A stretch of 32,000 nt of DNA, taken from contig NZ_CP180230.1 of NCBI RefSeq assembly GCF_047555085.1, positions 330,001 to 362,000 on the forward strand, read 5' to 3'. Position 1 is the stretch's first letter, and the number at the start of each line of letters is the position of its first letter. The stretch comes from Candidatus Saccharimonadota bacterium (GTDB lineage Archaea > Nanohalarchaeota > Nanosalinia > Nanosalinales > Nanosalinaceae). This document shows positions 1 to 32,000 of this stretch, piece by piece. The translations under genes were made by a program, and so were the position numbers. The notes beneath the pieces are model-generated. The model had not been told where the DNA came from, did not search any database, and worked only from the letters and a program-made list of their open reading frames with translations.

Positions 1-140
1 TTCTGGCCTAGAATTCCAGAGGCTTCTGGTACAGTTGAGTCTCCGCCGTCGTTGATTGTTCCGTGATTTTCGTTGCCTGAATGATCATAGGCCTTATCTC
101 CACTTTCTTCGTTGAGAGGCCAGTAGCCGACAAGTGTCAC
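1..140 (-). CDS. LamG/concanavalin-A-like lectin domain protein, N-terminal fragment (gene continues beyond window start)
   Basis: Absent from the ORF track because it is under 60 aa. Minus-strand translation from GTG at 140..138 (in-frame TAA two codons upstream) reads (M)TLVGYWPLNEESGDKAYDHSGNENHGTINDGGDSTVPEASGILGQ. This parallels the N-terminus of the 30771..31430 protein (MVLKAYWPLDETSGSTAYDARNSNNGSLNGG..SGLFGSG), the typical opening of Laminin_G_3-type domains. Confidence 0.5.
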   Translation of the reverse strand, partial: MTLVGYWPLNEESGDKAYDHSGNENHGTINDGGDSTVPEASGILGQ

Positions 141-181
141 GTATTACTGTTGATTATTGTTTGTTAAAAATTTGAGAAGTC

Positions 182-203
182 AGAGGCCTTTTTTGAGGCC
201 TCT
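182..203 (-). terminator. Hairpin (AGAGGCC / GGCCTCT, 8-nt loop) followed on the minus strand by a T5 tract; candidate terminator of the 214..1179 gene
   Basis: Perfect 7-bp inverted repeat built from two AGGCCT copies, directly after the stop at 214. The minus-strand sequence downstream reads ..CAAATTTTTAAC..; that ATTTTTAA could also be the TATA box of the 1..140 gene, about 27 nt upstream of its GTG. Confidence 0.35.
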
Positions 204-213
204 CGGAATTTTT

Positions 214-1179
214 TTAGAGCTGTGTGTGTTCTCCGATCAGTGCGTCGTTGAGGTTGACGTCTTTTATTTTTGCGTGCTGATCTAGGATAGAGTTTCTGAC
301 TTCGGAGTCTATGATTTTTGCGTTGGGGAAGACGATGCTTTTCTTGACTTTGGAGTTTTTGACTTCTGCGCCTTCCATGACGATGGAGTCGTCGTCGACT
401 TCAGAGTCCTTGACTGTTCCCTCGACGATTTTGTCGTCTGTTATGCTTGCGACTGCGTTGAGGTATCCCTGCGGTGTTCCGACGTCGAACCATTCTCCGT
501 CGAAGCTGTAAGCGTACATCTCTCTTTCCTCGTGAGCCCATTCGATAAGCCTTCCTGGCTCATCCAGGTACTGATCCTCCGGTATATCCGTCTCTGCGAA
601 GTGTTCCTCGTATCTGTCGAAGAGATCCAGATCTTCCTCTGGGAAGAAGTACCAGGCGATAGAGGCCAGTGTGGAAGGAGGGACATCAGGCTTCTCCTTG
701 AATCCTACGATCCTGTCGTCGTCGACATCCACGATACCGAACTGTGAGGCCATCTCCTCGCTTTCGACATCGTAGACAACGTTCGCAGGAGCATCTTTCT
801 CCTTCACAAATTCTATGAAGTCTGCTCCGTCAAAGCTCTGATAGTTATCTCCTCCGACGATCACGAGATCGTCTGAGAGGCCTTCGCTTTCTATCAAGTT
901 GATTATGGCGCCGATAGTACCTGGCTTGTCGTGTTCGTTGTCCTGATCCTCTGAAACAACTCTAACATCTTCGAAGTCAGAGGCCTCGACGTATTCGTCG
1001 AAGTCGGGAGCGAACTTGTCGTTCGTCGAGATTATTACTTCGTCGACTTCGCCTTCAAGGTCGTCGAGAATGTATTCGATTATAGGTTTCTCACCGAGCG
1101 GAAGAAGTGGCTTCGCCCGATGCTTCGTAACAGGCCACAGACGTGTGGCGTGACCGCCAGCTAGAATTATCGCTTTCAT
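214..1179 (-). CDS. Sugar-phosphate nucleotidyltransferase (glucose-1-phosphate thymidylyl/uridylyltransferase family) with C-terminal left-handed beta-helix repeats
   Basis: N-terminus MKAIILAGGHATRLWPVTKHRAKPLLPLGEKPII is the NTP-transferase signature G-x-G-T-R-L..K-P-L. The C-terminal ~90 aa show hexapeptide-like periodicity (IVEGTVKDSEV..IVMEGAEVKNSKV..). I chose the ATG at 1179 because the ORF-track start at 1197 is a TTG. Confidence 0.9.
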   Translation of the reverse strand: MKAIILAGGHATRLWPVTKHRAKPLLPLGEKPIIEYILDDLEGEVDEVIISTNDKFAPDFDEYVEASDFEDVRVVSEDQDNEHDKPGTIGAIINLIESEGLSDDLVIVGGDNYQSFDGADFIEFVKEKDAPANVVYDVESEEMASQFGIVDVDDDRIVGFKEKPDVPPSTLASIAWYFFPEEDLDLFDRYEEHFAETDIPEDQYLDEPGRLIEWAHEEREMYAYSFDGEWFDVGTPQGYLNAVASITDDKIVEGTVKDSEVDDDSIVMEGAEVKNSKVKKSIVFPNAKIIDSEVRNSILDQHAKIKDVNLNDALIGEHTQL

Positions 1180-1270
1180 CGCTATCAGATAATACAAAGT
1201 AATACATCACAAGTTAAAAACTCTTACCTTCCGATGGAGATAAATCAATCAGGCCTCTCAAATAACTACG

Positions 1271-2347
1271 ATGGGAGTAATCCTTCACGTCGACATGGAT
1301 GCATTCTACGCCTCAGTAGAGGCCCAGAGAAGAAATATTTCGGGCCCGATAGTAGTCTGCGTCTACTCCGGCCGGACAGAAGACTCCGGAGCAGTATCCA
1401 CGTGCAGCTATGAGGCCCGAGAGCTTGGTATACACGCAGCGATGCCGATAAAAAACGCGAAAAAGATCGCAGATGAATCAGGTAAAGAAGTAAACTTCGT
1501 TGGAATGGACAAAGAGTACTACGATCAGTTCTCCGACGACATAAAAGAAGAGATACTTGAAAAACACACGGAAACGATTGAAAAGGCCTCTATCGACGAA
1601 TTCTATCTTGAACTGGAGACAGAAAACTTTGATGAAGCAGAAGATATAGCGAAAAAGATCCAGACCTCTGTCAATGAAGATTTCGGCGTAACATGTTCTG
1701 TAGGAGTCGCTCCGAACAAGCTAGTGGCCAAGATTGCTTCAGATCAGGAAAAGCCAGAAGGCATCACAGTAATCAGGCCTGAAGAAGTCAAAAATTTCAT
1801 GAGAGGCCTGAAAATGGATGACATACACGGTATAGGAGGAAAGACTGTGGAAAAGCTGAATGATATTGGAATAAGTTCTGTAGAGGCCTTGGCTGAGTCT
1901 GATCCTGCTTTACTGGTCAGAGAATTCGGTGAGAAGCAGGGCCTCAAGTTGAGGGAAAAAGCCAGGGGAGAAGACGATTCTGAGGTCAAGGAGACGCTTC
2001 AGAAACAGGTAACAAGGATAACGACGCTGGAGGAGAACTCCAGAAAGTTTAATCAGGTGAAGAAAGTTTTTCCTGAACTGGCCTCTGATATAATCGAACG
2101 ACTGGAGGAGAAAGATATGGATTTCGGATCAGTATCTCTTATAGTCATCGATACGGATATAGAGATGAGTACACGGGCAAAAAGCCTCAAAAGCCGTGTC
2201 AGAGATGAAGGAGTTCTGATCGAGGAAGGCGAAAAACTGCTTGAAGAATTTCTTCAGAACTCTGACGCTGTTATACGCAGAGTAGGCCTCAGAGCATCCG
2301 ATCTTAAGAAGAGAAAAGGCCAGAAATCGATGGATGCCTTCACCTGA
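1271..2347 (+). CDS. dinB: Y-family DNA polymerase IV (Dpo4/DinB)
   Basis: MGVILHVDMDAFYASVE...IVVCVYSGRTEDSGAVSTCSYEARELGIHAAMPI closely follows the Dpo4/DinB N-terminal catalytic motifs. The 358-aa length is typical. Confidence 0.93.
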   Translation: MGVILHVDMDAFYASVEAQRRNISGPIVVCVYSGRTEDSGAVSTCSYEARELGIHAAMPIKNAKKIADESGKEVNFVGMDKEYYDQFSDDIKEEILEKHTETIEKASIDEFYLELETENFDEAEDIAKKIQTSVNEDFGVTCSVGVAPNKLVAKIASDQEKPEGITVIRPEEVKNFMRGLKMDDIHGIGGKTVEKLNDIGISSVEALAESDPALLVREFGEKQGLKLREKARGEDDSEVKETLQKQVTRITTLEENSRKFNQVKKVFPELASDIIERLEEKDMDFGSVSLIVIDTDIEMSTRAKSLKSRVRDEGVLIEEGEKLLEEFLQNSDAVIRRVGLRASDLKKRKGQKSMDAFT

Positions 2348-2351
2348 AACT

Positions 2352-3026
2352 TCAGACAATCTCAAGTCTCCGTCCTAGATCTTCAAGATCATCTACTTCG
2401 TACTCAGGCCTCACACTGCACTTGATATTGCTTCTGTTGACCAGCGCAGCATCTATACCGGCGTTCTTTGCAGCTTCTATATCTGATTCTTTGTCGCCGA
2501 TGTAAAGAGAAGGCCTCTGCTTCAGTTCCGCTTCAGCAATCTGGATATGATCGGGATGAGGCTTGCGGAGCTTGAGATCGGAGAAACTCTCTACTCCGCG
2601 GTAGAAATCGAAGTAGGCCTTCAACTCGAAAAACTTCATAGTAGTCTCGACAGCACTCTCCGGTGCATTACTTATCAGACCTAGTTTTCTATCTTCTCTA
2701 TGTACGGCATCAAGAAAAACTCTTGCATCGCTGTACAGCCTGAAATCCCCGCTTTTAACCTGCTGGATGCGTGCAAGACTAGTAGTCTCAGCTATAAGTT
2801 TCCAGACGTTTCCCGGATCAAGATCGTATTTTTTACAGGCCTCTATACATTTCTCCCGGCCGTGATCACCGAGGAAAAACTCCATTTCCCTTCTTGAAAG
2901 TCTTTCAGGATTGATGCCTGTCTCATTCAAGGCCTTTTCCACGGCGCTGAACTTCCAGTCCTCGTTCTCCACAAGTGAGTTCAGTATAACGCCGTCCATA
3001 TCAAGAATCACTGATCCATACTTCAT
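2352..3026 (-). CDS. HAD-superfamily hydrolase (phosphatase, beta-PGM/PGPase-like subfamily)
   Basis: HAD motif I ILDMDGVIL, motif II LISNA, and motifs III/IV K..(x)..GDKESDIEAAKNAGI. Confidence 0.85.
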   Translation of the reverse strand: MKYGSVILDMDGVILNSLVENEDWKFSAVEKALNETGINPERLSRREMEFFLGDHGREKCIEACKKYDLDPGNVWKLIAETTSLARIQQVKSGDFRLYSDARVFLDAVHREDRKLGLISNAPESAVETTMKFFELKAYFDFYRGVESFSDLKLRKPHPDHIQIAEAELKQRPSLYIGDKESDIEAAKNAGIDAALVNRSNIKCSVRPEYEVDDLEDLGRRLEIV

Positions 3027-3076
3027 AACAGAAAACTGGAAACTCCTCGTTTAAACAGATTTGTGGAAAACTTTTC

Positions 3077-3256
3077 CTATCCAAAACTACGCATAAAAAA
3101 CACGAACAGGCCTCCAGCAACAGCAAGACAGATTAAAGAGAAGTACACGAATTTTTTCCAGGCCTCTGATCCCTCGCGCCGAAGTAAAAGGCCTCCGGTC
3201 ATCGCTGCAGCAGCCACTACTACAAGCGCAACTATGGTTGAAAGCACTCCGGCCAT
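3077..3256 (-). CDS. Possible 59-aa two-helix membrane protein
   Basis: Hand translation of the minus strand gives MAGVLSTIVALVVVAAAAMTGGLLLRREGSEAWKKFVYFSLICLAVAGGLFVFFMRSFG*. That is two hydrophobic helices joined by a basic loop. It falls below the ORF-track size cut-off, and no homolog is recognised. Confidence 0.3.
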   Translation of the reverse strand: MAGVLSTIVALVVVAAAAMTGGLLLRREGSEAWKKFVYFSLICLAVAGGLFVFFMRSFG

Positions 3257-3405
3257 ACCTCTAAAATTGATTTTCCCGATAAAAAATCTTCTGTTGAAAA
3301 ACCTTTACCGGTAAAAAGTTTACAGGCCTCAAACAAATTTACAACAGATGCCAGCGGTCGAAAATTACAGAATCTTCTCGGCCCGGCAGAAACAGAAAGT
3401 TTCGT

Positions 3406-3494
3406 GCCAGCGTGGCGGAGTCTGGCTGAACGCGGCAGATTCGAGATCTGCTGGCCCATATGCGGCCTCCCCGGTTCAAATCCGGGCGCTGGCG
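3406..3494 (+). tRNA. tRNA-Ser (anticodon CGA), class II with long variable arm, no encoded CCA, no intron seen
   Basis: Acceptor stem GCCAGCG/CGCTGGC with discriminator G. Anticodon stem GCAGA/TCTGC has loop TTCGAGA, giving anticodon CGA. The long variable arm is GGCCCATATGCGGCCTC and the T arm is CCCGG-TTCAAAT-CCGGG. Confidence 0.9.
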
Positions 3495-3496
3495 AT

Positions 3497-4678
3497 TCAA
3501 TTTCCAATTATGATTCTTTCTCCTTGAGGCCTGAAAATTGCTCCTGAAAGTATTCGAGGCCTTTCAGCTTCTATAGTTATCGATCCTTTCCAGAGGCCTG
3601 AGATTTTTGTGGAGTTGGCTAGATTGAAGGTGGCCTGTCCATTCAAGGCCTCGAATACGGAGGAAGATTCTGACTGGAAAATCGAGGATACGTTGAAGTT
3701 CTGTCCGCTTACTTCGTGTGTTGAGTTCGAGATGCATTCATTGACTGGGCCTCTTTTGTCGCAGATTGCTAGATCGCTTTTGTATTTTATCAGTACGATT
3801 CCGGAGCCTCCGTTTCCTCCGTTTCCTCCGTCTCCACTGTCTGTTGTTCCTGATCCTCCGCCTCCTCCTGTGTTTGGCATTCCGTTTTCTCCGTTATCGT
3901 TTACTCCTTGCCCTCCGTTTCCTCCGCCTCCAAGGCCTCCGGTTGCCCATTCTGATGGGCTGTAAAGATAGTCTCCTGATGTTGAGGATCCGTCATGTGA
4001 TCCTCCTCCCCCTCCTCCGGCGAAGTATCCGTTTTCTCCGTATTCATCTCCGAAGACGTCTCCAAGGTATATTCCTTGTCCGCCGTCTCCCGGTTTTCCG
4101 CTGGTTCCTGTTGTACCTGTTTCTCCTGGCTCTGTTGCTCCTCCGCCTCCTCCATGATTGTACCAGCTGTTTGACTGTCCGTTTCCTCCGTCATTTACGT
4201 ATCTTGAAAGATTGTCCGAGCTGGCTGTCAGGCCGTTTCCTCCTGTAGTTGTACCTCCTCCACCAGAGCCTCCATCATTTCCCTGTTCTCTTCCACTGTA
4301 TGATCCTCCTCCGCCTCCTCCCAGCGCAGTGATGCTTCCGAATTCTGAGTTTTCTCCATTGTTTCCATCCTGTGCTGTACCTGTTCCGTCACCGTCTCCG
4401 CCTAGGCCTCCAGCTCCGACTGTTATACTGTAGTTATCTTTTGAAATATTGATTGTGCCATAGACTGCTTCTCCTGCACCGCCTCCACCTCCGTGTCTGC
4501 CGGCACCTCCGCCTCCTCCACCTACTACAAGTATAGTTGCTTCATCGACGTTGTCAGGAACGTCCCACGTATGTGTGCCGACTGCTGTAAAGGCCTCTAC
4601 TTTCTCTTCTGCGGAGACAGTGACTGTGAGGGAGAGAACTAGAAAAATCATTAAGAACGCTGCGTATATTTTTCTCAT
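3497..4678 (-). CDS. Secreted glycine-rich protein (ALK-type 'Gly_rich' / polyglycine-II-like domain) with a Cys-containing beta-rich C-terminal domain
   Basis: Sec-type signal peptide MRKIYAAFLMIFLVLSLTVTVSA|EEK. It is followed by FTAVGTHTWDVPDNVDEATILVVGGGGGGAGRHGGGGGAGEAVYG..ITVGAGGLGG..GGGGGGS.., the pattern of the glycine-rich protein family. Runs of 5-6 Gly recur through about 300 aa. The stop lies 2 nt from the tRNA-Ser 3' end. Confidence 0.8.
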   Translation of the reverse strand: MRKIYAAFLMIFLVLSLTVTVSAEEKVEAFTAVGTHTWDVPDNVDEATILVVGGGGGGAGRHGGGGGAGEAVYGTINISKDNYSITVGAGGLGGDGDGTGTAQDGNNGENSEFGSITALGGGGGGSYSGREQGNDGGSGGGGTTTGGNGLTASSDNLSRYVNDGGNGQSNSWYNHGGGGGATEPGETGTTGTSGKPGDGGQGIYLGDVFGDEYGENGYFAGGGGGGSHDGSSTSGDYLYSPSEWATGGLGGGGNGGQGVNDNGENGMPNTGGGGGSGTTDSGDGGNGGNGGSGIVLIKYKSDLAICDKRGPVNECISNSTHEVSGQNFNVSSIFQSESSSVFEALNGQATFNLANSTKISGLWKGSITIEAERPRILSGAIFRPQGERIIIGN

Positions 4679-4807
4679 TTTTTCAGGAGGCCTCTAAGTT
4701 AACTTGTTTCCGGGTGTTTTTGATGTTTTTCTGGAGAGGGCGTCTGGGTGCCCCGAGTTTTTTATTCGATCCATCCATTTTGACTTTTGTTAGTTTACTG
4801 GTTAGTT

Positions 4808-5674
4808 ATGGCTCAGATTGGAAGCATTAAAGTTGAGACTTCGTCTGGAATTGTTTCTGTCCCTGTGTTTGATCTTGATGATGCTAGTTCTCAGGAGAAC
4901 GATTTTTTGAGGGTTAATACTGGCTCAGGTGTTGGTTTTATTCCTCTCGCTGACAGGAGTAGTGCAGCTTTCCCCTATATTAGGATTCAGACGGCGAATG
5001 GCGTCCTGGCAGCGGATGATAGCATTGTTGAGGAACTTTCCTATTATCTTGAGGATGACTGGAATGATAACAGGCTTTCAAGCAGGAACGGGAGCACTAG
5101 CGGAGGGTCGTACACTGCAGATGATGGAGAAGTTTTGGATACGGCCCGTTACAGGCCTGAATGGACTTATGATGGTGATGGGCTGTCTATCAATGCTCGT
5201 AATGAGAGATTGGAAATTACGGGTGGTACAGGAAATAACAATCATGGATATATGTATACTTCCTCGGAACTGAACTGCGGAACTTTTGAGTGGGATATTC
5301 AGCTAGGAGGGTACACTAGCGATGATTATCATGCGAACAACTGTTCTTTCCAGTTCATGAGGCAGGATGCTAACAACAAGTTGCAGTTAACAGTCAGTAT
5401 AAAATCAGGAGTGGTATTATCCAAGACGGAATCGGGGACAGGCACTACGTTAGTGAGCAACTCAAACGCTATCAAGGGAACGACAACTAATCATACTGTG
5501 CGGATAGAAGTGGAGCCAAATGGAGATGTAGAGCTTTTCATAGACGATGTAAGTCAGGGGAAGGCCTCAAATTCATTCCTGCCAGACTCCAACGAGTTTA
5601 GAATAACTTTATTCGACGACGCTAACGACACTTGGCACACTCAGTACTATATAGACAATCTTAGACTTGGATGA
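4808..5674 (+). CDS. Hypothetical protein: three short N-terminal beta-repeats plus C-terminal ConA-like/LamG-like jelly-roll
   Basis: ATG at 4808; the ORF-track start at 4787 is a TTG. N-terminal repeats are SIKVETSSGIVSVPVFD / FLRVNTGSGVGFIPLAD / YIRIQTANGVLAADD. The C-terminal half (..HTVRIEVEPNGDVELFIDDVSQG...YYIDNLRLG) has the typical LamG/ConA closing strands. No signal peptide. Confidence 0.7.
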   Translation: MAQIGSIKVETSSGIVSVPVFDLDDASSQENDFLRVNTGSGVGFIPLADRSSAAFPYIRIQTANGVLAADDSIVEELSYYLEDDWNDNRLSSRNGSTSGGSYTADDGEVLDTARYRPEWTYDGDGLSINARNERLEITGGTGNNNHGYMYTSSELNCGTFEWDIQLGGYTSDDYHANNCSFQFMRQDANNKLQLTVSIKSGVVLSKTESGTGTTLVSNSNAIKGTTTNHTVRIEVEPNGDVELFIDDVSQGKASNSFLPDSNEFRITLFDDANDTWHTQYYIDNLRLG

Positions 5675-5686
5675 AGATTTCTTTAG

Positions 5687-5736
5687 AGGCCTTATACAGT
5701 CTCTCTAGAATTTCTTGAGAGAAGTTTCTAAGGCCT
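5687..5736 (+). terminator. Imperfect hairpin closed by AGGCCTTA / TAAGGCCT after the 4808..5674 stop
   Basis: An 8-bp perfect stem formed by two AGGCCT copies, with an inner CTCTC..GAGAG pairing. It is followed by the T/A-rich tract tcttttaatatttta, which may also be the thermosome TATA region. Confidence 0.3.
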
Positions 5737-5742
5737 GATATC

Positions 5743-5779
5743 TTTTAATATTTTAACATACATCATCAAAAATAGGTGA
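5743..5779 (+). promoter_or_regulatory. Candidate thermosome TATA element (TTTTAATA, 5743..5750) and Shine-Dalgarno-like AGGTGA (5774..5779)
   Basis: An A/T-rich octamer lies about 43 nt upstream of the ATG at 5789. AGGTGA lies 9 nt upstream of the ATG and is complementary to the conserved 16S 3' end. Confidence 0.4.
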
Positions 5780-5788
5780 ACTTGTATT

Positions 5789-7456
5789 ATGCCAGGATTA
5801 GGAGGACAACCGATTTTTGTTATGTCGGAAGATGCTGAACGTCAAACCGGTGAAGATGCTCAACAGAATAATATTGAGGCCTGTAAGACCGTGGCGAATG
5901 CGGTGCGTACTACTTTAGGCCCGAAAGGTATGGATAAGATGATGGTGGATTCCGTCGGCGATCTTGTTGTTACGAACGACGGAGTTACTATTCTTGATGA
6001 GATGGACTTGGAGCATCCAGCTGCCAAGATGATGGTTGAAGTCGCCGAGACTCAGGAAGAGGAAGTCGGCGATGGAACAACTACAGCTGTAGTCTTGGCT
6101 GGAGAGCTCCTGAAGCAGGCGGAGGATCTCCTTGATCAGGATATCCATCCGACAGTTATTACAAAAGGATACAGACTGGCACGTGAGAAAAGCACTCAGG
6201 TGCTTGAAGATATTTCCGAGGACGTCGATCTTGATGATGAAGATGTTCTTGAGAAAGTTGCGATGACGGCGATGACCGGTAAGTCAGCTGAATCCGCAAG
6301 AGAGTATCTGGCGGAGATCGGTGTCAAGGCCGTTAGACAGGTAGCTGATCAGACTGGCGACAGAATGATTGTTAACAAGGATAATATCAAGCTTGAGAAG
6401 AAAGGCGGTGGCTCTGTAGAGGATACAGAGCTTGTTCAGGGAGTAATCCTTGACAAGGAACGTGTCCAGTCCGGAATGCCTTCGTCAGTCGAGGATGCGA
6501 AGATCGCTCTGCTTGATTCTCCTATCGAAGTCAAGGAGACAAGTACTGATGCCGAGATCAACATCTCCGATCCAAGCCAGATGAAAAACTTTGTAGAACA
6601 GGAGGAAGAACAGCTCAAGGAGATGGTGGAAGCTCTGGATGATGCAGGAGCAAACGTTGTTATCTGCCAGAAAGGCATCGACGACATGGCTCAGCACTAT
6701 CTGGCCAAGAGAGGAATTTTCGCTATCAGAAGAGTTTCAAGCGGAGACATCCAGAAACTTGCCAACGCAACAGGAGCAAACATAATCACAAATATTACAG
6801 GAATAGAGGCCTCTGATCTTGGAGAGGCAGGAACTGTAGAGCAGCAATACATCGGCGGAGAGGCCATGACTTTCGTACAGGACTGTCCAGAGGCCAAGTC
6901 TGTTTCCGTCCTCATCAGAGGAGGAACAGATCACGTAGTCGACGAGATCGAAAGAGCGATGGAAGACGCTATTGGAGCAGTATCCTCAGCCATCCAGCAC
7001 GGTAAAGTAGTCGGTGGGGGAGGAGCAACAGAAGTCGAACTGGCTCAGGATCTCAGAGACTACGCTGACTCAATCGGTGGAAGAGAACAGCTTGCCATCA
7101 ACGCTTTCGCAGATGCACTGGAAGTTATTCCAAGAACACTGGCAGAAAACGCAGGCCACGATCCTATCGACACGCTTGTCGATCTGAGAAACCAGCATGA
7201 TGCCGGAAAGAAGATGGCGGGCATCAACGTTGCCTCAGGTAAATCGGAGGAACTCTACGAACAGGGAGTAGTTGAGCCACGACAGACAAAGACACAGGCA
7301 GTACAGTCTGCTTCCGAATCAGCTGAGATGATTCTGAGGATCGACGATGTCATCGCAGCCAAAGGATTCGACGCCGACGGCGGACAGGGCGGAGGCCCAC
7401 CAGGCGGACCTGGAGGAGGCCCAGGCGGAGGAATGCCTGGCGGCGGCCTGATGTAG
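5789..7456 (+). CDS. ths: Thermosome subunit (group II chaperonin, Cpn60/TCP-1 family)
   Basis: Motifs [35 protein letters not shown] and GGGATE match across the full length. The C-terminal G/P/M-rich tail is [25 protein letters not shown]. Confidence 0.97.
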
Positions 7457-7464
7457 AAAAATTT

Positions 7465-7530
7465 GGAGAGGCCTCAACGCCTCCACATTTTACCTTCATT
7501 TCTTGTTTTCTTGCCTGTTTTTCTTTCAAA
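7465..7530 (+). terminator. Hairpin GGAG(A)GGC/GCCTCC followed by a long T-rich tract
   Basis: Located 9 nt after the thermosome stop. The stem includes an AGGCCT copy. Downstream cattttaccttcatttcttgttttcttgcctgtttttctttc contains several oligo-T runs, the usual archaeal termination signal. Confidence 0.45.
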
Positions 7531-7540
7531 GTTTCCACAG

Positions 7541-7550
7541 ATTATAAATA
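7541..7550 (+). promoter_or_regulatory. Candidate TATA box (ATTATAAATA) for the pilus-like operon
   Basis: About 48 nt upstream of the ATG at 7594. A GAGG at 7577..7580 could serve as an SD element. Confidence 0.35.
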
Positions 7551-7593
7551 GGCCTGAACGTAATTTTCCTTGTAAAGAGGTATTTTCCAGTAT

Positions 7594-8313
7594 ATGGCTA
7601 ATGATGAAGTACAGCTCGGTGATATGGGGGACGATGACTACGAAGTTGTTCCTCTTGGACCTATAAGGAAACTTGAGAGAAGAGTTGAGGATCTTCAGGA
7701 ACAGCAGCAACAGAAAGAGCAGACAGGAGGTTCCGCTAACGAAGAGCTTGTACGTGATATACTGGATATCATGAAGTCGAATCAGAAGATTGTCAACGAT
7801 ATGACAGAGTCGACTCATGAGCTGCGTAACAGTGTAGAGGACTTGACTAATAAGATGGACTCTGTAATTGATAACATGAATTCTTTCATGGATCTTCTTC
7901 AGCAGGCCTCTGAAATGGATATGGAGGGAGAGATTGCTGGGGATCTTGAGCAGCGTGTTGCAGATGCCATTGGAGACAAGATGGATGACATGGTGAGTGA
8001 GGTATCAAAGTCTAATCAGATGATTGCAAATAACTTGGAGGACTTGAATACTCAGATGAGGAAGAATTACTATGCTTCTGAGTCAGGAGGTGGTGTGGCT
8101 AATCAGTCCAGGCCTCAGAACTCCAGGAGAAGACAGCAGTCACAGAATCAGCAGGATCAGGGACAGTCACAGAACTCATCGCAGGGATCCAGAAGACGTG
8201 GTTCAAGCGGTATGGGCCAGCAGTCTGGAGGAAGCAACATGAATATGGGTTCGGATAATTCTAACAGGATGAAAAAGTTGCGAGAGAAATTCGATAAAGG
8301 AAGCGGAGAATGA
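7594..8313 (+). CDS. Hypothetical acidic coiled-coil protein with Q/N/S/R/G-rich low-complexity C-terminus; first gene of the pilus-like cluster
   Basis: No TM segment or signal peptide. The heptad-like helical region runs from LERRVEDLQEQQQQKEQ to NNLEDLNTQMRKN. The tail is NQSRPQNSRRRQQSQNQQDQGQSQNSSQGSRRRGSSGMGQQSGGSNMNMGSDNSN. Its stop overlaps the next ATG (ATGA at 8310..8313). Confidence 0.75.
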   Translation: MANDEVQLGDMGDDDYEVVPLGPIRKLERRVEDLQEQQQQKEQTGGSANEELVRDILDIMKSNQKIVNDMTESTHELRNSVEDLTNKMDSVIDNMNSFMDLLQQASEMDMEGEIAGDLEQRVADAIGDKMDDMVSEVSKSNQMIANNLEDLNTQMRKNYYASESGGGVANQSRPQNSRRRQQSQNQQDQGQSQNSSQGSRRRGSSGMGQQSGGSNMNMGSDNSNRMKKLREKFDKGSGE

Positions 8314-8789
8314 ACAGGAAGGGAGTTACTCCTCTAGTTGGAACTGCATTGCTTATTTTAATCGCTGTGTCTGCCGTTACTTCAGCTGCTGTATTCATAA
8401 GGGATACAACGCAGCAGGTGTCGGACTCGGTTAACGAAAGAATATCTGAAGACGAGATGAGGGAGAACTCCGGTATCGATATCGAATACGCCTATAACAA
8501 CAGTGATGGCAACATATCGCTTGTAGTTAGAAATACAGGCCGCTACACCTTAACAGTTGAGGAGAATAACAACAAATTCTGGAATCTTTACTCTGATGGG
8601 AGGCCTGTAGGATTCACTTATTCTGATGGTTCCGGTGGTCAGAAACTGATTGATCCTGATGCAACTCTGACGCTGCAAACTCAGATAGAGTTCCCGCAAG
8701 GAGATTACACCTCTGTCAATCTTGAAGGCACATACGGCACTTCATCATCGATAATCTGTGATGAATCTGATCCGGACGGAGCCTGTTAG
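8310..8789 (+). CDS. Archaeal type IV pilin-like protein (class III signal peptide, Pilin_N/DUF1628-like N-terminus)
   Basis: MNRKG|VTPLVGTALLILIAVSAVTSAAVFI has a short basic leader, Gly at -1 and then a hydrophobic helix. The protein ends ..ICDESDPDGAC (C-x8-C). Confidence 0.8.
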   Translation: MNRKGVTPLVGTALLILIAVSAVTSAAVFIRDTTQQVSDSVNERISEDEMRENSGIDIEYAYNNSDGNISLVVRNTGRYTLTVEENNNKFWNLYSDGRPVGFTYSDGSGGQKLIDPDATLTLQTQIEFPQGDYTSVNLEGTYGTSSSIICDESDPDGAC

Positions 8790-8873
8790 TGTGTACAAAC
8801 CAACTTTTTCCTATTTGAGGACTCTTGAACTTATTTAAACCAGCGTATCCTATTTTTCTGTACGGGATATTCA

Positions 8874-9407
8874 ATGGAATTATTTGAGCAGAGAAAGGGT
8901 ATTACACCCGTTATTGCGATCGTTCTGCTTCTGATGGTTACAGTTGGAGCTGTGGGTGTTGTATACACACAGTTCAACAGTCTCGTAGGTAATCCAAGTG
9001 ATGAGTTCGAGGATCAGCAGAGAAATCAGGATACAAACATCCGAATTTCTCAGCTACAGACAAACGCTGATCTTCCTGAAAACATCAACAGCTTGGATCA
9101 TACTCCCGCAAATTACGGAAACATCACTATGACACTTCAGAACTCCGGATCAGTTTCGAGGAACACAACTTCGTTTGTGCTCTCGGTATCCGGTGCAGAT
9201 GGAAGCGTCCCAACCAGTGGAGCATACTGCTTCACGGCTGAAGACAGTGTGATTCTTGATCCAGGAGATACCTACGAATGTAACACAGGTATCACTTACC
9301 CACAGGTCACGAACGAAGTAGAGTTCGAGGTCCTTCTAACAGGTTCATCAAAGACCTGGACAGAGACCTGTAGACCTGATGTAACAGGAGCAGAAAGCTG
9401 CGCTTAA
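8874..9407 (+). CDS. Archaeal type IV pilin-like protein (class III signal peptide); candidate major pilin
   Basis: MELFEQRKG|ITPVIAIVLLLMVTVGAVGVVY. It has four Cys, including a terminal C-x9-C (TCRPDVTGAESCA). The gene has its own A/T-rich upstream elements and an oligo-T tract downstream. Confidence 0.8.
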   Translation: MELFEQRKGITPVIAIVLLLMVTVGAVGVVYTQFNSLVGNPSDEFEDQQRNQDTNIRISQLQTNADLPENINSLDHTPANYGNITMTLQNSGSVSRNTTSFVLSVSGADGSVPTSGAYCFTAEDSVILDPGDTYECNTGITYPQVTNEVEFEVLLTGSSKTWTETCRPDVTGAESCA

Positions 9408-9417
9408 AGCAGTTTAT

Positions 9418-9440
9418 CATTTTCTTATTTTTCTTTTCTA
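9418..9440 (+). terminator. Oligo-T termination tract (cattttcttatttttcttttct)
   Basis: Three T4-T5 runs lie within 23 nt, starting 11 nt after the stop at 9407. Confidence 0.4.
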
Positions 9441-9490
9441 TAACTGATTGAAAGTGGAAGAACTTTGCTTTTGAGAGGCCTGTAAGTGAC

Positions 9491-9498
9491 ATTTATAT
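9491..9498 (+). promoter_or_regulatory. Candidate TATA box ATTTATAT for a leaderless transcript starting near the ATG at 9523
   Basis: The centre of the element is about 28 nt upstream of the ATG at 9523, the canonical archaeal TATA-to-TSS spacing. No SD-like element lies between them. Confidence 0.4.
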
Positions 9499-9522
9499 TT
9501 CAGAGTAGGTAATTTGTTGAAT

Positions 9523-10197
9523 ATGCTGTCGAGAAAGGCCCAGATTCAGGCTGTCACAGTTGTTCTACTGACAGGCCTGACTGTAGGTGTTGCCTCCGTA
9601 GTTTATGTATGGGGTGAGCCTATACTTGACAAGAGAGAGTCTCAGGTAGGCCTTGACTCGGTTGAACAGGATGTACTGACTCTTCGGGAAGAGATTTTAC
9701 GTGTCAGTGAGGCAGGTGAAGGAGCGGCTGCTAACGTGGAAATGGACGGCGGTGAAAGCGACTTTGACATTGAGATGATACGTGTGGAGGACAGTATTGA
9801 CTACATAGATATCGTTGTTGATGCTTCGGAGTCCGAGTATCCGGATGGGCGCTGGACTCTGTTGAAAGGAGATAATCAGCGTAACTTATCTATATCGAAT
9901 ACTGGAGACTACGTCCTTGAAGGAGAAGATGAACAGTCGGTACTCCTTGTAAGGCCTCAGTCATCCGTTATAACTTACAGGATAGAGTTCAGGAATATTT
10001 ACTCTGAGAATGCTGAAGGCGCACCGGTGGAGAAGATTGATCTTATTTCACGAGGAGGTGATGTCTCAAGTGGTGGAGCAGAGGTCTACGTAACTAATAC
10101 GGGTACAGAGGTAGATACAGGTGAAGATGGGCTTACATTATCCTCTGGTCAAACCCTTGACAGAAGCCGAACGGAGATAGAAGTTGATCTAAGATGA
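9523..10197 (+). CDS. Pilin-like protein with class III-type N-terminus
   Basis: MLSRKA|QIQAVTVVLLTGLTVGVASVVYVW followed by an acidic extracellular domain. I preferred the ATG at 9523 because the ORF-track start at 9514 is a TTG. Confidence 0.65.
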   Translation: MLSRKAQIQAVTVVLLTGLTVGVASVVYVWGEPILDKRESQVGLDSVEQDVLTLREEILRVSEAGEGAAANVEMDGGESDFDIEMIRVEDSIDYIDIVVDASESEYPDGRWTLLKGDNQRNLSISNTGDYVLEGEDEQSVLLVRPQSSVITYRIEFRNIYSENAEGAPVEKIDLISRGGDVSSGGAEVYVTNTGTEVDTGEDGLTLSSGQTLDRSRTEIEVDLR

Positions 10198-10610
10198 TTA
10201 AAGGGTCTAGAAAAGGACAGTACCTGGCTATTGAGACGGTTCTATCGCTGGGAATCAGTATAGTTGTTGCAACGGCAGTAATAGGTGCTTTCAACAGTTA
10301 CAGGAGCAGTGTTGTTGACGATGTACAGGAAAGGCACATTGACATAATTAATTCGGAGATAATACGAACAGTCTACAATCTGAAGTATATGGACTCGGGA
10401 AGCGGTATCACGCTGGATCTTCCCCAACCACAGACCGGAGAATACACTGTATCGCTTCAGGACTCACAGGTAAGAGTGGATACAGGCAGTGGAGTTGATT
10501 CCCAAGTCATAGATGGAGCTAGATGGGCCTCAGGTTTCAGCGGCTCAACTTCCAGCTCAGAGGTTAAAATCATGAAGCTTGAAAACGAAGTTGTACTGAG
10601 GCCTGGATAG
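10194..10610 (+). CDS. Pilin-like protein (class III signal peptide, RKGQ motif)
   Basis: MIKGSRKG|QYLAIETVLSLGISIVVATAVIGAF. The start overlaps the upstream stop (ATGA). Confidence 0.75.
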   Translation: MIKGSRKGQYLAIETVLSLGISIVVATAVIGAFNSYRSSVVDDVQERHIDIINSEIIRTVYNLKYMDSGSGITLDLPQPQTGEYTVSLQDSQVRVDTGSGVDSQVIDGARWASGFSGSTSSSEVKIMKLENEVVLRPG

Positions 10611-10612
10611 AG

Positions 10613-12310
10613 ATGGGATTCGGTGGACTGGTAGGACGCCTCAGGAAGATAAAGCATCCTGAGTACTACGAAGAAGATGAAGAGGACTCTGAGAAAGCTG
10701 AAGGTGTCAGTCTTCCAGCTCCAGGAGAGTTCAGCGAAGAGATGGTGGAAGAGGCCAAGGACGAGGAGAATCTGACTGATGTTAATATTGCATATCCTCT
10801 GATCCCTCAGGATCCTGATGAAGGGGAAATCGTCTATGCATGGGCACATATCAAATGGGATGAGGAACAGGGAGAGCTTATTTACGAGATAGTGGAGCCT
10901 GAACTTGATGAGGAAACTGCAGAGGCCTATGAGAAGATCGTTGAAATAATGCAGAGAAGTTTTGATGTCAATTTTGAGGATCTTGAATCGGGCAAGGCGA
11001 AGGAGTACCTTGAAGAGAAGATCGACATGATTGTTGACAAGTACAATATCGATGTTCCTGACGATAAAAGAGAGGTAATACGATACTACACGAAAAGGGA
11101 TTTTGCAGGCCTCGGAAAGCTACAGCCACTGATGAACGACACAGAGGTCGAGGATATCTCCTGCGACGGCCTGGATATTCCTGTCTACGCTTATCACAGG
11201 AATCCACGTTTCGGTTCTATCAAGACGAATCTGGTTTGGAGCGAAAAAGAGGAGCTGGACAGCTTCGTCATGAAACTGGCCCAGAGATGTGGAAAATCGA
11301 TTTCTGTTTCCAGTCCATTGCTGGATGGATCCCTGCCAGATGGTTCCCGTGTACAGGCCACTCTGGCAACTGATATCGCAAGGAAGGGATCGAACTTCAC
11401 GATCCGAAGATTTACAGAGGATCCTCTGACACCGATCCACATGATGGATTACGAGACGGAGAACGCCCGTATGATGAGCTATCTTTGGATGCTTGTCGAG
11501 CACGAGAAATCCATACTTGTATCAGGGACTACAGGAGCAGGAAAAACTTCACAGTTGAACGCTCTATCCTTATTTATCAGGCCTGACAAAAAGATCGTTT
11601 CAATCGAGGATACGCCAGAGTTGAGATTGCCTCACGATCACTGGGTGCCGGAAGTTTCACGTTCCGGATTCGGTTCCTCAGCCGAAGAGGGAGGCCAAGT
11701 TACAATGGATAACCTGTTGAAGGAGTCCTTGCGTCAGAGGCCTGAGTACATCATCGTGGGAGAGGTTCGAGGAGCTGAGGCATATATCCTGTTCCAGCAG
11801 ATGGCTACAGGGCACACCGGTCTATCGACGATTCACGCAGATTCGCTTGAGATGCTTATGGATCGTCTGACAACAGAGCCGATTAATCTGTCTCCATCTC
11901 TTATTGAGACTCTGGACTTGATCATGGTCATCGCCAGAATCCGACGTGGAGGAACTTACATCCGAAGGATTATGGGGCTTTTCGAGGTGCGTGGATACGA
12001 CAAGAGGAAAGGTATCGACTCGAATCAGGTGTTTGGATGGGATCCGCAGGATGATAATTACTTCGTTAAGAACAATTCCATGCTTCTGAAAGATATCGCA
12101 GATCAGTCAGGAATGGATTACAAGGATATACAGAAAGAACTGAAAAACCGTCAGCACGTACTGAAATGGATGCAGGAGGAGCAGATCAAGCACTACAGGA
12201 AAGTAGGAGATATTATCAGCCGTTATTACTCGGATCCTCACTCAGTTCTGGAGAAGGTAGGGCAAACATTTAATTCTCAGCAGCCGGAAAACTTGAATAA
12301 TGGAGCTTAA
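10613..12310 (+). CDS. Type II/IV secretion-family ATPase (archaeal FlaI/ArlI/PilB-like, T2SSE domain)
   Basis: Walker A SGTTGAGKTS, Walker B/Asp box EYIIVGEVRGAEA, His box TGHTGLSTIHA. The 565-aa length and acidic N-terminal extension are typical of archaeal pilus/archaellum ATPases. Confidence 0.93.
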   Translation: MGFGGLVGRLRKIKHPEYYEEDEEDSEKAEGVSLPAPGEFSEEMVEEAKDEENLTDVNIAYPLIPQDPDEGEIVYAWAHIKWDEEQGELIYEIVEPELDEETAEAYEKIVEIMQRSFDVNFEDLESGKAKEYLEEKIDMIVDKYNIDVPDDKREVIRYYTKRDFAGLGKLQPLMNDTEVEDISCDGLDIPVYAYHRNPRFGSIKTNLVWSEKEELDSFVMKLAQRCGKSISVSSPLLDGSLPDGSRVQATLATDIARKGSNFTIRRFTEDPLTPIHMMDYETENARMMSYLWMLVEHEKSILVSGTTGAGKTSQLNALSLFIRPDKKIVSIEDTPELRLPHDHWVPEVSRSGFGSSAEEGGQVTMDNLLKESLRQRPEYIIVGEVRGAEAYILFQQMATGHTGLSTIHADSLEMLMDRLTTEPINLSPSLIETLDLIMVIARIRRGGTYIRRIMGLFEVRGYDKRKGIDSNQVFGWDPQDDNYFVKNNSMLLKDIADQSGMDYKDIQKELKNRQHVLKWMQEEQIKHYRKVGDIISRYYSDPHSVLEKVGQTFNSQQPENLNNGA

Positions 12311-13175
12311 ACGCTACGCCGAAATAGCGTATGAACAGTTCGGAGGCCTGGCCCTTGATGTAGTACCCTACTTCCAGGACTTCAACATGACGCTTAACAA
12401 GGCGAATATTAAGCTCTCACTTCCTGAATACATCGCTCTTGCCATAGCATCTGTGTTTCTATCGTTCGGCTTCATGTTCGCAATGTTCGGCACAATATTT
12501 GTCTTGGGATCAGGCCTCTCAGGCCTTGTATCTGCACTGATGCTGTCAATAGTTGTCTCCGGTATCGTGGCAGCTCTGGCATATGTTATACCGCTTCTGA
12601 AGGTTAACAACAGAGCAACTGTAATCCGTGACATGCTTCCTTTCGCAGTAATGTATCTCTCTACACTGGCCGGGACAGGATCATCGATCTCAGAGATGTT
12701 TGAAAATCTTGCAAAAGTAGATGAGTACGGAGAAGTATCTGAAGAGGCCAAAAAAATCCACAGAGATATAGATACTTTTGGAATGGATGTTAACGAGGCC
12801 TTGAGAAGAGGAGCACAGAGAACACCGAGTGAGGACTTCGAGGAACTTCTAAGAGGAATGGAACACATATTAACAACTGGAGGATCCGTAAGAGAGTTCC
12901 TGAGAGAAAGAGCCGCCAAGTTAATGGATGACTACGAGAGAAGAATCGAAAAATTCGCCGATCAGCTAGGCCTCCTCGTTGAAATGTATATTACAATAGT
13001 TGTCGTAGGATCAATAATCTTTACAGCAATGAGCGCCATCATGAGCTCATTCACAGGATTTGCACCTGGCTTTATCGTTGCATTACAGGCCATACTGATT
13101 TTCATAGGCCTTCCGCTGATATCAGGCATGTTTATCCTTTTCATTAAAGGTATAGCACCAGGAGGGATCATGTGA
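12300..13175 (+). CDS. Pilus platform membrane protein, N-terminal half (single T2SSF domain; FlaJ/PilC/TadB-like)
   Basis: TM helices flank a cytoplasmic helical domain (DMLPFAVMYLSTLAGTGSSISEMFENLAK...GGSVREFLRERAAKLMDDYERRIEKFADQLGLLVEMY). The start overlaps the ATPase stop by 11 nt. Confidence 0.85.
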   Translation: MELKRYAEIAYEQFGGLALDVVPYFQDFNMTLNKANIKLSLPEYIALAIASVFLSFGFMFAMFGTIFVLGSGLSGLVSALMLSIVVSGIVAALAYVIPLLKVNNRATVIRDMLPFAVMYLSTLAGTGSSISEMFENLAKVDEYGEVSEEAKKIHRDIDTFGMDVNEALRRGAQRTPSEDFEELLRGMEHILTTGGSVREFLRERAAKLMDDYERRIEKFADQLGLLVEMYITIVVVGSIIFTAMSAIMSSFTGFAPGFIVALQAILIFIGLPLISGMFILFIKGIAPGGIM

Positions 13176-14215
13176 TGGTTGATTTCTTCAAGGAGGACGA
13201 GTACGAGCCAGGATACTCTATCGAAGATAAAGTCGTGCTTGCTTCAGTAGGGGCAGGAGGATTACTCGTTGTTTTAGGTCTTGTAACATTTCTCAGTGTT
13301 TCCCAGCGTTTTGGAGGAATTGTATTGATCATAGGTATACTGACAGGGGTTCTTCCTTATGGTGTTCTATCTTTCCTCAAGAACCGTGCCGTGAAACAGA
13401 TGGAGAAACAGTTCCCTGAATTCCTAAGTGATCTGGCAGAGTCGAAGCGAGGAGGCATGACACTTGTAAGAGCATTTGAATCAGCCACAGACAACGATTA
13501 CGGCCGTATGAACGGAGAGATAGAAAGGATTTACAACGAGTTAAGCTGGGGTATACCGTTTCCGGAAGTCATGGAACGGTTCAACAAGAGGCTGGAGGAT
13601 TCTGCTGTCATCCAGGAGTCCATATCCATCATTATCCAGAGCTTCAAGAGCGGAGGAGACATCACAAAGACAATAGAATCTGTTGCAGACGACGCTGCCC
13701 GACTCAGAAAAGTTATACAGGAGAAAGACGCTCAGCTACAGCAGCAGCTGTTCATCATGTACGTCATCTTCTTCCTCTTCATCGGCATCACTATAGGAAT
13801 ATACACTATGCTTGGCCAATTGTTGGGCCTTGGAACAGCGGAAAGCGGAGCAATAGAAGGAATCAGCGGAGTTATAGGACAGGAATCGGGAGGCCCCACA
13901 AACTTCTGTAACGGCGAAGTACTTGCAGCAGAACCGTTCTGCGCGACGTCAAAAATCTTTGGATTCGTGCCTGCCAACATATCAAGCGGGGAAGTATCTC
14001 TGAGCAGCACATATGCGACCACGTATGCATACGGAAGAATGGCGTACTACAAGGCCTTACTGTTCATAATGCTTATGATACAGGGAATATCAACTGCAGC
14101 AGTTGCAGGACAGATAAAAGAAGGATCTCCAAGCGCAGGCCTCAAGCACGCAATTATAATGCTTCCTATAGCTTTCGTGGCCTATGTATCGTACGTTGGA
14201 GGTGCAGGGATATAG
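13175..14215 (+). CDS. Pilus platform membrane protein, C-terminal half (single T2SSF domain; FlaJ/PilC/TadC-like)
   Basis: QMEKQFPEFLSDLAESKRGGMTLVRAFE...SGGDITKTIESVADDAARLRKVIQEKDAQLQQQLFIMY followed by TM helices. An extracytoplasmic loop carries two Cys (NFCNGEVLAAEPFCATS). The ATG at 13175 shares one nt with the upstream TGA; the ORF-track GTG at 13172 is also possible. Confidence 0.85.
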   Translation: MVDFFKEDEYEPGYSIEDKVVLASVGAGGLLVVLGLVTFLSVSQRFGGIVLIIGILTGVLPYGVLSFLKNRAVKQMEKQFPEFLSDLAESKRGGMTLVRAFESATDNDYGRMNGEIERIYNELSWGIPFPEVMERFNKRLEDSAVIQESISIIIQSFKSGGDITKTIESVADDAARLRKVIQEKDAQLQQQLFIMYVIFFLFIGITIGIYTMLGQLLGLGTAESGAIEGISGVIGQESGGPTNFCNGEVLAAEPFCATSKIFGFVPANISSGEVSLSSTYATTYAYGRMAYYKALLFIMLMIQGISTAAVAGQIKEGSPSAGLKHAIIMLPIAFVAYVSYVGGAGI

Positions 14216-15079
14216 ATGTGGCAGAGGAAAGGCCAGATATCCTTTGAGTTCGTTACTTCAATGCTTTTCGTGATCTTCATACTTGCTTTCATAATATTTA
14301 CAGCGTCTGATCAAGTTCCTGAGATTGAACAGAACAATGAAAGAGCTTCTGTCAATCTAGAGGCCTCGCGTTTGACTTCAATGCTTCTCACTTCTCCAGG
14401 GTATCATTCTCACGGTTCTGGAGGAACAGAATGGGAGAGAGACGCTGACACACTTGAAGATATAGAAGATGTAGGCCTAGCATCGGACTATCACGTTGTG
14501 GAGAGGGACAAAGTGATGAATCTAGGTACTGTCGGCGGAGATGTGCTTAACTACTCCCGTTTCAGAGAGATAACACAGATCTCTAATCAGTACAGGTTTG
14601 TTTTCTCCGCGATGCCTATAGTAGATACTTCAAGCAAGTTTTACAGGACTGAGCCGCCTGAAGATCCGAACATAGTTGAGCCAGAGAACGAAAGATACAT
14701 CAACTCAGGAAACAACGTAGGATACGGCAGTATAGTTATGGGAGGTACAAAATACAACGTCCTGGTAACTTCACATAATGGGAGATATGACACTGCCTAT
14801 ATGGTCAATGATTCAGCACGTGAATGGAATTTTATAGGAGCTGAGAGGTACGGAGAAGGAGATACAATAGAACTAGGTGGAAGAGAGTTTGTTGTCGAAG
14901 GATTCCAGAACAGCGGCGATCAAATAGGGAATATAGTTATCCTGTCGAGAGAGATCAAAACTTTTGGATCCCAGTTCGATGTCGATTCAACTATAACAAA
15001 GATAAGCCGATACGCTGCCTTCAAGCAGCCTGGAGCAGATCTCCAGCCTATGAAGATAGAGGTGTACTCCTGGACATGA
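14216..15079 (+). CDS. Pilin-like protein (class III signal peptide, RKGQ motif, Glu at +5)
   Basis: MWQRKG|QISFEFVTSMLFVIFILAFIIF. The gene starts on the nucleotide after the upstream stop. Confidence 0.75.
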   Translation: MWQRKGQISFEFVTSMLFVIFILAFIIFTASDQVPEIEQNNERASVNLEASRLTSMLLTSPGYHSHGSGGTEWERDADTLEDIEDVGLASDYHVVERDKVMNLGTVGGDVLNYSRFREITQISNQYRFVFSAMPIVDTSSKFYRTEPPEDPNIVEPENERYINSGNNVGYGSIVMGGTKYNVLVTSHNGRYDTAYMVNDSAREWNFIGAERYGEGDTIELGGREFVVEGFQNSGDQIGNIVILSREIKTFGSQFDVDSTITKISRYAAFKQPGADLQPMKIEVYSWT

Positions 15080-16806
15080 TACGAGGCCTCAGGAAGAGAG
15101 CCGGCGCTGGTTACTCTATAGAGGCGATACTGGCAGCTCTGATACTTTTCACCTTCGCCATGAATGCGGTTCAGGTTCCTGACTCTAAAGACTGGTCGGG
15201 GTTACAGAGGGAGATAGCTGCCCGTGATATCAGTTTTGTCCTCAAGGAGACAGGCGATCTTGAAACATTTCTGAAAAACTCTGATACCGGTGCGTTACGC
15301 ACTGCAGCTACCACTTTATCAGATACAGATATCTCTGTTTCCGGGACTGTTGAAAATCTTCCTATAAATGAGATGCGTGTAGGATTCCACAAGATGCCGG
15401 ACAAAATATTCTGGAATCAAACTGTGGAAGTTCAGGCAGATGATTTCTGCTACGGAGATCTGGAGGAAATACAGGACCGTTCAGAAACGGAAATCCGCAG
15501 AACAGCAAACAGCACAGGAACTATGGAAGATAAATACGGTGTCAGACTTTACTTTGCGGATAACGATCCGTCAATCCCCGGAGGCTTCAACGGAGAAACG
15601 GACTACGACAGCATATACGTCGATAACGGCACCAGATGTGTCTTCAGAACAGAGGAAGGGCCTTACTACAACGACGAAATTTTTTACTGGGGAAACAGAA
15701 CCGACGATAGGCCTGGGAACTTCTTCGACTTCAAGAGATACGATAACACTCTTCACAGATTCAACTTTTTCCAGGCCGATAACGCTGTAAGATTCAGAAA
15801 GACACTGGAAAAACCGGTGAACGGTATAAAAACCAGAACCGCAGTAAACACGTTTAACTTTACAACAAGAGGCCTCAAAGATCTTGATATACTTGTTTTC
15901 TCGGAATCAGAAAGTCTGGAGAAAATACAGGAAAACGATCAGAAATTCAAGGAGTTTGCCCGTGAAGGCTCTGCATTATTCCTGATGAATCTAACTCAGA
16001 GCGATATGAACTATGATATAATGCAGGATATAGGATTTGAATGGTTTGACCTACCTTACACAAACAATCCTTCAGAATACGATGAGACTTTCTCTGACTA
16101 CGAGGACTCAGAGGAGATAGAGACTTACTTCAGAGGCCTTGAAGGCGATATCTCGAAAGTATCGATGGGGCCTGGCGGCAAGGTAATATCGGGACAGGCC
16201 TTTACAGCTACTTCGCGTGAAGATCTTCTTTTCGCACGTAACACCGGTTACGATACATCAGATCTTGACGGCGATATACTTTTCGGCGACTCCTGGACAG
16301 AGATAAATACCGGTGAGGCCTGTAGAGATACTCAGACAACTTTCCAGATATACATGGAAGCTTATGAAGTACGCAACATCGATCTTTCCCGGGACAGTGG
16401 CAACTGCGGGCAGATCAGAGGGTTAATGGTGAGAGAAGACGGAGAATGGCGAGGCCCGTTCCTTGAAGATGAGGTGATCAGGATCGACGGCAGAAGGTAC
16501 GTTCCACGTATAGAATCCAGTGGTAGCGCACGCCTTGTATTTGCAGGAAGCAGTAAAGTGGAACTTGTCAATCATAGAGAAGTATTTGAGAATATGACAG
16601 GTCAGAAAATCGCAAGAGCTGCTTACGAGAAAAACTACAGTGATTCAGACAGAGAGCTACTTGCAACTGTCATGTACTGGCTTCGAGGAGATACGGTCCG
16701 TTTCGAGGGCGGTGCTGGCGCCACATCACTTTCGACTACTATCCCTGGCGGTATCAGCGAAAATGTGTACATGCCTTACAAGGTAAAGATGAGGTGGGGC
16801 GGTTGA
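15076..16806 (+). CDS. Large (576 aa) pilin-like protein with class III-type N-terminus; candidate tip/adhesin subunit
   Basis: MIRGLRKRAGAG|YSIEAILAALILFTFAMNAV followed by about 540 aa of acidic, Cys-containing, beta-rich sequence with no family I recognise. ATGA overlap with the upstream gene. Confidence 0.65.
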   Translation: MIRGLRKRAGAGYSIEAILAALILFTFAMNAVQVPDSKDWSGLQREIAARDISFVLKETGDLETFLKNSDTGALRTAATTLSDTDISVSGTVENLPINEMRVGFHKMPDKIFWNQTVEVQADDFCYGDLEEIQDRSETEIRRTANSTGTMEDKYGVRLYFADNDPSIPGGFNGETDYDSIYVDNGTRCVFRTEEGPYYNDEIFYWGNRTDDRPGNFFDFKRYDNTLHRFNFFQADNAVRFRKTLEKPVNGIKTRTAVNTFNFTTRGLKDLDILVFSESESLEKIQENDQKFKEFAREGSALFLMNLTQSDMNYDIMQDIGFEWFDLPYTNNPSEYDETFSDYEDSEEIETYFRGLEGDISKVSMGPGGKVISGQAFTATSREDLLFARNTGYDTSDLDGDILFGDSWTEINTGEACRDTQTTFQIYMEAYEVRNIDLSRDSGNCGQIRGLMVREDGEWRGPFLEDEVIRIDGRRYVPRIESSGSARLVFAGSSKVELVNHREVFENMTGQKIARAAYEKNYSDSDRELLATVMYWLRGDTVRFEGGAGATSLSTTIPGGISENVYMPYKVKMRWGG

Positions 16807-17111
16807 AAGGACAGATGATGATAATAACAGCAGTCATAGTCAGCGTGATGATGGTCTCCGTATCCTCTTCAGTAGCACAGCTGGGCGACAGAGAATATGA
16901 GTACCGTGATGAGGCCTATATTTCCAACATGATACGTGGAGAGGCCTCAGAAGTTGATACACGGTATATGAAGGAACGTCAGAACTTCCAGAAGATGGTT
17001 CACTCCATAGATACCTACACAACTGAAGTAGAGTACTGGAGCGCACAGAACTGTTTCAACGTAACTCTGAGCAACCGCAGATCAGATATAAATCTCCGCT
17101 GCATCAGCTGA
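16794..17111 (+). CDS. Small pilin-like protein (class III signal peptide, KGQ motif)
   Basis: (M)GRLKG|QMMIITAVIVSVMMVSVSSSV. The start is GTG at 16794 or TTG at 16803, and both overlap the upstream stop at 16804..16806. Confidence 0.6.
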   Translation: MGRLKGQMMIITAVIVSVMMVSVSSSVAQLGDREYEYRDEAYISNMIRGEASEVDTRYMKERQNFQKMVHSIDTYTTEVEYWSAQNCFNVTLSNRRSDINLRCIS

Positions 17112-18294
17112 ATTTTTCGATAAGCTCAACTTCATCTTCATCGAATTCAAACTGCTCAATAAGATCTTCATTTTCTTCGATAAGTATTGCAAACAGCGGA
17201 AGACTGTTACGGGCCTCTTTACGTGAAACATGCAGCTTTTCACTCATCTTCGATGTAAGAGACTCCATCCTCTTTCTTGAGGCACGTGAACTACCCAGCT
17301 TCTTGATTTTCGAAGGATACTGGTAACGCGTATAGCCACTGTACTTCTGATCCTTGCTCAAAGCTACACCTACAGTAGAGAACTTGTAAAGATACTTCAA
17401 CAGCTTCCAGTTCTGCCTTCGCCTGATACGGCCATTAAACAGATCAGCCTTGGAAATCCAGTCATAGGCCTCTGCCGTGTCCTTACTGCGTTCATACTCC
17501 CGCGGAATATTTTCTCGCACCCACTGAAGGAAGGTATCCGGATCTTCATCCAGATTGTTCGTAGCATCTTCGGCAGTAGAAGCCGTAGTAGTTTTGAAAA
17601 TTATCTTCAGGGCCTGGAAAATATCCTGCTGGGTATCACGCCCGGATATAGCTTCTAAATCATCTACTTCAAGCTTTTCCTGTCCTGTAGCAGCTGCCTC
17701 GAGATCGTTTATGGCAGAACGCATCTGTCCTCCAGCACTACGTGCAATTCTTTTGACAGCACCGTCTTCATACTCTATGCCTTCTGCATCAAGTATTTCA
17801 CGCAGATGAGCTGCTATAGAGTTCGTATGCACGGAATCAAGCTTTATCAACTTGGCTTTGTTCCTTAAAGTTCTGATACTGTTATCGTAGGCATCATTTG
17901 CTGTCATAACGATAGGGAAACGACTTTCATCTACTATCGTGCTTATCTCTTTAACTCCGCCTCTATCGCTGTTACCGCTCATTCCATCGACTTCATCGAT
18001 AAGTATAATCTTCTGACCGCCGAAGAAAGAGGCCTGACGAGTCGCTTCCTTCAACTCTGTCTTCAACTTCTTCTTTGTACGGACATCCGAAGCATTAGTC
18101 TCAACCAGTTCATAGCCCAATTCATTCGCTAGGGCCTCGACAAGAGAAGTCTTACCTGTACCGGCCTGGCCATGAAGCAGCACTGCTCCGTCGCCCTGTT
18201 CCCAGTCCTCGGCCCACTCCTTCAACTCTTCTTTCTCGTTGGACGCACCACGGTACTCGGAAAGAGTCTCAGGCCTGTATTTTTCTACCCACAT
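17104..18294 (-). CDS. rfcL: Replication factor C large subunit
   Basis: MWVEKYRPETLSEY..LLHGQAGTGKTSLVEALANELGYELVETNASDVR..ILIDEVDGM is the archaeal RfcL pattern. The 396-aa length leaves no room for an intein. Confidence 0.95.
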   Translation of the reverse strand: MWVEKYRPETLSEYRGASNEKEELKEWAEDWEQGDGAVLLHGQAGTGKTSLVEALANELGYELVETNASDVRTKKKLKTELKEATRQASFFGGQKIILIDEVDGMSGNSDRGGVKEISTIVDESRFPIVMTANDAYDNSIRTLRNKAKLIKLDSVHTNSIAAHLREILDAEGIEYEDGAVKRIARSAGGQMRSAINDLEAAATGQEKLEVDDLEAISGRDTQQDIFQALKIIFKTTTASTAEDATNNLDEDPDTFLQWVRENIPREYERSKDTAEAYDWISKADLFNGRIRRRQNWKLLKYLYKFSTVGVALSKDQKYSGYTRYQYPSKIKKLGSSRASRKRMESLTSKMSEKLHVSRKEARNSLPLFAILIEENEDLIEQFEFDEDEVELIEKFS

Positions 18295-18318
18295 CGTGTT
18301 ACGGTACGATTGCCCAAC

Positions 18319-18339
18319 AAGCTATTCAATGAATAGCTT
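18319..18339 (-). promoter_or_regulatory. Perfect 9-bp stem / 3-nt loop hairpin (AAGCTATTC-AAT-GAATAGCTT) between rfcS and rfcL
   Basis: Seen directly in the 84-nt spacer between the rfcS stop (18379) and the rfcL start (18294). Function unknown; it could be an attenuator, a processing site or a protein-binding palindrome. Confidence 0.3.
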
Positions 18340-18378
18340 TCGGGAATTCTTCAGATTTTGAATAATCATTTTCATTTT

Positions 18379-19326
18379 TTACTCGTCCAGTCCTGCGATT
18401 TTAGCCAGTAAGGCCTCTATCTGGATGTCCGGGCTTCCGCCTTCACTTATCCTGAACTCGAACTCTCCAAGATTATCGATAATCTCAAGCTTCCCTTTCT
18501 CGGAGATATCCAGATCGTAGATCTCTCTGTGGATTGCATCGATAACATCCTGCCCGTCAAGGCCTCTATCAATCATCAATTCAGAGAGCTCGTCACGAGC
18601 ATCCATGAATTTTTCCTTCAGAGCAAGATTTAGGATTCTGCTGATCTCCTCAGGCCTCAAAGATGCTGCCACGCCGTAGATATCCTCTTCCTCGATTTCA
18701 TCGGTCTGGATTGCAGCAGTCTGAAGAATATTTGTAACTCTTCTGAGATCACCGCTTGAGACACGCATTATAGCGTCGATAGCATCCTCGGAGATCGTGA
18801 AACCTTCTGCCTCTCCAAGCCTCTGGATATAATCTTTAACTTCGTCTTCCTCCAGACGATTGTACCGGAAAACTGCACATCTCGACTGTATAGGATCGAT
18901 AATCTTTGAAGAATAGTTACATGAAAGAATGAACCGGCAGTTATCCGAGAACTGCTCCATAGTCCTTCTCAAGGCCTGCTGAGCATCGCTTGTCAATGCA
19001 TCGGCCTCATCAAGGAAAATTATCTTGTAATCTGCATCAATAGGCTTTGTACGGGCAAAATCCTTGATTTTTTCCCTGACAACGTCGATACCTCTCTCAT
19101 CTGAAGCATTGGTCTCCATAAAGTTCTGCTTCCAGGTATCGCCGTAGAGATCCTTGGCAAGTGAAACCGCACAGGTAGTCTTACCTGTACCTGCAGGCCC
19201 CGCAAAAAGCATGTGAGGGATAGAATCTTTTTCAACAAAGGCCTCTAATCTGTCAGTTATCTCATCCTGACCGACAACCTCGCTGAGGGTGTCAGGCCTG
19301 TATTTTTCGGTCCATACATCGATCAT
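18379..19326 (-). CDS. rfcS: Replication factor C small subunit
   Basis: WTEKYRPDTLSEVVGQDEI..MLFAGPAGTGKTT..IIFLDEADALT..SRC box (IDPIQSRCAVFRY). 315 aa, intein-free. Confidence 0.96.
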   Translation of the reverse strand: MIDVWTEKYRPDTLSEVVGQDEITDRLEAFVEKDSIPHMLFAGPAGTGKTTCAVSLAKDLYGDTWKQNFMETNASDERGIDVVREKIKDFARTKPIDADYKIIFLDEADALTSDAQQALRRTMEQFSDNCRFILSCNYSSKIIDPIQSRCAVFRYNRLEEDEVKDYIQRLGEAEGFTISEDAIDAIMRVSSGDLRRVTNILQTAAIQTDEIEEEDIYGVAASLRPEEISRILNLALKEKFMDARDELSELMIDRGLDGQDVIDAIHREIYDLDISEKGKLEIIDNLGEFEFRISEGGSPDIQIEALLAKIAGLDE

Positions 19327-19367
19327 TATTTTTTTTACCTCTATACTTCAGAACTTTTTGCTGAAGC

Positions 19368-19374
19368 TTTTATG
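19368..19374 (+). promoter_or_regulatory. Candidate TATA box TTTTATG for a leaderless transcript of the kinase gene
   Basis: Centred about 27 nt upstream of the GTG start at 19398, inside the 71-nt divergent spacer shared with rfcS. Confidence 0.4.
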
Positions 19375-19397
19375 CTTTCCACCGCAACTCCTGAACT

Positions 19398-19892
19398 GTG
19401 AAAATAGGAGTAACAGGAACACCAGGAACAGGAAAATCAACAGTCTCCAAGCACCTTGAAGGCAAGAAAGTGGATCTACGTGACTACCTCGAGGAAAAAT
19501 CTCTTGGAGGCCTCAACGAAAAAGGAGAGATAGAAGTAGATATCGAAGAGTTAAGACAGAATCCGCCAGAGGAGCCTGAAGACGAAGATCTTATCATCGA
19601 AGGCCACATGGCGCATTTCCTGGACCTGGATTACTGTATAGTCCTCCGAACAAGGCCCGACGTCCTTGAAGAAAGACTCGATGAACGAGATTACAGCGAT
19701 GAAAAAGTTCAGGAGAATGTAGAGGCCGAAAAGCTGGATGTCGTGCTTTCACAGGCAGCGGGAAATCAGGAGAAGATTTTCGAGATAGATACAACTGATA
19801 AAACTGTGGAAGAGACTGTTGAAAGAATCAGAGAGGCCTTGAAAAGTAAAGAAGAACGTGTAGGTGTCGTTGACTGGACGCAGTATATTTAA
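19398..19892 (+). CDS. Fap7/AK6-type nucleoside-triphosphatase / putative adenylate kinase
   Basis: GTG start. (M)KIGVTGTPGTGKSTVSKHL is the P-loop at the extreme N-terminus, as in archaeal AK6/Fap7 homologs. Small size (164 aa). Confidence 0.85.
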   Translation: MKIGVTGTPGTGKSTVSKHLEGKKVDLRDYLEEKSLGGLNEKGEIEVDIEELRQNPPEEPEDEDLIIEGHMAHFLDLDYCIVLRTRPDVLEERLDERDYSDEKVQENVEAEKLDVVLSQAAGNQEKIFEIDTTDKTVEETVERIREALKSKEERVGVVDWTQYI

Positions 19893-19917
19893 GGAAGAAA
19901 AAGATTTTTTGACGGAT

Positions 19918-20229
19918 TCAGGCCTTTTCCTGAACCCAGCTCTTTAGACTTTCCTTGTCCATAAATCCTTCGTTCTTCGCAACTATGTCTCCGCCTTTGA
20001 TGATCAGCAGTGTTGGCAGTGCGCTGACCTGGTATTTTGTCGCGAGATCGGAGTGTTCTTCCATGTTGACTTTTCCGAAGTTGACATCTTCCAGTTCTTC
20101 GGATACTTCTTCGTAGATAGGAGCCAGTTTCTTGCATGGTCCGCACCATGAGGCCCAGAAATCTACTACCCATGTCTCATCAGAGTTTGAAACGTCTTCC
20201 ATCTTTTCAGGAGTAAGTTCTTCTGGCAT
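19918..20229 (-). CDS. trxA: Thioredoxin
   Basis: Active site WASWCGPCK. About 103 aa from the ATG at 20229; the ORF-track start at 20250 is a TTG. Confidence 0.9.
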   Translation of the reverse strand: MPEELTPEKMEDVSNSDETWVVDFWASWCGPCKKLAPIYEEVSEELEDVNFGKVNMEEHSDLATKYQVSALPTLLIIKGGDIVAKNEGFMDKESLKSWVQEKA

Positions 20230-20363
20230 ACAGAAACACTGATCATGCAAGCCTTAAGAAAAAACTGGTGACAGATAGGTAATCACATTGAAGGCCTCTA
20301 GCAAATTTCCCTGAAAAAATTTTCACTGAATTAAAGAAGAAAGGAAAAAGAGGTGTGGAGGCC

Positions 20364-21179
20364 TTATTCCTCCATGTATACTGTCCGGATCGGGTATGGG
20401 ATGTCGATTCCAGCTTCGTCGTACTTGTCCTTGATGAGCTGTGTGACTTCAGAGCCTCCTGTAACGATGTTGGCTCTTCTGTTGTCCGTCCATCCACGCA
20501 GCTTCAGATTGACGGAGGATCCGCCGAGTTCATCTACAAGCACCTGAGGTGCTGGATCTGATTCAACTGAATCTGCTTCTTCAAGGACTTCTTCAGCAAG
20601 CTCTTTGGCCTTCTTGATATCGTCGTCGTAGCTTATGCCAACGACCACGTTGAATCTTCTGTTCTTGTAGGCCGTGTTGTTGATAACCTGCTGACTGTAG
20701 AGATCTGAGTTAGGTACGATGACCTGTCTCCCATCGTACGTCTTGATCTTTGTCGCACGTGTCTGTATGTCCTCTACAGTTCCTTCCTCTCCGCCGACTG
20801 CAATCTGATCGCCGATCTCGATAGGCCTGTAGATCATGATCAGGATTCCTGAGATAAAGTTGGCGATAACGTCCTGCAACGCAAACGACAGGCCTAATCC
20901 GATCAGGCCTACTGCTGCGCTTAAAGCAGTCAGTGGAACACCGATAACTCCGAGGAAGGCGACGAAAGTCAATGGATAGATGACGTACGCTGTCAGTCTC
21001 TTGGTTGAACGCGTAGCATGCTTGCTGGCACCTTTCCGTTCAACAGCTTTTTCGACAGCTACGTTTGAAATTTTGTTCAGTACGTGTCCTGCCACGAGAA
21101 CAGCAAACCCTGCTACGATAGTGCTTGCTGATACTTCAGGCAGAAGACCTGTGAAACTTGAAGTTATTACTTCGAACAT
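20364..21179 (-). CDS. Small-conductance mechanosensitive channel (MscS family)
   Basis: Three N-terminal TM helices followed by the MscS beta-domain pattern IEIGDQIAVGGEEGTVEDIQTRATKIKTYDGRQVIVPNSDLYSQQVINNT. Confidence 0.9.
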   Translation of the reverse strand: MFEVITSSFTGLLPEVSASTIVAGFAVLVAGHVLNKISNVAVEKAVERKGASKHATRSTKRLTAYVIYPLTFVAFLGVIGVPLTALSAAVGLIGLGLSFALQDVIANFISGILIMIYRPIEIGDQIAVGGEEGTVEDIQTRATKIKTYDGRQVIVPNSDLYSQQVINNTAYKNRRFNVVVGISYDDDIKKAKELAEEVLEEADSVESDPAPQVLVDELGGSSVNLKLRGWTDNRRANIVTGGSEVTQLIKDKYDEAGIDIPYPIRTVYMEE

Positions 21180-21253
21180 TTTTCTAGTTAAACCTCGTCA
21201 TACAAAATTCTAGGCCCGACGAGGATAATAAATCTTTTCCAGGCCTCAAAAAA

Positions 21254-21261
21254 TTATATAT
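21254..21261 (+). promoter_or_regulatory. Candidate TATA box TTATATAT
   Basis: Centred about 25 nt upstream of the GTG at 21283, preceded by AGGCCTCAAAAAA. A 7-bp inverted repeat CCTCGTC(18 nt)GACGAGG at 21193..21224 sits in the same divergent spacer. Confidence 0.4.
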
Positions 21262-21282
21262 GCCGGAAAGTAAACTTTTCCT

Positions 21283-22125
21283 GTGAACTTTGAATCCGAT
21301 TACGTGAAATACGCTTTGCAGGCTACCTTCACGCTTCTAGCAGTATCATCCACGTATCTTGTAAATCTTTCAAGGCCTGAAACACTGCTTGCATTCACAA
21401 CTGTGCCGCTGCTCTTCGGATATACGGCCTATATCTCTTCTGAAAAGTTCCAGAAATCGTCTTTCATCTCTCTGGCAGCTCTTGCTTTCGCACCTCTGGG
21501 CCTGCTGTACGCAGCAGTAGCTGTGGTAGTATCTCTAGGCAATGTACTGGTGTCATTTTTTTCACGTGGAGAAACTTTCCGTGACTTCTACTCGACAGTC
21601 TCTCTGCCGCTTTTGTTCTCTGGAGTGCTTGTAGGCCTCGTACTTTTCCTATCTATTACTTCAAGTCCACAGCAGATGGACGCAGTGTCTTCAACAGTTT
21701 CAAACAGTATAGCAGGAGGCACTGAGAAGGTAATGCAGCAGACAGGCCTCAATCCAGGAGATAGGCAGGAAAAATTGATACAGAGTATCTCCGCTGTCAC
21801 TATATCGAAGACTCACGCATACGTTATAGAAAATACTTCAAGACAGCTCAGTCCGGAGGATCTGGCGAACGTCTCCAGTGCTTTCAGAGAGGCCTCTAAT
21901 GAAGTTCCGGATAGGGTGATACAGCAGGCGTCCACTCGGTCAACGGATATATCGGGAACAGTAGAGAAAGCCGTGGATACGATGTTTACAGGAAGTTTCC
22001 TTTTACTGCTTATTCCTTTAGCAGCCGTCGCTATATACGGAGTTCACCCTGTTATAGGTCTTCTAACGGCTTTATCAGGCCTGTTATTCAGAAAGATGGA
22101 TGGTTACGTCTCGGAAACCGGTTGA
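21283..22125 (+). CDS. Hypothetical integral membrane protein (about 4 TM, ~110-aa soluble domain, 2 TM)
   Basis: Hydrophobic segments are visible in the translation. No family recognised. GTG start. Confidence 0.6.
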   Translation: MNFESDYVKYALQATFTLLAVSSTYLVNLSRPETLLAFTTVPLLFGYTAYISSEKFQKSSFISLAALAFAPLGLLYAAVAVVVSLGNVLVSFFSRGETFRDFYSTVSLPLLFSGVLVGLVLFLSITSSPQQMDAVSSTVSNSIAGGTEKVMQQTGLNPGDRQEKLIQSISAVTISKTHAYVIENTSRQLSPEDLANVSSAFREASNEVPDRVIQQASTRSTDISGTVEKAVDTMFTGSFLLLLIPLAAVAIYGVHPVIGLLTALSGLLFRKMDGYVSETG

Positions 22126-22163
22126 GCGGTGTTTATTAAGAATTGCGTCTTCTCTTCCATGTT

Positions 22164-24851
22164 ATGAGCGAGATAAAATTTGCAGATGAGTCGCAGGCCT
22201 CTGAAACTCTTCCTGAGGATTTCGAGCCTTACGTCAAGGAATGGTTCAACGAGCAGTTTCCAGGCCTCAGCGCCCCCCAGAAGTACTCTTTTGACTTGAT
22301 TCATGAGGAGGAGAATTCCCTTATCTGTGCGCCTACGGGTTCGGGTAAGACACTTTCAGCATTCATGAGTGCGTTGAATGAGCTTTTCCGGATGGGAGAT
22401 GAAGGTGAGCTGGACGACGAAGTGTACATGGTTTACGTTTCTCCGTTGAGAGCTCTTTCAAATGATATCAAAAGAAATCTGGAGGATCCTCTTCAGGGTA
22501 TAAAAGAAAAGGCTGAAGAAATGGGGTATGATGTCCCTGAAGTAAGATCTGCAGTAAGGACAGGAGATACAACGGATGCTGAGAAACGTGAAATGCGTGA
22601 AAATCCTCCTCACATCATGATCACAACTCCTGAATCTCTGGGTATCTTGATTAACTCTCCAAAGTTCCAGGAAAGCATGAGGAATGTAAAGTATACTATT
22701 GTTGATGAGATCCACTCCCTCAGCGAGAACAAGAGAGGAGTACATCTATCACTTACCTTGGAGAGGATGGAGCACATGGTGAAAGGATCTCCTACGCGTA
22801 TAGGCCTCTCTGCTACTCAGGCTCCTATAGATGAGATAGCGAAGTATCTTGTTGGCTACGAGGTGGAGGAGGATATCGAGATGAAGGAGACGGAGTACGA
22901 TGACGTAAAATCTGCTCCAGAGGCCTCTGAAGAAGATTATGAGACTCGTGGATGTACGATAGTTGATGTAGCGGCCTCGAAGGAGATCGATCTTGAGACT
23001 ATCTCTCCTGTCAGCGATTTGATTCATACGCCTCCGGAGGAGATCCATGAGGCGATGTATGATCAGATGCACAATCTTATTCAGGACCATGAATCCACCA
23101 TAATATTCACTAATACGCGCTCGGCGACGGAGAGAGTTGTCAATAATTTGAAGGAAAGATGGCCTGATGACTACGATGAAAATATCGGTGCACATCACTC
23201 ATCTATGTCCAGAGAGGAGCGTCTTGATGTCGAAGAGGCCCTGAAGAAAGGGGAGATGAAGGTGGGAGTAACTTCCACTTCTCTGGAGCTCGGGGTCGAT
23301 ATCGGAAGCGTTGATCTTGTTCTACAGCTAGGCTCGCCCAAAGGAGTCGCCCGGGGAATCCAGCGTATCGGGCGTTCAGGCCACCAGATAGGAGAGAAAG
23401 CCAAAGGAAAAATGATTGTTACTGACAGAGACGATGCAGTGGAATGCTCTGTCCTCACTAAATGCGCCAAGGAAGATGAACTGGATAAGATCCAGATCCC
23501 TACAAGGTGTCTGGATGTACTGGCCCAGCACATCGTTGGCATGGCGTGCAATCATCGCTGGGACATCGATCACGCATTCAACATGCTGAGAAAAAGTTAC
23601 TGTTACACAGGCCTCTCCAGAGAAAATTTTGACAAAGTCATGAAGTATCTGGCAGGAGAGTACGAGTTAGAGGATCAAAACGTTTACAGGAAGATCTGGC
23701 GAAACGATAAATCAGGCCTCTTCGGGAAATCCGGCAAGATGACAAGAGTTATCTACATGACAAATATCGGGACTATTCCCGATGAATCAGGCTATGATGT
23801 CGTAACTCGAGGCGATAAAAATTATGTCGGGACTCTGGATGAGGAGTTCCTGGATAGATTGACTAAAGGAGATATATTCACGCTGGGAGGCTCAACGTAT
23901 CAGTTCTCTTATGCTAAAGGTATGAAAGTCTTTGTCGATCCGAAGCCTCAGAAGCAGCCGACAGTCCCTTCATGGTACTCTGAGCGGCTTCCTCTAAGTT
24001 ATGATCTAGGTGTCAAGATAGGAAAGTTCAGAAAAGATGTTGAAGAACAGCTTGATCTTGGTGCAGGAGACGATGATATCATCCAGTGGATAATGCACAA
24101 CTACTATCTGGATGAGAATACGGCAGAGGCCATCTACAGGTATGTTAAGGAACAGTACCAGTTCTCTGGAGATGTCTCGAATCATGAGGATATCAAGGTA
24201 GAGAAATACATCGACGATGAAAACAGACAGAACTTTATCTTCCAGACGATATACGGGAGACGGACACACGACGCTCTGGCCAGGATACTTGCTCATCTCC
24301 TCCAGAAAAGAATAGGTAGTAACATAGGAATGGTGATCGACGATAATGGATTCATCCTTGTCACTCCAAGAAGGCCTATCGATATAGACAGACTTCTTGA
24401 CGAACTGGCAGAATGTGATCTCGAGAAAGAGCTGAAAGACGCTGTTGGAAAGACAGAGCTCATGAAAAGACGTTTCAGACACGTTGCAGGCAGAAGCCTG
24501 ATGATACTCAGAAACTACCAGGGGAACTCGAAGACTGTCGGCCAGCAGCAGATGAAAGGCCACTTCCTGATTTCAGCGATCAGAAACAAGCATGGAGAAG
24601 ACTTTCCGATGATAGAGGAGACATACAGGGAGATAATGGAGGATGCAATGGATATACGCCACACAGAGAAAGTTGTGGAAGGTATAGCTGATGGAGATAT
24701 AGAGTTCGAAGTAAGAAACGCGGATATACCGTCTCCTTTCAGCCATAACCTCCTTCTCCAGGAAAGCAGTGATGTCATCAAGATGGAGGACAAGAAAGAA
24801 AGATTGCAGGAACTCCATCAGCAGGTGCTGGACAGGATCGACGAGAAGTAA
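22164..24851 (+). CDS. lhr: Lhr-like ATP-dependent DEAD/DEAH-box helicase (Lhr-core type)
   Basis: Motif I CAPTGSGKTLSAF, motif II DEIH, motif VI-region GRSGH, TSTSLELGVDIG, plus a long C-terminal Lhr WH/DEAD-associated region. I preferred the ATG at 22164 because the ORF-track start at 22143 is a TTG. Confidence 0.9.
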   Translation: MSEIKFADESQASETLPEDFEPYVKEWFNEQFPGLSAPQKYSFDLIHEEENSLICAPTGSGKTLSAFMSALNELFRMGDEGELDDEVYMVYVSPLRALSNDIKRNLEDPLQGIKEKAEEMGYDVPEVRSAVRTGDTTDAEKREMRENPPHIMITTPESLGILINSPKFQESMRNVKYTIVDEIHSLSENKRGVHLSLTLERMEHMVKGSPTRIGLSATQAPIDEIAKYLVGYEVEEDIEMKETEYDDVKSAPEASEEDYETRGCTIVDVAASKEIDLETISPVSDLIHTPPEEIHEAMYDQMHNLIQDHESTIIFTNTRSATERVVNNLKERWPDDYDENIGAHHSSMSREERLDVEEALKKGEMKVGVTSTSLELGVDIGSVDLVLQLGSPKGVARGIQRIGRSGHQIGEKAKGKMIVTDRDDAVECSVLTKCAKEDELDKIQIPTRCLDVLAQHIVGMACNHRWDIDHAFNMLRKSYCYTGLSRENFDKVMKYLAGEYELEDQNVYRKIWRNDKSGLFGKSGKMTRVIYMTNIGTIPDESGYDVVTRGDKNYVGTLDEEFLDRLTKGDIFTLGGSTYQFSYAKGMKVFVDPKPQKQPTVPSWYSERLPLSYDLGVKIGKFRKDVEEQLDLGAGDDDIIQWIMHNYYLDENTAEAIYRYVKEQYQFSGDVSNHEDIKVEKYIDDENRQNFIFQTIYGRRTHDALARILAHLLQKRIGSNIGMVIDDNGFILVTPRRPIDIDRLLDELAECDLEKELKDAVGKTELMKRRFRHVAGRSLMILRNYQGNSKTVGQQQMKGHFLISAIRNKHGEDFPMIEETYREIMEDAMDIRHTEKVVEGIADGDIEFEVRNADIPSPFSHNLLLQESSDVIKMEDKKERLQELHQQVLDRIDEK

Positions 24852-24897
24852 CACTTAACTAAAAATACTCTTCCCAACAAAAACTTAGCCAGAGACA

Positions 24898-26544
24898 ATG
24901 CTGGAGCAACAACTTCAGGCCTTGATGCCTGTACTTGAAAACTTCTTCCTGAATCCTGTAGGCCTTCTTGCACTTGCAGCGCTTGTACCACTGCTGATTT
25001 TCTACCTTGCCAGGCCTCAGCCGGAGGAAAGAATGATGCCGTCCATAATGTTTTTCAGACAGCAGGAAGGAGAAAGCAAGCTCAAAAACGCTTTCAGAAC
25101 GCTTCTCAGGAATCTTGTTTTGCTTCTTCATGTGCTTGTGATACTTGCATTTGCTTTCACTCTAGCAGAGCCTTTCGCGGAAGTACCTGAGAGGCCTGAT
25201 GATGCTGTTATTGTTTTGGATAGATCTGCCAGTATGCAGTCGCAGATAAATGATGTAGAGAACTTTGTCGAAGATAATATAGGTGAAAGAAACACTGTTA
25301 TTGCATCAGGAGCTAGAACAGAAGTTATAGCAGAAAATGTTGCAGGAGAGCAGGCGCTGTCGATACTAAGGAATATAGAATACCGGGACACGGAGACAGA
25401 TATTGTTTCGGGCATTCAGACAGCAGGAAACTATCCTGGCGAGCTTGTAGTGGCAAGCGATCTGGATCAGACAGTTGACAGTAGAGATCCTGTACAGGCT
25501 CTGGAGTCATCATCAAAGCCTATAGAACTGATGAAATCAGAGGCCTCAAACGCCTATGCTGTAACTGATCTGAAGGTGAACAGGAATACTACCGAGATAT
25601 CGATAAGGAACTTCCTTTCAGAAACAGAAACTGTTGAAGCAGATTTCAACGGGATGAATCAGGATTTAGAGCTTGATCCAGGCCTCAATATTCATGAAGT
25701 AAGACATAGTTCGGGAAGAAATACTTTCACTCTTCCAGATGACGGTCTGAACGTTGATAATAAGGCCTTTTTTGTTGTCCCGGAGTCCGAATCAGTCGGT
25801 GTAAAGACTGCAAGGACGGACAGATACTTCGAGAAGGCTGTACAGCTTATAGGCGAGACCAGAAATACTGTTCTTGACAGCAACACTGATGTGTTCTATC
25901 TTAACGGTGAGGCCGAAGATCCGGAAACTGTGAGGGAGAAAGTCGATAACGGTGCCTCAGCGATAGTAACATCTGACTCAGAGGCCTTGAAAGATGTATT
26001 TGAGTTTGATACATCAGCCGCCGAGAAAGGAGGCAGCGTGGTGCTTAATTATCCTCGAAGGATCGATATCGGCAGTGTTGTGTATGTTGACAGAGGCCTG
26101 GAAGACGGTGAATCGTTATCGACTCCGGAAGAGGCCGTGAAAATCCACCAGTACGGGAATGGAGAGGTCCTGGCATTCAATGCAGAGATGGTTCAGTTCC
26201 GGAGGAATATTCTGTATCCGATTTTCTGGCGACAGATTATACTGAGGATGTCCGAGACGCAGACTGCAGGTGAGATGAATGTTAGAACAGGAACATCTCT
26301 GGACACAGGAGATTCAACTTTATTTGTATCTAATACAGGATTCTACGAGGAGAACGGGAAAACATATGCCGCCAATCTTCTCTCAGCAGAAGAATCCTCG
26401 CTGAATTCACATTACCAGGAATTTTCAGGTTCTACAGCTGCTGTTACAACAGAGAGAAACATTCAAAATCTTTCAGTATTTATTATAGCCTTACTGCTTG
26501 TCCTGGAACTCATTTACCTCTACAAGATAGGTGAAATAAGATGA
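24898..26544 (+). CDS. BatA-like N-terminal double-TM protein with vWA (MIDAS) domain and C-terminal TM anchor
   Basis: NPVGLLALAALVPLLIFYLARPQPEERMMPSIMFF is the BatA-type N-terminal domain. MIDAS-like VIVLDRSASM. The C-terminal helix is VFIIALLLVLELIYLY. Confidence 0.75.
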   Translation: MLEQQLQALMPVLENFFLNPVGLLALAALVPLLIFYLARPQPEERMMPSIMFFRQQEGESKLKNAFRTLLRNLVLLLHVLVILAFAFTLAEPFAEVPERPDDAVIVLDRSASMQSQINDVENFVEDNIGERNTVIASGARTEVIAENVAGEQALSILRNIEYRDTETDIVSGIQTAGNYPGELVVASDLDQTVDSRDPVQALESSSKPIELMKSEASNAYAVTDLKVNRNTTEISIRNFLSETETVEADFNGMNQDLELDPGLNIHEVRHSSGRNTFTLPDDGLNVDNKAFFVVPESESVGVKTARTDRYFEKAVQLIGETRNTVLDSNTDVFYLNGEAEDPETVREKVDNGASAIVTSDSEALKDVFEFDTSAAEKGGSVVLNYPRRIDIGSVVYVDRGLEDGESLSTPEEAVKIHQYGNGEVLAFNAEMVQFRRNILYPIFWRQIILRMSETQTAGEMNVRTGTSLDTGDSTLFVSNTGFYEENGKTYAANLLSAEESSLNSHYQEFSGSTAAVTTERNIQNLSVFIIALLLVLELIYLYKIGEIR

Positions 26545-28835
26545 TACTACAGAATCCTATACTCCTGGCTCTAGGCCTTGTGGCATTGCCGCTTCTTTAC
26601 AGGGCCTACAGTACAGAAGATTTCAGAACAAGATTCCTGGCTATTTCATACGCTGCAATATTTGTGGTGCTCGCAGTAGCCGCTGCTTCGCCGCAGATAC
26701 AGCAGGAAACATCACAGATGGAGGAAAGCCGACTGATATTCCTGGAGGACTCGTCGAGATCCATGGTACTCGATAGGCCTAATATCTCTCTCGAAGACGT
26801 GACTGTTGAAGAAAGAACACTTGCAACAGGCAACAGCTCCTCCATAAAGCAGGGAATGATGGCTATGCTGGAACCAAACACTACATATCTGGTGAGCTCG
26901 GATCTTCAGGATGATTCAAACTTCAGAGATGTTGCAGAGGCCTACAGTCAAGTAAATTCTGATATAAATTTTTTGAAGGCCTCAATGAAAAGAGAAAGAT
27001 CGGTTTCTATCACAGGGCCTTCTACAGCGGTGCCTAATGCTGTTAATAGTTATACTGTAAAAGTTCATAGTACTATTGAAGGAGAGGAAAGGCCTGAGGT
27101 CTTTGTCGATGGTGAGGAAGTGGATACAGAGGAAACTGAGGAAGGCTTTGTCTTCGAGAAAGAGTTCTCTGAGACAGGTTATCACAGAATCAGAGCTGGA
27201 CTGGAATCAGAGGATCAGTACAGTGAGAACAATCAGTTCTTCCGTTCCGTGAAAGTTATCGAGAGGCCTGAGGTCCTGGTTGTCGGCGATCAGGGATCTC
27301 TGGGGGAGAAGATTCAGGAGTACTTTGATCTTGAGTACAGTGATACTGTGCCGCAAGATCTCTCGAAATATTACTCAATCATTCTCAAGAAGAATATTGA
27401 CTCCTCTGCAGAACTGAAAAACTATCTTACAGACGGTAACGGTCTTGTTTACACTGGAGATGGCACGATGGATGTCCTGCCTCTGGAAAAGAGGGAGTAC
27501 GATATTGCAACAAGTAATCCGAAGATAATCATAGGTATAGATAATTCTCAGGGATTCACAGATCAAACTTCCGGAGGATGTACTGTAGGTGATTCGATAA
27601 AAGAGTCCAAGCAGCTTGGAACAAGCCTTGTAACCAATCTTGCTGAGCAGAGGCCTGAGTCGATTGTAGGAGCCTTTGCATACAATAACACGGTGTGGGA
27701 GTTTGGTGATCCGCAGCCGCTTTCAAATGAGGCCTATAGGAACAAGCTTCTCGGTACAGAGACTCAGGGAGGCCTCGCCAGCATCCCTGTCTGTGGGACA
27801 GCGTACCAGATACAGGCCTTGCAGGCAAGTATGCGTATAATCGGCAACTCTCCAGGTAACATAATACTGATAACAGATGGAAAGATTCCGAAAGACAGTG
27901 GGATCCTAGGCCCTTCAGGAACTGCAGAGGTTTCCTCAAGTGTTTCAAAGGAGGAGTACGAGCAGAGAGCTCTGGAGGTTGCCTCGAATATTCCGGATAA
28001 CGTCAGTCTTCATACTGTTGCAGTAGGGGAGAGTCCGAACAGGGACTTTCTGGAGAAGCTGGCTGAAGAAGGCAACGGCGTATACTACGAGGGAACGGAG
28101 GAGTTCTACGCTCTGGAGAATCGCTTCCAGGGAGGCGGAGGCTCCGATATGAAAGGTATCTCTGTAGTTGATCCGAATCACTTCATCACTGAAGGCCTAG
28201 GATCTTTAAGCTCTACAGCCACAGACTTCGAAGATGTCGGCCCAAGGCCTTCCGCCCGTACACTTATCGAATCCACGCATAACAGGCCTTTCCTGACGAC
28301 GTGGCGTTACGGTCTCGGACGTGTAGCAGCCTTCTCCGGCGGAGGCCCTGATCTTGAGAATCTGATGTCTCAGGAGCCTGTGGTTCTTTCACGTACTCTG
28401 AACTGGGCCGTGGGTAACCCCGAGAGGAAGGAAGATGGTTCTGTAACTGTCAGTGATGGCAGGATGGGTGAGGAGGTTGTTCTGACAACTTCAGTCGACC
28501 GGGAAGGTTTTGTCAGGGTTGCGGAGAGTCGTTACAGGGCTACCACCAGGCCGGAAGAAACAGGCTTCCACGAGTATTTCGGAAACCAGTTTGATTATAA
28601 TTACAGGCCTGAAATTGGGAAACTGGGTTACAGGGAAGAAGTTATGGAGAGGCTGGCCCGTGTGACAGGAGGCCAGGTACTTAATGAAAGCAGTATAGAC
28701 GGGCTTGAAGGGAATGTAAAGACTAGAACCGTCGAAACTGTTAAATCCAGAACATTGACTTCATACTTCCTCCTGCTGGCATTGATCCTGTTCTTGATAC
28801 AGGTAGGGTACAGGAAATCAAAGGGTTGGATGTAG
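26541..28835 (+). CDS. Large BatA/vWA-family membrane protein (two vWA-like modules, C-terminal TM anchor)
   Basis: MILQNPILLALGLVALPLLY.. with MIDAS-like LIFLEDSSRSM and a second module around IIIGIDNSQG...ILITDGK. The C-terminal helix is LTSYFLLLALILFLIQVGY. ATGA overlap with the upstream gene. Confidence 0.7.
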   Translation: MILQNPILLALGLVALPLLYRAYSTEDFRTRFLAISYAAIFVVLAVAAASPQIQQETSQMEESRLIFLEDSSRSMVLDRPNISLEDVTVEERTLATGNSSSIKQGMMAMLEPNTTYLVSSDLQDDSNFRDVAEAYSQVNSDINFLKASMKRERSVSITGPSTAVPNAVNSYTVKVHSTIEGEERPEVFVDGEEVDTEETEEGFVFEKEFSETGYHRIRAGLESEDQYSENNQFFRSVKVIERPEVLVVGDQGSLGEKIQEYFDLEYSDTVPQDLSKYYSIILKKNIDSSAELKNYLTDGNGLVYTGDGTMDVLPLEKREYDIATSNPKIIIGIDNSQGFTDQTSGGCTVGDSIKESKQLGTSLVTNLAEQRPESIVGAFAYNNTVWEFGDPQPLSNEAYRNKLLGTETQGGLASIPVCGTAYQIQALQASMRIIGNSPGNIILITDGKIPKDSGILGPSGTAEVSSSVSKEEYEQRALEVASNIPDNVSLHTVAVGESPNRDFLEKLAEEGNGVYYEGTEEFYALENRFQGGGGSDMKGISVVDPNHFITEGLGSLSSTATDFEDVGPRPSARTLIESTHNRPFLTTWRYGLGRVAAFSGGGPDLENLMSQEPVVLSRTLNWAVGNPERKEDGSVTVSDGRMGEEVVLTTSVDREGFVRVAESRYRATTRPEETGFHEYFGNQFDYNYRPEIGKLGYREEVMERLARVTGGQVLNESSIDGLEGNVKTRTVETVKSRTLTSYFLLLALILFLIQVGYRKSKGWM

Positions 28836-28849
28836 AAATTTTCCAAACC

Positions 28850-28857
28850 TTTAATTA
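28850..28857 (+). promoter_or_regulatory. Candidate TATA box TTTAATTA for a leaderless transcript
   Basis: Centred about 26 nt upstream of the ATG at 28880. Confidence 0.4.
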
Positions 28858-28879
28858 GCTGGATAGAATAGTAAGTTCT

Positions 28880-29698
28880 ATGGGAGTTCTAGACCCTTTA
28901 AAGAATATAGTCGGTGGCTCGGATTCAGGAAGTTCGTCGTCATCTTTCGGCGACAGCGACTTTGACAGTTCTTTCTCTGATTCAGGCGGCGACAATGACT
29001 TCGGAGGAGACTTCGGAAACTCTGATAACACAGGCAGTTCCGGAAACTCTTTCGGAGGAGATTCACAGAATCAGGGAAATAATTTCGGAAACTCCTCTCC
29101 AGGAAATAATGGAAACAGCTCCCAGAGCAAAGGACAGTTCGGAGACAACAACCCGATAAACGGAAACAGTAATTCACAGAACGGCGGAAACCAGTTCTCA
29201 CAGGGGCCACAGAACAGGCCTAATGGAGGACAGAACCCGGGGAACAGTCCAGCAGGCCCTCAACAGAACAGTCCTGCACCAAACAATAACTCTATGAATA
29301 CTTCAGGAAATCCTGCACAGGGGAACTCAGGACCTGGAAACGGCCCTGACAGCTTTGGAGATAATTCCGGTCCAGCAGCTCCAAGAGGCTCTAATCAGGA
29401 CCAGAACTCTCTTCTGCCAGATCAGGACTCACAGTCCTCACAGCAGAGCTCTGGCAGGGATTTTGACTCGCCTAATCCTCAGACAGGAAGGCCTCAGCAG
29501 GGAGGCGATTCTCCGCAACTCAGTGATACTACAAGGAGGAAAATGGAGAACGCAGGTATTAATCCTTCTCCACAGAAAGCAGAAGGCGGCGTATCCGAGG
29601 AAGACTTCAATCAGTTAGTTGATCAGAACAAAAAGATCATAGGCCTTCTGAATGATCTGGTGGAGTCGATAGAGGGAAGTTCCAACAACAGGCGCTAA
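28880..29698 (+). CDS. Intrinsically disordered G/N/S/Q/P-rich protein with FG dipeptide repeats and a short helical C-terminus
   Basis: The 272-aa ORF is far longer than the alternative-frame ORFs. About 220 aa lack hydrophobic residues other than Phe within FG (SFGD, DFGGDFGN, SFGG, NFGN, QFGD, SFGD). The C-terminal EEDFNQLVDQNKKIIGLLNDLVESIEG looks helical. No homolog recognised. Confidence 0.6.
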   Translation: MGVLDPLKNIVGGSDSGSSSSSFGDSDFDSSFSDSGGDNDFGGDFGNSDNTGSSGNSFGGDSQNQGNNFGNSSPGNNGNSSQSKGQFGDNNPINGNSNSQNGGNQFSQGPQNRPNGGQNPGNSPAGPQQNSPAPNNNSMNTSGNPAQGNSGPGNGPDSFGDNSGPAAPRGSNQDQNSLLPDQDSQSSQQSSGRDFDSPNPQTGRPQQGGDSPQLSDTTRRKMENAGINPSPQKAEGGVSEEDFNQLVDQNKKIIGLLNDLVESIEGSSNNRR

Positions 29699-29736
29699 AA
29701 AATATTCTCCTTCTCTTGAATTATCAGTTTTTTTAT

Positions 29737-30060
29737 CTAGAACTTCTTCATTAAACCAAACAATCCCCACATCCCTTTGAAGAACAGGCCTGCTGCGATA
29801 TACGTCTTGTAGGCCTCAAACACTGGAGGGGTGCCGGTGAATATTATGGCTGCTGAGAGTACGTCAGCCATGTTTCCTATTACGAATAATGGGAATGGGA
29901 AATGTACAGGCCTTATCATCGTTCCTATCCCTTTGAAAATAAGTATTCCTGCATGTACGGCGGAAATGGGCTCTGGCATGAAAGACTGCGTGAAATACAC
30001 AAGTATACCTGAGCTGACGTCAAGTATTCCCAGTAGATCAGGCCTGAATATTTCGCCCAT
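29737..30060 (-). CDS. Small hypothetical membrane protein (107 aa, about 3-4 TM)
   Basis: Hydrophobic segments throughout. ATG start. Lies 27 nt downstream of the NYN gene on the same strand. Confidence 0.55.
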   Translation of the reverse strand: MGEIFRPDLLGILDVSSGILVYFTQSFMPEPISAVHAGILIFKGIGTMIRPVHFPFPLFVIGNMADVLSAAIIFTGTPPVFEAYKTYIAAGLFFKGMWGLFGLMKKF

Positions 30061-30087
30061 GGAAAAAATGTTTTCCTGTCAAGATTT

Positions 30088-30552
30088 TTATTCCAGTTCC
30101 ACAACGTGATCCGCAGCATTCTTCAATGCAGTCGAAAATCCTGGCTCCATACCCATAACGACTGTCTCTTTCCCATGCTCCTTAGCCTTCTGTATCACAG
30201 GAAGGAAATCTGTATCACGAGTCACAAGTGCGATAACATCGATATCATCGTTGAAAACTGCTTCAACAGCATTTACCGCCATGTAAACATCTACGTCACT
30301 TTCCTTGGCCTTTTCTCCACCTAGACCCAGCTCAGCTTCAAATCCCTGAGATATTATAGCTTCAATAAGCTTATCGGAAGCGTACTGGTTCAGAAATACT
30401 TTTCCAACCTTGATATTTCCAAACTCTCCGGTCTTCTCTCTTAAATGATCAAGATCTAGATCAAACTCCTTTCTAACAACGTTAGGCCCATCAACAAAGA
30501 TAGCAACGTTCTTCCCTCTACTAACAGAATCCTTTATTTTAGATAAAACCAT
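30088..30552 (-). CDS. NYN-domain (LabA/PIN-like) protein, archaeal TIGR00288-type
   Basis: [11 protein letters not shown]...[44 protein letters not shown] matches the NYN/LabA acidic-residue pattern. About 154 aa. Confidence 0.8.
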
Positions 30553-30770
30553 GAAACAATATTTCTCCCACAGCCTTTTTTATCTCACCGCTGAAATAAT
30601 TGGACAAAAATTTTCTCACGTTATCTGAAAAACTTAAATCAAATGTCGACAAAGAGAAGTCTATGGAGGCCTACCAGTATTCACATGATGTAATAGGGTG
30701 TCGAGGCCTCCTTGTATTTCCAAACTTTTCCGAAAAACAGAGAATTTTCCGACGAGAGAGGTATACATAA

Positions 30771-31430
30771 ATGGTGTTGAAGGCTTACTGGCCTCTGGAT
30801 GAAACATCCGGAAGCACAGCATACGACGCCAGAAACAGCAATAATGGAAGTTTGAATGGCGGAGTAACGCAGAACGTCTCAGGCCTCTTCGGTTCCGGAG
30901 CATACAGTTTCGATGGCACTGATGACTATGTGGATGCTGGAAGCAACTCGGATATTGAGCCATCTACAGTCTCTATTTCAGCCTGGATAAAAACCAGTGG
31001 AGGTCATGGAGGCACTTATCCCAGGTATGCGGGAAACAACTGGAGCTTTGCAGGATACAATATCCAGCCATCTTCAGGTTCAGTGGCCATGGAAATAGGG
31101 GATGGTTCCAGTTCTAATACTCTCTCAGCATCGACCGGTATAGAAGACGGATCATGGCATCAAGTAACAGCAACTTACAGAGGAACAGATAATTCCTGGG
31201 CGATATATGTAGATGCTGTACAGGAAAACTCTGGGACGTCCAGCTACTCTCTTGCCTACGGAGGAAACCCTTTCATTATAGGTGCCAATCCATCAAAAAG
31301 CGACGGATTTGCAAATGCAGATATCTGCAATATCAGAATATATGATCATGTGTTAACAGAGCAGGAAGTAAGCTACCTGTACTCTGTAGGACAGAGAGGG
31401 CTACATACCTCAGACATTAGAACTCTGTAA
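30771..31430 (+). CDS. LamG (Laminin_G_3 / concanavalin-A-like lectin) domain protein, no signal peptide
   Basis: AYWPLDETSGSTAYD..NGSLNGG..GAYSFDGTDDYVD...SISAWIK...SWHQVTATY...IYVDAV...IGAN....ICNIRIYDHVLTEQEVSYLY is the canonical Laminin_G_3 pattern. Confidence 0.85.
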   Translation: MVLKAYWPLDETSGSTAYDARNSNNGSLNGGVTQNVSGLFGSGAYSFDGTDDYVDAGSNSDIEPSTVSISAWIKTSGGHGGTYPRYAGNNWSFAGYNIQPSSGSVAMEIGDGSSSNTLSASTGIEDGSWHQVTATYRGTDNSWAIYVDAVQENSGTSSYSLAYGGNPFIIGANPSKSDGFANADICNIRIYDHVLTEQEVSYLYSVGQRGLHTSDIRTL

Positions 31431-31443
31431 AAAAGAATATTTT

Positions 31444-32000
31444 TTACCTGAAAATTTTTCTTGCGTTCACGGTAGAGGCCTCTACAACTTTCTCGTAATT
31501 CGTCTCCTTGATCTCGGCGATTTTCTCAGCACTCTCCTTTACGTTGACAGGTTCGTTCCGTTCTCCACGGTACAGGAACGGCGAATCCGTTTCAAGAAGC
31601 AGTTTTTCAAGGCCTATTCTATCAACGATTTCCTGAACACGGTTCGAATAAAGTACCTGTGTCGTAACGCCGATGAAGTATCCTTTCTCCACAGCTTCCT
31701 CCGCCAGTTCTGGTGCTCCGTTGAAACAGTGAAGCATAACATCTTTGAGATCGTATTCTCCCAGTATCTCAACTGTTCTCTTCTCGGCATCTCTTGTATG
31801 CAGTACGACAGGCTTTCCAAGCTCCTCCGCCAGATCCAGCATCTCCCGGAAAACTTTCTCCTGCTCATCCCTACTTTCGCTCTCCGTTACGTGATGATGG
31901 TCAAGGCCTATCTCGCCTATTGCCACAGGATCATTTTCACGGATCTGCTTTTTTATCCTGTCTATTTCATCGAAACTTTCCGTATACGTCGGATGAAGGC
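31444..32000 (-). CDS. tatD: TatD-family metal-dependent hydrolase/DNase (N-terminus lies beyond window end)
   Basis: AIGEIGLDHHH, VVLHTRDAE, MLHCFNG and LLLETDSPF motifs. The frame stays open upstream of the ORF-track GTG (..LHPTYTESFDEIDRIKKQIRENDPVAIGE..) to position 32000. Confidence 0.88.
   Translation of the reverse strand, partial: LHPTYTESFDEIDRIKKQIRENDPVAIGEIGLDHHHVTESESRDEQEKVFREMLDLAEELGKPVVLHTRDAEKRTVEILGEYDLKDVMLHCFNGAPELAEEAVEKGYFIGVTTQVLYSNRVQEIVDRIGLEKLLLETDSPFLYRGERNEPVNVKESAEKIAEIKETNYEKVVEASTVNARKIFR

Follow-up and report, generated by a model that had tools for sequence, protein, structure and literature searches.

AGGCCT in a nanohaloarchaeon: a lineage-specific, hyper-abundant palindrome and archaeal counterpart of the cyanobacterial HIP palindromes

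In a 32-kb window (the whole stretch of DNA analysed here), the hexamer AGGCCT was found to be a lineage-specific, hyper-abundant palindrome of a nanohaloarchaeon, representing an archaeal counterpart of the cyanobacterial HIP palindromes. A programmatic count revealed 132 copies, the first starting at position 89 and the last at 31904 (Table 1), for a zero-order expectation of 6.5 at the computed GC content of 46.1% (observed/expected 20.3). This agrees with the original prediction, which had estimated about 130 copies, about 6 expected and a GC content in the mid-40s %.

Excess of AGGCCT in coding and non-coding DNA

The window covers a housekeeping part of the chromosome of a small, salt-loving, symbiotic archaeon, a nanohaloarchaeon (DPANN). 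With 4.1 copies per kb, AGGCCT ranked first by frequency among all hexamers, the runner-up palindromic hexamer reaching only 3.4 times its expectation. The excess was limited to the full palindrome (AGGCCA 19, AGGCCC 17, AGGCCG 9, CGGCCG 3 and TGGCCA 6 copies), and AGGCCT copies accounted for 132 of the 177 AGGCC and 132 of the 159 GGCCT. Markov expectations increased from 7.2 (order 1) to 24.7 (order 2), 65.5 (order 3) and 121.8 (order 4), the high-order values being circular because AGGCCT itself supplies most of its own 5-mers.

Shuffling synonymous codons within each gene, which preserves every protein and its codon usage and had been named beforehand as the refuting check, yielded 18.1 ± 3.8 coding copies (maximum of 31 in 1000 shuffles) against the 113 observed (z = 24.7), and the excess thus survived. 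As anticipated, the coding copies were distributed over all three codon phases (32, 40 and 41 sites) and in genes of both strands, and the three examples given for the ATPase gene were correct (Table 1). Non-coding DNA was even denser, with 19 copies in 2112 bp (9.0 per kb, for 3.8 per kb in coding DNA). The shuffle, the independence from phase and strand and the non-coding excess support the claim of a pressure acting on the DNA itself and not on codon or amino-acid usage. That most spacers carry the motif held for those longer than 70 bp (10 of 13), while only half (10 of 20) did so when all spacers of at least 10 bp were considered.

Flank extension, put at close to half of the copies, was counted at 58 (AGGCCTC) and 46 (GAGGCCT), 88 of 132 sites carrying one or the other. 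Beyond a weak G/C preference at ±1, no conserved flank surrounds AGGCCT. Spacing was near-random (coefficient of variation 1.0), with no periodicity at the scale testable in the window, and sites closer than about 20 bp excluded each other. The copies are independent sites rather than an array. A dispersed repeat element (REP, MITE or similar) was rejected, the flanks being essentially random and 113 of the 132 copies lying inside unrelated coding sequence. The three pairs of copies predicted to close hairpins all fold (Table 1); these structures add little, because two copies of any palindrome always pair.

Table 1. Coordinates of the AGGCCT copies and associated features in the window
Feature	Position	Strand	Details
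AGGCCT set	89..31909	.	132 copies, 792 bases, 2.5% of window; 113 inside genes, 19 in spacers or on gene borders
AGGCCT starts	89, 184, 196, 878, 981, 1251, 1584, 1775, 1804, 1884, 2284, 2406, 2511, 2615, 2837, 2930, 3108, 3160, 3189, 3324, 3527, 3557, 3594, 3646, 3933, 4404, 4591, 4688, 5153, 5562, 5687, 5731, 5877, 6807, 7469, 7550, 7904, 8110, 8601, 9476, 9573, 9648, 9952, 10599, 10923, 11107, 11579, 11738, 12344, 12512, 12521, 12796, 12968, 13106, 14052, 14137, 14361, 14473, 15084, 15709, 15870, 16134, 16196, 16316, 16912, 16942, 17466, 18030, 18271, 18411, 18560, 18652, 18972, 19239, 19294, 19508, 19834, 19920, 20292, 20359, 20823, 20890, 20905, 21241, 21373, 21633, 21744, 21890, 22077, 22195, 22262, 22802, 22921, 23609, 23714, 24372, 24917, 24960, 25012, 25192, 25541, 25680, 25763, 25982, 26094, 26573, 26775, 26938, 26977, 27090, 27264, 27651, 27730, 27770, 27814, 28193, 28245, 28284, 28605, 29216, 29489, 29641, 29786, 29811, 29908, 30040, 30667, 30704, 30881, 31476, 31610, 31904		
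Phase 0 example, AGG CCT (Arg-Pro)	11579..11584	+	Pilus-type ATPase gene (10613-12310)
Phase 1 example, GAG GCC TAT (Glu-Ala-Tyr)	10923..10928	+	Pilus-type ATPase gene
Phase 2 example, GCA GGC CTC (Ala-Gly-Leu)	11107..11112	+	Pilus-type ATPase gene
Hairpin of copies 184 and 196	182..203	.	9-bp stem; -15.4 kcal/mol, z -2.9
Nucleotidyl-transferase gene	214-1197	minus	Copies 184 and 196 downstream
Imperfect hairpin of copies 5687 and 5731	5687..5736	.	-22.1 kcal/mol, z -2.8; spacer before thermosome gene
Hairpin of copies 30667 and 30704	30664..30710	.	-19.3 kcal/mol, z -1.7 (weak); 218-bp spacer 30553-30770
Longest spacer	3027..3496	.	Four copies (3108, 3160, 3189, 3324), upstream of tRNA-Ser(CGA) at 3405-3495

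Saturation of permissive positions and depletion of one-letter variants

AGGCCT occupied 77% of the positions of the window where the protein sequence permits it, for 67% in nine other enriched genomes and 7% in non-enriched relatives. Thus, 34 of the 37 Arg-Pro dipeptides (92%) were written AGG CCT, and the motif was present at 40 of 51 permissive [K/Q/E]-Ala-[F/L/S/Y/C/W] positions in phase 1 and at 39 of 59 permissive x-Gly-Leu positions in phase 2. The permissive peptides themselves were about 1.8 times commoner than in non-enriched relatives (14.9 vs 8.4 per 1000 aa), and about 40% of the window sites faced a non-permissive residue in non-enriched orthologues, e.g. x-Gly-Ile or x-Gly-Val in place of x-Gly-Leu. 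Under this pressure, about three quarters of the permissive positions have been filled and protein sequences have shifted.

Sites were shared between genomes more often than hexamers generally (3.4-3.5 times overall), i.e. 67% vs 20% with the relative L001 and 33-36% vs 10% with L007, L030 and L039. Saturation alone explains much of this sharing. The empty permissive positions also tended to coincide between genomes (odds ratios of 10.7 and 17.5).

One-letter variants of the motif were depleted. In 12 of 14 synonymous variant classes, the variant/motif ratio was cut to 0.013-0.14 of its non-enriched value, a depletion covering all six positions and transversions as well as transitions (C>A to 0.021 and C>G to 0.033 of the baseline ratio, for 0.055 with C>T at position 4). 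The two outer-position transitions were cut least (0.36-0.40). Relative to non-enriched genomes, outer variants were raised 1.4-3.8 times and inner variants were not, AGGTCT/AGACCT being down to 0.73 of their level there. Computed phase by phase, however, the ratios of variant to motif were similar for inner (0.04-0.13) and outer (0.04-0.08) transitions. A directional pressure thus favours the complete AGGCCT over every one-letter variant, independently of frame, strand and coding status.

Distribution among relatives, mobile DNA and known systems

The comparison with related genomes revealed the same excess at ten related loci, each from an independent assembly. Overall, the trait was detected in 11 of 44 nanohaloarchaeal species loci, with a bimodal occupancy (0.44-0.88, or 0.23 and below), and the enriched loci formed four clades (bootstrap 99-100%) within one nanohaloarchaeal branch. 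One otherwise enriched clade includes locus L009, with an occupancy of 0.15, whose sister L013 reaches 0.77 (both nodes supported at 100%). Where its relatives have sites, L009 carries decayed variants, most of them C-to-T or G-to-A substitutions within the inner four bases. The distribution includes at least one nested loss of the trait. No alternate hyper-abundant motif appeared in lineages devoid of AGGCCT, and its core GGCC was strongly avoided at L023 (5 vs 48 expected) and L012 (14 vs 77 expected).

Mobile DNA displayed the same contrasts. Virus- or plasmid-like contigs (GC 47-52%) were 8-18 times enriched, with occupancies of 0.45-0.67 in the four measured, whereas related contigs of this kind were nearly site-free (0 of 5.2, 2 of 4.9 and 0 of 1.6 expected), and L322 combined stretches rich in sites with stretches free of them. 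Since related lineages and mobile elements avoid GGCC or AGGCCT, AGGCCT-cutting enzymes likely circulate in this community, and AGGCCT is likely a restriction-modification target in this group; it is reasonable to consider that no AGGCCT-cutting enzyme is active on unmodified DNA in the lineage itself. The situation recalls Type II site avoidance, in that AGGCCT has the typical form of a Type II recognition sequence and that relatives and related mobile elements keep clear of the full word or of its core GGCC, but the sign is reversed in this lineage, where avoidance gives way to saturation.

The closest analogues among known systems are the cyanobacterial HIP1 (GCGATCGC) and alternate HIPs, especially the hexamer GGCGCC of Calothrix PCC 7103 (PMC4390886; PMC5861425), HIP1 having already been proposed as such. 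Like them, AGGCCT is a short GC-rich palindrome, at least 15-fold over-represented and the dominant oligomer, found in coding and non-coding DNA whatever the frame, patchily distributed with losses, and common to related genomes more often than other words are. In the window as in the ten related loci, AGGCCT exceeds the thresholds for hyper-abundance (observed/expected >10, at least ~0.5 per kb). By contrast, AGGCCT belongs to the DPANN archaeal domain, is a StuI-type motif, is denser (4 per kb for ~0.5-2.5 per kb in HIPs), approaches saturation with a measurable shift in amino-acid usage, shows neither periodicity at the testable scale nor alternate motifs in lineages without it, and has no cognate methyltransferase in the window or in 80 syntenic loci. 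The outer-position variant excess described by Elhai was not clearly reproduced once baseline usage was allowed for.

Candidate mechanisms

We tentatively favour, as possible rather than probable, a mobile trans-acting factor that recognises the site and is coupled with biased mismatch correction. Acting as a dimer, such a factor would recognise all 6 bp of the palindrome; a StuI-type (AGGCCT) DNA methyltransferase, either orphan or within a mobile restriction-modification module, is the simplest candidate. When replication or recombination leaves a mismatch in a site, a putative correction would favour the strand with the complete, marked site, so that site-completing mutations would be kept and site-breaking ones reverted, as in the ratchet proposed by Elhai for HIPs. 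Because the factor would act in trans, all DNA resident in the cell would be converted, proviruses and plasmids included; because it would be mobile or dispensable, sister species would be either saturated or not, sites decaying by ordinary mutation after its loss. In cyanobacteria, a cognate methyltransferase accompanies each of the alternate HIPs, GGCGCC among them (PMC4390886), and nanohaloarchaea carry Dcm-like methyltransferases, one of them, in Ca. Nanohalococcus SVXNc, without an assigned motif (PMC11001535). However, no methyltransferase, Vsr-like or other candidate driver was found in the window, nor any methyltransferase or other driver by motif search of the 80 syntenic loci. The distribution of half-size C5-methyltransferase-like genes, detected on site-rich mobile contigs, does not follow the trait, as they are present on both a rich contig (P0242, 73% identity) and poor ones (P0194, 76%; P0199, 74%), and the gene family adjoining them is missing from the site-rich contig L416. 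In addition, the model of Elhai places saturation at around one site per kb (PMC4390886), a level exceeded by AGGCCT, whose density of 4 per kb is bounded solely by the availability of permissive positions. Neither the coinciding empty positions nor the exclusion below 20 bp is predicted by a purely neutral ratchet.

The debate between methyltransferase-linked biased repair and selection, already held for HIPs, applies here as well. With a lower probability, natural selection may maintain each site for a cellular function, possibly because the sites are densely bound or marked by a dimeric protein, with potential roles in segregation, in organising the nucleoid, in controlling replication or in the methylation-based labelling of self DNA by a symbiont handling that of its host. 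Xu et al. concluded in favour of selection and against biased repair for HIP1 (PMC5861425), and the sharing of sites, the coinciding empty positions and an exclusion distance compatible with a protein footprint point in this direction. Nevertheless, because 67-77% of permissive positions are filled, sharing would arise even if individual sites were neither inherited nor selected, and the random spacing favours no particular density or period. Switching between sister species and an extension to virus- or plasmid-like DNA would not be expected of a core chromosomal function, and in a small-genome symbiont every one of about 4000-5000 sites per Mb would have to confer an advantage exceeding drift.

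An uptake or recombination signal appears less plausible still. DUS (Neisseriaceae) and USS (Pasteurellaceae) are asymmetric words of 9-12 bp, present at about 1 per kb, family-wide and tied to a known competence apparatus. Similarly, a surface or pilus-associated receptor preferring AGGCCT-bearing DNA could, through preferential conspecific uptake and recombination, spread site-bearing alleles by molecular drive, a process able to maintain a genome-wide excess of a short word in both genes and spacers. This drive would affect the whole motif, all variant types, all frames and mobile DNA, as observed; some copy pairs form stem-loops in spacers as in Neisseria, a type IV pilus-like cluster is present in the window, and a 2026 preprint reportedly ties HIP1 to horizontal transfer. 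Uptake sequences, another suggested analogue, nonetheless fit poorly with a 6-bp palindrome carrying no information beyond ±1 and switched on or off between sister species. Moreover, non-enriched relatives possess the pilus cluster just as enriched ones do, the literature surveyed describes no DNA uptake system for nanohaloarchaea, and the AGGCCT-free relatives of the same mobile elements resemble restriction avoidance rather than a missing uptake tag.

Methyltransferase-site repair can also raise site frequency, as with the CCWGG excess produced in enterobacteria by Dcm + Vsr; very-short-patch pairs include Dcm/Vsr in E. coli and M.MthTI with Mig.MthI at GGCC in Methanothermobacter, and GGCC-context repair exists in archaea. 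Such pairs act on one mismatch type (T:G) at one position and are not known to give more than a modest excess. Here, an m5C methyltransferase and a T:G-specific endonuclease or glycosylase would convert AGGTCT and AGGCTT to AGGCCT, consistent with the lowered AGGTCT/AGACCT and with the decay spectrum of L009, even if the latter needs no special cause since this locus is AT-rich (39% GC). Of the suggested analogues, Dcm + Vsr is nevertheless the weakest as sole cause and very improbable: T:G repair alone misfits because all six positions, outer A/T included, are affected in a 20-fold excess, with transversion variants depleted as much as or more than transitions. A flux argument would further cap at about 5-fold the enrichment obtainable from a single neighbour pair, and only with that neighbour nearly emptied, which is not seen; and no Vsr motif was found in the window, the 80 syntenic loci or 18 site-rich fished loci. 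The variant spectrum argues against this repair as the only cause. Finally, an origin of the excess in codon, dipeptide or oligonucleotide usage, or in a faulty assembly, has a negligible probability, the 122 sites predicted by the circular fourth-order model (about 7 at orders 0 and 1) standing against the shuffle, the higher non-coding density and the ten independent assemblies, which refute it.

For the HIP-like AGGCCT of nanohaloarchaea, close relatives without the excess provide a route to finding its cause.

Density and saturation of AGGCCT in the window

The palindrome AGGCCT occurs 132 times in the window (span 89-31909; GC 46.1%), where 6.5 copies are expected from base composition and 7.2 under a first-order Markov model, so that counting bore out the excess announced by the original prediction. 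The expectation climbs to 122 under higher Markov orders, a circular figure, since AGGCCT itself accounts for 132 copies each of AGGCC (177 in the window) and GGCCT (159). AGGCCT is the top-ranking hexamer of the window, related words being much scarcer (AGGCCA 19, AGGCCC 17, AGGCCG 9, TGGCCA 6, CGGCCG 3) and the runner-up palindromic hexamer reaching only 3.4 times its expectation; the excess is a property of the complete palindrome. Flanking nucleotides, for which the earlier counts were right, display a weak G/C preference at ±1 and otherwise no conservation, so the copies do not constitute a dispersed repeat element. No extended motif was found around the intergenic copies, and a Rfam search of the window returned zero matches, which indicates that AGGCCT does not belong to a structured RNA family. 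The copy pairs previously named as closing hairpins do form folds, which is inevitable for two copies of a palindrome. Alongside this excess, other palindromes are avoided in the window: CTAG, CGCG and GCGC reach 0.34, 0.18 and 0.31 of expectation, GGTACC, GCTAGC, TGCGCA, TAGCTA, GCGCGC and CGCGCG are absent, and hexamers containing CTAG are rarer in AGGCCT-rich (enriched) than in non-enriched relatives.

In total, 31 genes were called, covering 93% of the window. Shuffling synonymous codons within each gene, which preserves every protein and the codon usage, yielded 18.1 ± 3.8 coding copies (maximum 31) for 113 observed (z = 24.7), so the claim of an effect on the DNA itself stands after the codon-preserving shuffle proposed as its refuting test. 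The coding copies are spread over the three codon phases (32, 40 and 41) in genes of both strands, in line with the predicted independence from frame and strand, whose three codon-phase examples were correct, and copies are denser in spacers (9.0 per kb) than in genes (3.8 per kb). The AGGCCT excess is a DNA-level effect. The genes concerned are ordinary chromosomal ones, including a thermosome subunit, both replication factor C subunits, a Y-family polymerase, a Lhr helicase, a thioredoxin and MscS, and no restriction-type nuclease or methyltransferase was found among the window genes. The type IV pilus/archaellum-like cluster (see table) is syntenic across all nanohaloarchaeal loci, AGGCCT-rich or not, and its ATPase is most similar to proteins of Nanohaloarchaea (89% in MAG NHA29, 82% in Ca. 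Nanosalina J07AB43), with gene order kept.

AGGCCT can be encoded by three types of peptide, namely Arg-Pro, [K/Q/E]-Ala-[F/L/S/Y/C/W] and x-Gly-Leu (with the codon of x ending in A), hereafter permissive positions. Their occupancy, i.e. the share carrying AGGCCT, reaches 77% in the window, with 34 of 37 Arg-Pro (92%), 40 of 51 [K/Q/E]-Ala-[F/L/S/Y/C/W] and 39 of 59 x-Gly-Leu. Mean occupancy is 67% in nine other enriched genomes versus 7% in non-enriched nanohaloarchaea; the odds ratio of enriched to baseline occupancy, about 44, would roughly correspond to a population-scaled bias of about 4 per site. Permissive peptides are themselves more frequent on the enriched side (14.9 versus 8.4 per 1000 residues, and 3.7 versus 1.6 for Arg-Pro). 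Since the non-enriched orthologues have a residue incompatible with AGGCCT at about 40% of the window sites, the pressure has altered proteins: Gly-Ile or Gly-Val correspond to Gly-Leu in the window, and Glu-Gly-Tyr or Glu-Thr-Tyr to Glu-Ala-Tyr. The pressure is seen in every window gene, the thermosome gene filling the smallest share of its options. In this gene (window:5789-7456), 2 of 5 permissive positions are filled and the density of 1.2 sites per kb is the lowest among long genes; codon selection linked to high expression may counteract the pressure here.

Distribution among related archaea

About 20 kb were examined per related genome, the genes of these loci being simple longest-ORF calls. 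Among 44 nanohaloarchaeal species loci, occupancy is 0.44-0.84 in 11 and at most 0.23 in the other 33. Enriched genomes include SG9 (CP012986.1), M3_22 (CP046106.1) and the MAGs of L001, L007, L013, L015, L030, L032, L033 and L044; J07AB43, J07AB56, NHA25 and the MAGs of L002-L006, L009, L011 and L012 are examples of the non-enriched state. Enrichment was not found in 36 remoter loci (L045-L080; most titles name Aenigmatarchaeota, Undinarchaeota or unclassified archaea), nor was any other hyper-abundant word seen in any locus examined. On a distance tree of six proteins, the enriched genomes form four clades (99-100% support), all within a single one of the two major branches of nanohaloarchaea. 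One species locus of low occupancy (L009, 0.15) is sister to an enriched one (L013, 0.77) inside an otherwise enriched clade, both nodes being supported at 100%, and this nesting implies that the trait was lost at least once. At the AGGCCT sites of its relatives, L009 mostly carries C-to-T or G-to-A variants, consistent with its low GC. The sister lineages of the window (L002-L004) have occupancies of 0.14-0.19 and an intermediate Arg-Pro usage, values that are compatible with decay of the trait without proving it. Between enriched genomes, a site is 3.4-3.5 times as likely to be shared as a hexamer in general; shared positions were rejected as a sign of common ancestry, because saturation alone predicts such sharing and leaves it uninformative on common descent.

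Avoidance of GGCC is what restriction pressure on this core typically leaves behind. This tetramer is strongly avoided in four related loci (observed versus expected: L023, 5/48; L012, 14/77; L005, 25/60; L006, 26/59), in which AGGCCT copies are few or zero, suggesting HaeIII-type restriction pressure in lineages without hyper-abundance. Locus L038 (JBLGBK010000003.1), titled as a 'Colwellia polaris' MAG, encodes a nanohaloarchaeal ATPase at 80% identity and is placed by the tree with L005/L006; it is probably a mislabelled bin.

Mobile DNA and candidate driver genes

Viral and metagenome scans with a three-copy AGGCCT pattern returned mostly tandem repeats and chance clusters, the sole clear new enriched contig being L214, from the metagenome scan (63 AGGCCT in 14.9 kb), on whose 14.9 kb no methyltransferase was found. 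A search with M.HaeIII, whose query sequence was checked against PDB entry 3UBT, listed matches that were all close homologues, the named ones bacterial. A C5-methyltransferase query, ORF80 of the Natrialba phage PhiCh1, led to related half-size genes on low-GC (47-52%) halophilic virus- or plasmid-like contigs from hypersaline samples. Their products are conserved in mobile elements of halophiles, PhiCh1-like ones among them. They match the dcm model (329 positions) from position 2 to 184, with motifs I, IV, VI and VIII present and the C-terminal half missing. This C-terminal half, which normally includes the target-recognition part, is thus not covered.

Features of the window and of AGGCCT-rich mobile elements
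Feature	Location	Remark
Type IV pilus/archaellum-like cluster	window:8310-16806	includes several small or unannotated proteins
T2SSE-type ATPase	window:10613-12310	in pilus/archaellum-like cluster
Two T2SSF-type membrane proteins	window:12300-14215	in pilus/archaellum-like cluster
C5-methyltransferase-like protein	L325:10001-10852; L328:2143-2976; L329:10001-10843; L416:9786-10634, and relatives	~275 aa
Protein family of no known kind	L325:11244-12359 (-); L328:3295-4200 (-); L329:10865-11632 (-)	convergent with methyltransferase-like gene
Two ThsB-type TIR domain genes (Thoeris-like)	L325:14547-16153; L326:12066-13672	provirus-like, AGGCCT-rich region of 458-kb contig (ERZ511487 NODE_10)

The first four contig sets carrying the half-size gene were all AGGCCT-rich, and further members broke this pattern. 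Five mobile elements are enriched 8-18 times (L322/323, L325-327, L328, L329 and L416; occupancy 0.45-0.67 in the four measured), and four are almost without AGGCCT (L330, 0 versus 5.2 expected; L331, 2 versus 4.9; L333; L417). The half-size protein was rejected as driver, its identity being independent of the trait and the dcm C-terminal half not covered; none of 80 generic viral C5-methyltransferase loci, taken as negative control, was AGGCCT-rich. The family encoded convergently to it (39-42% identity, GxGxxG-like N-terminal motif) is present in three AGGCCT-rich elements only and in none of the poor ones, with zero matches in Pfam, PADLOC, NCBIfam and PDB and zero relatives in IMG/VR. It suggested itself as a restriction-enzyme candidate; a driver role is unsupported, the rich contig L416 being devoid of it.

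The first of the rich elements (L322:1-6568) is a mosaic, with nine AGGCCT at 2990-5578, zero in its 3 kb and 1 kb flanks, and a rich segment 99.85% identical to contig L323. Halobacterium phage ChaoS9, a cultured relative of the rich elements, is ordinary (18 AGGCCT versus 17 expected). The site-making factor also acts on, or is matched by, extrachromosomal DNA. Element L329 (JBHDYC010000009.1, GCA_041894845.1) is a 229-kb contig with a GC of 50% from an assembly labelled Natrinema sp. H-ect4, with 50 AGGCCT over 20.8 kb and a virus- or plasmid-like gene content. The viral contig L167 (IMGVR_UViG, 10.8 kb, GC 52.5%) carries 22 AGGCCT, 8 times expectation, at an occupancy of 0.29, and may be another partly converted element.

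Nature and significance of the AGGCCT pressure

The pressure towards AGGCCT is frame-independent, saturating, switchable and exerted on the whole site. At permissive positions, the ratio of one-letter synonymous variants to AGGCCT in enriched genomes falls to 0.013-0.14 of the non-enriched baseline in 12 of 14 variant classes, the smallest drop (to 0.36-0.40) concerning two outer-position transitions. As this depletion covers all six positions and affects transversions as well as transitions, the pull is on the whole hexamer; within a given codon phase, inner and outer transitions persist about equally. A whole-word comparison had hinted at an excess of outer-position variants, like the one Elhai described for HIP1, a hyper-abundant palindrome (HIP) of cyanobacteria; much of this hint probably comes from baseline word usage. 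Gaps between sites are exponential (coefficient of variation 1.0, n = 578), and no periodicity was found among them. Pooled over the window, nine related loci (L001, L007, L013, L015, L030, L032, L033, L039, L044) and contig L214, permissive neighbours 6-20 bp apart are both occupied in 6 cases versus 21 expected and both unoccupied in 11 versus 3.9, a short-range exclusion that could reflect hairpin avoidance or a protein footprint.

We tentatively propose, as a plausible cause somewhat short of a probable one, a trans-acting factor of restriction-modification type, prone to gain and loss. It would be coupled to a correction step favouring the strand with the complete AGGCCT, as in Elhai's HIP model, in which correction is biased to the strand bearing the complete site (PMC4390886). 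Such a factor is favoured because the palindrome is Type II-like, on or off between sister species and avoided in relatives and related elements, and because mobile DNA is included and spacing is random. More doubtful is a broader proposal, that a mobile trans module rewrites whole small genomes of archaea, together with the viruses residing in them, to one 6-bp palindrome, altering their proteins and being gained and lost between sister species; this module would be either a marking enzyme with a new archaeal mismatch or heteroduplex correction, or the first sequence-specific archaeal signal of DNA uptake or exchange.

Selection for a function of the AGGCCT sites seems to us rather unlikely, its support being the position-specific concordance between genomes and the short-range exclusion of sites. 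An uptake or exchange drive, which is improbable, would explain the whole-site pull equally well but fits poorly with the motif type and the patchiness of the trait. Classical very-short-patch repair alone, i.e. a Dcm-type m5C methyltransferase with Vsr-type T:G repair, is hardly credible, the whole-hexamer pull arguing against it as sole cause and the variant spectrum at permissive positions contradicting it.

Phenomena of this kind are already known from cyanobacterial HIP1 and alternate HIPs, one of them a hexamer. The present case differs in being archaeal with a new motif, in its higher density and near complete saturation, in measurably altering protein sequences, and in its on and off states in sister species. 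No description of AGGCCT hyper-abundance in these archaea was found in the searchable literature; the sole motif reported in the two nanohaloarchaeal methylome papers is GDGCHC, in Ca. Nanohalococcus SVXNc, whose second Dcm-like enzyme has no assigned motif (PMC11001535).

HIP1-like palindromes have been known for three decades, biased repair versus selection being unsettled, and a phenomenon of this type now appears in another domain of life, with another word, in 1-Mb genomes. The trait is bimodal in close relatives, with at least one nested loss, and hypersaline virus- or plasmid-like DNA exists in the same two states, which provides a natural experiment: the on and off sister lineages of nanohaloarchaea should make the driver of HIP-type palindromes identifiable by plain comparative genomics. 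AGGCCT density also offers a cheap marker by which contigs from hypersaline metagenomes, including those of viruses and plasmids, can be assigned to the enriched lineages, whose genomes StuI would cut about every 250 bp if the sites were unmodified. Finally, a DNA-level pressure this strong should bear on studies of codon usage and phylogeny in these organisms and on their binning.

Follow-up and report, generated by a model that had tools for sequence, protein, structure and literature searches.

A type IV pilus-like gene cluster in the nanohaloarchaeon Ca. Nanosalina sp. VS9-1 and its probable orthology with DPANN Locus 1

What kind of apparatus is encoded by the eleven genes (g01 to g11) that occupy positions 7594-17111, all on the + strand, of the window analysed here (a 32,000-nucleotide stretch of DNA from Ca. 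Nanosalina sp. VS9-1, a nanohaloarchaeon), and is it a new one? Seven of the gene products begin with a class III (prepilin) N-terminus; the other four are a coiled-coil protein of the cytoplasm, an ATPase of the PilB/FlaI family, and the two halves of a PilC platform, each encoded by its own gene. The original prediction of an eleven-gene, co-directional type IV pilus-like cluster is confirmed from its open reading frames, domains and N-termini. Gene content, family membership, motif conservation and synteny are established directly, as is, in a structural model, the pilin-like fold of g04. We consider it highly probable that the cluster is the VS9-1 orthologue of "Locus 1", a type IV filament system found in many of the ultra-small, symbiotic DPANN archaea and akin to the euryarchaeal clade-2 "PilB4-type" pili.

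The ATPase, g06 (10613..12310, + strand), carries a Walker A motif (GTTGAGKTS) in its translation and matches T2SSE (116 bits) and also PilB3_C in Pfam. Among NCBIfam models ArlI scores highest (405 bits, under its cut-off of 550), and among PDB entries the best match is to A. fulgidus GspE (2OAP, 375 bits), with S. acidocaldarius FlaI (255) and CpaF (144) scoring lower. The PilC/TadC/ArlJ-type platform is divided between an N-terminal half, g07 (12300..13175, +), and a C-terminal half, g08 (13172..14215, +), which starts with GTG and overlaps g07 by 4 nt. Each half has a single T2SSF domain: g07 (67.9 bits, about six hydrophobic segments) covers 5-248 of a 555-position ArlJ model, and g08 (62.8 bits, about five hydrophobic segments) covers 168-393 of a 465-position ArlJ model. 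These T2SSE and T2SSF matches bear out the expected FlaI/PilB-family ATPase with two half-size platform proteins, and the platform is divided between two genes in almost every locus long enough to show it, those of non-halophilic DPANN included.

Could the cluster then encode a rotating filament for motility, an archaellum that has diverged or been reduced through loss of ArlH and the canonical archaellins? Besides the ArlI match of g06, both platform halves score best against ArlJ, faint ArlX/FlaX matches are given by g01, and the gene order (coiled-coil, F-like, G-like ... I, J) resembles that of the crenarchaeal arl operon, arlX-arlG-arlF-arlH-arlI-arlJ. The second gene, g02, matches ArlG as well as ArlF (E=5.6e-7, yet under the model's cut-off) and has been annotated as FlaF by others; according to some papers, Nanohaloarchaeota do encode archaella. 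An archaellum identity was nonetheless rejected, because no ArlH/KaiC, archaellin (PF01917 reaching a sub-threshold E=0.025) or ArlC/D/E was found among the ORFs screened in the window, every archaellum model stays under its curated cut-off, and g06 is nearer to the non-archaellar GspE than to FlaI. Moreover, the ArlX model is matched by just 4 of the 55 g01 orthologues, amid generic coiled-coil noise, and the families of the minor pilins are ones that occur in pilus operons of haloarchaea. ArlX carries a transmembrane anchor, which g01 lacks. The seven obligatory archaellum components listed by Makarova 2016 also speak against this explanation, which we regard as largely refuted and very improbable. 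The earlier statement that archaellum components are missing therefore stands for ArlH and archaellins, with two caveats, the sub-threshold likeness of g02 to ArlF and the ArlI model (below cut-off) as the best NCBIfam match of the ATPase.

The same holds for the predicted lack of a prepilin peptidase gene in the window, on which two screens agree. In Pfam, 27 of the approximately 31 non-nested window ORFs of at least 100 aa gave no match to KaiC/ArlH, archaellin-family or Peptidase_A24 domains, and no multi-transmembrane GxGD ORF is present in the window or in 80 related loci. Neither in the window nor beside the cluster in these 80 loci was a prepilin peptidase gene found.

The N-termini of all seven pilin-like proteins read as first quoted, and each protein has exactly one hydrophobic segment, at its N-terminus. 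A FlaFind-like rule ([KR][GA], then a stretch of 20 hydrophobic residues in which no more than one charge is allowed), applied to all six frames of the window (101 ORFs of 60 aa or longer), picks out seven, and all of them are these cluster genes, a restriction far beyond chance. The proposed coexistence of two N-terminal styles, one in g02 and g03 and a KGQ type in the others, is likewise supported. Across some 30-40 orthologues of each prepilin-like gene the K-G|hydrophobic motif is kept, and in many of them M-K-G alone makes up the entire leader, which would be cleaved by a peptidase.

The cluster was proposed to be one tightly coupled block, with overlaps of up to 11 nt. Six junctions do overlap, four of them by 4 nt (ATGA or GTGA; g01/g02 is one) and g06/g07 by 11 nt, but the g10/g11 overlap is longer, at 13 nt; g05 and g06 are 2 nt apart, and g08 and g09 abut. 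The single block is not supported: spacers conserved across loci set g03 apart, as do TATA-like boxes and a T-tract. Its flanking gaps are 84 nt and 115 nt, the latter presupposing that g04 starts at ATG 9523, as does the NCBI protein ACK3SF_02080, and not at TTG 9514. The gaps on both sides are conserved across loci, a TATA-like box lies upstream of g03, and a T5+ tract follows its stop codon in 22 of 37 loci. In the g03-g04 spacer (9408..9522, +) a T-rich tract, the putative g03 terminator, is accompanied by TTTATA, which resembles a TATA box and lies at -31 relative to the g04 ATG (-30/-31 in most loci); this position suggests a putative leaderless g04-g11 transcript. Ahead of g01, in the region 7457..7593 (+), the thermosome gene is followed by a hairpin and a T-tract, and TTATAAATA, a putative TATA-like box, lies approximately 45-52 nt before the g01 ATG; 34 of 35 loci have a TATA-like element at -41 to -55 of g01. 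Judged from such sequence signals, the cluster is apparently transcribed as three units, one of them g03 alone.

The first gene, g01 (7594..8313, +), encodes the cytoplasmic coiled-coil protein (CCP of DPANN Locus 1), which ends in an N/Q/S/G/R-rich tail. Its Pfam matches are generic coiled-coil only, and sequence analysis detects no transmembrane segment and no signal; the motif DDYExxPxGPxRxLExR at its N-terminus shows no variation from Nanohaloarchaeota through Aenigmatarchaeota. Whereas Hamm et al. read this protein as an extracellular attachment-like fibre, we see no export signal in it.

The next two genes are PilA-like. Both g02 (8310..8789, +; MNRKG|VTPLV) and g03 (8874..9407, +; RKG|ITPVIAIVLLL) match TIGR02537, the archaellin/pilin N-terminal model, above its cut-off of 20 (26 and 21.9 bits), and g03 also matches UpsA weakly. 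Their orthologue profiles match 8FK7, the solved type IV pilus of P. calidifontis (5.5e-7 for g02 and 8e-9 for g03), as well as Iho670 and Natrinema PilA2. The two are full-length paralogues (hhalign probability 99.9, E=1e-32) that share a conserved C-terminal Cys pair (C150 and C159, invariant in g02). The N-terminal helix of g03 is nearly invariant among orthologues, and one locus (L043) has three tandem g03 copies. By operon structure, and by analogy, g03 is likely the major pilin, and g04, g05, g09, g10 and g11 probably minor ones.

The remaining prepilin-like proteins resemble minor pilins. Pfam DUF7289 is matched by 29 of 49 orthologues of g04 (9523..10197, +; RKA|QIQAV, in orthologues KG|QTQAVTAV), with a best E of 4e-9; the family reaches Aenigmatarchaeota, and the AF2 model (pLDDT 79.6) places a long N-terminal helix (3-64) before a beta-sandwich and has no significant Foldseek match in the PDB. 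For g05 (10194..10610, +; RKG|QYLAIE, Glu at +6; K7, G8, Q9 and E14 invariant) the family is DUF7266 (27 of 34 orthologues, best E=1.1e-8), and g09 (14216..15079, +; RKG|QISFEF, Glu at +5; Q7 and E11 invariant) is related to DUF7287 (9 of 32 orthologues, best E=9e-6), its position being taken by shorter KG|QxNIEY proteins in other DPANN. The small g11 (16794..17111, +; LKG|QMMII, in orthologues KG|QFMxIS) starts with GTG and has invariant K5 and Q7 and a conserved C-terminal Cys; it is lengthened to approximately 300 aa in six genomes, and 2 of its 26 orthologues match DUF7261 weakly.

The largest, g10 (15076..16806, +; 576 aa), has no sequence relative in Pfam or the PDB and matches only 113 cluster representatives among 1.84 billion. 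Its AF2 model (pLDDT 62.7) has confident cores at approximately 101-320 and 401-490 (in blocks of 10) and finds nothing significant in the PDB with Foldseek. It has four conserved Cys and, near residue 334, a site of variable insertion, and three orthologues carry Gly-rich inserts of approximately 250 aa. The RKRAGAG sequence was correctly noted, but since orthologues read RKG|xGYxIE, the register is likely RKRAG|AGYSIE and not RKRAGAG|Y. The protein is a candidate tip or adhesin subunit. The original prediction could name no family for most of these components; this remains so for g01, g10 and g11, which are without an assignable family, but not for the PilA-like g02 and g03 (TIGR02537) or for g04, g05 and g09 (DUF7289, DUF7266 and DUF7287 in orthologues).

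Several of these "pilins" might instead be uncleaved, membrane-anchored periplasmic proteins, such as S-layer anchors like the ArlF/ArlG stator or a base, leaving far fewer than seven subunits. Sub-threshold likenesses of g02 to ArlF/ArlG and of g03 to FlaG/FlaF soluble domains, the translational coupling of g02 to cytoplasmic g01 and not to other pilins, and the lack of a locus-linked peptidase would fit this idea. We nevertheless find it quite unlikely: the K-G at -2/-1, which is invariant, and the Q+1 with E+5/+6 shared by g05, g09 and g10 typify class III signals that are cleaved, and it is not obvious why an anchor that stays uncleaved should keep them; the leader is often just M-K-G, and g02 is a full-length paralogue of pilin g03.

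A different function for a genuine assembly is that of a pseudopilus or uptake machine: like competence pili, type II secretion pseudopili or the Sulfolobus bindosome, a dynamic filament of short length would take up DNA or nutrients, from the host or from the surroundings, or would serve to secrete proteins or display them. One or two major and five minor pilins with an ATPase and a platform resemble bacterial ComG/T2SS layouts, which have comparable gene content. Pilus-mediated DNA import has been proposed for Nanohaloarchaeota and Undinarchaeota (PMC9563170), and g06 scores 205 bits against the bindosome BasE model. However, the BasE and BasF scores are far under cut-offs, neither the cluster nor the window has a ComEC/ComEA-like DNA-channel or DNA-binding gene or a class III-signal substrate-binding protein gene, and in a related nanohaloarchaeon, whose pilus genes are upregulated, pilus-like connections to the host were observed by SEM. 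We judge such a machine unlikely. An uptake role is compatible with adhesion.

For the type IV filament that we favour, we infer from knowledge of the families that the leaders are processed, that a filament is formed, which part each subunit plays, and that it attaches to the host. The seven prepilins would insert into the membrane, where an A24 prepilin peptidase, presumably encoded elsewhere in the genome, would cut off their short K-G leaders. Hexameric g06 would power a g07+g08 heterodimer, standing in for the usual two-domain PilC, to lift pilins from the membrane into a helical filament. Apparently transcribed separately and at times tandemly duplicated, g03 would be its major subunit, with g02 a second, paralogous PilA-like subunit; g04, g05, g09, g10 and g11 would be minor pilins of low abundance, priming its assembly and forming its cap, large and variable g10 being the best candidate for a tip adhesin; and g01 may be a coiled-coil accessory of the motor in the cytoplasm. 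The likeliest role would be contact with, or adhesion to, a haloarchaeal host.

All eleven genes are syntenic in approximately 40 Nanohaloarchaeota genomes, with the thermosome gene upstream and the RFC large subunit gene downstream; the core is also found in Aenigmatarchaeota and Undinarchaeota, and, together with downstream KG|Q...E proteins, in other DPANN. The cluster is not novel, as this locus has already been published: Hamm et al. 2024 (Nat Commun) described Locus 1 as being conserved among cluster-2 DPANN and in Undinarchaeota (GroEL, coiled-coil protein, FlaF/PilA, CpaF, TadC ... NTP hydrolase), several products of which were detected by proteomics (PMC11291902). A filament for contact with the haloarchaeal host, a hypothesis already in the literature, is plausible. 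A Halobaculum plasmid operon (Pilin_N - ATPase - PilC - DUF7287 - DUF7288 - DUF7261 - DUF7266 - DUF7289) carries, downstream of pilB-pilC, the three families of the g04, g05 and g09 orthologues, and g10 occupies the place that DUF7288 has there. This operon probably corresponds to the PilB4-type system of Makarova, in which two tadC genes are common. To the known locus the present analysis adds the conservation of prepilin motifs across orthologues, the three apparent transcription units, and the insertion hotspot of g10.

The eleven genes of the cluster lie on the plus strand between window positions 7594 and 17111, starting with a coiled-coil protein with an N/Q/S/G-rich tail (g01, 7594-8313) and followed by four pilin-like genes (g02, 8310-8789; g03, 8874-9407; g04, 9523-10197, for which the NCBI start is the ATG at 9523 and not the TTG at 9514; g05, 10194-10610), a 565-aa ATPase (g06, 10613-12310), two platform halves (g07, 12300-13175; g08, 13172-14215), the pilin-like g09 (14216-15079), the 576-aa prepilin-like g10 (15076-16806) and the small prepilin-like g11 (16794-17111). 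ACK3SF_02110 and ACK3SF_02080, two proteins of Candidatus Nanosalina sp. VS9-1, have the same sequences as g10 and g04, respectively. A thermosome gene (5789-7456, +) stands directly upstream of g01, and the downstream flank is formed by the gene for the RFC large subunit (17104-18294, -). Adjacent genes overlap at six junctions, by 4 nt in four cases and by 11 and 13 nt in the other two; a further pair of junctions is spaced by 0-2 nt, and spacers of 84 and 115 nt flank g03; the tight overlaps of the original prediction are thus present at six junctions, but the largest is 13 nt instead of 11 and g03 is set apart. The same layout recurs among related loci, for which we retained one genome per species, giving 80 loci: in about 35 of them, spacers occur only at the g02-g03 junction (median 48 nt) and the g03-g04 junction (median 62 nt), and the remaining junctions overlap or nearly abut. 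TATA-like elements are found upstream of g01, g03 and g04, that of g04 at -30/-31 in most loci, which implies that the g04-g11 mRNA would be leaderless. A run of at least five Ts follows the stop codon of g03 in 22 of 37 loci, as against 1 of 35 for g02 and 2 of 40 when coding sequence serves as the control.

The motor and platform place the cluster in the type IV filament superfamily. The ATPase g06, which has no hydrophobic segment, matches PF00437 (T2SSE) at 116.3 bits (cut-off 24.9) and also PilB3_C, as expected of a PilB/VirB11-family hexameric secretion ATPase, while g07 and g08 are polytopic, each have a single PF00482 (T2SSF) domain, which scores 67.9 bits in g07 and 62.8 bits in g08 (cut-off 25.2), and align to the first and second halves, respectively, of the ArlJ/UpsF models, so that the PilC/TadC/ArlJ-type platform is encoded by two genes. 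Among solved structures, g06 scores highest with the Archaeoglobus fulgidus GspE (2OAP, 375 bits), ahead of Sulfolobus acidocaldarius FlaI (255) and CpaF (144). CpaF and TadC are the labels used in the literature for the ATPase and platform of this locus (PMC11291902), but we rejected a bacterial-type Tad/Flp pilus on the lower CpaF score and on the TadA-family model, which g06 matches at 164 bits against a cut-off of 373; no Flp-type short pilin was found in the cluster by Pfam search. The archaellum belongs to the same superfamily, and ArlI, ArlJ and ArlF are the best NCBIfam models for the ATPase, the platform and g02, yet every score falls below its cut-off (ArlI 405 of 550, ArlJ 117 of 550, ArlF 29.8 of 110, ArlG 19.3 of 110). 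Neither the cluster nor the scanned window ORFs contain a KaiC/ArlH match; archaellin PF01917 is reached by g02 at only 15.4 bits (cut-off 29.5) and by no other cluster protein; and no ArlC/D/E or ArlX scaffold was found, g01 having no TM anchor. An archaellum was accordingly rejected as well, g06 being nearer to A. fulgidus GspE, and a type IV pilus is the best-supported reading of the cluster.

Each of the seven pilin-like proteins (7/7) has a single, N-terminal hydrophobic segment, and all seven carry predicted class III signal peptides, that is, a short basic leader, Gly or Ala at -1 and a hydrophobic helix. A FlaFind-like rule applied to the window in six frames matched 7 of 101 ORFs of at least 60 aa, all seven being the pilin-like genes of the cluster, so the original claim of a pilus-like cluster with seven prepilin-like proteins was correct, and well above chance. 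With a slash marking the predicted cleavage site, the window's proteins read MNRKG/VTPLV (g02), RKG/ITPVI (g03), RKA/QIQAV (g04), RKG/QYLAIE (g05), RKG/QISFEF (g09) and LKG/QMMII (g11), as originally given. The motif is kept inside every orthologue group: [RS]KG/[VIL][TS]PV for g02, RKG/ITPVIA for g03, KG/QTQAVTAV for g04, KG/QYLAVE for g05, KG/QxxxEF for g09, RKG/xGYxIE for g10 and KG/QFMxIS for g11, with a leader of Met-Lys-Gly alone in many orthologues. Because the g10 orthologues read RKG/xGYxIE, the cleavage register of the window's g10 is likely RKRAG/AGYSIE, two residues upstream of the site first proposed. Some of these subunits could instead be uncleaved anchors that take no part in a filament, a reading against which the invariant K-G (residues -2/-1) and the Q+1/E+5-6 positions argue. 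As was first noted, no Peptidase_A24 match occurs among the scanned ORFs of the window, nor does one occur near the cluster in the 80 loci, and a scan of the window and these loci for GxGD multi-TM peptidases returned almost solely g08-type platform proteins. A24 peptidases are present in most archaea with ATPases of this kind (Makarova 2016), and TadV has been reported for some Nanohaloarchaeota (PMC9563170).

Two of the seven proteins are recognizable pilins. Both g02 and g03 score above the cut-off of the TIGR02537 archaellin/pilin N-terminal model, and profiles of their orthologues match the type IV pilus of Pyrobaculum calidifontis (8FK7; 5.5e-7 for g02 and 8e-9 for g03), Iho670 and Natrinema PilA2, and, weakly, FlaF/FlaG. 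They are full-length paralogues (hhalign E=1e-32), each with a C-terminal Cys pair. The hydrophobic helix of g03 is near-invariant, and in one non-halophilic DPANN genome the g02/g03 pair is replaced by three tandem g03-like genes (L043:7281-8631; MRKG/ITP[VL]IAMILLIL). These traits, along with the conserved spacers, the TATA-like boxes and the T run, mark g03 as the likely major pilin.

The other prepilin-like proteins are more divergent, and the original statement that most components other than ATPase and platform belong to no nameable family holds for g01, g10 and g11 but not for three of the remainder, so that more subunits than first supposed have a named, if uninformative, family. In the window, g04 and g09 have no Pfam family and g05 has a sub-threshold DUF7266 match only; their orthologues, however, match DUF7289 (29 of 49, g04), DUF7266 (27 of 34, g05) and DUF7287 (9 of 32, g09), and DUF7261 is weakly detected in 2 of 26 g11 orthologues. 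Profiles of g04, g05, g09, g10 and g11 found no match among PDB sequences, and when g11 was aligned with a single haloarchaeal DUF7261 protein, or g09 with DUF7287, by hhalign, only the N-terminal helices aligned. In the AF2 model of g04 (pLDDT 79.6, pTM 0.72), a beta-sandwich comes after an N-terminal helix of 60 residues, a predicted pilin-like architecture of classic shape, although a Foldseek search against the PDB gave no significant match. The g11 protein is about 105 aa long in the window and most other loci and about 290-313 aa in L005, L006, L027, L033, L038 and L039, where it bears a C-terminal extension.

The largest of the set, g10, has no Pfam family; DUF7288 was not detected in its orthologue set, and its similarity to a single haloarchaeal DUF7288 protein (hhalign) is confined to the N-terminal helix. 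The family is narrow: 113 of 1.84 billion cluster representatives match, and a second homologue search, started from the alignment of orthologues, recovered no more than the 32 proteins of the first. Its AF2 model is partly confident (pLDDT 62.7), with cores at about residues 101-320 and 401-490 (judged in blocks of 10) and no Foldseek match in the PDB. In three orthologues, about 250 residues of Gly-rich sequence are inserted after the position of window residue 334, inside the poorly modelled stretch 323-394. These long forms (L008:14442-16928, L014:4654-7233 and L037:14468-16993) measure 828-859 aa against the usual length of about 580 aa, and their inserts consist of GGxGG / GGSVxI repeats, have no Pfam match, and perhaps fold as a beta-helix. 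Such a module, variable and exposed, would suit a subunit that acts at the tip or as an adhesin. Elsewhere in the window (3497-4678, -), a protein of 393 aa combines a Sec-type signal with a Gly_rich_2 domain (PF21722, 1.5e-28); it is probably another surface protein and has no sequence similarity to the g10 inserts.

The coiled-coil protein g01 has only generic coiled-coil matches in Pfam; ArlX/FlaX was tried and rejected, since 4 of 55 orthologues match it, at best with E=0.0018, amid many generic coiled-coil families. Its counterpart in the published locus has been likened to the viral sigma-1 attachment fibre (PMC11291902). Because g01 has neither an export signal nor a TM segment, and its N-terminal peptide DDYExxPxGPxRxLExR is invariant across phyla, we read it as probably cytoplasmic and accessory to the motor, not as an extracellular fibre. 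One composite reading, which strikes us as very doubtful when taken as a whole, would make the cluster the ancestral organelle of host contact in cluster-2 DPANN: the translationally coupled g01, with its invariant peptide, and the ArlF-like g02 would form a stator-like anchor, the large g10-type subunit, which bears the insertion hotspot, would determine host specificity at the pilus tip, and the system would be a living intermediate between an adhesive type IV pilus and the archaellum. Among the window's other genes, the stretch 24898-29698 (+) encodes a 548-aa BatA/VWA protein that overlaps a 764-aa protein of no family with hydrophobic segments at both ends, and then a 272-aa N/G/S/Q-rich low-complexity protein whose composition resembles the g01 tail. 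A 219-aa Laminin_G_3 (concanavalin-like lectin) protein lies at 30771-31430 (+) and has no class III-like N-terminus by the FlaFind-like rule. Proteins with LamG domains figure often in discussions of the factors by which DPANN archaea interact with hosts.

The cluster is widely conserved. All 11 genes occur in unchanged order in about 40 Nanohaloarchaeota genomes, flanked upstream by the thermosome and downstream by the RFC large subunit, and their identities to the window (67-89% for the ATPase, 49-84% for the platform halves, 25-72% for the pilin-like proteins) follow the gradient that one would expect if some subunits of the machine are exposed. In Aenigmatarchaeota, Undinarchaeota and other DPANN, where the ATPase is about 50% identical, a core is kept that comprises the thermosome, the coiled-coil protein, one to three KG/ITP-type pilins, g04-like and g05-like proteins, the ATPase and the split platform; in most of 13 such non-nanohaloarchaeal loci, the g09 position is occupied by a 150-190-aa KG/QxNIEY protein and the g10 position by a 410-720-aa KKG/xxHxxE protein. 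The thermosome/GroEL gene adjoins the coiled-coil gene in Nanohaloarchaeota and many Aenigmatarchaeota loci, which is unusually deep conservation, with no obvious reason, for a housekeeping gene beside a pilus cluster. One record titled "MAG: Colwellia polaris" (L038, JBLGBK010000003.1) displays the nanohaloarchaeal thermosome-pilus-RFC synteny in full, has an ATPase that shares 80% identity with g06, and is evidently mis-binned or mislabelled.

A survey of 569 archaeal genomes (Hamm et al. 2024; PMC11291902) has described a pair of type IV pilus-like loci that are conserved in Nanohaloarchaeota, Woesearchaeota, Pacearchaeota, Nanoarchaeota, Aenigmarchaeota and Undinarchaeota. Locus 1 of that survey is drawn as GroEL, coiled-coil protein, FlaF, PilA, CpaF, TadC and a P-loop NTP hydrolase; proteomics of Ca. 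Nanohaloarchaeum antarcticus detected several of its products, and the authors propose that it serves in interaction with the host (PMC11291902). The window holds each of these elements, namely the chaperonin, the coiled coil, FlaF/PilA-like proteins, a CpaF-type ATPase, TadC and a downstream P-loop NTPase, the last being the RFC large subunit at the 3' flank, and the two share a taxonomic range of Nanohaloarchaeota, Aenigmatarchaeota and Undinarchaeota. The cluster is therefore the Locus 1 orthologue of another species, a further copy of a published, conserved DPANN pilus locus; the original interpretation was right in kind but overstated its novelty. Only FlaF and PilA were named as filament proteins in Locus 1 (PMC11291902), to which five more prepilin-like proteins are added here, three of them from genes with Pfam DUF families; there is no difference in kind. 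Tad-like clusters have also been reported as shared with Undinarchaeota, with no pilins annotated (Zhao et al. 2022; PMC9563170), and in Ca. Nanohalococcus occultus pilus genes are upregulated and pilus-like links to host cells are seen by SEM (PMC11803251).

Physical contact with a host is essential to the life of DPANN archaea, and very few gene sets for surface machines are conserved across several of their phyla. This locus is one of them and therefore, as the literature argues, a leading candidate for the contact apparatus. What the present analysis adds is a parts list of seven prepilin-like subunits with predicted cleavage sites, in which g03 is the likely major pilin, with its own putative promoter and terminator, and g10 a large, variable candidate tip protein, as well as the cytoplasmic, not extracellular, reading of the coiled-coil protein. 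We infer a pathway of prepilin processing, filament formation and host attachment, in which an unlinked A24 peptidase encoded elsewhere would process the prepilins, g06 and a g07/g08 heterodimer would assemble them into a filament with g03, possibly together with g02, as major subunit, and g04, g05, g09, g10 and g11 would serve as priming or tip minor pilins. The same machinery might drive an uptake or secretion pseudopilus, but nothing in the gene content speaks specifically for that function and we consider it unlikely.

Several known filament systems resemble the cluster. By analogy, the tip complexes of bacterial type IV pili with PilY1, and GspH-K of type II secretion, likewise combine several linked, low-abundance pilin-like proteins, with Glu near +5, and one large non-canonical subunit. 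Such bacterial minor-pilin sets prime assembly and sit at the tip. Profile searches and Foldseek searches with the g04 and g10 models revealed no sequence or fold similarity to them, and any homology would be only at the level of the N-terminal helix. The experimentally characterised PilA1-6 / PilB3-PilC3 system of Haloferax volcanii (filament 8FJ5), a filament for surface adhesion (cited in Makarova et al. 2016), has major pilins with Pilin_N-type N-termini of the form G/[VI][TS]P[VL][IV], as here, and shares the PilB3_C domain with g06. Unlike in the window, PilC is one gene there, and the system lacks both a coiled-coil partner and a linked group of five minor pilins. Its pilins are encoded in trans, the pilB3 locus being without pilin genes (Makarova et al. 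2016).

A further likeness is found on haloarchaeal plasmids, where tblastn of g06 detected homologues at about 41% identity. The operon on Halobaculum halophilum plasmid NZ_CP058531 (L082) begins with a Pilin_N pilin, a hypothetical protein, a 990-aa ATPase and a 680-aa PilC, and continues with DUF7287, DUF7288, DUF7261, DUF7266 and DUF7289 proteins; because of its long ATPase and dedicated pilin set, we infer that it is a PilB4-type clade-2 system in the scheme of Makarova et al. (2016), where members of clades 1 and 2 commonly have two tadC genes. Like the window, it joins a VirB11-family ATPase and a TadC/PilC platform to a PilA-like pilin and a dedicated set of pilin-like proteins. Taking the five DUF families of this operon as the PilB4-type pilin set, three of the five are matched by our orthologue sets (DUF7287 by g09, DUF7266 by g05 and DUF7289 by g04), with the window's own proteins below Pfam cut-offs, and the g04 and g05 profiles match the corresponding ORFs of the operon. 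The g04 profile also matches additional hypothetical proteins that adjoin the haloarchaeal pilus operons, at L082:16535-18025 (-; 1.3e-7) and L081:17422-18240 (+; 1.5e-5), which suggests further DUF7289-type minor-pilin paralogues. In both systems the platform gene is followed by DUF7287, a larger protein and a DUF7261-like protein. The DPANN locus differs in having its DUF7289 and DUF7266 genes upstream of the ATPase, an extra coiled-coil gene, a split platform, an ATPase of standard length (565 aa against about 990 aa), and, in the DUF7288 slot, the much larger g10. Given the shared pilin families and gene order, the DPANN locus appears to be a rearranged relative of the PilB4-type system, a link that would open the shared DUF families to study in genetically tractable haloarchaeal hosts.
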